Below, piece after piece: positions 1-64,000 of a stretch of DNA of 64,000 nt. How positions within the stretch are numbered: the stretch's first letter is position 1; the number at the start of each line of letters is the position of its first letter. Made by a program: the position numbers and the translations under genes. This DNA is from an uncultured delta proteobacterium (GTDB lineage: Bacteria; Desulfobacterota; BSN033; UBA1163): NCBI GenBank assembly GCA_963827685.1, contig CAWHBU010000004.1:480001-544000 (forward strand). The letters run 5' to 3'. The notes beneath the pieces are model-generated. The model searched no databases, was not told the DNA's origin, and saw nothing but the letters and a program-made list of their open reading frames with translations.

Positions 1-2
1 AA

Positions 3-1763
3 GGTCTTCTAAACGTCCCCGTCATCAAACCTAAGAAAGAAGGAGAGATGACATGGTATGAAAAAATATCGAAACAGTGGGACCTGCTCGGCCATCAGAT
101 AAAGGAATATATCGGGCTCTATGCAACGGCTTACTACGGTCCGTATCTCAGGACTTACGAAGCTTTCAAAGATATCCTCGAGGAAGTGAAGAAAAAGGAA
201 GGGACCATCTTTATTCACGACATCAACAAGAAGCTTTCCGACTATCTCGATCATGAAATCGTACCGGATGTTTACTTCAGGATAGGTGAGACGATCTACC
301 ACTATCTGATCGATGAATTCCAGGATACCTCTCCCATCCAGTGGGCCAATCTCTTTCCCCTGATCGAGAACTCCCTTTCCCAGGGGGGAAGTCTCTTTGC
401 CGTGGGCGACACCAAGCAGGCGATCTATGGTTTCAGGAACGCCGATTACGGGATCATGAAGCGGCTTGAATCGAGCAATCCCTTTTCTTCTGCCCTTCAC
501 AACGTAAAAGAGCTGGAGATCAATTACCGCAGCCTCGAGGGAGTGGTCGATTTCAGCAAAGCATTCTTCAAAACGGTGATTGCCCATCATGACAAATACC
601 GGGAAGCCGCCAGCAGGAGCGGGCTCATTGATTATGAACAAAGGGTCAAGGAGGACCACGGGGGTTCGGGATACGTGGAAGTCATTCGATGTGAAAAGAA
701 GGATGACGAGCCCACTGAAAAACAGAGGATCCAGGATTTAGTAGAGGATTTAGTCCGCCGAGGGTACGCCTACTCGGATATCGCTATCCTGGCCTACCGA
801 AATGAAGACGTTGTCAATATCACGACCTGGCTGAACGAGGTCGGCATTCCCTTCATCTCCTACAGCAGCCTTGACATCAGGACGCGGAAGCTCACCGCTG
901 AAATCGTCGCCTTGCTGGCCTTCCTCGATGCTCCGCCCGATGATCTTTCCTTCGCAGGTTTTGTCCTCGGAGAGATCTTCAGAAAAGCTCTTGAAAGAAA
1001 TGAAAAGGTCTTCGAATTGAAAGCATTGCACGAATTCCTTTTCAGGAACAGGAAGAAAACGCCCCTTTACAAGGCTTTCCGGGAGGAATTCCCTGAGCTT
1101 TGGGAGATTTATTTTGAAACTCTTTTCAAGTCGACAGGCTATTTACCCCTCTATGACCTGGTGAGCGAGATTTACCGCCTTTACAGGGTTTTCGATCACT
1201 TCAGGGAGGAGGAGGCGACTCTCATGAAGATCTTGGAGGTGATCAAGAATTTTGAGGGGGAAGGCAGAAACAATCCCGGCGATTTTCTCAAATGCGCCGC
1301 CAGCGAAGAGGCAGGGGAGTCGGATTGGACCATTGATGTCCCCGCAGGCATCCATGCCGTGAAGGTGATGACCCTCCACAAGGCAAAAGGATTGGGTTTC
1401 CCGGTAGCCATTGTTCTCATCTATGAGGAGATCCCGCGGGGGTTCAAATATATTCTTGATGAGGAGACGGATGGGGTCCAGTTGCTCAAAATCAACCAGC
1501 GGATCATGAAAGCCAGCCCCTTTCTTCAAGAGAAATATGAAGAGGAAAGGCTCAAGGATCTGGTGAACAAGCTCAATATCCTTTATGTGGGCTTTACGCG
1601 GGCCGAGGATGAACTTTATATCGTTGGGGTCCAAGGGACGAGAAATCAGTTCCCCATCGATCTCCTGAAGGAGACGGATCCTCAAATTGGATGGAAGAAT
1701 GTTCCACGCCGCCGTTCTCCTGAAACGACTCAAGAGAGAATGGAGGCTCTATCATCCGCCTGA
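3..1763 (+). CDS. addA: AddA/UvrD-family helicase-nuclease, helicase part (5' truncated by window; frameshifted near 1745)
   Basis: Frame open from position 3. SF1A motifs YLIDEFQDTS, VGDTKQAIYGFR, NYRS, MTLHKAKGLGF, LYVGFTRA. Adjacent to an addB-like gene. Confidence 0.85.
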   Translation, partial: GLLNVPVIKPKKEGEMTWYEKISKQWDLLGHQIKEYIGLYATAYYGPYLRTYEAFKDILEEVKKKEGTIFIHDINKKLSDYLDHEIVPDVYFRIGETIYHYLIDEFQDTSPIQWANLFPLIENSLSQGGSLFAVGDTKQAIYGFRNADYGIMKRLESSNPFSSALHNVKELEINYRSLEGVVDFSKAFFKTVIAHHDKYREAASRSGLIDYEQRVKEDHGGSGYVEVIRCEKKDDEPTEKQRIQDLVEDLVRRGYAYSDIAILAYRNEDVVNITTWLNEVGIPFISYSSLDIRTRKLTAEIVALLAFLDAPPDDLSFAGFVLGEIFRKALERNEKVFELKALHEFLFRNRKKTPLYKAFREEFPELWEIYFETLFKSTGYLPLYDLVSEIYRLYRVFDHFREEEATLMKILEVIKNFEGEGRNNPGDFLKCAASEEAGESDWTIDVPAGIHAVKVMTLHKAKGLGFPVAIVLIYEEIPRGFKYILDEETDGVQLLKINQRIMKASPFLQEKYEEERLKDLVNKLNILYVGFTRAEDELYIVGVQGTRNQFPIDLLKETDPQIGWKNVPRRRSPETTQERMEALSSA

Positions 1764-2358
1764 CCCGATCAAATTCCCTTTCGCCCCGTTAGAAAGCCCT
1801 GCCATGAATGGCCGGGATGATATCTCAATTCCTCCCACAAAAGGCGCGGGCAGAGCCCCGTCCTTTCTAACGGGGTTTGCAGCCGTTGAGGAGCTCAACT
1901 TCGAGGAGAGGATGAGAGGCCAGTTTGTTCACAGGGTTCTCTATTTTGTTGACGGCCTGGACGAAAACGTCGGACCGGAACTCGAGCGGATCATCAAGCA
2001 AGTGAATGATGAATTAATGACGGATTATTCCGTGGAGACGATGAAAAAAGATCTTCTGGAATTCCTAAACCATGAAGAAATAAGCCCTTATTTCCGGGCC
2101 ATGCCGGGTAGGGTTATCAAAAGTGAGCAAGAATTTTCAGACCCTATGGGGAATCTCTTCAGGATGGACAGGGTGGTGTTTCAAGAGGGTCGGGTAACCG
2201 TGATCGATTATAAAACAGGCGCCGAGAGAGAAGCTGAAAAGGAATATATCTCCCAGCTCAAAAATTATATCCGGATCTTAAAAGAGATCTATCCCGATAA
2301 AAATGTCGAAGGGGTGATTGCTTACGTGGACCTGAAAGAGATTAGCAGAGTCAAGTGA
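1746..2358 (+). CDS. addA: C-terminal PD-(D/E)XK nuclease domain of AddA, in a shifted frame
   Basis: RGQFVHRVL, EQEF, FRMDRVV, VIDYKTG and QLKNY nuclease motifs. Removing one G at ~1745 joins it to the helicase ORF (ERMELYHPPDP). Confidence 0.8.
1784..1875. mobile_element. Palindromic miniature element (CCCCGTTAGAAA...TTTCTAACGGGG family) inserted in frame in addA
   Basis: 13-bp terminal inverted repeat CCCCGTTAGAAAG/CTTTCTAACGGGG. The same ends occur at 42198-42327 and 62803-62865. Confidence 0.8.
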
Positions 2359-2388
2359 CTGTGGTTCAGACGTTAGGCCATAGACTGA

Positions 2389-2460
2389 TAACCCCCCTTC
2401 ATCCCCCCTTAATTTAAGGGGGGATGAAGGGGGGTTACAAGGGGGGACGAAGGGGGGTTA
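2389..2460. repeat. G/C-run palindrome (REP-like) between addA and addB
   Basis: Perfect 24-bp stem TAACCCCCCTTCATCCCCCCTTAA/TTAAGGGGGGATGAAGGGGGGTTA, followed by a degenerate extra right arm. Confidence 0.8.
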
Positions 2461-2554
2461 GGGTGGAAAGCACTCCGAGGGTTAATTTTCGATATAGGAA
2501 AGTCTGAACTCTAAAGTCCGAAGTCGAGTGTCTGAATTTCAGAAGGAAGGTCAA

Positions 2555-5413
2555 GTGAACGTTCTCTTGATTTCGACATCGGAGAATCTGGTTGAAAAAG
2601 TAGCGGAGCATTTGATCGGTGTTGAAAAGGACTATGCTTCCAGTCTCGTGGTCTTTCCCGGTAAGAGGCCTTCGCACTTCCTCAGGAAACTCCTGGCAGA
2701 TAGAGAGAAGTCAAGTTTCGTACCGCCTGTCATCCTTTCCATAGATGAATTCATCGAACATGTTCATGACGAATCCCTGGGGCTCCAAGGAAGAAAGCTC
2801 GAAGCCATTGATGCCGTCTCGATCCTTTACACCCTTCATGCCGCGTCGCCCGAACACTTAGGCAAGAAGAGCTTTCTCACTCCCGACACTTTTTTCCCTG
2901 TCGGGATGAAGCTGTACAACGACCTGGAAGAGCTTTATATCGAAGGGGTCCCCTCCAAAAAGGTAAGGGAGATCGACAGCATCGCCGGGGAGAATATTCC
3001 TGAGCCCGCGGCGAAAAGGCTCCAATCCCTCTCCTATTTTTACGAAACGTTTTACAGGGGGATAGAGAAAGACCATTTTTCTACGAGGTCCTCGAGATAC
3101 CGGGCTGTTTCAGAAAATATCGACCGTTTAAATCTGGATCGTTTTAGAAAAGTGATCCTCGCAGGTTTTTTTGCTCTCACGGAATCGGAGAAAAAGATCT
3201 TTAGATCCCTGATGAAAAGAGAAAACACCCTCTTCATTTTTCAGGAGGGTGAGGGAATAAAAAAGAAGCTGGCCGACCTGGGCATATCGGCTCAAAAGCG
3301 ATTCACTCCCATCGAGCCTGAAATCCATTGCTATCAGAGTCCGGATTCCCATGGCCAGGTCCTCGGCGTGAGCACGTTCTTGAAAAACAAGATCGATCGG
3401 AAGGAACGGCTTGACGAAAACACGGTCATTGTCCTTCCCTCCGCGGAAGCCTTGCTTCCTCTTTTCCACCACGCTCTGAGCCTCCTCGATCCGGACAACT
3501 ATAATGTCTCCCTCGGATACCCTCTTCAGAGGACTCCTCTCTTCGGTTTTTTCAATAACCTGATGGAAGTGGTCACCACCATGGATGGGGATCGTCTCTA
3601 CATCCCTTATTACCTGGAGTTCATCCTCCATCCGTACACAAAGAACATCTATTTCGAGCGAAGGGCGGACCCTACCAGGATTCTTTTTCATACCATCGAG
3701 GAGACCCTCCTGGAGAAGCGAACCAGGAAGTTTCTGTCCTTGTCAGAACTGGAGAGTGATAAGGCCATCCTCGGCTCCATCAAAGAAAAAGTTATAAGAG
3801 TCGAGCCGGGGATCACCCTGAAGAGAATGAGAGAGCACCTGGAGGCGATCCATGCCCATACCATCAGGAAGATGCTTTCTTTTAGAGATGTGGGGGACTT
3901 TGCGAGGAAACTGAGAGAGGTGGTCGAATACCTCTATCAAAACAGCACGGCCCGTCTCCATCCCTTTTTCTACCCCTACGCGGAGTCTTTCGTCACCCAC
4001 CTCGATATCCTTTCCAGATCCCTGATGAAGGAGATCCAGTTTCAGGAGGTCGCAAGCTATTTCACCCTTTTTAGAAAATATATCGTGACTTCTTATACTC
4101 CTTTTGCAGGAACGCCTCTGAGAGGGGTGCAGGTCCTTGGTTTTCTGGAGACGAGGAATCTAAAATTTGAGAACGTCCTCTTTCTCGATGCGAACGAAGG
4201 CATCCTCCCTGATACGACGAGAGAGGATTCCTTTTTGCCCTTTAAGGCAAGGCAGATGTTAGGACTTCCCACCTACCTGGATAGGGAAGAGATCATGTTC
4301 TATACCTTCGATACGCTGGTCAGAGGAGCAAAGGAATCCCATCTCTTTTACGTCGAAAACGATGAGAAAGAGAAGAGCAGGTTTGTTGAGAGGTTCCTCT
4401 GGGAGAGGCAAAAGAGAGAAGGGAAGAGGGATGACAAGAAGTATGTTAAAACTATCCAGTACTCTGTAAACCTGAGAGAAGAGAGCCCCCGTCCCATAAA
4501 AAAATCCGGGGGGATGATCAGGTTCTTAAAGGAATATCCTTTCAGCGCAACTTCCCTGAATACCTATCTTACTTGTCCCCTTCAGTTCTATTACGAATAT
4601 GTTCTCGGGCTCAGGGAAAGAGAGGTCATTTCTGAAGAGTTCGAGAAGGAGGAAATTGGATCGTTTGTTCACCTGGTCCTTTCCCAATACTTCAAGGGGA
4701 AAACAGGATCTGTCCTGACAGAAAAGGAGATGAATCTTAAGGAATTCGAGAAAGTCATCCGTAAGCATTTTGAGGAGCAATACGGTAAAGACCCTACCGG
4801 GGAGATCTATCTGCTCAGGAACCAGGTGGAGAGGCATCTGAGAGATTTCATCAAGAATTACCAGGTGCCGAAGATCAAAGAGTTTCAAACAAAAATCCTG
4901 GGCCTTGAGCAAAGGATCGATGTCGTGAAGCATTCCTTCAAACTCGGGGCGCGGCTCGACAGGGTCGAGAAGAGGGCAGATAGGACAGTCATTATCGATT
5001 ATAAGACTTCTGCCAATAAAAATTACCTCACCATCCATTACAATAAGCTCGATCTAAAAAACAGGGATTCCTGGAGCGAAGCGATAGGCACGCTTCAGCT
5101 TCCCTTTTATCTCCTCACGTATTCTACTTTAACGGGGGAAAAACCGGAAGACATCGATTGTCTATTTTTACTCCTCGGAAAGACAAGGATTGACTCCGGC
5201 ATTGAAGTTCCACTTTTTAAAAATGAAACCGAGTTCAAGGAGCATTTTGGAAACCTGACCCAGGTCGTTTTCAGTCTGCTGAGAGAAATGGTGAATCCGG
5301 ATCAGCCCTTCATGCCTACCGTTGATCCAAAGAAAAATTGTAGCAGGTGTCCTTACGGATATATCTGCACTAATGCAAACGCATTAAATAAAGTGACATC
5401 ACCCTCTCCCTAA
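2555..5413 (+). CDS. addB: AddB-like inactive helicase / PD-(D/E)XK nuclease with Fe-S staple
   Basis: VVFPGKR, QVLGFLETR, FSATSLNTYLTCPLQFYY, RLDRVE, IIDYKT, QLPFY, CSRCPYGYIC (4 Cys). GTG start at 2555 with GAAGG RBS; the ORF is open from 2528. Confidence 0.85.
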   Translation: MNVLLISTSENLVEKVAEHLIGVEKDYASSLVVFPGKRPSHFLRKLLADREKSSFVPPVILSIDEFIEHVHDESLGLQGRKLEAIDAVSILYTLHAASPEHLGKKSFLTPDTFFPVGMKLYNDLEELYIEGVPSKKVREIDSIAGENIPEPAAKRLQSLSYFYETFYRGIEKDHFSTRSSRYRAVSENIDRLNLDRFRKVILAGFFALTESEKKIFRSLMKRENTLFIFQEGEGIKKKLADLGISAQKRFTPIEPEIHCYQSPDSHGQVLGVSTFLKNKIDRKERLDENTVIVLPSAEALLPLFHHALSLLDPDNYNVSLGYPLQRTPLFGFFNNLMEVVTTMDGDRLYIPYYLEFILHPYTKNIYFERRADPTRILFHTIEETLLEKRTRKFLSLSELESDKAILGSIKEKVIRVEPGITLKRMREHLEAIHAHTIRKMLSFRDVGDFARKLREVVEYLYQNSTARLHPFFYPYAESFVTHLDILSRSLMKEIQFQEVASYFTLFRKYIVTSYTPFAGTPLRGVQVLGFLETRNLKFENVLFLDANEGILPDTTREDSFLPFKARQMLGLPTYLDREEIMFYTFDTLVRGAKESHLFYVENDEKEKSRFVERFLWERQKREGKRDDKKYVKTIQYSVNLREESPRPIKKSGGMIRFLKEYPFSATSLNTYLTCPLQFYYEYVLGLREREVISEEFEKEEIGSFVHLVLSQYFKGKTGSVLTEKEMNLKEFEKVIRKHFEEQYGKDPTGEIYLLRNQVERHLRDFIKNYQVPKIKEFQTKILGLEQRIDVVKHSFKLGARLDRVEKRADRTVIIDYKTSANKNYLTIHYNKLDLKNRDSWSEAIGTLQLPFYLLTYSTLTGEKPEDIDCLFLLLGKTRIDSGIEVPLFKNETEFKEHFGNLTQVVFSLLREMVNPDQPFMPTVDPKKNCSRCPYGYICTNANALNKVTSPSP

Positions 5414-5448
5414 CCCTCCCCCCTTGTGGGGGAGGGGAGGGTGGGGGT
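5398..5448. repeat. CCCTCTCCC/GGGGAGGG-type REP-like palindrome overlapping the addB stop
   Basis: CACCCTCTCCCTAACCCTCCCCCCTTGTGGGGGAGGGGAGGGTGGGGG. A similar motif lies near 60170-60197. Confidence 0.6.
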
Positions 5449-5507
5449 AAAAAAATTAATACGTTCGTATTAATTAAAAAGAATCTTTTCATGATAAGGA
5501 GATCAAC

Positions 5508-7070
5508 ATGACCGGCGCAGAAAGCCTGATTCGCACCCTGATCGCCTCCGACGTTGAGATGTGCTTCGCCAATCCCGGCACCACCGAGATACAGTTCGTT
5601 GTTGCCCTTGACAAGGTTGAGTCCATGCGCTGCGTACTCGGTCTGGCCGAGACCGTTGTCACGGGCTGCGCCGACGGCTACGCGAGGATGGCAGAGAAAC
5701 CCGCGATGACGCTGCTCCACTGCGGACCGGGTTTCGCCAACGGGATCGCCAACGTGCACAATGCGCGCAGGGCGAATACGCCGATGGTAAACATCGTCGG
5801 CGACCAGGCTTCTTACCATCGTCCATTCGATCCACCGTTGACCGCGGACACCGAGGGGCTCGCGCGTGCGGCGTCGCACTGGGTTAGGACGAGCGGGTCC
5901 GCGCAGCAGGTTGCCTCCGACGGCGCCGCAGCGGTACAGGCCGCGCTTACCCCTCCGGGGCAGATTGCTACGCTGATCGTCCCTGCCGATGTGGCCTGGA
6001 GCGAGGCAAGCGGGCCGGCTGTGCCGCTTGCGGTATCGCCCCGGCCGCAGGTGGCGCCGGAGGTTCTTCGAACGGTGGCGCGGATCCTCCGTTCGGGCGA
6101 ACCGACCTTGTTGTTCCTCAACGGACAGGCCCTAAGTGAGGCAGGCCTCGTCGCTGCGCACCGAATTGCTCACGCCACCGGTGCGAAGCTGCGTGCGCCC
6201 TCGCATGTGCCGCGCATGGCGCGCGGTCGCGGCAGAGTTCCGGTGGACCGCGTTCCGTACGTGGTCGACACAGCCCTCCAGGTGTTGGCCGGGCTCAAAC
6301 ACGTGATCCTCGTCGGCGCAAAGCCGCTGGCGGGGTTCTTCGCCTATCCCGGAAAGCCCAGCCTCATGGTACCACAGGACTGCGCGACGCACGTGCTCGC
6401 GCGGCCGGACCAAGACGCCGTGGCCGCACTGCAAGGACTTGCCGACGAGATCGGCGCGCCGCGCGTCGTTCGGATTGAGGAAGCAGGCCCCAAGCCACGC
6501 ATTGCCAGCGGCCCCTTCGAATCGGAAGCCTTCGGGATGACGCTTGCTGCGCTGCTGCCCGAGAACGCGATCGTGGCCGATGATGCGGTGACGTCGGGCC
6601 GCGCGGTCTTTCCAGCCACGTTCAACGCGGCGCCCCATGACTGGATCCAGAGCACCGGAGGTGCGATCGGTCACGGCTTTCCGTGCGCCACGGGTGCTGC
6701 CGTGGCCTGCCCTGACCGGAAGGTCGTCTGCCTGCAGGCCGACGGGGCTGGCATGTTCACGCTGCAGGCGCTGTGGACGCAGGCGCGCGAGAAGCTGGAC
6801 GTGGTGAATGTGGTCTTTGCCAACCGCGTGTACAAGATCCTGTACGGCGAGCTGCGCACAGGGGGCGCGACGCCCGGACGCGCCTCAGACACCCTCTTCG
6901 ACCTCGGCCGTCCCGACCTCGATTGGGTTGGGCTGGCCAAAGGCATGGGCGTGGAAGCGGTCAGTGTAGAGACGCTGGAGGGGTTTGCCGACACGTTTCG
7001 CGCCGCCTGCAGCCGCCGGGGGCCCTTTCTGATTGAATTCCGGATTCAGAAGTGGAGCGGGGAGGGTTGA
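5508..7070 (+). CDS. Thiamine-diphosphate enzyme, acetolactate synthase large-subunit-like
   Basis: MTGAESLIRTL, FANPGTTE, ADGYARM, and ThDP motif variant ADGAGMF...N. Markedly higher GC than its neighbours. Confidence 0.9.
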   Translation: MTGAESLIRTLIASDVEMCFANPGTTEIQFVVALDKVESMRCVLGLAETVVTGCADGYARMAEKPAMTLLHCGPGFANGIANVHNARRANTPMVNIVGDQASYHRPFDPPLTADTEGLARAASHWVRTSGSAQQVASDGAAAVQAALTPPGQIATLIVPADVAWSEASGPAVPLAVSPRPQVAPEVLRTVARILRSGEPTLLFLNGQALSEAGLVAAHRIAHATGAKLRAPSHVPRMARGRGRVPVDRVPYVVDTALQVLAGLKHVILVGAKPLAGFFAYPGKPSLMVPQDCATHVLARPDQDAVAALQGLADEIGAPRVVRIEEAGPKPRIASGPFESEAFGMTLAALLPENAIVADDAVTSGRAVFPATFNAAPHDWIQSTGGAIGHGFPCATGAAVACPDRKVVCLQADGAGMFTLQALWTQAREKLDVVNVVFANRVYKILYGELRTGGATPGRASDTLFDLGRPDLDWVGLAKGMGVEAVSVETLEGFADTFRAACSRRGPFLIEFRIQKWSGEG

Positions 7071-7089
7071 CCCACCCAATTGTTTTTTT

Positions 7090-7411
7090 CAATCTGCAAT
7101 CCGAATTCGGCATTCTGGATTGGGCAGGCGCATTCCGAATTCCAATTTTCTTACGCTATGCGCTATGCGCCATGCGGTTTGCGCCAGACGAGATTCTGTA
7201 CGCCTTGCACCTCACGCTTTACGCCTCACGGCTCACGGTTCAGATAATTGCCTTTGTGTAGCGTTTCTGATATAGTGGGGCAAAATCCGGTGGGGGATTC
7301 AAATATTGAAAAATCTCGGGAATAAATTGAAGCCTATTCTCAAAAAGAATGGGCTTTTTTGTTTTAACTCTCACGAATTTCACGAATCACGAATCCCGAG
7401 TCACGATTCAC
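7090..7411. repeat. Degenerate heptamer tandem tracts (CTATGCG, CTCACGC/G, TCACGAA)
   Basis: Visible 7-nt periodicity, e.g. CTATGCGCTATGCGCCATGCG and TCACGAATTTCACGAATCACGAAT. Confidence 0.65.
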
Positions 7412-7485
7412 GGTGATAGGGGGCTCCAGAACAATTGAAAGCCAAGCCATCCTTTGCAGGTTAATTCTTTAAGGGAACTCCCAGC

Positions 7486-7806
7486 ATGGACGAGAATACC
7501 ATCATAGAACAGCTTGAGGAATTAACAAAAAGCTTTGGTATACAAATCCGCCATGAAGCCATAAAGCAGGATGAAGATTTGGTCAATGTCGTAGGAGGTC
7601 TGTGCCTATTAAGAGGGGAGTATGTACTCATCATCAATTCTAAGGCAACGACAATGGATAGAATTAAGACCTTGGCGACGGCATTGAAGCATTTCGATCT
7701 CGATCAGATTTATTTACGACCAGTTCTCAGGGAGCTATTGGACAGGACACCCGCGCAAAGACCATTCAACCTAATTGATAAGCAGAATTTGAAAGATTCT
7801 CCTTAG
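7486..7806 (+). CDS. Conserved hypothetical protein (resembles the N-terminal part of an ImmA-like fold without HEXXH)
   Basis: 106-aa ORF with RBS; GGLCLLRGEYVLIIN and YLRPVLRELL pattern. Confidence 0.65.
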   Translation: MDENTIIEQLEELTKSFGIQIRHEAIKQDEDLVNVVGGLCLLRGEYVLIINSKATTMDRIKTLATALKHFDLDQIYLRPVLRELLDRTPAQRPFNLIDKQNLKDSP

Positions 7807-7906
7807 AATTCCTCAATACTCATTCACCACGCTGTCCCCAGTCTCCACCCCGAAGTTTTTGACTACCCACACCGGTTCTGATAAAGTTCTGAAAGGATGG
7901 ATCCTC

Positions 7907-8100
7907 TATAGTGAACGCCTTAATAAAGTGGTCATTGCGAGGAGCGAAACGACGTGCCTGCGCGCTGAAGCGCTACGCCTGCCTGCGCGAAGCCGCTTCG
8001 GCGAAGGCAGGGCGCGCAAGCGTGGCAATCCCGTGAGATTGCTTCACTTCGTTCGCAATGACACGACGTGGATGTCAACTTATTTATGGCGTTCACTATA
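7907..8100. mobile_element. Nested miniature inverted-repeat elements
   Basis: Outer IR TATAGTGAACGCC/GGCGTTCACTATA; inner GTCATTGCGA (7931)/TCGCAATGAC (8062); innermost CCTGCC...GGCAGG. Confidence 0.75.
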
Positions 8101-8133
8101 ATTACATGCCTTTAATCAGAGTCGATAAACAAA

Positions 8134-10299
8134 ATGCAAATCATCTTTGGTCTTCTCGAAAAAATCTCTTACCACAACGAAGAAAATGACTTTGTGGTGG
8201 CAAAACTCCGTGAAAAAGAAAAGAAGGAGCTGACCACCATTATCGGTAATCTTTCAGGTGTCAACCCCGGTGAATCCCTGAAACTGACAGGTAAATGGGT
8301 ACAGAATAAGAGATTCGGCGAACAATTCCAGGTCGAGAGCTTCGAGGTCACCGTACCGGCTACCCTCCATGGGATTCAGAAATATCTCACCTCCGGGTTG
8401 ATTCAAGGCATTGGCCCGATCATGTCAGAGAGGATTGTCGAAAAATTTGGGCTTCATACCCTGGAGGTGATCGAAAAGAAACCTGAAAGGCTGTCCGAGG
8501 TGGAAGGCATCGGTCCTAAACGGATCTCCATGATCAGAAAAGCCTGGGGGGAGCAGAAAGAGATCAAAGAGATCATGATCTTTCTGCAGGGCCATGGAGT
8601 AGGCGCTGCCTATTCTGCCAAAATCTACAAACAGTACGCGGATCAATCGATTGAGATGGTGAGAGAGAATCCCTATCGTTTAGCCCACGATATATACGGG
8701 ATTGGCTTCATTACTGCAGATAAGATCGCTCAAAATCTCGGTATCGATCGCAATTCCTTGATCCGGGCCAAGGCAGGTCTTCTCTATGTCTTGAATCAGT
8801 TGACCGAAGAAGGCCATGTCTACTATCCTGAGAGTCAATTGATTCATAAGGCAAGAGAGATACTCAATGTGGATGAAGAAATCATTATCCTGGCTGTAAG
8901 GGAGCTAACCAAAGAAAAGGAGCTCTTCTTAGAAGACCTTGATCCTGATGGTAATCTCAAAGCCGTCTATCTTACCCCCTTCTATGTGGCAGAGACGGGG
9001 GTGGCTCAGAGATTAATCAATCTGAAGGAATCTCCTTCAAACATCCGGCCCATCCATCCGGAAAAGGCGATCGAATGGGTGCAGCAGAAACTGAACATAG
9101 AACTAGCCCAAAGACAGGAGGAGGCCGTTCTTCTGGCAGCCACTTCAAAGGTGTTGATTATCACCGGTGGCCCCGGGACCGGGAAGACAACACTCATCAC
9201 GGCCATATTGAGAATCTTTCAGCAATTAAAGCTGAGGATCCTTCTCGCCGCTCCCACGGGAAGGGCAGCCAAGAGAATGAATGAGGCGACGGGCTGGGAG
9301 GCAAAGACCATTCATCGCCTCCTTGAGTACTCTCCCCATAAGGGTGATTTCAAGAAAGACCAGGACGATCCTCTTGAGGCGGATGTGGTCATCATCGATG
9401 AGGCCTCCATGGTCGACACCCTTTTGATGTACCATCTCCTGAAAGCCATTCCCTCCCATGCCCACCTGATCTTGGTAGGAGATGTCGATCAGCTCCCTTC
9501 GGTTGGTCCTGGAAATGTCCTGAAGGATATCATCAGATCAGGAAAGTTTACCGTGGTGAGGCTCTTCGAGATCTTTCGCCAGGCTCAGGAGAGCATGATC
9601 GTGGTCAATGCGCACAAAGTCAATCAAGGTGAGCTCCCCGTTTTAAAGGAAATCGACAAACCCGAGAAAACCGACTTTCAATTCATCCAGGAAGAGGATC
9701 CGGAGAAGATCCTTCAAAATATCCTGGACCTCTGTAGTGAGAGGATACCCAGGGATTTCAGGTTTCATCCACTCAGAGAGATCCAGGTCCTGACACCCAT
9801 GCACAAGGGAACAATTGGTGTAACCAATCTCAACATCGAGTTACAGAAGAGACTGAACCCCGGTCAGTCAGGCATCACCCGTGGAGCATGGAGCTTCAGA
9901 GTAGGGGACAAGGTGATGCAGATCGTTAACAATTATGATAAAGATGTCTTTAACGGGGATATCGGGTGGATCTCAGAAATCAATCCGGAGGAAAGAAAGG
10001 TGACCATCGAATTCGATGGGAGACTGGTCCCTTATGACTATTCTGATCTCGATGAAGTTGTCCTGGCCTATGCCGTATCCGTCCACAAGTCCCAGGGGAG
10101 CGAGTACCCGGTCGTGATTCTTCCGGTTGTCACCCAGCACTACATGCTTCTACAGAGAAACCTGATCTACACGGGAATCACCAGAGCGAAAAAACTGGTC
10201 ATCATGATCGGAACGAAGAAGGCCCTGGCCATTGCCATAAGGAATAACAAACCCCAACGAAGGTACACTCTTCTTTCGGAGAGGTTGGCAGCGTCATGA
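8134..10299 (+). CDS. recD2: SF1B helicase RecD2
   Basis: N-terminal OB and HhH (GIGP) regions, ITGGPGTGKTT, APTGRAAKR, IDEASMVD, GDVDQLPSVGPG, SVHKSQGSEY, YTGITRAK. Confidence 0.95.
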   Translation: MQIIFGLLEKISYHNEENDFVVAKLREKEKKELTTIIGNLSGVNPGESLKLTGKWVQNKRFGEQFQVESFEVTVPATLHGIQKYLTSGLIQGIGPIMSERIVEKFGLHTLEVIEKKPERLSEVEGIGPKRISMIRKAWGEQKEIKEIMIFLQGHGVGAAYSAKIYKQYADQSIEMVRENPYRLAHDIYGIGFITADKIAQNLGIDRNSLIRAKAGLLYVLNQLTEEGHVYYPESQLIHKAREILNVDEEIIILAVRELTKEKELFLEDLDPDGNLKAVYLTPFYVAETGVAQRLINLKESPSNIRPIHPEKAIEWVQQKLNIELAQRQEEAVLLAATSKVLIITGGPGTGKTTLITAILRIFQQLKLRILLAAPTGRAAKRMNEATGWEAKTIHRLLEYSPHKGDFKKDQDDPLEADVVIIDEASMVDTLLMYHLLKAIPSHAHLILVGDVDQLPSVGPGNVLKDIIRSGKFTVVRLFEIFRQAQESMIVVNAHKVNQGELPVLKEIDKPEKTDFQFIQEEDPEKILQNILDLCSERIPRDFRFHPLREIQVLTPMHKGTIGVTNLNIELQKRLNPGQSGITRGAWSFRVGDKVMQIVNNYDKDVFNGDIGWISEINPEERKVTIEFDGRLVPYDYSDLDEVVLAYAVSVHKSQGSEYPVVILPVVTQHYMLLQRNLIYTGITRAKKLVIMIGTKKALAIAIRNNKPQRRYTLLSERLAAS

Positions 10300-11204
10300 G
10301 TGAGCTGAAGAACGAATTCTCCTGGTCGAAAACGAGGGATGAGGTCTTTAAAACCTGTCCCCGGCAATATTGGTTTGCCTATTATGGCTACTGGAACGGA
10401 TGGCTTGAGAACGCCCCGGAGAGAACCCGGCAGATTTACGTTCTGAAGAACCTCAAGAACAGGCAGATGTGGGCAGGAGAAAAAGTCCATGAGTGCATTC
10501 AAAGATCTCTCTACAACATCCGAAGGGGTATTAAGGTGCTTCCGGTAGATGAAATTGTCTCCATCACACTCGACCAGATGAGAGCCGAGTTTCGTTCTTC
10601 AAAGTCGAAGAACTACTGGAAGAATCCTAAATCGTGTGGCCTGCTTGAACATGAATATGAAGTGGAAGTGAGTGATGAGGAATGGAAAGACGCGGCGGGT
10701 AATGTGGAGACTTGCCTGAGAAATTTTTATGCCTCGGATATTTATGATGGCTTAAAGTCCCATCTAAAAGATGGGTGGCTTGAAGTAGAAGAATTCTCAT
10801 CCTCTTATCTGGATGGCATAAAAATCAATTTAGTCATCGACTGCGCCATAAAAGAAGGGGAGGGTGTCTATCTGTACGACTGGAAGACAGGAAAGAGCCT
10901 TTCAGAAGACCTCTCCATCCAATTAGGCTGTTATGCTCTTTATGCTATGGAGAAATGGAATGCTCCTCCTGAATCGCTGAGCATCATTGAATATAACCTC
11001 TCTTTTGACAAGTCCAACTGGTTTTCAGTGAGTCAGGAAGAGATGAAAGGCATCAAGGGTTACATCAACGGAAGCATCAAAGATATGCAGTCCCTTCTCA
11101 TTGATGTCTCGAATAACATCCCCATGGAAGAAGATCGGTTTAGTAAGATAGAGGATGAACACATCATCTCCAGATGTAATTATAAAAAAGTCTGCAGAAA
11201 ATAA
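10296..11204 (+). CDS. PD-(D/E)XK (RecB/Cas4-like) nuclease
   Basis: FSWSK...CPRQYW, GEKVH, VID, YDWKTG, QLGCYA, C-terminal RCNYKKVC. ATGA overlap with recD2. Confidence 0.85.
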   Translation: MSELKNEFSWSKTRDEVFKTCPRQYWFAYYGYWNGWLENAPERTRQIYVLKNLKNRQMWAGEKVHECIQRSLYNIRRGIKVLPVDEIVSITLDQMRAEFRSSKSKNYWKNPKSCGLLEHEYEVEVSDEEWKDAAGNVETCLRNFYASDIYDGLKSHLKDGWLEVEEFSSSYLDGIKINLVIDCAIKEGEGVYLYDWKTGKSLSEDLSIQLGCYALYAMEKWNAPPESLSIIEYNLSFDKSNWFSVSQEEMKGIKGYINGSIKDMQSLLIDVSNNIPMEEDRFSKIEDEHIISRCNYKKVCRK

Positions 11205-11364
11205 AAACAACAGACCCTTCACGAATCACGATTATAAGGGGCTCCTGAACAATAACTATTTCGTCAAAGATCAAGGGCTGACCCCATTCCTCTCCTAAAT
11301 AAATTTGATTTTCTGGTTTCTTTTTGGTACATTGGGTTATCCTTTATTATAAGAGGGTGTGAAA

Positions 11365-11574
11365 ATGGCTAAAGAATTTACAGTGATCATAGAACAGGAT
11401 GAAGAAGGATACTATATTGCGGAAGTTCCTGAGCTTAAGGGATGCCACACGCAGGCCAAGTCTCTGGACACATTAATGGAAAGGATTAAGGAGGCCATCC
11501 AGCTCTGTTTAGAAGTGTATGGGAAGAAGTATCCGATTACCCATCTTGTTGGTGTCCAGAAAATTGCTTTATGA
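11365..11574 (+). CDS. hicB: HicB-family antitoxin
   Basis: FTVIIEQDEEGYYIAEVPELKGCHTQAKSLD...IKEAIQLCLE. Confidence 0.9.
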   Translation: MAKEFTVIIEQDEEGYYIAEVPELKGCHTQAKSLDTLMERIKEAIQLCLEVYGKKYPITHLVGVQKIAL

Positions 11575-11630
11575 GCAAGTTGCCATCTTTAACAGGAAAA
11601 GAGGTTGTCTCTTTGCTTAAAAAGAGGTGA
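11571..11630 (+). pseudogene. hicA: Truncated HicA toxin
   Basis: MSKLPSLTGKEVVSLLKKR* is a typical HicA N-terminus with ATGA overlap to hicB. It stops before the catalytic GSH motif. Confidence 0.75.
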
Positions 11631-11859
11631 AGAGGATTTATCATATGATTCAAAACAGAGCCTATTCTTAAGAAGAATGGGCTCTTTGTTTTTCGCCGCA
11701 GGACGATGACCCACCTGTCGCCCTTCTTCATTGTCCCGTAATCCGGGGAGTAGGAGGATACCCTCAGATCTCAGCTATTTGATTTATTCTCCTTAACGCC
11801 GTGTCTCCCCATCCCTCCATCACCCTATCTTTTTTGCTCTATATTTCCTTATCTCCCTA

Positions 11860-12030
11860 ATTCCTTATTTTGCTTTTTAGATTCCGCATTCCGCAATCCC
11901 CATTTGGCACTCCTTATTTCCCTTATTTCCCTTACTTCCCTTATCTCCCCAACCCCGAGTTTCCTCATCATCTTCTTATTTTTAAATTAGCTTTTTCCAT
12001 TCCACAATCCGCACTCCGCAATCCGAAATT
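11860..12030. repeat. Pyrimidine-rich 7-9-mer tandem tracts
   Basis: CCTTATTTC repeated about four times; TCCGCAA/TCCGCAT heptamers. Confidence 0.6.
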
Positions 12031-12146
12031 TAAGATGTCTCCGTGTCTCTTTTATTCCCTTGTCCGTTTCACAAATTCACAAGGTTTAGGATATTTTTGG
12101 CCAATTCTTGACCAGTTTAATTTTCCTGCCGATAAAAAACCTTTTA

Positions 12147-12189
12147 AATCAAAAAGTTATAAACAAACACCTCTGGCACAAAAAATGCT
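12147..12189 (+). promoter_or_regulatory. IHF-like site plus sigma54-like -24/-12 element
   Basis: AATCAAAAAGTTA matches WATCAANNNNTTR; TGGCAC-AAAAA-ATGCT at 12174-12189. Confidence 0.45.
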
Positions 12190-12357
12190 TATTGATTATT
12201 ATTGTCCTGTTTTTTGATATGGTGGACCCAATTGGAGCAACATGGGTTCTTATTCATGTCCCTTTGCCATTTTAAGCGTAGTTTTAAAAAGAATGGGTTC
12301 TTGTCTTGTTAATGTTATGAAAACAATGAACCAACATAAAAATAAGTTGGTGGGCTG

Positions 12358-13185
12358 ATGAATCAAGCAAAGAATATTTTCCTGAGATACCCCGGGGGTA
12401 AAGGGCGAATGCTTAATTTCCTGATCCCTCGGCTCATTTCAGCAACCAAGAGTACATATCGCCTCGTTGAACCATTTGCGGGAGGGTGTGCTGTTTTCTT
12501 TGGGCTGAATCCCGAACGAGCACTCCTGTCAGATATTAATCCAGAACTTATCGATTTATATCGTGGCATTCGTCGTTATCCAATCGAAGTCTGGAAAATT
12601 TTCAGCAGCTTCCCATCAAGTAAACGCGCCTATTACAGGATTCGTAACTGGAAGCAGGAAAATCTTGATTTGCCAACTCGTGCTGCAAGGACGCTTTATC
12701 TAAACAGGACCTGTTTTAAGGGAATGTGGCGGCATAATGCAGATGGAGAATTCAATGTTGGCTATGGAGGACAGCAAAGGAGGTGGGTAATTAGTAAGGA
12801 AACGTTGCTTTCTGTTTCAAAAAGGCTAAGAAATGCTTCTATTAAATGCAACGACTTTGAAGAAGTTATTGATGCCTGTAGACAAGATGATTTCATTTTT
12901 GTTGATCCACCTTACTGTCCAGGGGAGCGCGATATGGTTCATGACCATTTCAGGTTTGGTAAATTCACTCTTAATGACCATAAACGGTTGGCAATAACGT
13001 TGAGAAAAGCATCGGCAAGGCGTATTCGTTGGGCCCTTACAACCTCAGACCATCCTGACATAGTTTCTCTTTTCCACGGGTATAATATTTTGGCTATTCC
13101 AAGAGGGACTGGTAGGACAATTGGCGCGTTAACAAACGATTCAGGTGAGGTTCTTATTCGTAATTACAAGGGGGTATCCCAATGA
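12358..13185 (+). CDS. Dam-type (D12 class) N6-adenine DNA methyltransferase
   Basis: LRYPGGKG, VEPFAGG, LYLNRTCFKG, DPPY and terminal EVLIRNY motifs. Confidence 0.92.
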   Translation: MNQAKNIFLRYPGGKGRMLNFLIPRLISATKSTYRLVEPFAGGCAVFFGLNPERALLSDINPELIDLYRGIRRYPIEVWKIFSSFPSSKRAYYRIRNWKQENLDLPTRAARTLYLNRTCFKGMWRHNADGEFNVGYGGQQRRWVISKETLLSVSKRLRNASIKCNDFEEVIDACRQDDFIFVDPPYCPGERDMVHDHFRFGKFTLNDHKRLAITLRKASARRIRWALTTSDHPDIVSLFHGYNILAIPRGTGRTIGALTNDSGEVLIRNYKGVSQ

Positions 13186-15140
13186 AAGATTTTTTCGAAA
13201 AAGCTGCAATGCAAAACCATCCGCTAAGGGTTTTACAAACATTTCTTGAGTTCGAGGGAGCTAGCGAAAAAGCAAAGAAATATGATGATATGCGCTTCGT
13301 AGGGTATGTACTTGATATTGGATACGATACGGTTACGATCATTACTTCCGATCCATTCAAGGTAGCGGTCGGCGGGGTGCCTCGGAACTCACTGCTCATA
13401 ATGGTTCCGGTGAATTCCGACACATTACCTCCACATTTTACATTATTAAGAGTATTAGAAGCGGCTCCAACCCCTTTATCTAAAGAAGTTCAACAGACCT
13501 ACTTTGAATTACAGAAAAAGTCTATGCCAGAGCTTGATGTTTTCATACAGAGCGAACTGCAATGGGGAGCTCTCAAGACTGGTGTTCTTGGGATGTTTTA
13601 TCCGCACCCAGAGGAAATAGATCATATTGAGTTTTCTGGTGATCTAAACAATTTTGTTAGCGCCCACAAATATCGAGTTTACGCCCCTGATGACTCTTTG
13701 TTGAAACTGATTACGAACTCGATGGTCCCGAGCGAAAATCGCTTTGCCATCGGAAACCTAAGGTTAACTGAATGCAGGCTTCCTTTGCCAAATAAGCCTC
13801 GACCTCAGGTTGAAGTCTTTGTTTCAACAAAGGACTTTATGGGTGCGAGAACAGCGATGTTTGGCAAAACACGGCTTGGCAAAAGTAATGTTGTCAAACT
13901 TATTGCACAGAGCTTGATCGAGACGACTGCAAAGAGTAAGAATGTTGGTCAAATCATATTTGACATCAACGGCGAATATGCTAATGACAATCCTCAAGAT
14001 AATAGCCGCTCTCTTGCAAGTGGATATTCAGATCGTTGTGTCGTATATGCACTGACTAAAAAAGAGAAGACAGAATCAAAACCATTACGTCTGGATTTTT
14101 ATGAACACCCTGAGAGTTCTCATAAGATAATTGCCACATTGTTAAAGGAAGCAGGCAAAGACGTTTCTAACTATATTACTAGCTTCCTTTCTGTAGATAT
14201 TCCGTCGATTGAATTGCTCAAGGAATTGCCGCCGAATGAAGAAAAAAGATCTAGAAGAAAAATACTGATGTATTGGTCCATTCTATTCAGAGCGGGATAC
14301 GTAGCTGATATAGGAAAGCTCAGGAAGTCGATAAGGTTTGATCCCCAAATTAATGAGGCTTCCAGAAAAATAATCTACGGCGTGAGTGATATAAGCCAAT
14401 GCCCTGTGATCAATTCATTGGATGCTCTAGCAACTGAGTTTGAAAAATGCGCAGAAGCAGATCGGAAATCAAAATTGAAATCATCTACGGGCAAAGACCT
14501 TTTCGATGCGGATGACCTCGCTATCCTCGGATTCCTTAAACCTGTTTCAACAGCGAGTACTGGGCCAGGCATTATTCAAGGTTTCCGGAAGTACCATGAT
14601 TCTAAAGCGGGGGACTTTGTGGACGAGATCATCAAGCTTTTAGGTGGTGGACAAACGGTTATACTTGACCTTGGGAATGCACCACCAGAAGTAATGGAAT
14701 ACTTTTCAGTTTATCTTTCGAGAGCCATATTTCACCAGCAAGTCGAAAAATTCTCGAACAACGAACTAGGTAATCATTTCGTTCAACTTTACTTCGAAGA
14801 AGCACATAACTTGTTCCCTGCTAGTGGGCAAGGCGAGGTAGATATCTATCGCCGCATCGCAAAAGAAGGCGCAAAGTATCATATTGGGATGGTTTACTCA
14901 ACCCAGTCTATAACGACCATTAACAAAGACCTGCTTGCCCAGACAGAGAATTTTTTTATTGCCCATCTTTCATCTCAAGATGAGGTAAACGCACTTGCTA
15001 AAGTCAATGTTGCCTACGAAAGCTTAAAAGATGACATTCTTCAGGCAAAAACTGTGGGCTACATAAGGATGCTTACACGCTCTCATCGATTTGTTGTGTC
15101 GGTACAAGCGAGGAAATTTATTCCACCTGGCGCTGCATAA
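13182..15140 (+). CDS. HerA-like (DUF87) ATPase with N-terminal HAS barrel
   Basis: Walker A GKTRLGKS, IFDINGEY, Walker B FEEAHNL, IAKEGAKY, STQ. ATGA overlap with the MTase. Confidence 0.88.
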   Translation: MKDFFEKAAMQNHPLRVLQTFLEFEGASEKAKKYDDMRFVGYVLDIGYDTVTIITSDPFKVAVGGVPRNSLLIMVPVNSDTLPPHFTLLRVLEAAPTPLSKEVQQTYFELQKKSMPELDVFIQSELQWGALKTGVLGMFYPHPEEIDHIEFSGDLNNFVSAHKYRVYAPDDSLLKLITNSMVPSENRFAIGNLRLTECRLPLPNKPRPQVEVFVSTKDFMGARTAMFGKTRLGKSNVVKLIAQSLIETTAKSKNVGQIIFDINGEYANDNPQDNSRSLASGYSDRCVVYALTKKEKTESKPLRLDFYEHPESSHKIIATLLKEAGKDVSNYITSFLSVDIPSIELLKELPPNEEKRSRRKILMYWSILFRAGYVADIGKLRKSIRFDPQINEASRKIIYGVSDISQCPVINSLDALATEFEKCAEADRKSKLKSSTGKDLFDADDLAILGFLKPVSTASTGPGIIQGFRKYHDSKAGDFVDEIIKLLGGGQTVILDLGNAPPEVMEYFSVYLSRAIFHQQVEKFSNNELGNHFVQLYFEEAHNLFPASGQGEVDIYRRIAKEGAKYHIGMVYSTQSITTINKDLLAQTENFFIAHLSSQDEVNALAKVNVAYESLKDDILQAKTVGYIRMLTRSHRFVVSVQARKFIPPGAA

Positions 15141-15153
15141 GGAGGAATCTGAA

Positions 15154-16467
15154 GTGCCTTACAAGGCCGGAGACCGATTACCGGCAGAACATGCGAGCCG
15201 CTTAGGGCACCTTGACGTGCTCAAAAGTGAGTTGGTGAAAAAACTTTGTGCAAGTTTTGAGGATTCTGGCCCACCCACTATACCCCCTCAGAGTTTTTGG
15301 GAAGCCATCCCGTCGATAGGACAACCCTTACCTCTGGTATTTGGCGTTGACGGTTCCATGCAGGTTATCGAATCGGAGAGTCCCCCGTATAAAGCACTGG
15401 TGTTCATTAAAACTTCGCTTCTAAGGGTTGATCAGGTGGCCCTTTCCTTAATCGATGAGGAATCACCTCATCCGTTTGCTTTGCGAGACATATTGGCCAA
15501 TTCTGCTTTGTATCACGCCACAGTATTGCCATTAAGGCATGTCAGTATTCCAGGAATGTCTTTATACGATGCGGTTCGCCAGATAATATACGAGTCGGTA
15601 AAAGATGCTTCCTTGAATGGTGAACCCCTAGAAACGCTGAAGTGGATTGCTTACGAAAAGTGGGATGGTAAGAAGAAAAGTCTTCCACCATTTGAGTGCC
15701 CTCACTGTGAAGGGAAAGATGCTGCAACCTTACCCTACGATTCCGATGAAGGGAACTGCCCGACTTGTAACGGAAAGTTGTTTCTTACGGACATGCTGGG
15801 CTTTCATCAAGAGATGGCCCCAGATTCCGCCCCCGATGTTGTCGCAACGGCATACATGAGTATCCATGAAACATTATTGTTGTTTACAGGGATTAGATAC
15901 TTCTGGAATAGAAACAAGGAATTACTTAAAAACTGTCTGTTTGTGAAAGATGGACCTCTCTCAATTCGAGCACAATATTCAAAACTCGTGAATCCAATAA
16001 GAAGATTCTTAGCTTTTTCAAGAGATCATGGGTATCCAGTACACCTCGTTGGGCAAGAGAAAACCGGCGCATTTGCTGACCATTTGCAACTTATCGGGAA
16101 GAACGCGCCTGCCGAATCGCTATTTATTCCCAATAATAAGTATATTAAAGAATATATTCAGCATAGGCCAGACAGAGGAGACCCCTACGGAAAATATACA
16201 AATTACGGGGCTAAGGTTTTCGTCAGAATTAGTGACTATCATCAAACCGTATTAAACGTTCCTACTGGAGAGTACATTGAAAACCCCATACTTTCCAATC
16301 TCATCGGCGCGGGAAGAATCTTTTCCACAATACCGAAGATTTTGAGTAGCCGATTTGAAGGCGGCCTTTTACCCGTTGAACTGGCTCACGGCGTGGCGTC
16401 ATTATCAACTTACCCTTCAGCACAGATTCTCAAAATATTTTCAGAGGCGAAAACAATTAATCCCTAA
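15154..16467 (+). CDS. NurA-like (RNase H fold) nuclease with Zn-finger insertion
   Basis: FGVDGS, FVKDGPL, VGQEKTG, PVELAHGVAS; CPHC...CPTC insertion. GTG start after AAGGAGG. Confidence 0.82.
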   Translation: MPYKAGDRLPAEHASRLGHLDVLKSELVKKLCASFEDSGPPTIPPQSFWEAIPSIGQPLPLVFGVDGSMQVIESESPPYKALVFIKTSLLRVDQVALSLIDEESPHPFALRDILANSALYHATVLPLRHVSIPGMSLYDAVRQIIYESVKDASLNGEPLETLKWIAYEKWDGKKKSLPPFECPHCEGKDAATLPYDSDEGNCPTCNGKLFLTDMLGFHQEMAPDSAPDVVATAYMSIHETLLLFTGIRYFWNRNKELLKNCLFVKDGPLSIRAQYSKLVNPIRRFLAFSRDHGYPVHLVGQEKTGAFADHLQLIGKNAPAESLFIPNNKYIKEYIQHRPDRGDPYGKYTNYGAKVFVRISDYHQTVLNVPTGEYIENPILSNLIGAGRIFSTIPKILSSRFEGGLLPVELAHGVASLSTYPSAQILKIFSEAKTINP

Positions 16468-16689
16468 ATAGGCAATTATCGAAATATCAACAGACTGGAG
16501 TTACGCATTTAAGCACCTGGAAAGAAATAATTGGAGACGGGTTCCAATTTTATTGCTATCCACCCTCGACAAAGCCTTCAAAGGAGAATTGTAATTAGAA
16601 ATCATCGTCAACATTTAGAAATCGGAGAGACTTCCCAAATTTCATGCTTAGCCGAGGTGTGATGGGCCTGTTTAATTTGGAGGAATGTT

Positions 16690-17259
16690 ATGCATGGAAA
16701 AAATCAAAATATCGAGCAAGACCAAAATGAGAACAATAAAGACAAAGGATATAGAAACATTAAAGAAACCAAAGTCATGCTGGAGGAATGGCAGACAGTG
16801 GTAGAAACTCAAATTCATTTCAACGAGATGATTATGCGTGCAAGAACGACAGGAGTGAGTGTTGTTATGGCTGTATATGGAGCTGCAGCCCTTGCTTATG
16901 GGCAATATCCATATAGGTTTTACAACGCCTTTGGGACTGAATTTCATGTTAGCACAGCAATAATTTTCTTTGGACTTTTGCTGCTCATAAGTATTTTTCT
17001 CATCGATTATTGCTACTACTACCGTCTATTAATAGGGGCGGTAGAACGGGGGGAGGAAATAGACAAAGCCTATCGTGATCGGATTATAGATGGAACGAAA
17101 CTTTTTGGTTTGACAACTGCAATATCAAACAGAGTAAGCCGAAATCGCGCAAGGATTTGCCTTTTTTTCTTTTATGGGACCCCGCTCTTTGTTGGTATAG
17201 TTTCCCTAACTTATCTGTCGTGTTTTTACCGTCCTTATTCATTTGGATTTCGCATTTGA
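16690..17259 (+). CDS. Three-TM membrane protein, candidate defence effector
   Basis: Amphipathic N-terminal helix (EEWQTVVETQIHFNEMIMRAR) followed by three hydrophobic segments; GGAGG RBS. Confidence 0.7.
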   Translation: MHGKNQNIEQDQNENNKDKGYRNIKETKVMLEEWQTVVETQIHFNEMIMRARTTGVSVVMAVYGAAALAYGQYPYRFYNAFGTEFHVSTAIIFFGLLLLISIFLIDYCYYYRLLIGAVERGEEIDKAYRDRIIDGTKLFGLTTAISNRVSRNRARICLFFFYGTPLFVGIVSLTYLSCFYRPYSFGFRI

Positions 17260-17915
17260 AGTTTAAACTTGTGGTTTTCGATCTTGACGGAGTTCTTGTA
17301 AATGAGCCAAGTGCATGGTGGACATTGCATCACGCCTTTGGTACTTTCGAGGCATCGAAAGAAAATTTGCGTGCTTATGAAGCAGGCATTATCGATTACC
17401 CTGAATTCATGAGGAGAGATATACATCTCTGGGGTATACGCAGTATCAAGGAGGTAGAAACCGTGCTACACAATTTTACTCTCTCCGAAGGCGCCTTGGA
17501 AGTCTGCGATATTCTGCGCCAACGAGGATATCAAATTGCTATCCTGAGTGCAGGGATTGACATCATCGCTCGTGCTGTTTCCGGGAAACTGGGAATAGAA
17601 TACTGGGTTGCTAACGGTCTGAAAGTAGATGCAAAAGGTCTATTAACAGGTGAGGGGATATTCAGAGTTGATCTTAAAGAAAAGGAAAGAGCTCTCAAGA
17701 AACTTGTTGGGCCCCTAGGAATAGCATTCCCTGATGTAGCAGCCATCGGTGATAGCAAGCATGACGTTTCCTTTATGCAGGCTTGTGGGGTTGGAATTGC
17801 TCTAACTAGATGCGATATTTGTGAAGAATCTGAGCCTTGGGTGAAAGCTTTTCACAGGATAATTTGCCTTGCTGACCTTCCGGGGACTTTGACGAAAATT
17901 GAGGGACCGCAATGA
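17256..17915 (+). CDS. HAD-IB family phosphatase (phosphoserine-phosphatase-like)
   Basis: VVFDLDGVL, ILSAG, K, IGDSKHD motifs. TTG start overlaps the upstream TGA. Confidence 0.85.
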   Translation: MKFKLVVFDLDGVLVNEPSAWWTLHHAFGTFEASKENLRAYEAGIIDYPEFMRRDIHLWGIRSIKEVETVLHNFTLSEGALEVCDILRQRGYQIAILSAGIDIIARAVSGKLGIEYWVANGLKVDAKGLLTGEGIFRVDLKEKERALKKLVGPLGIAFPDVAAIGDSKHDVSFMQACGVGIALTRCDICEESEPWVKAFHRIICLADLPGTLTKIEGPQ

Positions 17916-17930
17916 ATGGACCCAATGAAT

Positions 17931-18199
17931 GGGGTCAATTTTTCATCGTTGATAAGCCATATAAGAATATGCTGAAGCCCTGAAATGGTAAGGCCGCTTC
18001 GGAGGAGAAAGGAGTTCTTCGTCAGATGGGGATGGAGTTACATTACCGGGTAGGAGGACTGAGAGGCCGGGAAATAGGAGAGCTTTTCCGAGGGGGTGAC
18101 AGATCGGTGACCCAGGAGTGAAAGAGATTGAGGGATCGGCTAAGCGATGATCGGAATACTCAGAATCTTGGAAAATATAACGATTGAAGAATTGGCCCC
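17931..18199 (+). mobile_element. Internally deleted RAYT/Y1 (IS200-like HUH) transposase element
   Basis: Imperfect IR GGGGTCAATTTTTCATCGTTGATA / TATAACGATTGAAGAATTGGCCCC. Inside: ATG-MVRPLR (RAYT-like N-terminus), then a decayed HTH tail RQMGMELHYRVGGLRGREIGELF...VTQE*KRL. Confidence 0.65.
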
Positions 18200-18291
18200 C
18201 TGGTTCCCTTCTTAAGCCAGAAAATGGTAAATGTTTTTAACGTGGTCTTCAAAGGTTGAAGCATAGAGAGCTTGCCTGCTCTTAAGATCTT

Positions 18292-19119
18292 CTATGAACA
18301 CACCTCCTTTGCAGGTTCCTTTAAGTATTGCCCCAAAATCGATTTTGAAAACAATCCATTCGAAAAAGAGACATACGTTATTAGATGCGACTCCTCTGGA
18401 ATTATAACAAATCTATGTAATGGCTTATAGGATTTGCTCATTAGTCGCTCTATTAACAGCTTTCCTGGTTTCACCCCACCTTGGATGAAATCCCTTATGC
18501 CGTCAAACTGTGCTTTAAGCAATTGGTTACCAAGCCAGAAATATAGAAAGTTCATTGCTATTGAGGTGGGAACCCTATCATCCATCAAGTTTCCCTTTAA
18601 TTCAGGAATTATCTTTTCAATTTCGACTTTTTTTATCGACAGTTCTCCGGACAGTTCAGTTTTGACGTTGAAAGGCATTTCGCTGTAAATTTCAACCAAT
18701 TCTTTCCCTAATTTGTTTCTCTTTGACATGCCGTTCAGTATTCTTGTCGCCTCGGTTGGATCACAGATCACCGAACCATTATCCAATTCCTTGGCAGCTA
18801 CTTTGAACTTCCCTTTCTTGAAAAACATATGTACAAAACGACCCAGCTGATCCCTTCCAAGAAATTTTCTTTTTTCTCTGATTTTATCTGCTAACTCAGG
18901 GATCTCCTTGCTTACATTTTCGATAGCAAGACTTATGGATGGATCGTCCCTAAGCTGAGAAATCAATCTTGCCCCTCCTACTTGATTGTTACACTTTGTG
19001 CAAAGCAAGCAGGCCTGTGTAAATCCTCCCACAGATTCAGGGAAAAGATGCTCCCAGCTATCAGGAGTATTTCTATTGCAAAAAAGGCAACGATCCGGCA
19101 GTCCAATTTTGAGTCTCAC
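18292..19119 (-). CDS. HNH endonuclease (HNH_5-like); C-terminus probably frameshifted
   Basis: CLFC...SWEHLFPESVGG...LCTKCNNQVG. Confidence 0.8.
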   Translation of the reverse strand: MRLKIGLPDRCLFCNRNTPDSWEHLFPESVGGFTQACLLCTKCNNQVGGARLISQLRDDPSISLAIENVSKEIPELADKIREKRKFLGRDQLGRFVHMFFKKGKFKVAAKELDNGSVICDPTEATRILNGMSKRNKLGKELVEIYSEMPFNVKTELSGELSIKKVEIEKIIPELKGNLMDDRVPTSIAMNFLYFWLGNQLLKAQFDGIRDFIQGGVKPGKLLIERLMSKSYKPLHRFVIIPEESHLITYVSFSNGLFSKSILGQYLKEPAKEVCS

Positions 19120-19456
19120 CCTATTTCCTTAAGAACTGTAGAGCAGACGTCCTTCAACCGCGTCCAATACCTACGCTCGGCATTTCAAAAGTGGAGAATA
19201 CTAATTGATTTGGTGAATATGATACCTCTTTCGACAAAAGAATTAAAGACCCTCCTCCCTCACCATTTCAGGATACTTCAGAAGGCACTTATCTTGATCC
19301 GGCTTTCTTTTCTCTATGCGGTCTTCACAAACATTTCCAGAAACAATTCCGTGCTTCGGAATTGTTCCCAAATCGCGAATGTTAAATTATTTGTTTTGTT
19401 TGAACCGCTGTGGAATTGAAAAAGAGCAACCAATAACCTGAGAATCGTATCGATAT

Positions 19457-19981
19457 CTATAAGTATCCCAAATTTGTCAAACGATACCTCATCGTGTCTT
19501 CACTAACATTAAATCGCTCGGCCAGATCCTTAATTGAGACTATATTGTTTTCGATACACCTGAGCAGCAACTTTTCTGGAAGAAGTAGCTCAGCGGCAAA
19601 ATGGTTTGCCTCTACCTCATCTAAACCTGACACGTTATCAGCCCGTAAATAAATTTTATCTGGGTCGTTCTTATCGTAATGTAGTACTTCAGCTGAATGA
19701 AGTATATAATGCCCAATTTCATGGGCGATTGTAAACCTGCGTCTGTGTTCATGATGGTTTGAATTGACACCCAGGAATAATTTACCATCTTTTTTGAAAA
19801 AAACCCCCGATATGTTATCAGAGAAAGAATGTTCAATAACCTTGACTTCAAGAGCATCTGTAATTTGTTCCAAGTCTGTTGAAAAGTCCTTAGACCTTCT
19901 TATATTTATATTATCTGGATTAAACCCGCATTGAGAAAGCAATTTTTTTGCTTGTCTTATAGCAAACTTTTTCCCTTTCAT
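19457..19981 (-). CDS. ImmA/IrrE-family Zn metallopeptidase (CapP-like)
   Basis: RRRFTIAHEIGHYILH, EVEANHFAAELLLP, C-terminal HTH LAERFNVS. Confidence 0.92.
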   Translation of the reverse strand: MKGKKFAIRQAKKLLSQCGFNPDNINIRRSKDFSTDLEQITDALEVKVIEHSFSDNISGVFFKKDGKLFLGVNSNHHEHRRRFTIAHEIGHYILHSAEVLHYDKNDPDKIYLRADNVSGLDEVEANHFAAELLLPEKLLLRCIENNIVSIKDLAERFNVSEDTMRYRLTNLGYL

Positions 19982-19992
19982 ATTTCACCTCC

Positions 19993-20319
19993 TTACTCTG
20001 CATTTTCAATAAAATCCTTAATTTCTTTTTTCTCAATAGTTTTCAGATCGTTGGCCTGATCTAATAGACCATGAGGTTGAGATCTTGATTTGATTTCCCT
20101 TAAGGAGGGCAAAATATCTCCTGCTTCAATTTCAAGAAAGTCAGCTATTTTATAAAGATCAGAGATATAGATAGCTTGATTACTGTTTTCATAATTGGCA
20201 ATTGAGGCTCTGGAAACACCGATAGCTTTTCCTAACTCTTCTTGAGTAAGGCTTTTGTTTTCACGAAATTGTCTGATTCTCTTGCCTATCTCTATGTAGA
20301 GAAGATCATCGTCAATCAT
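19993..20319 (-). CDS. XRE-family HTH transcriptional regulator (CapH-like position)
   Basis: IGKRIRQFRENKSLTQEELGKAIGVSRASIANYE. Confidence 0.92.
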   Translation of the reverse strand: MIDDDLLYIEIGKRIRQFRENKSLTQEELGKAIGVSRASIANYENSNQAIYISDLYKIADFLEIEAGDILPSLREIKSRSQPHGLLDQANDLKTIEKKEIKDFIENAE

Positions 20320-20331
20320 ATTGTCCTGCTA

Positions 20332-20361
20332 ATACTACTAATTTCATAAACAACTTGTCAA
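20332..20361 (-). promoter_or_regulatory. sigma70-like promoter for the XRE-peptidase operon
   Basis: TTGACA-18 nt-TAGTAT on the minus strand just upstream of the ATG at 20319. Confidence 0.55.
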
Positions 20362-20480
20362 CATTTATTTTAACCCATTTCTGGGAAAAAACCAACTTCT
20401 TTTAATCGTACTAACATATTAATATCGTTAATTATTTTTTCAAAACATGAGGCCACCTCCTCAAAAAAATGTTTTCAGTA

Positions 20481-20509
20481 TTGACATTTGTATGAATGTT
20501 TGTTAAACT
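20481..20509 (+). promoter_or_regulatory. sigma70-like promoter for the CBASS operon
   Basis: TTGACA-17 nt-TAAACT. Confidence 0.65.
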
Positions 20510-20555
20510 GGAACAGAAATTAGTTTAATTGTATAATCCAAATGGAGGAAGAGAA

Positions 20556-20657
20556 ATGAAAAATGAAGCTGGGGCAAGGGGCCGCCCCTCTCCCCTGAAA
20601 CAGGGGATGAGGCAAATACAGCCCAAGCGAAACCGGAGTCGCAAATCGTTCAATTGA
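20556..20657 (+). CDS. Small ORF (33 aa) leading the CBASS operon
   Basis: GGAGG RBS then MKNEAGARGRPSPLKQGMRQIQPKRNRSRKSFN*. Confidence 0.4.
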   Translation: MKNEAGARGRPSPLKQGMRQIQPKRNRSRKSFN

Positions 20658-20699
20658 TGCTTCAATGGGCTAAAGGGCATGGACGGGTAGGGAATCATA

Positions 20700-21218
20700 A
20701 TGAACTTGGATGATGATCAAAAATTACAGGTTTTACTGGCTGACCTCCAAGAGCGGTACAGTGCTTCCCACATGATACGGGAACGAAGCGTAAAGTTTAC
20801 TCTATGGATTTCAGGAATGGCCATCGGTCTTGGCTGGCTGCTAATAAGTCAGAAGGCTCTTACCCTTCCTCAACAGGTTGCCCTGACACTTCTCATTCTG
20901 GCTCTTTTTGCTGGTACACTCTATTTCTTGATGGGTCTTAGAAGGGGTTTTCAAAAAAACCGTGAGGCCATGATCAATTGCGAATCTGCCTTGGGTATGC
21001 ACGAATCAGGAATCTATTTGAAAGACGTACCCCTTTTGCCCATAGAATACAGGAATACAAATCGTAAATGGAGCGACCATTTCCTTACATTATATATGTG
21101 GTTGATTCTAGTAGCTGTATCATTACTTATCCTTACATGGACCTGTCCCGAGCCGGCAAAAAGCCTTTCACCAAAGGTTAAAAGTCAACAATTGATAGGA
21201 GGTAAAGACAATGTCTGA
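20700..21218 (+). CDS. CBASS membrane effector candidate (3 TM)
   Basis: Three hydrophobic helices; overlaps the CD-NTase start; no nuclease, SAVED, TIR or patatin motif. Confidence 0.7.
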   Translation: MNLDDDQKLQVLLADLQERYSASHMIRERSVKFTLWISGMAIGLGWLLISQKALTLPQQVALTLLILALFAGTLYFLMGLRRGFQKNREAMINCESALGMHESGIYLKDVPLLPIEYRNTNRKWSDHFLTLYMWLILVAVSLLILTWTCPEPAKSLSPKVKSQQLIGGKDNV

Positions 21219-22194
21219 TCTAAAGAGTGAATTCAAAACATTTCATGATCGAATTGTGCTAACCCCTGGGAAAAAGGAAGCTCTCAGAAAGGGGCGGAAG
21301 GCTATTCGAGATCGCATTCGAAATTATTTCCGCGAAGAATTAAAGGTGAAATTACCCAAATTTCAGGGGCAGGGCTCCTTTGTAATGGAAACGACAGTAA
21401 ATCCATTGGATGGCGAATTCGACATTGATGACGGTGTTTACCTTCAGCATTTGGATGAAAAAGATGATAGCAAATGGCCCAAACCTGAGACCGTGCATAA
21501 CTGGCTACTTAAAGCCACTGAAGGACATACGAACGAGAAACCCAAAGACAAACGCACTTGCGTTCGCGTTCGGTATGCGGGTCAATACCATGTGGACTTG
21601 CCTTCTTATACAAAACTTGATGGCGACTATTTACTGGCTGAAAAGGGAAATAAGGGCTGGCATCGGAGTGATCCCCTCGCCCTAACCCTCTGGTTCGAGA
21701 ACCATGTAAAGGCTCACGGTGAACAACTTCGCAGGTTAGTTCGATACCTCAAAGCATGGGGGGACTTCCAAACCGGCAGGAGAGGGACGATGCCAAGTGG
21801 ATTGATCTTAACAGTGCTAGCGACCCAATATTTTAGTGCGGATGAAAGGGAGGATGTAGCTTTAGGGAATTTAGCACAGGCCATTTCCAATACTGTTCAT
21901 TCGGTTTTCTGTGTCTATAATCCCGTTGATACCGAAGAAGAACTTACCGCCCACCTGACCGATGAACAAAAGGCACGATTCCAGGAATCCATTTCGGAGT
22001 TGGCCTCTGACGCTGCCAAGGCCACCGACACCGATGACAGTCAGGAGGCATCTAGACTCTGGAGAAGGCAACTCGGTGACCGCTTTCCCTCAATCGAGAC
22101 GGATATGACATTCGGTGACAGGCAGAAAGCCGTCAGTAGTCTTGCTGGAGGATACATGACAAGTAATCCATCAAAACCCTGGGCGATCTCCTGA
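21211..22194 (+). CDS. CD-NTase (cGAS/DncV-like SMODS nucleotidyltransferase)
   Basis: QGSFVMETTVNP...EFDIDDGVYL, KRTCVRVRY...HVDLPSY, SDP, LRRLVRYLKAW, PSGLILTVL. Confidence 0.92.
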   Translation: MSDLKSEFKTFHDRIVLTPGKKEALRKGRKAIRDRIRNYFREELKVKLPKFQGQGSFVMETTVNPLDGEFDIDDGVYLQHLDEKDDSKWPKPETVHNWLLKATEGHTNEKPKDKRTCVRVRYAGQYHVDLPSYTKLDGDYLLAEKGNKGWHRSDPLALTLWFENHVKAHGEQLRRLVRYLKAWGDFQTGRRGTMPSGLILTVLATQYFSADEREDVALGNLAQAISNTVHSVFCVYNPVDTEEELTAHLTDEQKARFQESISELASDAAKATDTDDSQEASRLWRRQLGDRFPSIETDMTFGDRQKAVSSLAGGYMTSNPSKPWAIS

Positions 22195-22931
22195 TGACAC
22201 AATGGTATCAAAGGAACCGTGAACTATTTTGCAAGGAACGGAATGCTGTGGTATCAACCTGTCCGTTAATGCGAATGGTAATAGCACCGTTGGGGTTTAG
22301 AATAAACAGAGTATCCTCACTGAAACATGAATCCGCTATTGCCCATGGGACATATTTGCTCAGAATACCTGATTCCAATAAACAGATTGAGTATGGGATT
22401 GTTCTTGTTTTTCCAAACAATTATCCTAAAGAAGCCCCGTTAATGTTCTGTAATGACCCGAAACTGCCCATCGGAGATATCGACCGCCATATAATGAATG
22501 ATGGTATGGCTTGCTTGGGAGTTCATGCCGAAATATATATGCGGTGGCAACCTTCTCTCAATTTTATTAATTTCCTTGAACAGTTCGTTGCGCCTTTCCT
22601 GGCTTGGCAGGCCTATTATGATGTATATCAAAAGCCACCCTTCTGGGGAGAACGATCACATTATGGAAAGGGCATAATTCAATTCTATGCAGAACTACTT
22701 GGTAGAGAACCAGATCCTTCAGTTGCGAATTTTATCCACCTATTGGCTAAAAAGAACTACCCCAAAGGCCACACACTTTGCCCGTGTAATTCAGGATTGA
22801 AATTGAGAAATTGCCACAAAGAGTTTGTGGATGAGATGCGTAAGCGCATTCCATGGCAGGAGGTAGAAAAAGATCTAAACGCCCTATTACTGAGCAATCA
22901 CAGGCTTAAGGAACGTAATCAAGTTATTTAA
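22194..22931 (+). CDS. Prokaryotic E2 (ubiquitin-conjugating-like) enzyme with C-terminal SEC-C motif
   Basis: FPNNYPKEAP, RHIMNDGMACLG (catalytic Cys), WGERSH, CPCNSGLKLRNCH. TGATG coupling to the CD-NTase. Confidence 0.85.
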   Translation: MTQWYQRNRELFCKERNAVVSTCPLMRMVIAPLGFRINRVSSLKHESAIAHGTYLLRIPDSNKQIEYGIVLVFPNNYPKEAPLMFCNDPKLPIGDIDRHIMNDGMACLGVHAEIYMRWQPSLNFINFLEQFVAPFLAWQAYYDVYQKPPFWGERSHYGKGIIQFYAELLGREPDPSVANFIHLLAKKNYPKGHTLCPCNSGLKLRNCHKEFVDEMRKRIPWQEVEKDLNALLLSNHRLKERNQVI

Positions 22932-23024
22932 CTTTTTTGGGCTACGGTATCAGGGCTACACTATTCACAGGTAATTGAAACAATAAGAAAAGAAATTTCA
23001 CCTTAATGAGAAAGGAGGTTTCAG

Positions 23025-23315
23025 ATGTCAAAATCTATTCATGACGAAATTGCTTCACGAATTGCTAAAAAATTGGGCACCGAATACAAGGCTCACGAGG
23101 GGATAGACATTGTTAAGGATAAGGTCATTGAAGTGGAAACTAAGAAAAACTCACTTTCTCAAGGCATACGGCAAGTAATTAGATCACAAAAACCAAGGTA
23201 TCTTGCTGTGAATAATCCTAACATTATAAATGCTCTGGAGGTAACAAAAGGGACAGGCGTAGGTGTAATGGGCCCAACAGGGAGAATTATTAAGAGGGCT
23301 TCGAGAAAAGGGTGA
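23025..23315 (+). CDS. Small basic protein, possible minimal PD-(D/E)XK-fold nuclease
   Basis: AAGGAGG RBS; H...GIDIV...IEVETK...QGIRQ pattern. Confidence 0.6.
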   Translation: MSKSIHDEIASRIAKKLGTEYKAHEGIDIVKDKVIEVETKKNSLSQGIRQVIRSQKPRYLAVNNPNIINALEVTKGTGVGVMGPTGRIIKRASRKG

Positions 23316-23395
23316 TTTGGCTTTTGGCGTCATCCATTAGATAGTTGGCCCGGTCAATTGTGGGTTATAATAGCCCTCTTAGATAGGAACAGCGA

Positions 23396-23965
23396 ATGGA
23401 TGGAAGGGGAGATAAGGCAATCTTTGGTCAGCTCCGACAGACACTACCGGGGGTGCGCAAGTGGATCGATGGTTACGTGGAGGCACACGCTCACTTGGCA
23501 GTTCCTGTCGCGGAGCTTGGCTTTGGCAGACTATCACAGTACTTCTATCAAAACCGCCTTGGCACTAGCAAAGCTGTAAAGGTAGATCGTGTGCAGGTTC
23601 CCCCGCTGAGCAAAATGGGAATGCCATACTTCGCCGATTTCGAAGAAACTACGTTTACAGGGATCACTTACATGGACACCTTCTTTCTTGCACCTTCAGT
23701 CCACAGCTGTGAGTCTACTCACTTCCACGAGCTTATCCACGTTGTTCAATGGGACGTATTGGGGCCAGACTTGTTTCTTATGGTTTATGCCGTAGGCCTC
23801 TTGGCACTTGGATATGAAAACTCACCTTTGGAGAGAATGGCTTACGAACTTCAGAGGGAGTTCGAGGCTGGTCACTCCATCCCGCAAGTGGAGTTGCAAG
23901 TCCGAGAAAAGACAGTACTAGTGGCAAAGACTGCAGACATCGGAGAGATCGGTGCCAGGTCTTGA
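23396..23965 (+). CDS. HEXXH zinc-metallopeptidase-like hypothetical protein (DUF4157-like)
   Basis: GITY...FHELIHVVQW...YENSPLERMAY. Confidence 0.7.
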   Translation: MDGRGDKAIFGQLRQTLPGVRKWIDGYVEAHAHLAVPVAELGFGRLSQYFYQNRLGTSKAVKVDRVQVPPLSKMGMPYFADFEETTFTGITYMDTFFLAPSVHSCESTHFHELIHVVQWDVLGPDLFLMVYAVGLLALGYENSPLERMAYELQREFEAGHSIPQVELQVREKTVLVAKTADIGEIGARS

Positions 23966-24025
23966 CGGGCTCCTACTCAAATGGCCCAATTCAAAAATGT
24001 CTGAAAATTTAAGTTTCGATGAATG
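23966..24025 (-). mobile_element. Degenerate IS1182 right-end remnant
   Basis: CGGGCTCCTACTCAAATGGCCCAATTCAAAAATGTCTGAAAATTTAAGTTTCGATGAATG matches the right end of the IS at 45180-46800 and 29913 onward. Confidence 0.7.
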
Positions 24026-24287
24026 GCAATTCAGGGGGGCGTCCAGAAAATTATAAGAATCTTATAAGGGATTTAGGTCATCCGCAAAAAAGCTGGCCCA
24101 CCCAATTGTCGAATGCGGATTGCGGAATGGGGAATTCAAAATATTAGAAACAGCATGGATCAGAGCGCAAAGGGCATGGTGTAAACCTCAAAGTTGAAAG
24201 CTCAAAGTCCTCGTTCACTCATTTTATCTCGCCAGCAGAACAAAAAATCAGTTGACATTGTGATATAAACGGATTATGTGAGGCTTT

Positions 24288-24350
24288 GGGGTCAAAGCTA
24301 CATTATACACTTTGCTTGATACAGAACGAGAGGGCTCTGGGCTTAGAAAT
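24288..24350 (+). repeat. ~63-bp repeat, copy 1 (copy 2 at 38987-39049)
   Basis: 40 identical bases GGGGTCAAAGCTACATTATACACTTTGCTTGATACAGAAC followed by a near-identical tail. Confidence 0.85.
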
Positions 24351-24600
24351 TAAGGTGAGTCGGGTCTCGGGTCGGACCCAGTGAACTGCTTGATCGAATT
24401 AATGAACTATCGGGACGTTCGTGCAGAGCGTGCTTGGAAGTATCAGGAATCACGTGGCATCCATAAAAAAGCTGGCCCATTCGATTGCAGAATGCGGATT
24501 TCGGATTGCGGACTGCGAATGCCGAATTCAAAACTAAAAACAGCATAGCGCATAGCGTCCAGTAGATGTTAGACAGCAATAAAGGTTGAATTTAAGGGAA

Positions 24601-24629
24601 TATTCTGATATATTGAGATTATCAGAATA
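24601..24629. promoter_or_regulatory. Inverted-repeat operator upstream of the TA operon
   Basis: TATTCTGATA-N9-TATCAGAATA directly before the AAGGAGG RBS. Confidence 0.6.
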
Positions 24630-24641
24630 AGGAGGATTTTT

Positions 24642-24929
24642 ATGGAAAATATGGCTACCGCCCCTAAATTGGTGCGAGTCAGATCAAAGGGTCAACTCAC
24701 CATCCCGCAGGATATGAGAGAGGCCTTAAGTCTTGATGAGAGTACAGGTCTCAATATCTTTCGGGTTGGCAAGGTATTGATTCTATCTCCCAAACGCTTG
24801 CAACGGGCCTCATTGGCTAAGGAAGTAGAGCGAGAAATGAAGCGTCAAGGATTGACCTTGAAAGATCTCATTTCAGATCTACGGGTTCAAAGGGAGAAAT
24901 ACCTTGCGGAAGCCTACTCAGAAGATTAA
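24642..24929 (+). CDS. AbrB/MazE-fold antitoxin
   Basis: VRVRSKGQLTIPQDMREALSL. Confidence 0.88.
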   Translation: MENMATAPKLVRVRSKGQLTIPQDMREALSLDESTGLNIFRVGKVLILSPKRLQRASLAKEVEREMKRQGLTLKDLISDLRVQREKYLAEAYSED

Positions 24930-25359
24930 GGTTTTTATCGACACCAACGTCCTTATTGCTGGAGTCAATTCGGTTACCGGAGCATCAGCAACCATCCTGG
25001 ACTTATGTGAGGCACGAGTTCTGCAGATGGTGGTTAGTCGGCAAGTTTTAATTGAGGCCGACAGAAATTTTGCAGCGAAGTTTCCCCAATTGGTTGGCCG
25101 TTTCCGTCAATTCATGCACAATTTAGCCCCTCTCATGGTTGAGGACCCAACGCCGGAGTCTATGGAAAAGGCGGCCACTATCATTGATCGCAAGGATGCG
25201 CCCATACTGGCTGCGGCAGAGAATGCCAATGTAGATTTTCTAATTACATTAGATAAGAAGCACTTTCTCAATCCAAAAACGAGACAGAAAGTAATGTTGA
25301 AGGTGGTAAGCCCAATAGAATTCCTACAATCCTTTGAGAAATTATTCCTTGAAGAATAA
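24904..25359 (+). CDS. PIN-domain (VapC-like) toxin
   Basis: VFIDTNVLIA, E, DRKDAPILAAA, LITLDKKHFL. Confidence 0.9.
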   Translation: MRKPTQKIKVFIDTNVLIAGVNSVTGASATILDLCEARVLQMVVSRQVLIEADRNFAAKFPQLVGRFRQFMHNLAPLMVEDPTPESMEKAATIIDRKDAPILAAAENANVDFLITLDKKHFLNPKTRQKVMLKVVSPIEFLQSFEKLFLEE

Positions 25360-25414
25360 CTTAGATGTCCGGTGTCATCCATAAAAAAGTTGGCCCATTC
25401 GATTGCAGAATGCG

Positions 25415-25448
25415 CCTGCCTGCGCGAAGCCGCTCCGGCGGAGGCAGG
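25415..25448. mobile_element. 34-bp CCTGCC...GGCAGG palindromic insertion
   Basis: Filled site AATGCG[CCTGCC...GGCAGG]GATTTCGG versus empty AATGCGGATTTCGG at about 24491. Confidence 0.75.
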
Positions 25449-25925
25449 GATTTCGGATTGCTGATTGCGGAATTTAAAACTAAAAAGAGCATGGAGCACA
25501 GCGTCAACAATAAACCACTTGTTGGGGCATCGAGGAATCGATGGTTGAGAAGCAGGAGACATGGTATTACCCCCAAATTCCGCTTTCTCCTGACCGAACC
25601 CGGAGCAAAGGCTATTTCAAGTCGACTTGGTCAAGAACTCGGGTGAGCGAGATGACGATATGCCGCCAACCTGATGATTACAAAAAAGTCAGAGATTCAC
25701 GTGACAACCCCTGTCTTTCTCCGAACAGATCTTCCATCCATTCCAAGCCGTGTCCGATCTCTTCCTTGCTGAAGCCAATGGTGATATTGACGCCACCATT
25801 CTGATTATGTAGACTTTTAATATATATGGAGAAGGAGAGCATTCCGTTCAAAATTCTTCGCTTCGTTTGCGCCTCTCGCGGGATAGAGCTTAGAGATACA
25901 ACCCATTTACGAAAGGAGACGCCAT

Positions 25926-26474
25926 ATGGAAATGCATGAAGTAATCGCAAAGAGGAGAACAATTCGCATTTTTAAGAAGAAAGCTTCGGAAGAACAGCTC
26001 AAGAAAATTATTCTGGCGGGCACCCAGGCACCCTCAGCCGGAAATTCTCAGCCCTGGGAGTTCATTATTATTGATGATCAAAAGACTATCGATCAAATTG
26101 CGGAACGAAAGTATCAGCTTAGCTTAACGATGCCTCCTCGTGCTGGAGAAGGACAGGATAAAGTTCAAGAGAGGGCGGTCGGTCAGAGGAAATCATTCGA
26201 GAATGCGAGTGCTGTTGCAGTCTGCCATCAGAAAGGGGCGGCGGCAAGTGCCTGGCTTTGCATCGAAAATATGTCTTTGGTTGCGGTTGCCGATGGTTTG
26301 GGAAGTGGGATCGTGGTCTTTTGGGGGGAGCAGGAAAAGGAGGTTAAAAAAATCCTTGGTATTCCAGAAGATTATGAGTTAGCTGCCATTCTGAAGATCG
26401 GGGAACCAGGGGAGAAACCCTCTCTTCCTCCGAAGCGATCCGAATTCAGTTGGTTACACAGAAACAGGTTTTAA
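25926..26474 (+). CDS. Nitroreductase family protein
   Basis: KRRTIRIF, APSAGNSQPWEF, ENMSLVAVADGLGS, LGIPE. Confidence 0.92.
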   Translation: MEMHEVIAKRRTIRIFKKKASEEQLKKIILAGTQAPSAGNSQPWEFIIIDDQKTIDQIAERKYQLSLTMPPRAGEGQDKVQERAVGQRKSFENASAVAVCHQKGAAASAWLCIENMSLVAVADGLGSGIVVFWGEQEKEVKKILGIPEDYELAAILKIGEPGEKPSLPPKRSEFSWLHRNRF

Positions 26475-26620
26475 TAAATGAAAACGGACTCCGGTGTCAG
26501 GACTACACTATTCACAAGTTCTTGGGTCAGGCATTGGTAATTCGGTAAAGGCTCTCTTATTTCTTTTGATCCCTGCGCTAATCCCTTTATTTTAAATTAA
26601 ATCGAGGAGGCTCGGAAATC

Positions 26621-27400
26621 ATGAAAATGAAATCGCTATCTATAGCAATCTTGGTGTTGCTGCTGGTGGCATTCGGCGACAAGATGGTTTTTGGACAAGC
26701 TGTTGGAGCTGGTGGGGAAACGCAAGGTGCCAAGACTCAAAGCATGAATGCCTTAATCAGTCAGGCTCAAAATGCCCTGAATGCCAAGAACTGGCAGGAG
26801 GCCATAAACCTTTTCCAACAACTCATTGTTGCTGATCCTAACCGGTGGGAGTTCTTTCAGGCGCTGGGAAATGCGCAACTCAATCTCGGACGATATGAAG
26901 ATTCTGTCCGTAGCTATGAAAAAGGGGTCCAGGTGGCCCAGAAGGTGCTCTCTGGCTCCGCCCCTAAAGATGTACGAAATCCCGGCTCTGATCCTGCCAA
27001 GGCGAAGTCCGGGATAAGCCAGATGTTGATCGGAGAAGGAAATGCGTACCTTAAACTGCGTAAGAACAATGAGGCGATCGCTGCCTTCAGCAAGGCTGCA
27101 GAAATGTCCGACAATCCTGCCACCGCCTATTTCAATCTCTGCGCGACTCAGTATAACGTTGGCAACATGGAGGGGGCAGAGGTGGCCTGCGACAAGGCCA
27201 TCGCCGCCAACCCTACTAAAGCCGATGCCTACTTCATTAAGGGATCGGCAATGTTCGGAAGGGGCAAGCTCGATGCCCGTAACAAGTATGTGGTTCCTGA
27301 CGGAACTGCAGTTATGTTGAAGAAGTATCTGGAGCTTTCTCCTGGCGGCGCCCATGCTAACGATGTAAAAGCAATGTTGGAGGCGATAGGAGTCAAATAG
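26621..27400 (+). CDS. Exported tetratricopeptide-repeat protein
   Basis: Signal peptide; TPR patterns (ALGNAQLNLGRYEDSV, AYFNLCA, ADAYFIKG). Confidence 0.85.
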   Translation: MKMKSLSIAILVLLLVAFGDKMVFGQAVGAGGETQGAKTQSMNALISQAQNALNAKNWQEAINLFQQLIVADPNRWEFFQALGNAQLNLGRYEDSVRSYEKGVQVAQKVLSGSAPKDVRNPGSDPAKAKSGISQMLIGEGNAYLKLRKNNEAIAAFSKAAEMSDNPATAYFNLCATQYNVGNMEGAEVACDKAIAANPTKADAYFIKGSAMFGRGKLDARNKYVVPDGTAVMLKKYLELSPGGAHANDVKAMLEAIGVK

Positions 27401-27517
27401 GCGCCATACCTAATGGACTGAAGGCCAGGTTTTTACTTTTAATCAAGGGGGGCGTTCATAAAATTATAAGAATGTTAAAAGGGATTTAGGTCATCCATAA
27501 AAAAGGAGGAAATCCAT

Positions 27518-27814
27518 TTGATCAAAAAACTATTTTCCTTTCTCGTAGCGAAGCTGAAGGGTTCTCCCAAAGTGGTTGGGGAGATCATGTATGGACTGTT
27601 GCTCCATGAGACGGTTCTGGTAATGAAAAAGGAAAGAGGGCACCTGGATAACCTCTTTATGCTGGTCATCTATGGAGATCTGATCGGTCTTCCTCTGCTT
27701 CCACCTTTTTATTCTTTGCGATTGCTGCCGCATATCCTCCCCTCTGTTAAAACATGGAAAAGGAGGGTTCTGAGAGAAAAGGATCTGACCGATTTCGTAG
27801 CACATGATCTTTAA
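27518..27814 (+). CDS. Small conserved hypothetical protein (resembles CstA/ArsA-cluster accessory proteins)
   Basis: LDNLFMLVIYGDLIGLPLLPPFYSLRLLP motif; AAGGAGG RBS with TTG start. Confidence 0.6.
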   Translation: MIKKLFSFLVAKLKGSPKVVGEIMYGLLLHETVLVMKKERGHLDNLFMLVIYGDLIGLPLLPPFYSLRLLPHILPSVKTWKRRVLREKDLTDFVAHDL

Positions 27815-28057
27815 TAAGTGATTGGACCTAAGTCATTGGGGACGGGTTATTATTTTAGAATGCGGAATGCAGATTGCGCCTGCCTGCGGTAGCCAGAGAG
27901 TTCGGAATTGTTTTTATCCATTAGGTCAAGAATCAATATGGACATCAAGCTTGATGATGCACTGTAGGGGGAATTGAGTTATCTGTCTCTGATTACTCCG
28001 CTGCTCATACTGTGTCCCTCATGTTGCACTGACCAATAAACCAATAATAGAAATAAG

Positions 28058-29359
28058 ATGATCACTAAGAAGAATCGGGCTACACCGGATATCATTGTTG
28101 TGGGGGGAGGTGCTGCCGGCATGATGGCAGCGGGGCGCGCAGCGGAGCGGGGCGCGAAAGTAATACTCGTTGAAAAGACACACCGTCTGGGGAACAAATT
28201 GCTCCTGACGGGCGGTGGCCGGTGCAACATCACCAACAAGGCTGGCCTCAAGGAATTCGTTAATGCCTTTGGGAAGAATGGCAGATTTCTCTATCGGGCA
28301 TTCACCGTATTTTCGAACAGCGATTTGATCAATTTCTTCAGTTCCCGTGGACTGGAAATGAGGGTTGATCCTGACGGGAAGGTCTTCCCCGCCGATCATC
28401 GTGCCGAAAGCGTGCTTGCCGTATTGCGTCAATATATAGATGACCACCACGTTCGTATCCTTCACAATACCGTCGTAGCAAAACTTATTTTTCAGTCCGG
28501 AGAAAGCTTACGCGCTGGCGGTGTCAGATGTGCCGACCACAGCGTGTTGGATGCCGGAAAAGTAATTGTTGCCGCGGGCGGCATGTCGTATCCGAAGACC
28601 GGATCTTCCGGCGACGGGTACAAGCTGGCAAGACAATGCGGACATTCCATTGTGCCGCTGAGGCCAGGTCTCGTCGCGCTTGAGTCGGACGAGCCATTTC
28701 TTCAGGAATTGCAGGGGATAACGCTTAAAGACATTTCGCTTTCCGTGTGGGTGGACGGAAAAAAGAAGGTTTCAGAGAAGGGCGACATCCTGTTCACACA
28801 TTTTGGTGTATCAGGCCCAACCGTGCTTATTCTTAGTGGGATCGTTATCGATGCGCTGGCTGCTGGCAGCCCTGTCGCCCTTTCACTGCAATTAAGGCCG
28901 GCTCATACAGTTCAAGAACTTGACCCTATTCTTCAGCGGGAGTTTGAGTCCTGCGGGACCGTCACCCTTTCACAGTATTTGAAAGATGCTCTGCCAAAAT
29001 CGTTCGCGCTGCTCTTTGAACGCCGGTGCGCCGCCGAGCCGGGTAAGCGGTGTAGTAAAATCAGCCGGGAGGAGCGGAAAAGAATCGTCTTATGCCTTAC
29101 AGATTTCAGAATAAATATAACAAAACCGAGGCCCATTGAAGAGGCGACCATCACGCGGGGGGGCGTATCGTTAGAAGAAATAAATCCCCAGACAATGGAG
29201 TCGCGGAGAGTGCATGGTTTATTTTTTTGCGGCGAGATGATTGATGTGGATGGAACGACTGGAGGGTATAACCTGCAGGCTGCATTTTCCACGGGATACC
29301 TCGCCGGAGAATCGGCAGCCGGAGCAGACAAAAAGGGGGCAGGCCGGGTCTTGAATTAA
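28058..29359 (+). CDS. HI0933/YhiN/BaiN-family flavoprotein
   Basis: VGGGAAGMMAA, GNKLLLTGGGRCNITN, GDILFTHFGVSGP, ATITRGGV, TGGYNLQAAFSTG. Confidence 0.93.
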   Translation: MITKKNRATPDIIVVGGGAAGMMAAGRAAERGAKVILVEKTHRLGNKLLLTGGGRCNITNKAGLKEFVNAFGKNGRFLYRAFTVFSNSDLINFFSSRGLEMRVDPDGKVFPADHRAESVLAVLRQYIDDHHVRILHNTVVAKLIFQSGESLRAGGVRCADHSVLDAGKVIVAAGGMSYPKTGSSGDGYKLARQCGHSIVPLRPGLVALESDEPFLQELQGITLKDISLSVWVDGKKKVSEKGDILFTHFGVSGPTVLILSGIVIDALAAGSPVALSLQLRPAHTVQELDPILQREFESCGTVTLSQYLKDALPKSFALLFERRCAAEPGKRCSKISREERKRIVLCLTDFRINITKPRPIEEATITRGGVSLEEINPQTMESRRVHGLFFCGEMIDVDGTTGGYNLQAAFSTGYLAGESAAGADKKGAGRVLN

Positions 29360-29383
29360 AGAGTATCGAAAGGAGGATAGATC

Positions 29384-29872
29384 ATGAGACGATATCCATG
29401 GGTATGTACCGTTATTGCCGTAACGCTCGTCTTCAGTCTGTTCATTATTGGGTATGGGCCGAGCAGGGGCAGCAGCAATGATGACCGCTCGACCATGACC
29501 ACAGAGACCTGGAAATCGATTGTTGATCGCGGTGGTGGCAAAGGGGTTTGGACTTTGACTAAGAAATCAGATGGGACGGTGACCGTTACCGGAGAGTGGA
29601 CGTATCTAAACTCCACTACGTGTCCTTTCACTGGAGGAAGCGTGCCCCTCTCGGGCCCTGTTCTTTTGTTCACCGCTACGGGCACAGCGACGAATCCTTC
29701 CGCCCCCCCAGGATATCAGGATTCTCCATTTACCCTCAAAGTCAAGGGTATATTGAAGGACGGAAGGGGGAGTGGAACATATACCATAACCTTCTCAACT
29801 CCAGCGTGGTCGTCAGGTTTTTCAGGGGAATGGACAGCGACACGGACAGAAGGTAAAGGCGTAACAGAATAA
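29384..29872 (+). CDS. Exported beta-rich hypothetical protein
   Basis: AGGAGG RBS, N-terminal hydrophobic segment, G/T-rich strands. Confidence 0.7.
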   Translation: MRRYPWVCTVIAVTLVFSLFIIGYGPSRGSSNDDRSTMTTETWKSIVDRGGGKGVWTLTKKSDGTVTVTGEWTYLNSTTCPFTGGSVPLSGPVLLFTATGTATNPSAPPGYQDSPFTLKVKGILKDGRGSGTYTITFSTPAWSSGFSGEWTATRTEGKGVTE

Positions 29873-29912
29873 TCAACAGAAAGTACAAATAGGATACGGG
29901 GCCGGGTCTTGA

Positions 29913-30224
29913 CGGCCTGTTGCTCAAAAGCCCAATTCAAAAATATCTGAAAATTTAAGTTTCGATGAATGATAGCCGGGGGTAAATAGAACCAAATAGC
30001 ACCATTTGGCCAATTTTAAAGCTCATCAGCTCCTTAAAATCTGAAAAAGACCTTATCTCCCTTGTCACAGCCCCTTTGATCTGCTCCATCATTACCGATG
30101 GACTTCTCTTTAGGTAAGATCCATACCTCAGCAAAACCTCAATGTTCTGGACAGCAGAGATCAGGTATTCCTGTATCTGCACCCGCCAAAGCCCTCTCCA
30201 TCGTGCCCGGTCATATCCATACCG
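29913..30224 (-). mobile_element. IS1182 remnant (3' end of the transposase plus right IR)
   Basis: Near-identical to about 46489-46800 (RYGYDRARWRGLWRVQIQEYLISAVQNIEVLL). Confidence 0.9.
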
Positions 30225-30524
30225 GACTTGCGGCGAGACTGGGACGTAGTTGAAAATTAACACTTTTCCCCCTTCTGCATTACATTTGTGAGTGGGTATC
30301 ATCCATAAAAAGGTTGGCCCTGCAAACAAGAGATCGCAAAGAGCATGGCGCATAGAGCATAGCGCATCACAGACATTTATATGAGGAGATAAGGAGATAG
30401 TATAATAATAGATTGCGGATTGTGGAATGCAAATTGTAAAAACGAATTTCAAAGTCATTGGGACATTTGGGATATTCCATAAGTAAGTCCTGGTAGAACT
30501 CCGAAGACAACTTAAAAATTGCGA

Positions 30525-30701
30525 TGTTAACTTTGAGGAAGAAGATTGCCGAAGCCTTGGAAGGAGAATCTCTTGATTTGCGGGAGATTTCGCAATTGTT
30601 CGGGATCAAAGAAAAAGAAGTTCTTGATCATCTCATGCATATTGAAAAGTCAGTACATCACAGGGGCTTTACTGAAGTGGCTATAGTGTCACACTATTGA
30701 C
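30525..30701 (+). pseudogene. Truncated duplicate of the HTH/Zn-ribbon regulator at 39316
   Basis: MLTLRKKIAEALEGESLDLREISQLFGIKEKEVLDHLMHIEKS, then diverges at an AGTGTCA motif. Zn ribbon lost. Confidence 0.8.
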
Positions 30702-30846
30702 ATATAATTCTACTTTGGGATGTTCCTACATTCATTGAAGCAGTTTAGGATAAGGAAAGTGGCAAAGAATAAAAACGAAATATTAAGATTTCAAAAGAGG
30801 CTGTTATATAAGTGTAAAGTGTAGGCCTGACACTTTAATGTACACT

Positions 30847-31677
30847 CTAATGTAAATTTAATATCTTTCTCGCTTCCGCGGGAGTTGCAATTTCCCTTCC
30901 GAATTCACGAGCGATTATTTTTGCTTTCTCAACAAAATCAACGTTTGATTTGGCCAGCACTCCCTTCGAGAGATAAATATTGTCTTCCATACCTACTCTA
31001 ATATGGCCGCCGGTAATTACAGTCATGTACATTATTGTAAGATACGCCGCTCCTATCCCGAACGCGGAGAATGTTGAACCAGCAGGCAGCTGGCTTTTTA
31101 AATGCATAAAATTTTCTATGGTTGCCGTCATACCGCCTGGCGCGCCAAGGCAAAGCTGAAAGTGGAGGGGCGCTTTAATAAAATCTCTGCTGTAATAATA
31201 CAGCGAATTGTAAAGCATTCCTGTATCAAATATTTCCAGCTCAGGCTTAATATTATTTTCAATTGCAAGCTTACCCAAATTTTCAAGAAACACCGGTGGA
31301 TTAAGAAAAACAGTTGTATTCATCCAATTCATCGATCCCGCGTCATAAGAACACATCTCTGGTTTTAAATTTATTAGTTGTTTTGTTCTGTCTTCAAAGG
31401 TAAGGTTTGGATCCACAGACCCTGATGTTGTCAAATTAAGGACTATATCGCAGTCTTTTTTTGCTCTGATCAGGTTGACCGTCTCTTTAAAAGTTTCATA
31501 TTTCATCGAAGGCGCTTCATCTTCCCCTCTTACGTGTATATGTGCTATGGCAGCTCCCGCCTTCCAGCACGCATAAACCTCTTCTGCTATTTCTTTCGGC
31601 TTTGTGGGCACATATGGAGTATTTTGTTTCTTAGGCCATGCTCCGGTAGGAGCTACAGTAATTATACATTTGTTCAT
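30847..31677 (-). CDS. Beta-keto acid cleavage enzyme (BKACE / DUF849, Kce-like)
   Basis: IITVAPTGA, AGAAIAHIHVR, KPELEIFD, GGHIRVGMEDN, ATPAEARKIL. Confidence 0.93.
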   Translation of the reverse strand: MNKCIITVAPTGAWPKKQNTPYVPTKPKEIAEEVYACWKAGAAIAHIHVRGEDEAPSMKYETFKETVNLIRAKKDCDIVLNLTTSGSVDPNLTFEDRTKQLINLKPEMCSYDAGSMNWMNTTVFLNPPVFLENLGKLAIENNIKPELEIFDTGMLYNSLYYYSRDFIKAPLHFQLCLGAPGGMTATIENFMHLKSQLPAGSTFSAFGIGAAYLTIMYMTVITGGHIRVGMEDNIYLSKGVLAKSNVDFVEKAKIIAREFGREIATPAEARKILNLH

Positions 31678-32368
31678 GGAAATCCTCCTCAGAAAAAACT
31701 TTCAATTGATAAAAATTCGTTTAATGAAGCATTATAGTCCGATCATTTCGAAGATTATTTCATGGATCTTGGTCATGGTCTTATTTGAGAAGCCAAGGTT
31801 TGAATACTGTATTGGGAGGTTGACGCCCAGCTGGTCCAGAAAATTATCCCATAAATCAATCCATACCCTCTTTTGACAAACTCCACCGCTTTCTATCCGA
31901 CAAATCGGGGCAAACAAATACCTGGCCGCGGCACCAGAAATAATGAAAAAAGACTCACCAATTCGGCTGACAGAAACGTAAGGACGCCTGTAATTATATC
32001 CTCTAAGATCACATCCACTCTGCGGCTCCTTTAGCTGCATATAGGTTGAGCCCCGTTGGAGGGGTAATGAGATCTATCTCACACGATAATCAATAATTAT
32101 ATTTGGCTACTATAAATGAGAAGATCTCAATCAGTTGCCAGAAATCTGCTCCGACAACTTCTTCAAAAATCCCACGATCTTAACGGCCACAGAAGATAAT
32201 ATCCTCCAGTTCGCCACGCAAACCCTTCAAAGCAAAACCTAGTATTCATAAAGAGAAGAAACATATAGTGCCCATTCAGCAGAAACTATCTAAATTCACC
32301 TAAGAATTTTCAATCAATTCCTGATTATGAAAAAAGTGTTTTCAGTTTTTGAAGAGAAAAACATACTT

Positions 32369-32408
32369 TAAGGCATCCCGGAAGCTACTAGGAACCCGGG
32401 ATGCCTTA
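32369..32408 (-). terminator. Hairpin downstream of the ABC substrate-binding gene
   Basis: TAAGGCATCCCGG-loop-CCGGGATGCCTTA. Confidence 0.6.
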
Positions 32409-32447
32409 AAAACATTGATTAACATCTAATCATTTTCCCATACCCGT

Positions 32448-33665
32448 TTATTTCATCTTGCATCCTGTTTCCTCACAGGGTACTTCTACAGACTTTGCGG
32501 TAGTCATGCCAGCAGGTGCTTCGAAAGCATGGTTGAAATATTTTGTCTTTTTAACAATTTCAGTATACCATAACGGGACCTGTGCCTGGTGATCACAAGC
32601 ACGCATCGTCCAAACACCAGCTGGACCGTCATAGGAAAGGCCTTCCCATGCTTTGATGACAGCCGCTACATCCATTGTTCCGGCTTTTTTGACCGCCTCA
32701 GCCCAGAACATCGTAGATAAATAAGCTTTTCCACGCAGCCATGTCGGATAGTATCCCTTCTCTTTAAAGAACTTAGCTACGAATTCCTCATTCTTTTTCG
32801 TGGGAATGGAAAGAGTGTAAACTTCGGCACCCATGTTGCCAATCATAATTTCGTCGTCGCCCAGTGCCTGAATTGTGAATTCATCATTGATATAGTAAGA
32901 GAACACTATCTGTTTCATCCCCATGGGACGCCCCTGTTTTAGGAGTATGGTCAAGTCATTGCCCCAGTTCGGCGTGAAGATAGCATCCGGTGTTGCCGCA
33001 ATGATCTGACTGATATAGGGGGCGTAATCCTTTGTTCCGGCAGGATGGTAAAGCTCGGCCACGATTTTCGCGGAAGGGTTGACTTGGGCAAATTTCTTTT
33101 TAAATGCTGACAACGCCTCGTACCCAAAGGAATAATCCTGGGCGATGATAGCGACCTTCTTGTAGCCTTTCCTCGCTATCAGCTCGGCCAACGCATAGGA
33201 ATGCTGGTCAGTATTGGCGCATGTTCGGAAGAAGTTTTTGCTACACTTTGCGCCGGTCATACTCGCGGCCGCCATTCCATAGCTAATCATGATTACATTC
33301 TGTTTTTCTGCAAGCTGTTCCATAGCAGCGCCAACAGAACTTCCCGTACCGCCGCAGAAAAACTTTACGCCATCTTTCAAAATCAGGTTTTGAGCTTTAC
33401 GAGTTGCCACATCCGGTTTCAATTCAGAATCGATCGGGATAACTTCGACTTTGTTGCCGAGCAGTCCTCCTTTTTCATTAATAACTTTTGCCCCATAGAC
33501 CACGCCATCCAGATAACGGTCGCCGATATCTTTGAAAGTTCCCGAGAGAGGCTCCGTCGCTCCGATTTTAATGGTGTCCTTAGCTGGTGCATAATCGGGC
33601 AGCACCACCATCAAGGCCAAAAATAATACACCTAAACCTAAACCAAACACAAAAATTTTTTTCAT
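32448..33665 (-). CDS. HAAT (branched-chain amino acid type) ABC substrate-binding protein
   Basis: Signal peptide MKKIFVFG, IKIGATEPLSG, INEKGGLLG, DYSFG; AAGGAGG RBS. Confidence 0.9.
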   Translation of the reverse strand: MKKIFVFGLGLGVLFLALMVVLPDYAPAKDTIKIGATEPLSGTFKDIGDRYLDGVVYGAKVINEKGGLLGNKVEVIPIDSELKPDVATRKAQNLILKDGVKFFCGGTGSSVGAAMEQLAEKQNVIMISYGMAAASMTGAKCSKNFFRTCANTDQHSYALAELIARKGYKKVAIIAQDYSFGYEALSAFKKKFAQVNPSAKIVAELYHPAGTKDYAPYISQIIAATPDAIFTPNWGNDLTILLKQGRPMGMKQIVFSYYINDEFTIQALGDDEIMIGNMGAEVYTLSIPTKKNEEFVAKFFKEKGYYPTWLRGKAYLSTMFWAEAVKKAGTMDVAAVIKAWEGLSYDGPAGVWTMRACDHQAQVPLWYTEIVKKTKYFNHAFEAPAGMTTAKSVEVPCEETGCKMK

Positions 33666-33699
33666 AAATGCCTCCTTTCTTCTTTTGTTAGTTAAATTT

Positions 33700-34416
33700 T
33701 TAAACCTCCAAGTAATTCTTCCGCGCATCTTCTGCTGCCAGGAGAGCTTCTGGATCCCCTGCAAAAACCATTTGCCCCTTGCTCATGATATAAAAACGAT
33801 CTGCAATTTTGATGGCCGCCTTGAAATTTTGTTCCACCATAAGGACGGTTATACCTGATTTTCGAACTGCTACCAGCATATCCAACACGTCTTTTACCAA
33901 TAAAGGAGCAAGGCCTTCCGTCGGTTCGTCTACAAGAATAAGGCGAGGATTTCCCATCAGTGTTCTTACTACAGTTAGTATCTGTTGCTCTCCACCTGAA
34001 AGATGACCACCCTTGCTGTTTGCTCTTTCCTTAAGACTGGGAAAAAGATCATAAACCCTGTCGATTGTCCAAGCCCACTCTCCTAAATTCTCCTTATTCT
34101 TTTGTCTGATTCCTATCAGAAGATTTTCATGTACTGTAAGGCTTCGAAAAATGCGCCGTTCTTCGGGAACATAGCCAACACCAAGATTGGCAATTTCAAA
34201 GGGCTCTCTGCCGATTAATTCCTGACCGTGGAATCGAATGCTACCTTGTTTCGGCTGGACAACACCAATGATACTTTTTAACGTAGTCGATTTGCCAACG
34301 CCATTTCTTCCAAGAAGACAGACCAACTCTCCCTCTTTTAAACACAAAGAAACACCCTGGAGAATATGACTCTTTCCATAATAACTATGAATATCATTTA
34401 CTTCTAACATGGTCAT
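33700..34416 (-). CDS. livF: ABC ATPase, LivF-like
   Basis: GRNGVGKST, LSGGEQQ, DEPTEGLAP. Confidence 0.9.
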   Translation of the reverse strand: MTMLEVNDIHSYYGKSHILQGVSLCLKEGELVCLLGRNGVGKSTTLKSIIGVVQPKQGSIRFHGQELIGREPFEIANLGVGYVPEERRIFRSLTVHENLLIGIRQKNKENLGEWAWTIDRVYDLFPSLKERANSKGGHLSGGEQQILTVVRTLMGNPRLILVDEPTEGLAPLLVKDVLDMLVAVRKSGITVLMVEQNFKAAIKIADRFYIMSKGQMVFAGDPEALLAAEDARKNYLEV

Positions 34417-35156
34417 CCTTCCCCTAGATAAGCGTCTTTTACACTCTGATCAAGCCTGATTTTCTCGGGTATGTCAGACATAAGGATGGTACCATAATGA
34501 AGAACGGAAATAGTATTGGCAAGTGAAAATACCACTTCCATATCATGCTCGATAATAATCAGCGTGCGACCGGCCGTCACTTTATCAATCATCTTGATTG
34601 CCTTATCTGTTTCCTCGCGCGTCATACCAGCGGTAGGTTCATCAAGAAGAATCAATTCTGGTTCAGTGGAAAGGGTCATGCCGATTTCCAAGGCTCTTTG
34701 CTGTCCGTAAGACAAGGAACTGGCTGCTTGGTCCTTGACACTCATCAGACCAACTTCAGCAACAATTTCTTCTGTTTTTTCAATTATGTCCCGATCAGAA
34801 GCAGGCTTTTTAAAAAAATGATACCGCAGACCAAGCCGGGAACGCGTTCCGGAGAGGATGTTTTCAAATACACTCAATTCTTGGAAAACATTCGTGATTT
34901 GGAAGGATCGGGAGATGCCATATCGGTTCAAGACGTGAGGGGGTTTCCCAGTTATATCCTGTCCCTTGAAAAGAATAGCCCCGGAAGATGGTTTGAATTT
35001 ACCGCTGATAATATTGAAAAGAGTTGTCTTTCCTGCTCCGTTGGGACCGATGATGGCATGATGTTCTTTCTCTTTGGCACTGAAGTCAACACCTGTCAGA
35101 ATCTCTAAGCCCGAAAAGTCCTTGTAAATATCCTGGACATGCAGGTAATCGCTCAT
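34413..35156 (-). CDS. livG: ABC ATPase, LivG-like
   Basis: GPNGAGKTT, LSYGQQR, LDEPTAG, IEHDM. Confidence 0.9.
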   Translation of the reverse strand: MSDYLHVQDIYKDFSGLEILTGVDFSAKEKEHHAIIGPNGAGKTTLFNIISGKFKPSSGAILFKGQDITGKPPHVLNRYGISRSFQITNVFQELSVFENILSGTRSRLGLRYHFFKKPASDRDIIEKTEEIVAEVGLMSVKDQAASSLSYGQQRALEIGMTLSTEPELILLDEPTAGMTREETDKAIKMIDKVTAGRTLIIIEHDMEVVFSLANTISVLHYGTILMSDIPEKIRLDQSVKDAYLGEG

Positions 35157-36154
35157 GATATTAATCCCTCTGCCGCGGCGGATCTGGCGCCATTATTGTT
35201 CTTTTTCCCAAAAAACCGCTGCCGCATATTCGTAATGACCTCGGACAAGCCGCCAGGGATGAACAGCACCATGAGGACAAAGATGAATCCCATGAAGAGC
35301 GGCCAGCGATCCGTAATATTACTCAGATAGTTCTGGAGAATAATATAGACAAAGGCGCCCAGGATAGGCCCCCAGAATGTTTTCGTTCCTCCGACAAAGG
35401 TCATAAGTAGTACCGCTGTTGTCATATCGATACTGATCGCCGAAACGGAAACAAACTGGAAATGGAGCGTATAAAAGCTGCCGGCAAGTCCCGCCACCGC
35501 TCCGGTAAAAGTAAAAAGAATAAGGCGGCTGATGTTTGTGTTGTAACCAAGGAATTTCATCCGTTCCTCGTTTTCGCGCATAAGCAGAACAGTTCTGCCC
35601 ATAGCTGTATGCGTAAAATACCAGCAAAAAGTGATCGAAGCTCCGACAATAATCAGAGTTAAGTAATAAAAGTGCGTCAGGCTGCCCATGGAAATGGAAG
35701 TAAACCACAGATTGAGATCCGGTCTCGTAATGCTGAGGCCGTCGTCACCGCCAGTGACGGAATGCCATTTTGTAGCCAAGGCATAAAAAAGTGCATTGAA
35801 GGCCAGCGTCAGCAGGGCAAAATATGCTCCCTTGTGCCGCAGAAGAAGACTGCCGATGATAAAACCTGAGATAATGGTTGTTACGATTCCTATCAATATA
35901 GCATTCCACAGGGCTAGTCCCGGAATATGAATAATCGCCACGGCTGTTATGAAGGCGCCAAGACCGAAAAACATGGCATGACCGAAGGACAGAAGCCCCG
36001 CGTAACCGAGAAGAAGATTATAGCTGATAGCATAAAGAGAGAAGATGATAATTTCTGTCAACATGTTCAGATAATATTGTTTCATGATAGCAGGCATAAA
36101 AGCTCCTGCCGCGAATAATGCTATAATGATGAAAGAAGTACTTTTCTGTTTCAT
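35153..36154 (-). CDS. livM: ABC permease, LivM-like
   Basis: LLGYAGLLSFGHA, YFALLTLAF, GPILGA. Confidence 0.9.
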   Translation of the reverse strand: MKQKSTSFIIIALFAAGAFMPAIMKQYYLNMLTEIIIFSLYAISYNLLLGYAGLLSFGHAMFFGLGAFITAVAIIHIPGLALWNAILIGIVTTIISGFIIGSLLLRHKGAYFALLTLAFNALFYALATKWHSVTGGDDGLSITRPDLNLWFTSISMGSLTHFYYLTLIIVGASITFCWYFTHTAMGRTVLLMRENEERMKFLGYNTNISRLILFTFTGAVAGLAGSFYTLHFQFVSVSAISIDMTTAVLLMTFVGGTKTFWGPILGAFVYIILQNYLSNITDRWPLFMGFIFVLMVLFIPGGLSEVITNMRQRFFGKKNNNGARSAAAEGLIS

Positions 36155-37017
36155 TATTGTTCCTCACCAAATAACCCAGAAGGCTTGGTGATCAAAACAA
36201 CAGCCATGAGCAGATAAACAAGCGCAATCGACAATTTAGGGAAAAGAAGGACTCCAAAAGATTGGAGTTCGCCGATGAGAAATGAGGCAACAACGGCGCC
36301 ACCAAGGCTTCCGAAACCACCAACAACGATGACCACAAAGGCATCGATCAAAATTTCTTGGGCCATGCCGGGAAAGGTGGAAAGAAGAGGTCCTGCAATG
36401 ACGCCGGCAAACCCCGAAAGCGCCGCACCGAAGGCGAATACACCCATAAACACGAAAGGCACGTTTACCCCCAGGATATTGGTCATTTCGCTGTCGTTCA
36501 CAGATGCCCTAAGAATGATCCCCAGTCGAGTCTTATAGAGAATAAAGGCCATGACCGTCCCGACAAAAATAGCGCAAAGAAAGATGAATATACGGTATAC
36601 AGGATAAGTTATTCCGAAAATCGGAATGGTGGAGCCAAGAAACCCACCGATGTTGACGGCTAAGGGGTAATTCCCCCAGTTCCATTTTACGAGCTCCGTG
36701 ATGATATACGCCAGCCCAAAGGTCAGTAGAAGCTCCTGAACATGGCCGTATGCATGGACACGCCGAAGTAGAAAACGCTCAATCAAAGCACCGATGATAA
36801 ATAGAATTACAGGACAGACCATTAGGGATAACCAAAATTGTCCCGTAAAATGTAACATGATCGAATAGGAAAAATAGGCACCCAACATATACATGGCTGC
36901 ATGGGCGAAGTTCAAAACGTTCATCATGCCGAAGACCAGCGTGAGACCTGCAGAAACGAGAAAAAGAAGTCCAGCATAGGCCAACCCGTGGAGAAAAAAA
37001 ATGGGAATTTCGCTCAT
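36154..37017 (-). CDS. livH: ABC permease, LivH-like
   Basis: GLTLVFGMMNVLNFAH, VVVGGFGS, KPSGLFG. Confidence 0.9.
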   Translation of the reverse strand: MSEIPIFFLHGLAYAGLLFLVSAGLTLVFGMMNVLNFAHAAMYMLGAYFSYSIMLHFTGQFWLSLMVCPVILFIIGALIERFLLRRVHAYGHVQELLLTFGLAYIITELVKWNWGNYPLAVNIGGFLGSTIPIFGITYPVYRIFIFLCAIFVGTVMAFILYKTRLGIILRASVNDSEMTNILGVNVPFVFMGVFAFGAALSGFAGVIAGPLLSTFPGMAQEILIDAFVVIVVGGFGSLGGAVVASFLIGELQSFGVLLFPKLSIALVYLLMAVVLITKPSGLFGEEQ

Positions 37018-37069
37018 TTGTTTATCCCTTGATATTGAGAGGTCTATATTCCCCTTTAGGTGTTATTTT

Positions 37070-38029
37070 TCAATTGCCTTTGACATCCCCGAGAATCTCG
37101 TTGATGATCCGAAGAAGTACTGAGTCTCGTTGCTGGATCACCTGTTTAATTTTCTCCGGCGTCCAGTTGTAAAAACCCTGCCCGGCTATGACTCCTGTTG
37201 CACCTTCGGCAACGAGGGTATCCAGAACTGGTGAAGGTTTTGGGGAAGATTCCAGGTGAGGAAAGAGATATTTTTCAATATCCCGCGTCAGTGCCAATCC
37301 AGCCAGATCAGCCGTTTCCAAAGGTCCGATAAAAGGCATGCGTATACCAAAGCCATATTTCACTACCTTGTCTATATCCTCGGCACTGGCGATTTTTTTT
37401 TCCCTCAAAGATATAGCTTCCCTCCACATGGCATGCTGGAGACGGTTGCCGAGAAATCCAGGAACGTCCTTGAGAACCCGGACGGGCACCTTCCCAACTT
37501 TTTCCATGAGCATATAGACTGTCTCGAAAACTTCTTCCGATGTAGATGCCCCCATAATAACTTCAACACAGGGGATGATATGGGGAGGATTCCAGAAATG
37601 GGTTCCAAGAAAGCGTGTTTTGTGCTCAAGTGCTGCGCTGATATCGGTGATACTTAAGGCAGAGGTGTTACTAGTTAAAATGGTGTCTGATGTCGTATAT
37701 TTTTCGATTGCAGAATATATGCTTTTTTTCACAGCCATGTCTTCCGAAATTGCCTCAATGATGATCTGTGGACCCTTGCACAATGTTTGTAAGTCGATAG
37801 AAACAGTGATCAGATCCAGGCATCTTTCCCTATCTTCGGAATTTGCAAGCTTTAGCTGGATTAAAATCTTGAAATTATCGGCAATTCTGTCTTTTGTATT
37901 GTCACGCATGGAGGGATTTGCATCAAAGATGCTTACCCGGTAGCCTGCTGAGGCAAAAACCTGAGCAATGCTATGACCCATGAGACCAGCCCCGAGAACG
38001 CCTATATGCTTTATTTCATTAATTGCCAT
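37070..38029 (-). CDS. 3-hydroxyacyl-CoA dehydrogenase family protein
   Basis: GAGLMGHSIA, IEAISE, SNTS, GTHFWNPP, GFLGNRLQ, GPLETAD. ATG at 38029 after GGAGG. Confidence 0.92.
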   Translation of the reverse strand: MAINEIKHIGVLGAGLMGHSIAQVFASAGYRVSIFDANPSMRDNTKDRIADNFKILIQLKLANSEDRERCLDLITVSIDLQTLCKGPQIIIEAISEDMAVKKSIYSAIEKYTTSDTILTSNTSALSITDISAALEHKTRFLGTHFWNPPHIIPCVEVIMGASTSEEVFETVYMLMEKVGKVPVRVLKDVPGFLGNRLQHAMWREAISLREKKIASAEDIDKVVKYGFGIRMPFIGPLETADLAGLALTRDIEKYLFPHLESSPKPSPVLDTLVAEGATGVIAGQGFYNWTPEKIKQVIQQRDSVLLRIINEILGDVKGN

Positions 38030-38045
38030 TATACTACAACCTCCC

Positions 38046-38633
38046 CTATCTAGCGTTACAAATGACCATGAGACACTTGACCTTTTTGTGTCCCACAGAC
38101 TCACCGAAATGTGGCAATCCGGAGTCAAAATAGACGCAGTCCCCTTCCTCGACAATGTGCTCCTGATTATTGTGATGGAATTTCATCGTTCCCTCTAAAA
38201 CATAAAGAATTTCTTGGCCTTCGTGTCGGTATATAGTCTGTTTTCTGGGATGAACCGGAAGCGTCAAGACAAACGGTTCCATCATTTTGTTGGGGAATTT
38301 ATATGCGATAGCCTCGTATGAATATCCAAAAACATTACCATATCTCGAAATGATAGGCCTTTCCCCTTTTTTGACAAGGGAAAGGGGAACTGAGGAACCA
38401 TCTTCTCCCAGAATAGAAGAAATAGTTACACCAAGGACACGGGCAATAATGCTTAGTGTGGAAACGGGAGGTGATTTCCCCAATCTTTCGACTTTGGATA
38501 AATAGCCTTTTGTAAATCCTGTCTGACTGGCGAGTTGCTCAAGGGTAATATTTCTTCTTATTCGGAAATGCTTGATTCGCTTTCCGATCTCCGTTTCGAT
38601 AATGGCTGGTTTGTGTTCACTTTCAGCGTACAT
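38046..38633 (-). CDS. XRE-cupin transcriptional regulator (PuuR-like)
   Basis: HTH TLEQLASQTGFTKGYLSKVER plus cupin HEGQE...GDCVYFDSGLPH. Confidence 0.9.
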   Translation of the reverse strand: MYAESEHKPAIIETEIGKRIKHFRIRRNITLEQLASQTGFTKGYLSKVERLGKSPPVSTLSIIARVLGVTISSILGEDGSSVPLSLVKKGERPIISRYGNVFGYSYEAIAYKFPNKMMEPFVLTLPVHPRKQTIYRHEGQEILYVLEGTMKFHHNNQEHIVEEGDCVYFDSGLPHFGESVGHKKVKCLMVICNAR

Positions 38634-38711
38634 AAAAATACACCCCCAATAACAATTATCGTTTAAAATCTTGTAATACTAAGTATGTCAAAGCCCTGTT
38701 TTGGGACTATC

Positions 38712-38747
38712 ATGAAACTATTTATTCTAATATGAAACTATTGTCAA
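38712..38747 (-). promoter_or_regulatory. Promoter/operator of the catabolic operon
   Basis: Direct repeat ATGAAACTAT twice, next to a minus-strand TTGACA. Confidence 0.45.
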
Positions 38748-38941
38748 GCCTTTTTTTAAAGAATTTTGCTTTTGACCACCTCGTAAGTGTAATATCGAAC
38801 ATTAAATTGATTTGACATTCTTACAGTTGTTTGATGTTTTGCAATAAGGGATGACCGGAAGGGCTGTTCTGGTTCAGCGCAAAAGGTAAAAGGGGACGAA
38901 AAGGTAAAAGTAAAAGGGTAAAAAAGGACGGTTCTATTTTA

Positions 38942-38970
38942 TTGACATGGAAGATGAGGATTAATAGAAT
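38942..38970 (+). promoter_or_regulatory. sigma70-like promoter facing the repeat stack
   Basis: TTGACA-17 nt-TAGAAT. Confidence 0.55.
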
Positions 38971-39315
38971 TGGGAAAGAGGGCTTGGGGGTCAAAGCTAC
39001 ATTATACACTTTGCTTGATACAGAACAAGAAGGCACTGGGCTTAAAAATAAGGGGACGGGACACGGGGACGTAATTGAAAATTGACACTTTTCCCTCTGC
39101 TTACCTAAAGGGCTCTGCGGCCAGGTCTTGCAATCACACATTTGATAAAACAAGAAACGGGGTCATCCATAAGAAAGTTGGCCGTTCCAATTGCGGATTT
39201 CGGAATGCGGATTGCCGAATGCAAATTGTAAACACGAATTCCAGAGTCGTTGGATCATTTGGGATATTCCATAAGTAAGTCCTGACAGAACTCCGAAGAC
39301 AACTTAGAAATCGAG

Positions 39316-39603
39316 ATGTCAACCTTGAGGAAGAAGATTGCCGAAGCCTTGGAAGGAGAATCTCTTGATTTGCGGGAGATTTCGCAATTGTTCGGGATCA
39401 AAGAAAGAGATGCCCTCGATCATCTCATGCATATTGAAAGGTCTATCCATCCGAGACGCCTTACTGAGGAACCGGCCTTTTGCCAACAATGCGGTTTCTC
39501 TTTCAAGAAACGGACTCGCCTGAGTACTCCAAGCCGCTGCCCCGTTTGTAAGAGTGAGCATATTTCCCCACCAAGATTTAAGATCAACCCTCCAGGAAGT
39601 TGA
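39316..39603 (+). CDS. HTH plus Zn-ribbon transcriptional regulator (COG3357-like)
   Basis: REISQLFGIKE..DHLMHI..S; CQQCGF...PSRCPVCKSE. Confidence 0.85.
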   Translation: MSTLRKKIAEALEGESLDLREISQLFGIKERDALDHLMHIERSIHPRRLTEEPAFCQQCGFSFKKRTRLSTPSRCPVCKSEHISPPRFKINPPGS

Positions 39604-39831
39604 ACGGCTCCGGTGTCACCGGTGCAGCCCTGAAAAAGTTGGCCGTTTCAAATGCAGAATGCGGATTGCGGAATGCGGAATCTCAAACCAAGAACTGCCT
39701 GGAGCATAACCTCGTAGGTAATTAGGCAACGGGCCATTAAGGGCAACCCCTGACTGCTTTTTTCAGTCAAGTTCTTTCGATTATCCTGACTAAGTTTCCA
39801 AGTTAGCTTTTTAAGCCAGGTTAAATTCCCC

Positions 39832-39860
39832 TTGACATGAGTTAACATCAAGGTTAACAT
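39832..39860 (+). promoter_or_regulatory. sigma70 promoter with GTTAAC operator repeats (probably a leaderless TA transcript)
   Basis: TTGACA-17 nt-TAACAT containing GTTAACATC twice; GTG start 6 nt downstream. Confidence 0.6.
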
Positions 39861-39866
39861 CACTTT

Positions 39867-40214
39867 GTGGACAGAACAGTCATCTTCTATAAGACTGTTG
39901 ATGGCAAGTGTCCCGTACAAGAATTTCTCGATTCTTTGCCCGGGACGGTTGCTCAAAAGATAGTCTGGGTTCTCAGGTTATTGGAGGATATGGATATTCT
40001 GCCGGTTTTGTATTTCAAGAAGCTTTCCGGAACGGCGGATATCTAGGAGTGCAGAATTCAATTTGGCTCAAATGCCTATCGCATCTTTTGTTTCTTTTTA
40101 AATAATTCGATTGTGCTAACCCATGGATTTGTTAAAAAAAGTCAAAAGACTCCTGCCCGTGAAATAGAGAGGGCAGAGGCTTATCGAAGAGATTTCTTTA
40201 AAAGGAGGGTATAA
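39867..40214 (+). pseudogene. RelE/HigB (Gp49-like) toxin with an internal amber stop
   Basis: VIFYKTVDGKCPVQEFLDSL...KKLSGTADI*ECRIQFGSNAYRIF...LTHGFVKKSQKTP; TAG at 40044-40046 where Trp (TGG) is expected. Confidence 0.85.
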
Positions 40215-40490
40215 ATGAGTGACCTAACAAAATATATCAAGGAGAGGAAAAAGAGAGACAAAGCATTTTCCAAAGGGTTTGATGAAGGTTACGAGCAGTT
40301 CAAAATCGGGGTCGTGCTCCGTCAGGCTCGTGAAGAGGCGGGAATAACCCAGGAGGAGTTAGCTCGCCGTCTTAAGACCAGGAAGACTGCCATTTCAAGA
40401 ATTGAGAACCATGCAGAAGATATCAAGTTATCCACCTTAGAACGCGTTGCTGGAGCTTTAGGGAAACGCCTACAAATCAGTATTGCCTAA
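40215..40490 (+). CDS. XRE HTH antitoxin (HigA-like)
   Basis: [28 protein letters not shown]; directly follows the toxin stop. Confidence 0.88.
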
Positions 40491-40706
40491 AAATAAGTTT
40501 GGCTACGGTGCCCCCCATAAAAAGGTCGAAGGCTCCATTGAAATAAAGATGGGGAGACGCGAAACGAAAGAAGGGGAAAAATGCGGATTTCGGATTGCGG
40601 AATGCGGAATTTATGCTGAGTGGCGAAGCACAATTTGGGGTGCTTGCATTTCCCAGTCAACTACAATAATGGGGATGGGTTCCCATTTCATGATAGGACA
40701 AAAGCG

Positions 40707-41072
40707 ATGAGCCTGATTGAAGAGATAAAGAAAGCTCTTAGCATGGAAATTAGATCGAACTCACAAGGATCGGAATATCTCGAAGCAGTGCTTGACAAGA
40801 AGGACCTTGCATTGCTTAATTCTTTATTGGAAAAACACATAGGCCTCGCCGCCAAGGAATCCAGAAAAGAAGCAAATCTGCCGAAAGAAATTGAGGAATT
40901 AGTTGATTCTTTGGGTGGTTTGCGGAAGGGGCAATCCTTTTTCTATAGGCAAGATGGTAATCGAGTGATATACGCTGCCATTTGGCCCTGGGAATCCAAT
41001 CCTAATAAGATAACATTAAAGTGTGGTGTAAGCGAGATCGGTCAGGGGTCAAAGCTTTTAGAACATCCATAA
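40707..41072 (+). CDS. Hypothetical protein
   Basis: GGLRKGQSFF...YAAIWPWESNPNKITLK. The C-terminus reads into repeat sequence. Confidence 0.65.
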   Translation: MSLIEEIKKALSMEIRSNSQGSEYLEAVLDKKDLALLNSLLEKHIGLAAKESRKEANLPKEIEELVDSLGGLRKGQSFFYRQDGNRVIYAAIWPWESNPNKITLKCGVSEIGQGSKLLEHP

Positions 41073-41410
41073 AAAAGTTGGCCCTGCTCCAAATACACGC
41101 ATAGCGCATGGCAAAGATTTATACCAGGAGATGAGGGGATAGGGAAATTCGGGGTGCGGAATGCGGAGTGTGGATTGCGGAACATAAAAAGCAAGATAAG
41201 GAATAAGGAAATGGAGGGAATGAGGAGTGCCAAATGCGGAATGCTGACTGCGGAATGGGGAATTGAAAACACAAAGAGCAAACCGCAGAGAGTGAAGCGC
41301 ATAGCGCGAAGACCAGGCTGAAAGCTCAAAGCTCTCTATACCGCTGGGTCGGTTGAGCGAAATGGACATCGTATCCACAACTAAGTTGACATCAAAAATT
41401 CTGGAGGTTG

Positions 41411-41944
41411 ATGATGAAGCATCACGTGAAGCGGTTGATCTTTGTTTTGGCCATCGTTCTGATAAACCAGGCTGCCCAGGCGGTTGAGATAGGCGAGGTT
41501 CCTCCAAAGGTAGAGTTAAAAGAAAAACTGGGAGGACGGCTGGATGGAAAACCTTGGAGCAGCGAAGAGTTACGGGGGAAGGTCCATGTCCTTTTTTACG
41601 TGGACCCTGATGAAAAAGATACGAACAACGATGCCAGCGAAGCTCTGCTCAGAGAGCAATTTTCCAGCGATAAGTTTCAATCGGTTGGGATCATTAACAT
41701 GGCAGCCACCTGGCTTCCCAATTTTATCATTTCTTCTGGCCTTAAAGATAAACAGAAGCGCTATCCGACAACCATTTATGTGCGGGATTACAAGAAAGTG
41801 CTGGTGAATACCTGGAAGATTGCCGACAACAGCAGTAATGTTCTCGCCTTTGACAAACAAGGGAAATTGATCTTCAGAAAAGACGGCAAGCTCACCGCGG
41901 AAGAGATCCAGACGCTCATCAAGGTCATCCGTAATCATTTGTAA
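41411..41944 (+). CDS. YtfJ-family exported thioredoxin-like protein
   Basis: Signal peptide, PWSSEELRGKVHVLFYVDPD, AFDKQGKLIFRKDGKLT. Confidence 0.8.
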   Translation: MMKHHVKRLIFVLAIVLINQAAQAVEIGEVPPKVELKEKLGGRLDGKPWSSEELRGKVHVLFYVDPDEKDTNNDASEALLREQFSSDKFQSVGIINMAATWLPNFIISSGLKDKQKRYPTTIYVRDYKKVLVNTWKIADNSSNVLAFDKQGKLIFRKDGKLTAEEIQTLIKVIRNHL

Positions 41945-42197
41945 TCTTTCTTCCGTCTCGGGTCTTCTGTGGATAGAATGAATTAGTGTCATCCATAAAA
42001 AAGTTGGGCCTATCAATTGCGGATTTCGGATTGCTGATTGCGAAATGTGGAATTTAAAAACTTCGAGAAGAAGTATCTTCCCATGTAGATCGCGGATTAG
42101 ACGCGAGTCGGATCGGTAGCCTCTTGATTTTGGTAAATCTTTGGGCCTGACTGGCTGGCTGTGTGCGCTCCCGAGCGCGCAACATGAAAAGATATCT

Positions 42198-42327
42198 ACC
42201 CCGTTAGAAATAATGCCCCGCTGTTTCGCAGTCGCGCCTGTGGCGGAATTACATTCTAGAATAATTCCGGAGGGATCTAATGCCCCGCTCGGCTTCGAGT
42301 CGTAACGACTGGAATTTCTAACGGGGT
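42198..42327. mobile_element. 130-bp ACCCCGTTAGAAA...TTTCTAACGGGGT palindromic element
   Basis: 14-bp terminal IR; internal direct repeat TAATGCCCCGCT twice. Confidence 0.8.
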
Positions 42328-42731
42328 GAACCTCTCCGGGAAGCACAAATTTTCAGGCGCTTCCATTTTTCAGTCCAGAACTCCAACCTTTCTGAATGGC
42401 CTGAGGATGCTTCATCATTCTACGGGGGATGGAAAAGCAGCCTGCTCCCAACTTCTTGAAGCTTGTCAATTATCTCCCTTTTGTATCATAATTCTATCAG
42501 AAGGGCGTTCTCGGCGTTGTTTGGAATGGATTGGAAGGTTATTATGGCCATTAATGATCGAATTGACATCCACCCTAATGGCTGTATTTGTTTTTTATTT
42601 GACGGATATCGAGATCAAGAATTTGAAAAAAGTGTTCAGGGAAAGCAGGACCGACAGGATTAAAGCACATCAGAAGGGTTATTGATAAATATTTAGAAAA
42701 ATCCAAAGAGAATGAAAGGGGAGGAGAAGAG

Positions 42732-43490
42732 ATGGAAAGAAAGAAAATCATCTATTTATTTCTCTTGGTTGCTCTTGCTCTCGTTTTTTCTTCATGCCAC
42801 CCTCGTCATGTTTCAGACGTTAAACCTAACATGACGAAAGAAGAAGTGGCCTCCTTGTGGGGGAAAACACCCCTGATCACCTATGGAACGATTAATGGGA
42901 AATCTGTTGAAACCTGGGAATATCATTTTTCAAACTCCGATTCTATCTGCCGGGTTACTTTTTCTCAAGATAGAGTCGTGTCTACCCAATGTCATCCTCT
43001 GCGAGCTGGAACGTACTGGTCTTATTCACAGCCAGGGCAGAACAAAGCGGGACCTCCTCCAAGTGAACGGAGTGTGGTACGGGAGGGCTATTTTGCAATG
43101 GAGCTAGCTGAGGTGCTGAACACAGGAGAGGTTAAAAGCGAGGCGGAAGCCGAGAGCAGGTTGGCTTCGGTAGGTATTGCACCCAAGAACGGATGGATCG
43201 CAGATTATCCCTTGACGCCCGATGTTATCGGAGAGCTGCGAAATGCCGTGGGTGAAGCCGCGGATTCGGGCAAGATAGCGATGAACCGGGAGGAGGCCAT
43301 CAGGGCGTTTCAGGATCTGATGACAAGTATCGAAAGTCAGGATGCCGGAGTTGAACCGCCTCCTGGTATCCAACCCTATCCTGAGCCATATTATTACCCT
43401 GGGTTCTATTATTACCCCTACTTCCCCTATCCATACTACTTCGGTGGTTATTATCGTTTCCACCACCCCTATCGCCGTCATTGGAGGTAG
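42732..43490 (+). CDS. Lipoprotein with a BamE/SmpA-like N-terminal domain and Tyr/Pro-rich tail
   Basis: Lipobox FSSC, VKPNMTKEEVASLWG, ETWEY; YYYPGFYYYPYFPYPYY tail. Confidence 0.7.
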   Translation: MERKKIIYLFLLVALALVFSSCHPRHVSDVKPNMTKEEVASLWGKTPLITYGTINGKSVETWEYHFSNSDSICRVTFSQDRVVSTQCHPLRAGTYWSYSQPGQNKAGPPPSERSVVREGYFAMELAEVLNTGEVKSEAEAESRLASVGIAPKNGWIADYPLTPDVIGELRNAVGEAADSGKIAMNREEAIRAFQDLMTSIESQDAGVEPPPGIQPYPEPYYYPGFYYYPYFPYPYYFGGYYRFHHPYRRHWR

Positions 43491-43842
43491 CAAATGGCTC
43501 GGCCTTTTTTGTGCGAATTTTAGAGGGCTTCGTAGAAGGCTTCGCGGTCAGGTCTTGCAATATTACATCTATGAGTGGTTGTCATCCATAAAAAAGTTGA
43601 CCATTCCAAATTCGGAATGCTGATTGCGGAATGCGGAATTTATGCTGAGTGGCGATTTCAGATTGCAAATTCCGGATTGCAGATTGAAGTGCTGCATTGC
43701 GGATTGCGGAATGCGGATTTAATGAAGAAACAATTGAATGGGTGATTGGGTAAATCGTTGAGTCGTAGAGTTAATGAGTCGTTGAGTAGTAGTTGACGGA
43801 ATGAGGTGAGGTTCGTTTGGGAGACAATTTGGAGTTAAAGCA

Positions 43843-45126
43843 ATGAGGGTCCTTCTCATTTCCGCCAACACGGAAAAGATAAATATGCCCACCTTGCCCC
43901 TCGGTCTGGCGTGTGTGGCCGCTGCCACCCAAAGAGCAGGGCATGAGGTGGCCATGGTGGATTTGATGACCGAAAAGGATGCGCCGTCGGTCCTCAAAAG
44001 GGCTATCGAAGGATTTCATCCTGATCTGATCGGGCTATCTGTGAGGAACATTGATGACCAGAATATGGAACATCCCAGATTCTTATTGGATCCGGTTAAA
44101 GAAATCGTAGCGGGTTGTCGAAGTCTTTCAGGAGCCACGATTGTTTTGGGTGGAGCGGGATACAGTGTATTCCCGGAAGGCGCCCTGTCCTTTTTAGGTG
44201 CAGATATGGGAATTCAAGGTGAGGGAGAAGTGGTTTTTCCGGACTTGATAGAGCGGATAGAGCGGGGTGCCAGCCTTCTGGGATTGCCGGGTCTTTATCT
44301 GCCCGGTCGGAGCCATCCGTGTAAAAGAATGTTTGAGAAAAATTTGGATAGACTGCCCCTTCCTAATGCCGACCTTTGGCCAGCACCCTCTCAAAAAGAG
44401 AAAGTCTGGATGCCAGTTCAGACAAGACGTGGATGTCCTTTGAACTGTAGTTATTGTAGCACCGGGGTCATTGAGGGTCGGATGGTCCGTAGACATTCTC
44501 CAGAAACTATTGTCAAGTGGATTGCTCGGTGGCGGAAAGCTGGGGTTGATCAGTTCTACTTCGTCGATAATACCTTCAACCTCCCGGCCTCCTATGCCAA
44601 GGAAGTCTGCCGTAAGCTCATCGATCGAGACCTGAATATCAGATGGTGGAGCATCCTTTACCCTATGCATGCAGATAAAGAACTGGCAGCGTATATGGCC
44701 AGAGCCGGCTGCGAGCAAGTGAGTATGGGATTTGAAAGTGGCTCTGAACGAATCCTGAAGAATATGAACAAAAGATTTCACCTTAAAGAGGTGCGACAAA
44801 TCTCAGAGATATTATCTGAGCAAGGGATAAGGCAAATGGGATTTTTATTACTTGGAAGTCCAGGTGAAACAAGGAAGTCCGTTGAAGAAAGCCTTGCTTT
44901 TGCTGACTCCCTTAAATTGGACACCTTGAAAATTACTGCAGGCGTTCGGATTTATCCGCATACCGTTCTGGCAAAGAAGGCCGTAAAGGAGGGCATGATT
45001 GCTTCTCACGATGAGCTACTTTTCCCCCAATTTTACCTGGCAAGAGACCTTGAGAATTGGTTGCCTGATATGTTGAAAAATTGGGCAATGGCAAGACCTC
45101 ATTGGATGATTCCAGATTACAGTTGA
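43843..45126 (+). CDS. B12-binding-domain radical SAM protein
   Basis: PLGLACVAAA, GLSVRNID, TRRGCPLNCSYC, FVDNTFN, GFESGS. Confidence 0.92.
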   Translation: MRVLLISANTEKINMPTLPLGLACVAAATQRAGHEVAMVDLMTEKDAPSVLKRAIEGFHPDLIGLSVRNIDDQNMEHPRFLLDPVKEIVAGCRSLSGATIVLGGAGYSVFPEGALSFLGADMGIQGEGEVVFPDLIERIERGASLLGLPGLYLPGRSHPCKRMFEKNLDRLPLPNADLWPAPSQKEKVWMPVQTRRGCPLNCSYCSTGVIEGRMVRRHSPETIVKWIARWRKAGVDQFYFVDNTFNLPASYAKEVCRKLIDRDLNIRWWSILYPMHADKELAAYMARAGCEQVSMGFESGSERILKNMNKRFHLKEVRQISEILSEQGIRQMGFLLLGSPGETRKSVEESLAFADSLKLDTLKITAGVRIYPHTVLAKKAVKEGMIASHDELLFPQFYLARDLENWLPDMLKNWAMARPHWMIPDYS

Positions 45127-45179
45127 CGTATCAAATTCTGATGATTGTGTTATTGAGAAAAACAGGTATCCATTCTTAA

Positions 45180-46800
45180 CGGGCTGTTGCCCAAATGATG
45201 CTTGCAACGATTATACATTCGAGCTATAAGCATGGCAAGACAAATCAGGAATGGAGATTTTGCCATGATGGGACAACAGACAGGAATTCAGCCGAAGATC
45301 TTCTATCATCATATGAACCTGGAACAAAGGATTCCCCGGACACACCTTCTGAGAAGGATTCAAGAGCAGATTGACTTTAACTTCATCTATGCAGAGGTCA
45401 GAGACACCTATGGGGGCAACGGGAATGTGTCCATTCCCCCTCCTGTAATCCTGAAGATGATGTTGCTGTTAGTTCTTTACAATGTTCGATCGGAACGAGA
45501 GTTAATGGAAACGATCCCCATGCGTTTAGACTGGCTATGGTTTTTAGGGTACGACATAGACAGTGAGGTGCCGGATCACAGTGTTTTGAGTAAAGCCAGG
45601 GCGCGGTGGGGAGTGGAAGCGTTTAGGGGATTTTTTGAGCGAATGGTGTGGCAATGTGTGGAGGCGGGGTTAGTGGACGGCAGAAAGATCTTTGTGGATT
45701 CGAGCTTGGTGGATGCGGATGCATCGAACAACTCCGTGATCGACACGCGATCGTTGAAGGTTCAACTCCAGGAGGGCTACAAGAAGCTGGAAGCACGATT
45801 AGAGGAAAAGAGCGAGAGCACGGATTCCTCCAGGAGATACGTTAAAGAGAACAGCCGATACATTTCAACGACCGATCCGGATGCATCGATAGTGAATCGT
45901 GGCAAGCCCAAACTCTCCTATCAGGTTCATCGGGCAGTGGATGAGCGGAGTGAAGTGATCACGGCGATCGAAACGACAACAGGAGATGTCAATGAAGCGC
46001 ATGAGATGATTCCTCTGATAGAGAGCCACCATTTAAATACAGGGGTCAAGGCGGATACGGTGGTGGCCGACAGCAAATACGGGACGATCGAGAACTTTTT
46101 GGCGTGTCATGATAGAGGGGTAGAGGCTCACATGCCGGATTTGAGGGAAATCTCATTGAAGCGTACAGAAAAGCAGAATATCTTTGGGGAAGAGCGGTTT
46201 GAGTATGATCGGGAGAGTGACACCTATCTTTGTCCAGCTGGGCATCGGTTGAAGCCTAGGTCATTACATATGAGTCGGCAAAGTAGAGATTACGCTGCGC
46301 CCAAGAAGATTTGTGCGGTATGTGACTTAAGAGAGCAGTGTACTAGAAACAGATCAGGTCGGACAATTAAGCGACATCTGAGGCAGGAAGATCTAGACAG
46401 GATGCGAGAGGCGAGTCGATCGGCCAAAGCGAAGCGGGATATCAAAGTGAGGCAGCATTTGATGGAGCGTTCCTATGCCAGAGGGACGCGGTATGGATAT
46501 GACCGGGCACGATGGAGAGGGCTTTGGCGGGTGCAGATACAGGAATACCTGATCTCTGCTGTCCAGAACATTGAGGTTTTGCTGAGGTATGGATCTTACC
46601 TAAAGAGAAGTCCATCGGTAATGATGGAGCAGATCAAAGGGGCTGTGACAAGGGAGATAAGGTCTTTTTCAGATTTTAAGGAGCTGATGAGCTTTAAAAT
46701 TGGCCGAATGGTGCTATTTGGTTTTACTTACCCTCGGCTATCATTCATGGAAACTCAAACTGTCAGATATTTTTGAATTGGGCTTTTGAGCAACAGCCCG
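45180..46800 (+). mobile_element. Complete IS1182-family element with TTAA direct repeat
   Basis: IRs CGGGCTGTTGCCCAAA / TTTGAGCAACAGCCCG, flanked by TTAA at 45176-79 and 46801-04. Confidence 0.88.
45265..46776 (+). CDS. IS1182-family DDE transposase
   Basis: DUF772-type N-terminus (SERELM, PDHSVLSKAR), VDSSLVDA, STTDPDA, VADSKYG, YLCPAG, CAVCDLREQCT. Confidence 0.92.
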   Translation: MMGQQTGIQPKIFYHHMNLEQRIPRTHLLRRIQEQIDFNFIYAEVRDTYGGNGNVSIPPPVILKMMLLLVLYNVRSERELMETIPMRLDWLWFLGYDIDSEVPDHSVLSKARARWGVEAFRGFFERMVWQCVEAGLVDGRKIFVDSSLVDADASNNSVIDTRSLKVQLQEGYKKLEARLEEKSESTDSSRRYVKENSRYISTTDPDASIVNRGKPKLSYQVHRAVDERSEVITAIETTTGDVNEAHEMIPLIESHHLNTGVKADTVVADSKYGTIENFLACHDRGVEAHMPDLREISLKRTEKQNIFGEERFEYDRESDTYLCPAGHRLKPRSLHMSRQSRDYAAPKKICAVCDLREQCTRNRSGRTIKRHLRQEDLDRMREASRSAKAKRDIKVRQHLMERSYARGTRYGYDRARWRGLWRVQIQEYLISAVQNIEVLLRYGSYLKRSPSVMMEQIKGAVTREIRSFSDFKELMSFKIGRMVLFGFTYPRLSFMETQTVRYF

Positions 46801-47074
46801 TTAACATGAGACACGGGAAAAACGGTGCCCTCCACAAAAACTTAGCCCGCTCAAATGCGCGCATAGCGAAGAGCGCAAGGCGCATCGCGTACAGAACATT
46901 ATTCAAGAATCAAACCGCACGGCGCATGGCGCAAAGCGGGCAGAAGGGAGATTGGGAATCAAAGCACCATTTCATAAGACCAACACCATGATGGATGAAG
47001 GTGCGTATTTGATGAGAGGGTGGATGAATGCACTTAAATCACATCGATGATTTATTAAAAGAAAGGAGGATGTT

Positions 47075-47530
47075 ATGCTTGCAAGAGGGAAGAAAGGAGT
47101 TGCTGTTGGAGTTGGGTTTTTGGCTTTTTTTGTTTTCTGGAGTCTTCCTGTTGTTCATTTGGTGGCAGCAGACCCTATCGTGGGTGAATGGAACTATACC
47201 ACGTCCAATCATTGGGTAAAAGGCATTCCTCCAGCAGGTAAACCAAGCAAGGGGATCCTTGTCATTACTCAAAGTGGTGATCAGTTTAAAATGGAATTTA
47301 AGTCAGGTATGGTTTTTAATCCTCCGGAATTAAAGTATTTTACGGGCAAGAAAAAAGGTGAGGATTATATTTTTTCAAATAGTGCGACGGTGGATAATGA
47401 AGGAGGAGTTGCTAAAAATAGCTGTAACCTGAAAATGATAAGCAACAACCATTTCAAGGGGAAATCATATTCGGAGTATCGTCACAGAATGACGTTTGAT
47501 TGGGGATTTGATATTGAATTAAAGAGATAG
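47075..47530 (+). CDS. Exported hypothetical protein
   Basis: Signal-like N-terminus then ADPIVGEWNY; AAGGAGG upstream. Confidence 0.65.
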   Translation: MLARGKKGVAVGVGFLAFFVFWSLPVVHLVAADPIVGEWNYTTSNHWVKGIPPAGKPSKGILVITQSGDQFKMEFKSGMVFNPPELKYFTGKKKGEDYIFSNSATVDNEGGVAKNSCNLKMISNNHFKGKSYSEYRHRMTFDWGFDIELKR

Positions 47531-47801
47531 GATGGCCCGAGGGTGGAGAGGAGAGAGCAGAAGGTGGATAAGAACTTAAGAAGTTCAGAGTAAGAGACAA
47601 GCCGAAAGCTGATACCTGAGGACTGAGAAGCGAAGGGTAAACAATTCTATTGCAGAATTCAGAAACCGCCTGCCATGAGAGGAGGTGCAATGACAATGGA
47701 AGACCTTGTCACCTGGCTTTGTAATATTGAAGACCTTGCCTGCAATTTCCATAAACGGGATGTCATCAATATCTATTCCCTGGAAGGAAGGATAAAAAGA
47801 A

Positions 47802-48260
47802 ATGTTTGAAACTGCTATTGATATCCTGCGTGCTGCGATTGTAGGGGCGATATTTTTATATTTGAGGTCGATGCGGGGAAAAGAGAGTTTCCACTTTGGA
47901 AAGGGCTGGATTTTAATAATGATTGGCTTTGGACTCCTCTTCTTTGGTGCGGTTTTGGATATCACCGATAGTTTTCCCAGTTTAAACAAATATGTCATCA
48001 TCGGTAAAACGAAATATGAGGCGTTTCTAATGGAGGTGGTCGGGTACCTTTTTGGTTTTGTCTTTGTTGCCATAGGCTTCTGGAAGTGGATACCTGCTAT
48101 TATCGCCCTCAGAAAAGAGAAGATGGAATTGGGCAGGACCCGTGAGGAGCTGGAATTGAAAGTTGAAAAACTCACAGTTGAACTCAATGCGGTTCGCGCA
48201 CAGCTTGAACAGAGTAAAACTCGGTTACATGAAGTTTGCGCCTCCTTGCAAGAGGGCTGA
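47802..48260 (+). CDS. Three-TM membrane protein with coiled-coil tail (sensor-like N-terminal module without output domain)
   Basis: GWILIMIGFGLLFFGAVLDITDSF; heptad tail REELELKVEKLTVEL. Confidence 0.65.
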   Translation: MFETAIDILRAAIVGAIFLYLRSMRGKESFHFGKGWILIMIGFGLLFFGAVLDITDSFPSLNKYVIIGKTKYEAFLMEVVGYLFGFVFVAIGFWKWIPAIIALRKEKMELGRTREELELKVEKLTVELNAVRAQLEQSKTRLHEVCASLQEG

Positions 48261-48486
48261 ATAAAAAGATGGGGGGATGCGGGAGATAATGCAGTGGGGA
48301 AATAAGGGGATGCGATGACGGGGAGATGACAGAGTTTGAGAATTAAGAATGGAGGGATTAAGGGATTGAGGAATTCAATGGCGGAGTGAGGCATGCTGAA
48401 TTCAAAAGGTCAGAAGGTCAAGGGGTAAACTTTGAGATTGAGATATTGGGTCCTCCATAACAAGTTGGCCGTCCCGCGGCTGTCAT

Positions 48487-49773
48487 CTATTGAGGATCTC
48501 CAGTTGATTCCTCTTTGACCTCCGAAATCGTAGGGGCTGAAGGTTCGGAAAGATCCCGGACCTTTCCGTGCTCGTCACTCACCATAGGGCATAATGGATA
48601 TCCGGCATGCGTCTCAATAATTATTCCACAACTCCCATCCGAGAGGACAACCCGCCGCCCAGGAGCCAATACATTCAACAATAATAGAAACCTGGAGACA
48701 TATTCCTTGTGAAGTCTTCCGGACAAGGCATCCTTGATCAGAATCGTTGTGGCTTTGGCCACGGTCAAAGCCGGCCGATAGGGGCGAACGGTGCGAAGGG
48801 CATCGTAGACATCGGCAACGGCTACCAGAAGGCTCGCAAAATGCAGCGTGTATTGCGGTAGGTTCTTCGGAACTTTCGGATATCCAGATTGATTGGCCCC
48901 CATGTGGTGCTGGTAGGCCACTACCGGGAGGAGCGGGTTCGACGATTCCACACCCGGGATATCGAGGAGGAGCCGTGCGCCACAGAAGGGATGTTTCTCC
49001 ATGAGGAGCCACTCATTCGGTTCGAGAGGACCGTTGCGGTTCAGGATCTCTTTAGGAACCTCCTTCTTCCCGAGATCGTGGCACAGAGCGGCCATGGCGA
49101 TCGCGTTGACCATCTCGTCGGAAACCTGGAGTGCTTGTGCCAGGGCCGACGAAAGAACGCAGACATTGAGGGCGTGGGTAAAGGTGTAGTCATCAAAGTC
49201 CTTCATTTCACGGATGGGCTCAAAAAGTTCTCTGCCAACGGCGAGACGGGCCACAATTGCGCACACGACCTCGCGAGCCCGAACGAGACCTTCGGGCTTT
49301 TTGGATTCAAGATCGGAAAGGACTTCCTGAGCCTCAGCAAGAAATCCCATATATCCCGTAACAGCCCGGGTGATGACCGAATCGGGTTCCACCCGTCTTT
49401 CCAGTTTAAGGGAGCCGGCAACAATTTTCGAACTTCGGTAGGGTATCCGACTCTTGGAGATAACATTTTCAATCCAGGCTGTCAGATCGTCCTCACCCGT
49501 ATCGGCCTCGATTTGAACGCTCTCGAATCCGAGTTGCTGGAGTGATTGAAAGAGAGCGCGAAAGGACACAGGAAGGGTTTCTATCTTCCGGTCCTCGACA
49601 ATCGTATCATTTCCGAGGAAAGTGATCCTCACAGGCCGTCCCCATTGCGCAAGCTTCTGGGAAGCTTGCCGAGCCGATTGGAGAACCTGCTTGGTCCCTG
49701 AAGGGTAGATTCGTCGCACCCGAAAGAGAGCTCCAAGAGCGTGAAGAAAATAGTCAAGGGCATTCTGGGCCAT
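48487..49773 (-). CDS. HD-GYP cyclic-di-nucleotide phosphodiesterase
   Basis: YTFTHALNV, HDLGK, HH...GYP, VADVYDAL..RPYR. Confidence 0.9.
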   Translation of the reverse strand: MAQNALDYFLHALGALFRVRRIYPSGTKQVLQSARQASQKLAQWGRPVRITFLGNDTIVEDRKIETLPVSFRALFQSLQQLGFESVQIEADTGEDDLTAWIENVISKSRIPYRSSKIVAGSLKLERRVEPDSVITRAVTGYMGFLAEAQEVLSDLESKKPEGLVRAREVVCAIVARLAVGRELFEPIREMKDFDDYTFTHALNVCVLSSALAQALQVSDEMVNAIAMAALCHDLGKKEVPKEILNRNGPLEPNEWLLMEKHPFCGARLLLDIPGVESSNPLLPVVAYQHHMGANQSGYPKVPKNLPQYTLHFASLLVAVADVYDALRTVRPYRPALTVAKATTILIKDALSGRLHKEYVSRFLLLLNVLAPGRRVVLSDGSCGIIIETHAGYPLCPMVSDEHGKVRDLSEPSAPTISEVKEESTGDPQ

Positions 49774-51580
49774 TGCTTTTCTCCTTTTTTCCGAGATCCC
49801 GGAGGCTCTGCTCGGTCTGTGATCTTCTTTCCTGTTCCCTCTGCGGGTTAGAGAGCGAGGTCTGAACTCTCTTCAAAGCCTTGAGGGCTTCCCTTACGAC
49901 CTTTGGATGGTGATGGTTTGAAAGAACCTGGAGGGTCGGAAGACCCTGGGGGAGCCCTTGCTGTCCAAGAACGATGGCGAGATTACGGGCTACATACCAA
50001 GGGCTGGTGCGGGACTTCGTCACAAATGTTGGCGTTGCGGCCGAAGAGAAGCAGGAGAGGAGGCCTACGAGAAAATGGCGCGTAGAGATCTTTTTTTCTT
50101 CCGCGAGCGCCTTTAGCGCTGTGTCGAGGAGACACCTTTCGTGGTTCACGGCGAAGGTGACCAGTGCCTGCTGTTCTGCGAACGACGTTTTGGCAAGGCC
50201 CGAGAGGCCCTTTTGAAACAAATCCTTAACAAAAAAAGGGACAGAATCGAGCAGACCCGGGAATGTTCGATCCACAAGCTTGACGAATCCGAGGACACGG
50301 AATGGGCCAAGTTGCTCCGCCCGGAGCCTGATGCGGTCGAGGAGCCTTTTCCTAAAATCCTCTTCTTCCCCCAGAGCCAATGCCAGGATCAACTGGTCCA
50401 GGTATTCATCAGGTTCCTCGTGCAAAATCAGCGAGTCCTCCCCGGGGCCCGTCGAGGCAGAAGGATTCATCAGGAATTCGAGCGAGTCGGAGTACTCCGT
50501 ATCCATAAAAGGGTTTTCCGTCAAATTGATAATAAAGTCCTCTATCGTCTTCCACACCTCCGCTGCAAAGCCCCCGTCTTTCCCGGGAGAAAGCCTGGAC
50601 CTGACCAATGAAAGAAGTTCATCGGTTTTGGTGAGCGGGGCAAAACGGCGGTATACCTCTACAAACCTTCGAGTCCCTTGGTTACCCATCGCAGCGAGGC
50701 CTGCGAGTAGATCGACAAATCGTTCTCCATCAATCTCCCTCAGAAGAGAGCTCTTTCCAGGCCCCAATCGCTTGGACTCTCCTTCATGTCCCACAATACG
50801 CACGAGATCCCTGGCAGAGACGCACTTTCCCATTTGAGCCAGGTAGTCAAGGATGTCTTCGCGCTGTCTATTCGGGAGAAGGGACAAGGCATCCTCCAGA
50901 CGCTCTCCCAACATCAGCAGCAAACTCGAGAACCCTTCTGAATCGCCATGCCCCGATTCCGTCCATTCGTTCTTGGCGGCTTCCCAGAATTCGTCGGAGG
51001 CGAGGGCTGAGGCAAGCTGTTCAGGGGGTGCTTCGTGACTCATCAAAGCGAGCCAGGCATAACGACGCCTTTGTTCCGGGTTGTCCTCGGAATCTTTAAC
51101 CGTATTCGTGATCCCGCTATGGATCTCATCGAGCTTGAGGGGTTCAACGTCAATGGCGAAGACTTCGGAGCGGAGCTTTCGTCGCAGTTCATCCCCTTCC
51201 AACCTGGGAACGGACATCACTTTGGCGAAAGTCCAGACATCCTCGAGGGTCGCATCTTTCGTCCAGGATATTTTGAGCACTTTTCGCGCGTGAAGCATCG
51301 AAGCGAGACCACTCGCCTTTCCGGCGACAAATTCTCCCGACACGACCAGTTCCTTGGAGGTGATGCCAATCATGAGAGAGCCTTGGGAATCGAGGGGGGC
51401 AGAGTTAAGAGCGTTCTTAGCGACTTCCAGAAGGGTCGGATGCTTGGCCGGGTAAACGCGTACGCCGCGGATGAGGTGCAACAGGTTCAAAGCGAATGCC
51501 TCAACCTTTTTGGAGAGCAAAGAGACTTCTCTATTTTTCGGTCCAGCCATGGCGTCCATAGAAGAGACCGTAGTCCGCAT
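49754..51580 (-). CDS. HEAT-repeat protein, partner of the HD-GYP protein
   Basis: N-terminal YPAKHP motif (mirrored by YPSG in the HD-GYP protein); C-terminal PWYVARNLAIVLG...HPKVVREALKAL. Confidence 0.8.
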   Translation of the reverse strand: MRTTVSSMDAMAGPKNREVSLLSKKVEAFALNLLHLIRGVRVYPAKHPTLLEVAKNALNSAPLDSQGSLMIGITSKELVVSGEFVAGKASGLASMLHARKVLKISWTKDATLEDVWTFAKVMSVPRLEGDELRRKLRSEVFAIDVEPLKLDEIHSGITNTVKDSEDNPEQRRRYAWLALMSHEAPPEQLASALASDEFWEAAKNEWTESGHGDSEGFSSLLLMLGERLEDALSLLPNRQREDILDYLAQMGKCVSARDLVRIVGHEGESKRLGPGKSSLLREIDGERFVDLLAGLAAMGNQGTRRFVEVYRRFAPLTKTDELLSLVRSRLSPGKDGGFAAEVWKTIEDFIINLTENPFMDTEYSDSLEFLMNPSASTGPGEDSLILHEEPDEYLDQLILALALGEEEDFRKRLLDRIRLRAEQLGPFRVLGFVKLVDRTFPGLLDSVPFFVKDLFQKGLSGLAKTSFAEQQALVTFAVNHERCLLDTALKALAEEKKISTRHFLVGLLSCFSSAATPTFVTKSRTSPWYVARNLAIVLGQQGLPQGLPTLQVLSNHHHPKVVREALKALKRVQTSLSNPQREQERRSQTEQSLRDLGKKEKSNGPECP

Positions 51581-51640
51581 GAATCATCGTACCGTCTATG
51601 CAGATGTGCGGAATGCGAACTTGTCTGCAATGTCTGACTA

Positions 51641-51656
51641 AGCAAGTTCAATGCCA
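51641..51656 (-). promoter_or_regulatory. sigma54 promoter for the HEAT/HD-GYP operon
   Basis: TGGCAT-TGAAC-TTGCT on the minus strand. Confidence 0.65.
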
Positions 51657-52056
51657 GAGTGGGAGAAACCGCTCAAGTCTTTGTATCAATAGGGTATATT
51701 CAATCTGTACCCTTATCTCTAGAACCGGGGGGTGACCTTTTTTGTCGCCAAGAACGCCTCAGAGGTGGGTTTGGCGATGCCCAAAAAGACTGCAGAGGGC
51801 AGGGCGAACAGCATAAATGCATAAACCGCTTTCCTTTCTTCACCCTCCGTACAACCTTATTCGCTGCTTCTTCTCTCTTCGTGATCTCTAATTTTCCCAT
51901 TGTTTCAAATGATGGGCCTGGGACGAAATCAACAACGTGAGTTACATTCTGTGCTCCGAAGCCGGTCTTTTTTGACAAGGAACTCCGTTTCTCTTATATT
52001 CCACCTAAGCCAAAGCGAGTTCCTACCATTTTTTGATTGGGTTTGAGGAGGTTATA

Positions 52057-52416
52057 ATGAGAGTTGTCAAAATCAGTGAAATAAAAAAGGAATCACTCAG
52101 CGGCCCCCTTTTTACCGCCCCGGATGTGACGAGACAGGTCCTTTTGCCGGACAGTAAAGAGTTCAGCACCAATGTTGTAAACTTCGGGAAAGGGGTTCGC
52201 AACAAATTTCACGCCCACGACAGCGAACAAATCCTGGTGGTCACTTTCGGAAAAGGGATGATTGCCACAGAAACCGAGGAGAAAGTGATTGCCCCGGGAG
52301 ATGTTGTGATTATTCCCGCCGGCAAGAAACACTGGCACGGTTCGACCAAAGACTCGGAGTTCTCGCACATTTATGTGTCTCGTTTGGGAAGTAAGTTAAC
52401 TCAATTGGAAGAATGA
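52057..52416 (+). CDS. Cupin domain protein
   Basis: HAHDSEQILVV..GKG, PGDVVIIPAGKKHWHG. Confidence 0.9.
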   Translation: MRVVKISEIKKESLSGPLFTAPDVTRQVLLPDSKEFSTNVVNFGKGVRNKFHAHDSEQILVVTFGKGMIATETEEKVIAPGDVVIIPAGKKHWHGSTKDSEFSHIYVSRLGSKLTQLEE

Positions 52417-52473
52417 AATCCGGAGCCGGTCATAAAAAGTTGGTCCTCTTCAAACAGGAGAAAGGGGGCATGC

Positions 52474-53310
52474 GTGATTGATTTGAACCTGATTGGTAAG
52501 AAGTACGGCCCGATCCCCTTCGCGTACACATGGAAGGACGTGGTCCTGTATGCCATAGGTATCGGTGCGCAGGCAGAAGAACTCCCCTTTGTCTACGAGA
52601 ACGCCAAAGGCGGGTTAAGGGTCTTCCCCAGCTTCAGCGTCGTGATGGGCATCCGTCTATTTATTGAAATCTTTAAGGATATGCGGGTGGACCTTTCCAG
52701 ATTCATTCATGGGGAACAGGCTATAAAGCTTTTTCGCCCGATTCCACCCGAAGGGAAGACCCTCATTGAAGGTCAGATTGCAAATATCTATGACAAGGGC
52801 AAAGGGGCGGTGATTGTCTGGCGGATGAAGTTCATGACAGAGGGGGGTGAGCCACTGGGCGAAACCGAGAGCGGCATTTTCTATGTGGGCGAAGGGGGCT
52901 TTGGCGGGGACCCCGGGCCCAAGGCGGAAGTGCTTGACCCTCCTCAAGGGGCCAAGCCGGATTTCACAGCCTCCTATTTTATTCCCGAAAACCAAGCGGC
53001 CCTCTATCGCCTCAACGGCGACGTTAACCCCCTGCACGTGGACCCTGATTTTGCTAAGAGGGGTGGTTTTTCCCGCCCGATCCTCCACGGTCTTTGTACC
53101 TACGGCTACGCGGTGAGAGCCATTTTATACAAGGCCTGCGATGGAGATGTGAAGCGATTCAAGGAGTTCAAGGCCCGTTTTTCTGGAGTGGTCTATCCCG
53201 GCGACACTCTCGTGACAGAGGGATGGATGGATAAGGGCGGGCGTTACCTGATGCAGTCCCGCACTGACCGCGGGGTGGTCCTCAGCCAAGCCTATGCCAG
53301 GGTTGACTAA
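52474..53310 (+). CDS. MaoC-type (R)-enoyl-CoA hydratase, double hot-dog fold
   Basis: YRLNGDVNPLHVDPDFA..GGFSRPILHGLCTYG. Confidence 0.92.
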   Translation: MIDLNLIGKKYGPIPFAYTWKDVVLYAIGIGAQAEELPFVYENAKGGLRVFPSFSVVMGIRLFIEIFKDMRVDLSRFIHGEQAIKLFRPIPPEGKTLIEGQIANIYDKGKGAVIVWRMKFMTEGGEPLGETESGIFYVGEGGFGGDPGPKAEVLDPPQGAKPDFTASYFIPENQAALYRLNGDVNPLHVDPDFAKRGGFSRPILHGLCTYGYAVRAILYKACDGDVKRFKEFKARFSGVVYPGDTLVTEGWMDKGGRYLMQSRTDRGVVLSQAYARVD

Positions 53311-53377
53311 TAAAAGATAAGGGAAACACCACGAAACGGCAGGCAGGGATGGCAGAGTTTATATTAGCGTTGCAAGA

Positions 53378-53547
53378 AAAGGCAGTCAAGTGTGCTTCCA
53401 GACCTTTAGAATGCGGTTTTTTTGGCATGTTTTATGGGTAACATGCGATGTCACCCGGGGTGACGTTTGCCATTTGCTGGACGGGCGGAGCAGCGAGACG
53501 TTTAAACGTGCCGCTCTAAAGCTCCTCCAGCACCCCCGACTGCCTTT
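53378..53547. ncRNA. Candidate structured RNA (long interrupted stem with inner hairpins)
   Basis: Nested pairings AAAGGCAGTC/GACTGCCTTT, GTGCT/AGCAC, CTTTAGA/TCTAAAG, GCGG/CCGC. No family recognised. Confidence 0.4.
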
Positions 53548-53606
53548 CAGAAGGTTTCTTATGCAACTGGCGGGTTTATATTCTGTTTAAGGTGAGGGTT
53601 CATTCG

Positions 53607-53750
53607 ATGGCTTCATCGTGCGAGGAATATCGTTACCAGCAGCAGCTGCTTGCCTTAAAGAAACGTTTGGCTGAGGATAAGCTGATCCCGGAAGAACGGG
53701 AAGAGATCGAGAGGCTGGTTCAGGAGCTGGAAAGAAAATTGAAAATGTGA
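53607..53750 (+). CDS. Small helical protein (47 aa)
   Basis: MASSCEEYRYQQQLLALKKRLAEDKLIPEEREEIERLVQELERKLKM*; AAGGTGAGG upstream. Confidence 0.6.
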   Translation: MASSCEEYRYQQQLLALKKRLAEDKLIPEEREEIERLVQELERKLKM

Positions 53751-53785
53751 ACGTGTAACAGTGACAGAGAAGAACAGGATTCTCG

Positions 53786-54997
53786 ATGACGATGAAAGGT
53801 GTTAGAAAGGGTTTTCCCGTCGCATTCCTTTTTCTGACTGTGGCGATGGCTGTCAGTTGCTATCCTGTACTGAAAAAAGAGGCACAGCAGCCGGAGGAAG
53901 CTCTCAGGCAGGTCCGCTTCCTTTCTCCCGAGTTCCGCGATGACATGGATCGTGACTCCTTGATGCTGGCCGTCAGAAGAAACATGGAATACCTGGGTCG
54001 CCTCGGTCCTGAGACAGTATTTCACTACGGGCCAGACGATTTTACCGTCCAACAGGTGCGTGAGAGCCAAGAGACTTTCCTGGATCTCGTGGCAAAAGGA
54101 CTTGATCCAGATCATCTGAGCAGAGAGATCAGGGAGAAGTTTCGGGTTTACCGGGCTACGGGTCGGGTTGGAGACAGAAGGGTACTCTTCACAGGGTATT
54201 ATGAGCCCATTTATGAAGGAAGCCTGGCTTCTGATGAGGTCTTCAAGTATCCGCTGTATCGTTCGCCTGACGATCTGATAAGAATTGACCTGTCTCTCTT
54301 CAGTGAGAAGTTCAAGGGAGAGAACATCGTCGCGAGAATCGAAGGCAAGAAGGTCCTGCCTTACTACTCCAGGTACCAGATTGAGGCAGAAAGGGTGCTG
54401 GAGGGAAAGGGTCTTGAGATCGCGTGGCTAAAAGACCCGTTGGATGTGACTTTTCTCCACATCCAGGGATCGGGCAGGCTGAGGCTCCCCGACGGAAAGG
54501 AACTCTTGGTTCACTACCAGGCCTCCAATGGCCGACCCTACCGGAGCATCGGGCGGTATATGATCGAGAAGGGGTTTCTTGCGCGTGAAGAGATGTCCAT
54601 GCAAGCGATGAGGAGATACTTGACCGAGAACCCGGAGATCCTCGATGAGGTTCTGAATTATAATCCCTCGTACGTGTTCTTTCGGCAGGTGGAGGACGGC
54701 CCTTTAGGCAGTCTCGGTGTCCTCCTGACCCCGGGAAGGTCGGTTGCCTTAGATTCCAGGATTTTCCCAAAGGGAGCCCTCGGGTTCATCGTGTGCCACA
54801 AACCCCTTATGAATGACCGGGGAGAGATCATTGGGTGGAATAAATTCTATCGTTTTGTCATAAATCAAGACACGGGTGGGGCGATCAAAGGGGCTGGAAG
54901 AGCAGATATCTTCTGGGGAAGCGGCTCCTACGCCGAGTTGACGGCAGGGCACTTGCGGCATGAGGGGGACCTGTACATTTTGATCAAGGAGCCTTAA
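53786..54997 (+). CDS. mltA: Membrane-bound lytic murein transglycosylase A
   Basis: Lipobox AVSC, FTGYYEP, LHIQGSG, NPSYVFF, QDTGGAIKG..RADIFWG. Confidence 0.93.
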   Translation: MTMKGVRKGFPVAFLFLTVAMAVSCYPVLKKEAQQPEEALRQVRFLSPEFRDDMDRDSLMLAVRRNMEYLGRLGPETVFHYGPDDFTVQQVRESQETFLDLVAKGLDPDHLSREIREKFRVYRATGRVGDRRVLFTGYYEPIYEGSLASDEVFKYPLYRSPDDLIRIDLSLFSEKFKGENIVARIEGKKVLPYYSRYQIEAERVLEGKGLEIAWLKDPLDVTFLHIQGSGRLRLPDGKELLVHYQASNGRPYRSIGRYMIEKGFLAREEMSMQAMRRYLTENPEILDEVLNYNPSYVFFRQVEDGPLGSLGVLLTPGRSVALDSRIFPKGALGFIVCHKPLMNDRGEIIGWNKFYRFVINQDTGGAIKGAGRADIFWGSGSYAELTAGHLRHEGDLYILIKEP

Positions 54998-55182
54998 GCG
55001 AGAAAGGATTCAGGGTCAAAGCTAAAGAATAAACTTTGAACGTTTGGAAAGGCCAGTTAGCTACAGGAAGAGCTGAGGTGTCATCCATAAAAAAGTTGGT
55101 CAGTGGTTCAGGGGCCAGGCATTGGTAATCAGGTATTAGTCTAAGAATCGGTCAACGGTGATCTGATTTTCGGGGTAGGTTG

Positions 55183-55959
55183 ATGAAAGACATTTATGAA
55201 GAGATGATGGTTGCCTCTCGAGTGATTGCCGCCTCTTTTCCTCAACCCAGCTTTTATGTTTGCTGCAGAGAGCCGCTTGACCTGTCTCGCTCCCTTTTTG
55301 ATGAGGACGCACAGGTTATGAAATGCCGCACCCTCGTCCTCAACGAGCTAAAGGAGGACCTCGGCCATGGAATCGATCACTGTGAAAAGGTGGCCTTGGA
55401 AGCCGGGGCCTTGGCTTATATCGAAGGGGGGAGGCTTTGCCTGGAGGAATCTTTGAGGCGCGAAGCTTGCCTCCTGGCCCAGATCGCCGGCCTCCTGCAT
55501 GACCTGCGGCGTAATGAAAAAGAGCACGCCAAGGCGAGCGCCTCTGCGGCCTCGAGAATGTTACAGGAGTTCTCCGTCTTCCCTAAAAAAGGAGAATACA
55601 TCGTGCAGGCCATTGCTAACCACGAGGCCTTCGTTGAGCCAAAGAGAGTTCGTTCACCTGTGGGCCAGATGATCAGCGATGCGCTCTACGATGCTGATAA
55701 ATTCCGCTGGGGCCCGGACAATTTTACCCAGACCCTGTGGCGAATGCTCCGCTCCTCAAGGGCGCGCATCGCGCCCCTGATTCGCAGGTTTCCGAAGGGA
55801 ATGGAAGGAATCTCTGGGATCAAAGAGACCTTCCGCACGGAGACGGGGAAGATCTATGGACCGGAGTTCATCGAGTTGGGGCTTAAGATCGGGGGGGAAA
55901 TCTACCTGTTTCTCGAAGAAAGATTCTCTGACGAACTGCAGCAAGAGAAGACAGAATGA
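55183..55959 (+). CDS. HD-domain phosphohydrolase
   Basis: GHGIDH, GLLHDL, AIANHEAF, LYDADKFRWG. Confidence 0.85.
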   Translation: MKDIYEEMMVASRVIAASFPQPSFYVCCREPLDLSRSLFDEDAQVMKCRTLVLNELKEDLGHGIDHCEKVALEAGALAYIEGGRLCLEESLRREACLLAQIAGLLHDLRRNEKEHAKASASAASRMLQEFSVFPKKGEYIVQAIANHEAFVEPKRVRSPVGQMISDALYDADKFRWGPDNFTQTLWRMLRSSRARIAPLIRRFPKGMEGISGIKETFRTETGKIYGPEFIELGLKIGGEIYLFLEERFSDELQQEKTE

Positions 55960-56154
55960 GAATTCTTTGGTGGCCTCCAACGCATGGAGCCGCCGGGGCA
56001 AAGGCTACGGTCAGATTTGGGAAATTGAGGTTTGTTGCCAGCTATAAAAAAGTTGGCCGTTTCTAAATGCCAATTTCGGATTGCGCCTGCCCTGTACCCT
56101 GTTAGGTTCGGGGCCTGCGGCAGGAAGACATATTCTAAACTCCTCGCTTTCCAA

Positions 56155-56790
56155 TTATGGCGAGAGGTGTTCGGTGAGACGATGACTGGTTTCGGCCACC
56201 ATGCACCATATGATATCTAAAGGAAGGTGGGACTCGATCGTTGAGTCGAATAGAACACTGACCTTGGGAGGAAATTCCGCATCCCCTTTCCATAGAATAT
56301 AAGCCAGAGGAACTTTTGGAAATACCTCTAAGGCAAATCCCTTATCTCCATAAAGGATTTCACTCCCCCCCAGCCTCTCACCTGTTTCAAGAAATGCCTC
56401 TGGATCCTTTCCGAAAAGGTTCACCAGGTCCTCAACCTCAAGGCGATGAGGACCCCGGAAAAAGGTGGATCCTCCCTTCAGATCTTTCTCGCTGACCCAC
56501 GTGTGCGTCGGTTTGATGTCTTTGGCTTCTGTCAGATACACGAGGACCATCAGAGAGAAATAAGGATGGAGTGATTCCTCAACGGGTTTATCGTTCCATT
56601 CCACGCGCAGAATCTTTTTTTCTTTTGGGAGGATGAGGTACCGCTGATTATAGACTGGCAATAAAAAGCCTTCTCGGGCAGGGTGATAGATGGCTTCTGT
56701 TCGGTTACACACATCCGTCGGATGAAATTGGGAAAGTCTATCCCAATGGAAAGGGTCAATCACTGCTTTTGTGTTGGTTTCCTCTCCCAT
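56155..56790 (-). CDS. DUF3786 domain protein
   Basis: FFRGPH, FPKVPLAYILWKGDAEFPP..SVLFD....HLPLDII. Confidence 0.85.
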   Translation of the reverse strand: MGEETNTKAVIDPFHWDRLSQFHPTDVCNRTEAIYHPAREGFLLPVYNQRYLILPKEKKILRVEWNDKPVEESLHPYFSLMVLVYLTEAKDIKPTHTWVSEKDLKGGSTFFRGPHRLEVEDLVNLFGKDPEAFLETGERLGGSEILYGDKGFALEVFPKVPLAYILWKGDAEFPPKVSVLFDSTIESHLPLDIIWCMVAETSHRLTEHLSP

Positions 56791-57082
56791 TTTGTCCTCT
56801 CTTCTTATTTTAAAATAATGATAGTTTAGTTTTATCTCATTTTCAATGAATAAGTGATAAGAGTAAAGGGGAAAGGAAGATGGCCCATTTCCTGTCTTAG
56901 AGACCCTATAATGATCTTCAGCGTAACCTCACATATCAAAGGAGATATTCGCCCAAAATCGTTCTATTCCCGACAATATGTCACCTCCTGTCAGAGCATG
57001 TTCCAACTCAAACCTGTATTTGTAATTTAAATTAGGCTTTAAACATCTGTTAGTTATGAAGCTGAAGAAGTAAATTTCTCTC

Positions 57083-57098
57083 TGGCACAATTTTTGCT
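57083..57098 (+). promoter_or_regulatory. sigma54 promoter upstream of the PilZ gene
   Basis: TGGCAC-AATTT-TTGCT, a consensus match. Confidence 0.7.
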
Positions 57099-57132
57099 GT
57101 AAAAGTCTATAAAATCAAATCAAATAGGGGCA

Positions 57133-57525
57133 ATGATGATACCGTTAGTGGAAAAGACCGTACCCTCAGAAAAAAGAAAATATCCGAGATTTAGTGCCGA
57201 TTTCCCGGTTAAGTATAGTACAACCAGCTCGTTCTTCAAAAGCGCTCGAGTTGACAATGCCAGTGAAGGGGGATTACTTGTCTGCCTTCCAGAGAAAATG
57301 CATATTGGTGAGCATCTGGCGTTGAAATTATTTTTTCCTTCCCGTTCTGAATTAAATATTGTCGAGACGGTGGTCCAGGTGATATGGATGGGTATTCGTC
57401 TGAGGAAGGATTGGACGTGGGATTATCGGACTGGAGTGAGATTTGAAGACATTGCTCCAAAGGATATGACGACTTTGAAAAATTTCTTAACAAGCCTCGC
57501 GCCAAAATCACCGCCCGCTTCCTAA
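57133..57525 (+). CDS. PilZ domain protein
   Basis: EKRKYPR (RxxxR) and NASEGG (D/NxSxxG). Confidence 0.9.
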   Translation: MMIPLVEKTVPSEKRKYPRFSADFPVKYSTTSSFFKSARVDNASEGGLLVCLPEKMHIGEHLALKLFFPSRSELNIVETVVQVIWMGIRLRKDWTWDYRTGVRFEDIAPKDMTTLKNFLTSLAPKSPPAS

Positions 57526-57775
57526 CGGCAGTGTCAACCAAACCGAGCCAGCAGAATTTTCGAGAAACCAGTTAAAAGGTCCAATTCGTTATTATCGATT
57601 TCCCCCTGGAAATAGCGGACGTTGGTCCCGGACGGCGTAAGTCTTCAACCGAGATAATCAAACACTATTTTTAAATTCATATTTGTGATAATCTAAAATA
57701 GTAGACAGCCTTTTTGTTCAGGGGCATGAAGGGTTCTTCAACAGACCTGAAGTCAGAGAAGAAGATAGATTATTC

Positions 57776-59140
57776 ATGAAAAGAGCCGTTGCTCAGCTTT
57801 TTCGCCCGACCATCGCCAAGAAATTGCTCCTCGGATTCCTATCCCATGGGATCTTGACCATCCTCATTGCCTTCATCGCCCTCTTCAGCCTTCAACGCTT
57901 GAATGAAATCAATAATCGGATTATAGGGCGTGATGTTCCCTTGGTGGAAATGACCGATAAAATGATCGAGGCCCTGCTGGCCCAGGAACTCTATGGACGT
58001 CGCTTTTTCATCCTCAGGAGTTCGGAGATGGAGGCGCTCTTCTGGAAAAGAAGTGAGGAATTCAAAAAGCTCCTGCAGCAGATGGGTGATCTTCCAGATG
58101 TCTCCGACCTTCCACTCGATCGACTATCTATCCTTCACGAAGAGTATAACCATTTCTTCAAAACAGGATTAGAGAAGACGAAAGGTTTTTCTTCCCGCAC
58201 CCTCCAGGATCGTGATCAACAAATCGGGCAAAGTCGGGAAGAACTCATTCAACTGGTAAAAAGGATCTCTTATGATGCCAGGAAGGACCAGAATGAGAAA
58301 AGCCTGAAGACCCTGAGTGTTGGCCATTCCGCTTTTTGGATGACTGCCGGATTGAGTATCGGCGGCCTTCTTCTGGGAATCATCATTGCCCTGACCATTA
58401 CCCGTCGCATCTCCCATTCCATCAATCAATTAAAACTTTCCACTCGGGAGATATCGGGGGGGAAGTTTGACCGTCTGCCCGAGGTTCATCATCAGGATGA
58501 ATTGGGAGATCTCTCTCAGGCTATTCAGAAGATGGCACAGAGATTGAAACATCTCGAAGAGATGAATCTCGACGCCAACCCACTCACTCACCTTCCCGGA
58601 AGCGTCGCCATCGAAAATGTCTTAGATAAAAGGTTAAAGGAAGAAAGCCCTCTGGCCTTTTGCCAGCTTGATTTGAGCAACTTCAAGGCCTTTAACGATC
58701 GGTACGGGTATGTCAGGGGCAATCAGGTTATCCTGACGACGGCCAAAATTGTAACCGAAGTGGTCAAGGCACAAGGAAATGAAGGAGCCTTTGTCGGACA
58801 TATCGGGGGAGATGATTTTGTCGTGGTCACTTCTCCCGAAAGGTATGAAAAGATTTGCCTCGCCGTCATCGATTCCTTTGATAAGATGGTCCATGATTTT
58901 TACGACCTGGAAGACCGGCAGCGCGGTGCCATCCAGGGGGAGACGCGGCAAGGCCAGAAAGTCTCCTTTCCCATCATGACTCTGGCCATTGCAGTGGTCA
59001 CCAACCAGCACCAGCGGCTGCAAAATCACGTCCAGGTCGGGGAGATCGCCGCGGAGCTGAAACATTATGCCAAGTCTTTTCCCCGCAGCATTTTTGTAGT
59101 CGATCGGCGCAGGGATAGCGTTTCCCCTCAGGGAAACTGA
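57776..59140 (+). CDS. Membrane diguanylate cyclase (periplasmic 4HB, HAMP, GGDEF)
   Basis: Two TM segments, HAMP (DELGDL), ANPLTHLPG, FKAFNDRYG, HIGGDDF. Confidence 0.9.
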   Translation: MKRAVAQLFRPTIAKKLLLGFLSHGILTILIAFIALFSLQRLNEINNRIIGRDVPLVEMTDKMIEALLAQELYGRRFFILRSSEMEALFWKRSEEFKKLLQQMGDLPDVSDLPLDRLSILHEEYNHFFKTGLEKTKGFSSRTLQDRDQQIGQSREELIQLVKRISYDARKDQNEKSLKTLSVGHSAFWMTAGLSIGGLLLGIIIALTITRRISHSINQLKLSTREISGGKFDRLPEVHHQDELGDLSQAIQKMAQRLKHLEEMNLDANPLTHLPGSVAIENVLDKRLKEESPLAFCQLDLSNFKAFNDRYGYVRGNQVILTTAKIVTEVVKAQGNEGAFVGHIGGDDFVVVTSPERYEKICLAVIDSFDKMVHDFYDLEDRQRGAIQGETRQGQKVSFPIMTLAIAVVTNQHQRLQNHVQVGEIAAELKHYAKSFPRSIFVVDRRRDSVSPQGN

Positions 59141-59453
59141 AATATTTTGCCACCACCCCTATCAGTAAATCTATTCATTGTTGGTGACAGGAATAGATTC
59201 TATCTTCCCCTGCCTTAGCTTGCCTATCCCAGCGTTCCCCTCTTCAGAAATTGTCGTACTCGATCTTGGACATTACGGGAACTGTCAGTGACTTAGTGTC
59301 TCAACTAATTTTCTCCTTATTTTTCTATTTGTTAATACAATTTTTGTGAATTCCTCAAAAAAATGTGAATTTTTTTCTTATTTAGTAATTAAATTCACAT
59401 CGTGCTCAATTAGAATCCTTATTAGTTTCAACCTATTGCCGAATGTGATATTT

Positions 59454-59469
59454 TGGCATGAAACATGCT
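59454..59469 (+). promoter_or_regulatory. sigma54-like promoter
   Basis: TGGCAT-GAAAC-ATGCT, 33 nt before the small ORF at 59502. Confidence 0.5.
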
Positions 59470-59501
59470 GCATCAATACTCAAATATTGTGAAAGGAGAC
59501 T

Positions 59502-59621
59502 ATGATGAATCCAGCGGCCACCGAATTGGTCCTCATCAATTCTTTCATAGTTCTTTTGATCTTTATAGACGCGATTATTAGAATCGGATCCAGCACATCA
59601 GATGACTTTGACCCAAATTGA
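59502..59621 (+). CDS. Small single-TM peptide (39 aa)
   Basis: AAAGGAG RBS; MMNPAATELVLINSFIVLLIFIDAIIRIGSSTSDDFDPN*. Confidence 0.5.
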   Translation: MMNPAATELVLINSFIVLLIFIDAIIRIGSSTSDDFDPN

Positions 59622-59693
59622 ATTTTCCTTTTATCTTTATATGTAACAGAGAAAACACCCTCTCTCTTCCTCCACATTCAACCTTTAACCGCT

Positions 59694-59733
59694 GAGAGTC
59701 CGCCGTATTCAAGGAGTACGGCGGACTCTCTTT
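59694..59733. terminator. Strong hairpin, probable intrinsic terminator
   Basis: GAGAGTCCGCCGTA-loop-TACGGCGGACTCTC followed by TTT. Confidence 0.6.
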
Positions 59734-60031
59734 GTCCCTCAAGCCGTTAAGTTAAGCGGTAAATTCCTTTTGTTTTATCCATGGCTACTAAGCCTTCAAT
59801 AACATTGCAGAAATTTACTATTACACGTTGGGGTGTCTACGGAGGAACCCGGAACACCAGGGAGATGATGAAGAATTCGTGGAACTCTGATGCCAAGAGG
59901 GTTTGAATACGACAAGGGAGATGGTTCGGTATGAGGCCTTCGTGAAGGGACTTTAAAACATTCGCGGAATCATATTTAAGAAGTGGTGAAAAACGAAGAG
60001 GCCAGGCAATTGCCTAACCTCTCATTTTTAT

Positions 60032-60107
60032 TGGTGGAGCTGAACGGGATCGAACCGTCGGCCTCTTGAATGCCATTCAAGCGCTCTCCCAGCTGAGCTA
60101 CAGCCCC
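60032..60107 (-). tRNA. tRNA-Ala (GGC)
   Basis: GGGGCTGTAGCTCAGCTGGGAGAGCGCTTGAATGGCATTCAAG...GGTTCGATCCCG..CTCCACCA, 76 nt. Confidence 0.97.
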
Positions 60108-60259
60108 ACGGAGATTCAAAATAACATAGTGAAAAATACGTTGTCAAATCCAATTTCCCGTCGATTTACACCCCGTTCCCTTGAAGGGAGAGGGTGAAAA
60201 CGAAGTTCGTCATTTTTGGAATTGACATACGGAATCGTTTTTCTTATATTTGTTTTCAT

Positions 60260-60348
60260 GCCGGAGTGGTGAAACTGGTAGACGCACGGGACTCAAAATC
60301 CCGCGGGGCTTCCACCCCGTGTCGGTTCGATTCCGACCTCCGGCACCA
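60260..60348 (+). tRNA. tRNA-Leu (CAA)
   Basis: GCCGGAGTGGTGAAACTGGTAGACGCACGGGACTCAAAATCCCG, long variable arm, GGTTCGATTCC...GGCACCA. Confidence 0.97.
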
Positions 60349-60624
60349 ATTATTCGAACAGGTTTGATGTTTTTAAGAAAAGATTTTCGGAAGGGTCATT
60401 GGAAGGATTTGACCATTTTTTGACTATCCCATCATTGGTATCAACCGAACCATATCATTTCCCGGTCACACCCGGTCTTTCCGCCCCTGACTGAAGGGTT
60501 GCATACAGAGGGTTCGTTTGCTTTTCCCTCCCTGCCCATGCTAAGATGTGAAAACTTTTTCTTGAAGACTCCGACAGGACCCTGGAAAAATCTTCTTTCA
60601 GCGGCCGACTAAGGACTTAAACTT

Positions 60625-61866
60625 ATGGCAGAGATCATTCCCTTCAGGGGACTTCTGTATGATGTTTCCAAGGTTTCTATTGAGGATGTCCCTGCCCCTC
60701 CTTATGATATTATTACACCTGAATGGCGGGAATCATTATACATGAAGAGCCCCCATAATATTGTAAGGATAGATTTTGGTAAAGAGGAACCGGGAGATAA
60801 TGAAACCGAAAATAAATACACACGGGCCAGGAGATGGCTCGATGCGTGGATCAAGGACGGCGTATTGATACGCAGCCATAAACCTTCATTCTACGCCTAT
60901 GAGATTATCTATACCATTCACGGTGTAAGAAAGCGACTCCCCGGATTTCTGTGCCTCGTGAAACTCGAAGAATTGGGTAAAGGGAGCATTTACCCACATG
61001 AATGCACACACTCTAATCCAAAACAGGACAGGCTGAATCTCCTGAGGGCTTGTGAGGCAAACACCAGTCCTATCTTCTCACTCTATAAGAGTTCAGCGGA
61101 TGGAATATCCAGGATTCTCTCAAGGGTCACCTGTACCAGGCCTTATCTCCAGGCTGCCGACATCTCCGGTAATCTGCACCGGCTCTGGCAGATCGATCGG
61201 CCCGAGGAAATAGAAATCATTAAAAAGGAGCTTGCCGATAAGCCTGTCTTTATAGCCGACGGACACCACCGATACGAGACTTCGTTTGAATACCAGAGAG
61301 AAATGTCGGCAAAGAAGGAATCTTCTTCGCACAGGAAATCCTATGATTACACCCTCATGTTTCTCGCCAATTTGATGGACGAGGGAATCACCATCCTTCC
61401 GACACACCGGCTCATCAAGGAAATTCCAAAGGATATCCATGGGATGATTTCCAGATATTTCGAGATCGAAACGGTAGCCAATGATTTCGACATCCGCAAA
61501 CGGCTCTCCGGCAGAAAGAATGTTTTCGGTTTCTTCAGAAGACAGGAAAAAGCGTGGTCCGTTCTTAGTTATCGGGCAGGGGATCTCTCGGAACTCCATC
61601 CTGACCTCAGGGACATCGATGTGATCATCCTGCACGAGGTGATATTCAAGAAGATCCTGATGAACGCGGAAATCGGATATGAGATGGATGTTGCGAAGGC
61701 GCTCGATCAAGTGAATCATGGAGAATATGCGGCCGCTTTTTTCCTGAATCCGACGCGGGTTGAGGATGTCGAAAAATCAGCCCTTTCCTCAATGAGAATG
61801 CCACCGAAGTCCACTTATTTTTATCCGAAACTTTTGACCGGATTGGTATTGAATCAATGGGAATAA
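60625..61866 (+). CDS. DUF1015 family protein
   Basis: APPYDII, IYPHE.T, IADGHHRYET, MPPKSTYFYPKL. Confidence 0.92.
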   Translation: MAEIIPFRGLLYDVSKVSIEDVPAPPYDIITPEWRESLYMKSPHNIVRIDFGKEEPGDNETENKYTRARRWLDAWIKDGVLIRSHKPSFYAYEIIYTIHGVRKRLPGFLCLVKLEELGKGSIYPHECTHSNPKQDRLNLLRACEANTSPIFSLYKSSADGISRILSRVTCTRPYLQAADISGNLHRLWQIDRPEEIEIIKKELADKPVFIADGHHRYETSFEYQREMSAKKESSSHRKSYDYTLMFLANLMDEGITILPTHRLIKEIPKDIHGMISRYFEIETVANDFDIRKRLSGRKNVFGFFRRQEKAWSVLSYRAGDLSELHPDLRDIDVIILHEVIFKKILMNAEIGYEMDVAKALDQVNHGEYAAAFFLNPTRVEDVEKSALSSMRMPPKSTYFYPKLLTGLVLNQWE

Positions 61867-62040
61867 TCCCATCGGTTTTCATCGGATCAACAACCAATTT
61901 CTCCAAGGTCCTTTGTCACGTTCTTATCCATTTGACCAAAATTTAATCATCTGATGTTTGTTTTTGACTTTTCCCTTTATTTTTGTTATTTTGTTCTTCA
62001 CCCTAAGCGTCAATCATCTTAGGCCATTAAGAAGTCCAAA

Positions 62041-62802
62041 TTGAAATTATTCAAAATCCTCCTCATCCTTCTGGTATTTTTTCTATTCCTCCAGCCCTGT
62101 TTTGGATTCACTGACGAAGAAATTCAAAAATTCCAGACTCTGTCGGTCGACAAACCCGTCGGTGAAAAAATTGCTTTCTGGGCTGAGAAATTTGTTGGCG
62201 TCCCGTATGATACGGATCCACTAGGGGAGTACGTTTCAAAGGCAACCATTGTAGCGGATGAGAGGGTGGATTGTATGTATTTAACCTTTAGGGCAGTGGA
62301 GCTTGCCTTGAGCCGCACCCCTGAGGAGGCCATGCAAATAGCCTTGGACAAAAGATTCCATTCCAAGGGCGTTCTCAAGGATGGTCGGGTGATGAATTAT
62401 GATGACCGTTTTGAATATGGTGAAGACATGGTTGAGAGTGGAAAGTGGGGTAAGGAGGTGACCTCTGAGGTTGGGAAGATAATGAAAATAAAAGGGTCAA
62501 GGGGAAAGGATTTTGTAGAGATCCTTCCCCCGGGCACGCTCCTGAAGGAAATGAAGAATTTAGAAAGTGGTGACATTGTCTTTTTTATGAAAAGGCCTGA
62601 AGCGAGGATGAAAGGAGAAATTGTCGGCCACATTGGAATTCTCAAGGTGGAAAAGAGTCCGAAGAGTGGGGGAGGCAGGGACATCTATCTCATTCACGCC
62701 AGTGGCATGAAAGAAAGAGGTGGGGCGGTGAAGAAGGTTCTGTTCAAGGAGTATCTTTCGAAAATGCCCTTCGCCGGAGTCAAGATCACCAGATTTCAGT
62801 AA
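62041..62802 (+). CDS. NlpC/P60-related (DUF1460/AmiA-like) exported amidase
   Basis: Signal peptide, FVGVPY, VDCMYL, GDIVFF, GHIGI, LIHAS. Confidence 0.75.
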   Translation: MKLFKILLILLVFFLFLQPCFGFTDEEIQKFQTLSVDKPVGEKIAFWAEKFVGVPYDTDPLGEYVSKATIVADERVDCMYLTFRAVELALSRTPEEAMQIALDKRFHSKGVLKDGRVMNYDDRFEYGEDMVESGKWGKEVTSEVGKIMKIKGSRGKDFVEILPPGTLLKEMKNLESGDIVFFMKRPEARMKGEIVGHIGILKVEKSPKSGGGRDIYLIHASGMKERGGAVKKVLFKEYLSKMPFAGVKITRFQ

Positions 62803-62865
62803 ACCCCGTTAGAAATTCCAGTCGTTGCGACTCGAAACCGAGCGGGGCATTATTTCTGACCGGGC
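62803..62865. mobile_element. Short (63-bp) form of the ACCCCGTTAGAAA element
   Basis: Matches the reverse complement of 42198-42327 with the segment between its internal direct repeats removed. Confidence 0.75.
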
Positions 62866-62991
62866 AAAAATCTCTTTCTCCTTTTTCCATCACTCTTGTA
62901 TCCCCCAAATTTTTTCATTGTCCAGAGAGAAGAAGGAAAGTATAATATCAAACAAGAGATTAGCAAATGAATAGGAGGCGAGAATCGTTTT

Positions 62992-63309
62992 ATGATCCGG
63001 GCATTCAATAAACACTATCGTAAGGCTATCGATCTTATAGAGGACTGTTCGACGAGTGAGAAGATGGAAATCGCTGAGAGGGTAATGGAATGGTTCCGGG
63101 AATTGCCCGAAGAGTATATCATCTCCCTGGCGATGTTTTTTAATGAAGTCATCGACGATCTTGGAGATGAAAGCTTAGAAAAGATCACTTTAAGAATGAA
63201 ACAAAAGAAAAAAGAGGAAAAGGAAGCGGAGGAAGAAGAGGAGGAAGAGGATTTGGAAGAAGACGAGTTCGAGGAGGATTACGAGGACGAGGATAAAGAA
63301 GATTACTGA
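62992..63309 (+). CDS. Hypothetical protein with a long acidic tail
   Basis: AGGAGG RBS; E/D-rich C-terminus. Confidence 0.7.
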   Translation: MIRAFNKHYRKAIDLIEDCSTSEKMEIAERVMEWFRELPEEYIISLAMFFNEVIDDLGDESLEKITLRMKQKKKEEKEAEEEEEEEDLEEDEFEEDYEDEDKEDY

Positions 63310-63330
63310 CTTTTTATTAAGATCATACCC

Positions 63331-63360
63331 GAAAGCCCTGCCCTGTGGGCGGGGCTTTTT
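63331..63360. terminator. Bidirectional terminator between convergent genes
   Basis: AAAGCCCTGCCC-TGT-GGGCGGGGCTTTTT. Confidence 0.65.
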
Positions 63361-64000
63361 ATTTGGAGGCTGGGACGGCCCGATTATAGGCCCAGCGTTC
63401 CATCCTTCCCATCTCTTCCCTCATGGTTGTGGAGAGAGGGACGATATTTCCCGCTGAGATCACCAGATCGTGTTCATTCATTGGCCGGCCTGAATTAAAA
63501 CCTTCGATCATCGCCCCGTTGACCGCCTGCTCGATTTCTGCACCGTTAAACCCCTCGGTTACCTTGACCAACATATCCAAATTGACCTGGGACAAATCTG
63601 CGCCGTTTTTCTTCAGATGGATGGAGAAAATGGACTTTCTCTCTTGAGCCTTGGGCAAGGTGACAAAAAAGATTTGGTCAAAACGACCCTTTCTCAAGAC
63701 CTCCGGGGGAAGAAGTTCAATCACATTGGCTGTCGCGGCGATAAAGACGAAAGCGCTTTTTTCCTGCATCCAGGTGAGAAAGGAGGCAAAGACCCGGGAT
63801 TGAGTCCCCCCTCCTGCTTTCTGGCTTTGAATGCTGATACCCGCTTCGATCTCATCGATCCAGAGAACACAAGGTGCTACCGATTCCGCAGTCCGAAGGG
63901 AAACCTGCAGCGCCTCTTCAGGTTCTCCGATCGTTCCATCATAAAGCCTGGCCATGTCAAGGTGGAGCAGAGGAACCTGCCAGAAAGAGGCAAATACCTT
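63359..64000 (-). CDS. AAA+ ATPase (Ycf46-like), 5' truncated by the window
   Basis: [23 protein letters not shown]...[26 protein letters not shown]. Confidence 0.9.

Follow-up and report, generated by a model that had tools for sequence, protein, structure and literature searches.

Lineage-specific gene-cassette arrays bordered by a co-oriented ~25-bp motif in Syntrophales-like Thermodesulfobacteriota

Functionally unrelated genes strung between copies of one short repeat raise the question of which system assembles them and whether the genes are exchanged. An integron comprises the integrase IntI, an attI site and an array of attC sites, each a structured imperfect palindrome of 57-141 nt. 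The window analysed here, a stretch of 64,000 nucleotides from the genome of an uncultured sediment bacterium (a metagenome bin with an estimated contamination of 8%), carries a long array of this kind of gene at 23.3-56.1 kb. An earlier note had described it as an exchangeable cassette array delimited by a hairpin, lacking IntI and attC and possibly built by an HUH enzyme.

The junction motif and its cassettes

The junction motif is an asymmetric, unstructured site of ~25 bp with the consensus GGTGTCATCCATAAAAAAGTTGGCC. The 26-mer had seven matches in the window with at most three mismatches, all on the + strand, compared with none in 100 shuffles, and a repeat finder returned 13 direct copies of a 23-nt core (family D7). 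When a profile built from 228 copies was run with nhmmer, 11, 13 and 15 matches were obtained at E≤0.01, E≤0.1 and E≤10, respectively. The count of about 17 given earlier was thus somewhat high, but its assignment of all copies to the + strand held, and every match fell within 23325-56063. No match at E≤10 was found in the flanks, in agreement with their description as housekeeping DNA without a clear copy, nor near 7066, where a fragment had been suspected. The main features of the window are listed below by position, strand and content.

8134..11204, +, conserved left anchor: RecD2-like helicase and PD-(D/E)XK nuclease
11205..22931, strand not assigned, strain-specific island between anchor and array
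23325..23353, +, motif copy, variant CATTAGATAG, 10 nt past the stop of ORF 23025-23315 (nhmmer E 0.0032)
24075..24100, +, motif copy with repeated module 'a' upstream (nhmmer E 0.006)
24454..24481, +, motif copy, with TGCGGA heptamers next and the MazE-PIN cassette after them (nhmmer E 1.3e-5)
24484..24559, +, example of a post-motif spacer: (WTGCGGA)n, A/T-rich stretch, (GCATAGC)n (families D1, D8, D10)
24642..25359, +, cassette of MazE-like antitoxin and PIN toxin (Pfam)
25370..25399, +, consensus motif copy, 11 nt past the PIN stop (26-mer match and nhmmer)
25926..26474, +, nitroreductase cassette (Pfam), with a second copy in the array on contig C5
27489..27505, +, partial motif copy, left half (nhmmer E 0.032; family D7)
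28058..29359, +, HI0933/YhiN-like flavoprotein cassette (Pfam)
30294..30323, +, motif copy, with the minus-strand BKACE/Liv block next (26-mer match and nhmmer)
30847..38633, -, 8-kb block between two motif copies (Pfam)
39158..39187, +, motif copy, variant ATAAGAAAG, with modules a, c and b upstream (26-mer match, repeat finder and nhmmer)
39626..39649, +, degenerate motif copy past ORF 39316-39603 (nhmmer E 0.09; family D4)
41064..41087, +, motif copy (nhmmer E 1.1e-5)
41408..41944, +, YtfJ-family cassette (Pfam)
41985..42013, +, consensus motif copy, 40 nt past the YtfJ stop (26-mer match and nhmmer)
43578..43606, +, motif copy (26-mer match and nhmmer)
45172..46802, +, insertion sequence inside the array, with a DUF772 and DDE_Tnp_1_6 transposase
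55077..55101, +, motif copy after MltA (26-mer match and nhmmer)
56036..56063, +, final motif copy in the array (nhmmer E 0.0018)

When the copies cited earlier as following stop codons were compared with ORF ends, those at 23326, 25371 and 41985 were good and the one at 39621/39626 was weak. The candidate at 40507 was only 74% like the reference and missed by nhmmer, and only the right half was matched at 52434 (E 5.6). Genome-wide, 43 of 46 copies were intergenic, at a median distance of 112 nt from the upstream stop compared with 336 nt for random points, and only 12 of 46 lay within 60 nt of a stop. TGCGGA-type heptamer tracts followed most window copies (18 tracts, family D1), as had been reported, but only 35 of the 228 copies in the wider family.

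The repeat described as a 26-nt hairpin is real, but the hairpin did not stand. As single-stranded DNA the motif had minimum free energies of -0.1 and -0.5 kcal/mol for the two strands, no better than shuffles, and no compensatory changes at the proposed stem pairs were found in 228 copies; a stable or covarying hairpin was rejected. The motif could be a host cis-element acting in RNA or in DNA, for example as an insulator, as a 3' end signal or as the site bound by a regulator of accessory genes, with its border position a by-product. The intergenic placement close to upstream stops suits such a role, as do a proposed stem pair that is G-T and formable on the + strand only and the GGA recurring every 7 nt in the heptamers after many window copies. 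We nevertheless hold this quite improbable: beyond the lack of fold and covariation, Rfam gave no match even at E≤1, terminator-like and promoter-like sites were no commoner than in shuffles, and motif orientation tracks the array and not the local gene, the copies at 30294 and 39158 bracketing minus-strand genes. Such a role would also leave unexplained the decay of the motif at a conserved junction and the exchange points inside it, both described below.

Most cassettes hold a single gene and measure roughly 0.4 to 2.8 kb; toxin-antitoxin pairs and genes of unknown function abound among them, and the annotations given earlier for the cargo agreed with Pfam. The MazE-PIN cassette recurred with 89-92% nucleotide identity in six other genomes, giving seven different contexts in seven genomes, and the HI0933/YhiN-like cassette was 92-95% identical in three relatives. 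The YtfJ cassette was found in arrays of many relatives, and in G011 and G013 it lay near full-length intI. A duplicate unit on contig C5, 98% identical, starts exactly at the motif copy 25370..25399. The minus-strand block encodes BKACE, a Liv-type ABC transporter, a 3-hydroxyacyl-CoA dehydrogenase and an XRE-cupin regulator, and was matched in relatives at only 69-75%. Two public runs (X3 and X5) had next to no contigs over its segment 36000-38806, yet covered the cassettes, in a comparison where depth was low in two of seven bins for X3 and one of seven for X5. The insertion sequence has about 15 copies in the genome, and contigs from three public runs carry its empty site. The island that separates anchor and array encodes a Dam methylase, a HerA-like ATPase, an HNH protein, an IrrE/ImmA peptidase and a CBASS CD-NTase, together with a putative HicB-like gene recognised on our reading of the sequence. 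No motif copies were found in this island, and in the 14 congeners it had no match beyond short repeats.

Clustering of the motif and turnover of cassettes between genomes

The genome and its relatives were searched for the motif, as the earlier note had proposed. In the source genome, 36 of 43 copies (nhmmer, E≤0.01) lay in four arrays that total 63.5 kb or 1.2% of the genome, a figure that is no independent test of clustering because the arrays were delimited by the motif copies themselves. Each array had a single motif orientation. A palindromic repeat, GCCTGCCTGC, served as internal control: only 5 of its 147 copies fell within the four array stretches. The motif was present in 12 of 14 same-genus genomes and in none of 16 outside the family. 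One congener (G010) had all 19 matches on the + strand of one 30-kb array, in another (G011) runs of uniform orientation occurred on a number of contigs, C52, C96, C91 and C108 among them, and the exact 20-mer occurred in ~30 species-level genomes among the matches listed (80 of 85 stretches). This type of array belongs to one family of Syntrophales-like Thermodesulfobacteriota. An even genome-wide spread with conserved gene order does not describe these data, because the motif is clustered and relatives for the most part do not keep the order of genes between its copies.

Gene-sized pieces of the window matched unrelated contigs of congeners at 80-97% with different neighbours, and one G011 array held genes from three different arrays of the source genome. 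The clustered copies and the recurrence of cassettes beside different neighbours bear out the earlier description of an exchangeable array with co-oriented borders. When genomes were compared for shuffling, homology blocks ended or began inside the motif. In pairs alike only in the upstream flank (n=12), similarity extended through motif position 25 and fell at position 26, and in pairs alike only in the downstream flank (n=38) it stayed at the background level through position 0 and was present from position 26, in an analysis of 228 unique motif contexts in which the pairs are not independent events. Individual junction cases agreed with this pattern. Exchange points are confined to the motif, and cassettes turn over at a conserved chromosomal hotspot: the source genome (G000), G010, G011 and G007 all had motif arrays on the downstream side of one conserved recD2 anchor, and G000 and G010 had almost no genes in common there, the HI0933/YhiN-like gene being the only window gene identified also in the G010 array.

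At a junction that is simply inherited, the motif decays. Between YtfJ and the following gene B it was degenerate in the five relatives examined (G004, G005, G006, G009 and G010), and G012 had the same gene order by BLAST coordinates. In G000 and G011, which have a different gene downstream, the YtfJ copy was consensus.

The motif and its accompanying short modules (heptamer tracts and GGGGYCAGG boxes) might instead be a lineage-specific family of intergenic repeats in dispensable islands, with the mosaicism arising by ordinary homologous or short-homology recombination after gene transfer and no dedicated enzyme. In its favour, no recombinase linked to the arrays was found, as set out below, and several kinds of repeat act as exchange points: one 1.4-kb insertion was flanked by a duplicated module of ~75 nt and not by the motif, and since other short modules also serve in this way, the data fit general homologous recombination. 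One singleton insertion was flanked by an 8-nt direct repeat, and post-motif spacers in G011 (C52) were shuffled relative to the ORFs. Spacers are also hypervariable in length and vary by slippage, one orthologous junction measuring either 124 or 338 nt. Part of the cassette order is retained, with YtfJ, gene B and gene D arranged alike in six genomes, and homologous exchange of the Campbell or double-crossover type would likewise yield direct repeats and co-orientation. A precedent is provided by the minimal mobile elements of Neisseria, in which cassettes are replaced by homologous recombination at conserved whole-gene borders with no mobility gene, although here the borders are formed by a 25-bp motif that recurs many times along tandem arrays. 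We regard this explanation as a serious rival, somewhat less likely than the one favoured below. The lower limit for RecA-dependent exchange is ~25 bp, so the motif sits at that limit; it sharply bounds exchange points on both sides; and the truly dispersed GCCTGCCTGC repeat of the same genome behaves otherwise. Furthermore, the 20-mer is kept while intergenic DNA and the motif at an inherited junction decay, which calls for a drive that such passive repeats would not have.

Candidate enzymes and known cassette systems

The flanks of the four arrays had no recombinase in common, and none was found in or beside the arrays. No recurrent recombinase appeared among 451 ORFs in 80 motif loci, nor any recombinase among 10 selected ORFs of the 80-kb region of G010, and the only transposases seen at arrays belonged to ordinary insertion sequences. 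No HUH enzyme lay beside the arrays either. A single-stranded hairpin recognised by a gene-capturing Y1/RAYT enzyme would accord with the motif lying on the G-rich strand in 4/4 arrays and with 25 Y1_Tnp matches in the genome (21 IS200-type and four weaker), but this proposal is already largely refuted and deserves very little credence. The motif is unfolded, the 21 IS200-type elements end in GC-rich hairpins unrelated to it, and none of the 25 Y1 genes lay inside an array (one was 1.6 kb beyond the array on C1). The four weaker genes had no motif within 500 nt. REP/BIME elements with RAYT resemble the motif in being short, lineage-specific, intergenic, often placed after stops and strand-biased, whereas the motif is non-palindromic, concentrated in four arrays and not dispersed, marks the borders of exchangeable genes and has no cognate RAYT.

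The earlier view of an array free of IntI and canonical attC was upheld. In the source genome, intI was found only as a C-terminal fragment on another contig, C3 (191 bits, model positions 197-315), and proxy searches gave no canonical attC in the array; the best window candidates had -0.09 to -0.15 kcal/mol per nt and were mostly inside ORFs, compared with -0.28 to -0.30 kcal/mol per nt for canonical attC of relatives. It could still be supposed that the integron integrase of this lineage makes or reshuffles the arrays at a non-canonical site, an A/T-rich stretch followed by GTTGGCC similar both to the GTTRRRY core and to attI in relatives, leaving orphan, CALIN-like arrays in the source genome after intI decayed. 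CALIN, a term of IntegronFinder, denotes attC clusters without an integrase, as defined by matches to the attC covariance model. The arrays here are alike in having no neighbouring integrase in a genome with a broken intI, and unlike in having no attC-like hairpins, as judged by proxy searches. Full-length IntI above the curated cut-off occurred in 12 of 41 relatives, GTT was retained in 217 and 214 of 228 copies that had themselves been chosen by core similarity, and cassette sizes and toxin-antitoxin content were like those of chromosomal integrons. In G011, a nine-copy motif array shares a contig with full-length intI, but it lies 5.6 kb past the 3' end of that gene in convergent orientation, whereas classical arrays of relatives begin 5' of intI, at attI. 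Their sites are GC-rich (GCCTAAC...GTTAGGC) and the motif is absent from them; true integrons with ordinary attC coexist with motif arrays in relatives. The motif is accompanied neither by an inverse core site nor by a hairpin as stable as that of attC. Motif and IntI were not associated: IntI passed the cut-off in 4 of the 16 genomes that had at least two motif copies and in 8 of the 25 that did not, and 11 of 14 IntI loci examined had no motif copy. An integron-related origin is, on balance, improbable.

The nearest resemblance is to sedentary chromosomal integrons, which share long arrays of mostly single-gene, toxin-antitoxin-rich cassettes, one co-oriented site per junction, content turnover at a conserved locus and cassettes common across genomes. 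The motif arrays differ from them in having neither integrase at the array nor attI, in a conserved ~25-bp site without secondary structure in place of attC, and in the long repeat-rich spacer ahead of each ORF. Two other systems are comparable. The pdif modules of Acinetobacter plasmids are Xer-dependent, include toxin-antitoxin pairs, are bordered by ~28 bp sites and move by means of a host enzyme with no linked recombinase, a layout much like the one here; however, each pdif site has an inverted pair of 11-bp arms separated by 6 bp, and the sites alternate in orientation, whereas the motif has no inverted-arm symmetry and is strictly co-oriented. The rAID arrays of Bacteroidales (recombinase-associated orphan immunity gene arrays) likewise stand outside the integron family and form integron-like arrays in which small genes are separated by conserved intergenic repeats, but carry a tyrosine recombinase at one end, which the motif arrays lack.

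Proposed recombination at a double-stranded site

Array anatomy, clustering and strict co-orientation are evident in the data. We tentatively favour, at somewhat less than even confidence, the explanation that the segment at 23.3-56.1 kb is one of four lineage-specific non-integron cassette arrays that recombine at a double-stranded site of ~25 bp. The motif would be the recombination site, and a module with one motif copy would join, or leave, an array at a resident copy, leaving direct repeats as in integration and excision of the Campbell type. The responsible enzyme would have its gene at some other place in the genome and would be neither an integron integrase nor an HUH protein. Site specificity of the exchange, its dependence on an enzyme and the existence of circular intermediates are our inferences. 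Against this explanation stand the lack of a linked recombinase, the other short modules that also serve as exchange points, the circular gene-plus-motif junctions that were sought with no circular form found, the joints in public contigs, which fell within repeats and are ambiguous, and, on inspection, a motif without the dyad symmetry usual in tyrosine and serine recombinase core sites. For this family of bacteria, the arrays mean that genes are swapped between arrays and between species much as in an integron, minus the integron's enzyme and hairpin sites.

A co-oriented sequence motif at gene borders

The repeat proposed in the earlier note was recovered in the window. Its 26-mer gave seven matches at up to three mismatches and none in 100 shuffles, and all window matches lay on the + strand as claimed, with the 26-mer and with a profile alike. 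This nhmmer profile was built from 228 motif copies and run against the whole source genome (G000), a metagenome bin of 14 contigs that is 94.5% complete with 8% contamination. The count of about 17 copies came down to 11 at E<=0.01, 13 at E<=0.1 and 15 at E<=10, and a repeat finder returned 13 direct copies of a 23-nt core and 18 WTGCGGA heptamer tracts in the window. Profile matches in the window were confined to 23325-56063; neither flank contained one, and a fragment suspected near 7066 found no support. Genome-wide, 43 of 46 copies were intergenic, and the distance from the upstream same-strand stop codon to the motif had a median of 112 nt versus 336 nt for random points (60 nt or less in 12 of the 46). 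Among six copies cited as lying just past a stop codon, those at 23326, 25371 and 41985 were good matches, 39626 was weak, 52434 was a half site and 40507 was missed by the profile.

The consensus of the motif was GGTG TCATCCATAAAAAAGTTGGCC, with variants such as ATAAGAAAG, and dyad symmetry was absent by eye; the copies were found via positions 4-25, so that conservation there is partly by construction, and positions 1-3 and those from 26 on were left unconstrained. The description of the repeat as a hairpin had to be abandoned. Folding of the 35-nt unit as single-stranded DNA yielded -0.1 kcal/mol for the + strand and -0.5 kcal/mol for the - strand, values that shuffled sequences equalled. 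Folding z-scores for longer units with the upstream boxes and for whole spacers ran from -2.1 to +1.9, mostly near 0; four motif units and four whole spacers were folded, each strand in turn, and one spacer (z -2.1) was the sole exception. Furthermore, a compensatory change in the proposed stem pairs was never seen in 228 unique copies, one side changing as the other stayed. The motif is a sequence motif, and a hairpin is excluded as its nature. Known classes were also rejected as its identity: apart from a chance S15 match, Rfam at the gathering threshold and at E<=1 returned only two tRNAs, both beyond the array, and terminator and promoter counts in the array equalled those in shuffles. The tRNA genes at 60035-60107 (- strand) and 60260-60345 (+ strand) lie 4 kb right of the array, and the motif was unlike both by eye.

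Clustering was borne out at the scale of the genome, where 36 of 43 matches at E<=0.01 fell in four stretches of 63.5 kb in total, or 1.2% of the genome; no probability is given for this clustering because the stretches are delimited by the copies themselves.

Stretches of motif copies in the source genome (C1, C4, C5 and C7 are contigs)
C1, 261-266 kb, + strand: 5 copies
C4, 503-536 kb, + strand: 11 copies, the stretch in the window
C5, 55-70 kb, - strand: 12 copies
C7, 180-190.5 kb, - strand: 8 copies

In all four stretches every copy had the same orientation, and the motif strand was the G-rich strand in each array. The dispersed palindromic repeat GCCTGCCTGC, used as an internal control, had 5 of its 147 copies in the four stretches. 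Clustering and co-orientation were repeated in two congeners, and in the two-contig genome G010 all 19 of 19 matches of a 30-kb array lay on the + strand.

An 18-mer of the motif, searched at up to one mismatch, was carried by 12 of 14 congeneric genomes, 17 of 24 genomes at family level and none of 16 from other families; the consensus was not recovered from the congeners G001 and G014. An exact 20-mer occurred in 85 stretches of species-representative genomes, 80 of them listed; among the matches listed, the labels were nearly all Thermodesulfobacteriota, delta proteobacterium, Syntrophales, Syntrophaceae or Syntrophorhabdus. Six of the 80 listed loci carried other labels (L017, L020, L039, L044, L049 and L079). 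Those of L017, L044 and L049 are probably binning errors, since these loci have cassettes or flanks in common with other loci. L020 had cassette sequence in common with the window, and L039, from a Gammaproteobacteria MAG, shared nothing else and is within the roughly one chance 20-mer match expected in that collection. A phage origin of the motif was rejected, with no viral-contig match to the 20-mer.

Turnover of the cassettes and the point of exchange

The cargo named in the earlier note was confirmed with Pfam, comprising MazE with PIN, a nitroreductase, a TPR protein, HI0933/YhiN, YtfJ, a B12-binding radical SAM enzyme, a cupin, MaoC and MltA. A PF0610-like zinc ribbon, an HTH protein and an HD protein were also identified, together with two minus-strand blocks, one of BKACE with a Liv transporter and 3-hydroxyacyl-CoA dehydrogenase and one of HD-GYP with a HEAT-repeat protein; eight small array ORFs had no family in Pfam or NCBIfam. 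When a 20-kb piece of the array was compared with relatives, 39 of 41 matched in gene-sized pieces only, at 80-97% identity and on unrelated contigs; the 8-kb Liv block had relatives at 69-75% only. The nitroreductase unit was duplicated at 98% in the C5 array, with identity beginning exactly at the motif. The MazE-PIN cassette occurred in seven genomes in seven different neighbourhoods, and in most of these a motif or degenerate motif lay 10-60 nt past the stop codon. Genes of a nine-copy array in the relative G011 were spread over three different arrays in G000. This array and the C7 array had four syntenic genes with motif copies at identical junctions, where the spacers behind the motif measured 124 versus 338 nt and homology stopped at the motif.

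The cassettes occur in public samples of peat, wetland and sediment, with no RNA run among those listed. Four public sequencing runs, all in the form of Logan contigs, were compared with the window, parts without cover not being counted as evidence. In two of them, X3 and X5, the cassettes of 38.8-45 kb were present and the operon beside them was almost bare of contigs; depth over 36.0-38.8 kb was low in two of seven bins (X3) and one of seven (X5). Many run contigs had joints that skipped ahead or went back; these were not counted as excision events, because they lay in heptamer or motif repeats, had short sides at 90% likeness and may come from other organisms. A search for circular cassettes by terminal overlaps of whole short contigs gave 0 of 21.

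Exchange points were analysed in 228 unique contexts, with a pair taken as alike on one side at 80% or more in one flank and less than 50% in the other. The 12 upstream-only pairs were alike through motif position 25 and fell to 0.25 at position 26, and the 38 downstream-only pairs stayed at background up to position 0 and reached 0.8-0.95 from position 26 on; the pairs are non-independent events, and many of the downstream likenesses are shared spacer modules, not genes. Because motif positions 1-4 travel with the upstream unit and the two sets of pairs are indistinguishable within the motif, these alignments place the predicted exchange point inside the motif, a span of roughly 25 bp. Non-coding modules recurred before many motif copies (for example at 38980-39158 and 24028-24100), namely module a, GGGGTCAAAGCTACATTATACACTTTGCTTGATA...TTATAAGAATCTTAAAAGGGATTTAG, module b, GGGGCCAGGTCTTGCAATCACACATTTCATAAAACAAGAGAGG, and module c, GGGACGTAGTTGAAAATT...; GGGGTCA stood upstream in 37 of the 228 contexts versus 5 downstream.

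Other repeats act as borders as well. The spacer before the nitroreductase gene in G000 precedes YhiN in G011 (contig C52), and a 1.4-kb insertion at a motif singleton lies between two copies of a ~75-nt module of which the relative G009 has only one. These borders, and arrays at which no enzyme gene was found, favour ordinary or short-homology recombination between portable repeats; however, the motif is short and its conservation extreme. This explanation is a serious rival, though less likely than not. Also counted with these borders is a 311-nt non-coding insertion between two conserved genes, in which the motif was accompanied by purine-rich repeats and by a promoter-like site, TTGACA-N17-TATTAT; it had an 8-nt direct repeat at its flanks and an empty site in five congeners, and was unique as a whole. 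MITEs and other non-autonomous transposons have terminal inverted repeats, a target-site duplication and many whole-element copies. No inverted partner of the motif was seen, all copies being co-oriented within arrays.

The fate of the motif at an undisturbed junction was followed behind YtfJ. By BLAST coordinates, gene B follows YtfJ in six congeners, and in the junction sequences of G004, G005, G006, G009 and G010 the motif was progressively degenerate, from GTCGTGTCCATAAAAGAGTCGGCC to GGTTAGGTCTGTAGAGGAACTGCC; in G000 and G011 the neighbours of YtfJ differ and the motif matched the consensus. Decay at this inherited junction argues against a host regulatory function, and a purely regulatory element is improbable as an explanation of the motif. 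The same decay argues that the site owes its renewal to the exchange process.

The variable region has a conserved flank on its left.

Features left of the array in the window
8134-11204: RecD2-like helicase and PD-(D/E)XK nuclease, the left anchor and conserved flank of the variable region
11205-22931 (12 kb): strain-specific defence-type island between anchor and array, without motif copies

Relative to the anchor, the array starts 35 kb downstream in G010 and within ~1 kb of recD2 in G011 and the relative G007. The arrays of G010 and G000 had almost no genes in common, YhiN being the one shared gene identified in both. The island encodes a Dam methylase, a HerA-like DUF87 ATPase, an HNH protein, an IrrE/ImmA peptidase and, from a reading of the sequence, a HicB-like protein, with a CBASS-type CD-NTase at 21211-22194 followed by a SEC-C-motif protein; short repeats aside, 14 congeners gave no match to it. 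At 7910-8097, in the GC-rich stretch before recD2, lies a 188-nt imperfect palindrome (AGTGAACGCC...GGCGTTCACT), which a crude attC scan flagged and which stands outside the array.

Integrons, HUH enzymes and candidate recombinases

Integrons are located via their integrase and hairpin attC sites. The integrase IntI is a tyrosine recombinase with an extra IntI domain, encoded beside the array. The attC site is an imperfect inverted repeat with R''/L'' and L'/R' boxes (RYYYAAC ... GTTRRRY) that folds as a single strand, and the layout is an attI site and cassette array 5' of intI. A CALIN consists of two or more IntegronFinder attC covariance-model matches without a nearby integrase. The claim that the array has no IntI was upheld, as the best TIGR02249 match in the whole genome lay on C3, outside the window, and no intI was found beside any of the four arrays. 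On C3, a C-terminal intI fragment at 782919-783275 (locus L001) occupies a 141-aa frame and covers model positions 197-315 at 191 bits, the cut-off being 265. Its neighbours, named from translations, are ligA, a Phd/ParE-like pair and rarA; where the 5' half of intI would be expected, there is a TPR-like ORF. The intI fragment loci of G000 and G010 have only 59 nt in common, and therefore no argument from shared ancestry is made.

Canonical attC sites were likewise not found in the array. Pair scans with positive controls gave nothing or only weak, mostly intragenic candidates, these scans being home-made and crude and their stricter versions finding nothing even in controls. In a DNA-energy scan, sites of relatives scored -0.28 to -0.30 kcal/mol per nt and array candidates -0.09 to -0.15, at a limited sensitivity that recovered controls in L124 and L130 and missed one canonical site. 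A pattern scan of the whole genome placed no attC sites in any array. Classical integrons do occur in 12 of 41 relatives, which have IntI above the curated cut-off; attI (...AATTGTT) lies 5' of intI there, and the cassettes carry GC-rich GCCTAAC...GTTAGGC attC sites (L124, contig C108 of G013, 16180-18672; L123; L131; L133). In relatives, several contigs stop right at the attI GTT, which looks like a break of the assembly at the variable cassette junction. An attI-type layout was absent in G000, and in G011, where one motif array shares a contig with intI, that array lies beyond the intI 3' end. IntI was present in 4 of 16 motif genomes versus 8 of 25 others, a co-occurrence not above expectation, and it is unlikely that the lineage's IntI acts on a non-canonical site.

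The arrays resemble integrons as arrays of co-oriented, individually mobile gene cassettes, whereas no adjacent IntI, canonical attC or attI was found. They work like an integron without its defining parts, and on these features would not be classed as a canonical integron and probably not as a CALIN. Integron software is likely to miss such arrays.

REP/BIME systems with a RAYT consist of a palindromic stem-loop unit in hundreds of dispersed copies and a cognate Y1 gene flanked by the repeat; a stable stem-loop, chromosome-wide dispersal and a cognate RAYT are all absent here. The suggested link to HUH enzymes did not hold up, as among 25 Y1_Tnp matches in the genome the IS200-type ends were unrelated to the motif and four weaker Y1 genes had no motif within 500 nt. 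A hairpin processed by an HUH enzyme is highly improbable. The IS200-type Y1 genes number 21 in G000 (for example C4:636157-636519), 18 of equal score and three slightly shorter at 139 bits, and the element ends are the hairpins CCGCCCAGCTCTGCTGGGCGG and CCCCGCAGCTCTGCTGCGGGG.

No linked recombinase was found at the flanks of the four arrays, in 80 motif loci or among 10 selected ORFs of the 80-kb G010 region. Three paralogous small tyrosine recombinases with 81-84% nt identity (C4:172551-173159, C6:132834-133427 and C2:692526-693122) are stand-alone proteins of ~200 aa without an N-terminal core-binding domain. This type was rejected as the motif enzyme because it occurs in only 3 of 41 genomes and so does not track the motif. 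XerC/D-like genes are present in G000. The pdif/IMEX Xer modules are XerC/XerD-dependent and use a dif-like site with two inverted arms; in the motif consensus no dyad symmetry is apparent by eye.

Further mobile elements were noted. A tandem tyrosine-recombinase element, whose open frames measure 394 and 297 aa and which resembles a recombinase-in-trio element, has three identical copies (C1:55903-57550, C2:701291-702938 and C4:735131-736778), one of which is 6-9 kb away from motif copies at C4:726249 and 729104. At 45172-46802 of the window, an IS with a DUF772 and DDE_Tnp_1_6 transposase and terminal repeats ACGGGCTGTTGCCCAAA has ~15 genome copies, three of them inside motif arrays; further window sites are 29898-30224 (truncated 5' part) and 23950-23996. 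Of six inspected copies, five adjoin a GGNNCAGGTCTTG-like box that faces either way, a pattern suggesting that the element targets this box, and contigs of the public runs X2, X3 and X5 carry the empty site 45175/46801. The array-resident IS was also set aside among the candidate recombinases, its termini being unlike the motif. The palindromic repeat GCCTGCCTGC...GGCAGG, with 147 copies on nine contigs versus ~10 by chance (7977, 25414 and 27878 in the window), is often inserted into heptamer tracts; its behaviour is that of an ordinary REP or MITE, and no Y1 gene with this repeat at its flanks was found. A short repeat at 42147-42378, with a depth of up to 840 in X5 versus 20-130 nearby and with 84-87-nt presence/absence variants at 42219-42310 in public runs, is probably a small mobile palindromic element.

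A putative recombination site and its meaning

Strict co-orientation, one site per junction, exchange inside the site, and renewal in use with decay at rest argue for recombination at the motif. Whole modules would be inserted and removed there in a directional and conservative manner, and direct repeats such as those observed would result if a circle bearing one site recombined with a site already in the array. A dedicated enzyme supplied in trans and acting on double-stranded DNA is a serious candidate, at somewhat less than an even chance. We tentatively propose that one Syntrophales family may possess a second, integron-independent gene-capture system, in which a ~25-bp double-stranded, non-palindromic site and a putative unlinked recombinase would build one-directional arrays at fixed hotspots, one of them downstream of recD2, with sites renewed by mobilisation and decaying when idle. 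Among the abstract openings returned by a full-text literature search, none described such arrays in Syntrophales or Desulfobacterota.

The stockpiling and reshuffling of single genes in arrays is, to our knowledge, well understood for one kind of machine only, the integron. Should the motif go unscored by the attC model, as our proxies suggest, arrays of the G000 kind would escape integron searches. If a distinct enzyme acts on the motif, it would represent a new site-specific recombination system and also a new way for genes to move among syntrophic bacteria of the methane cycle in sediment and peat. If the process is enzyme-free, the arrays would show how far short portable repeats can mimic an integron, which would bear on integron origins. 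Either way, the motif could be used to inventory, from metagenomes, the flexible genes of this uncultured lineage.
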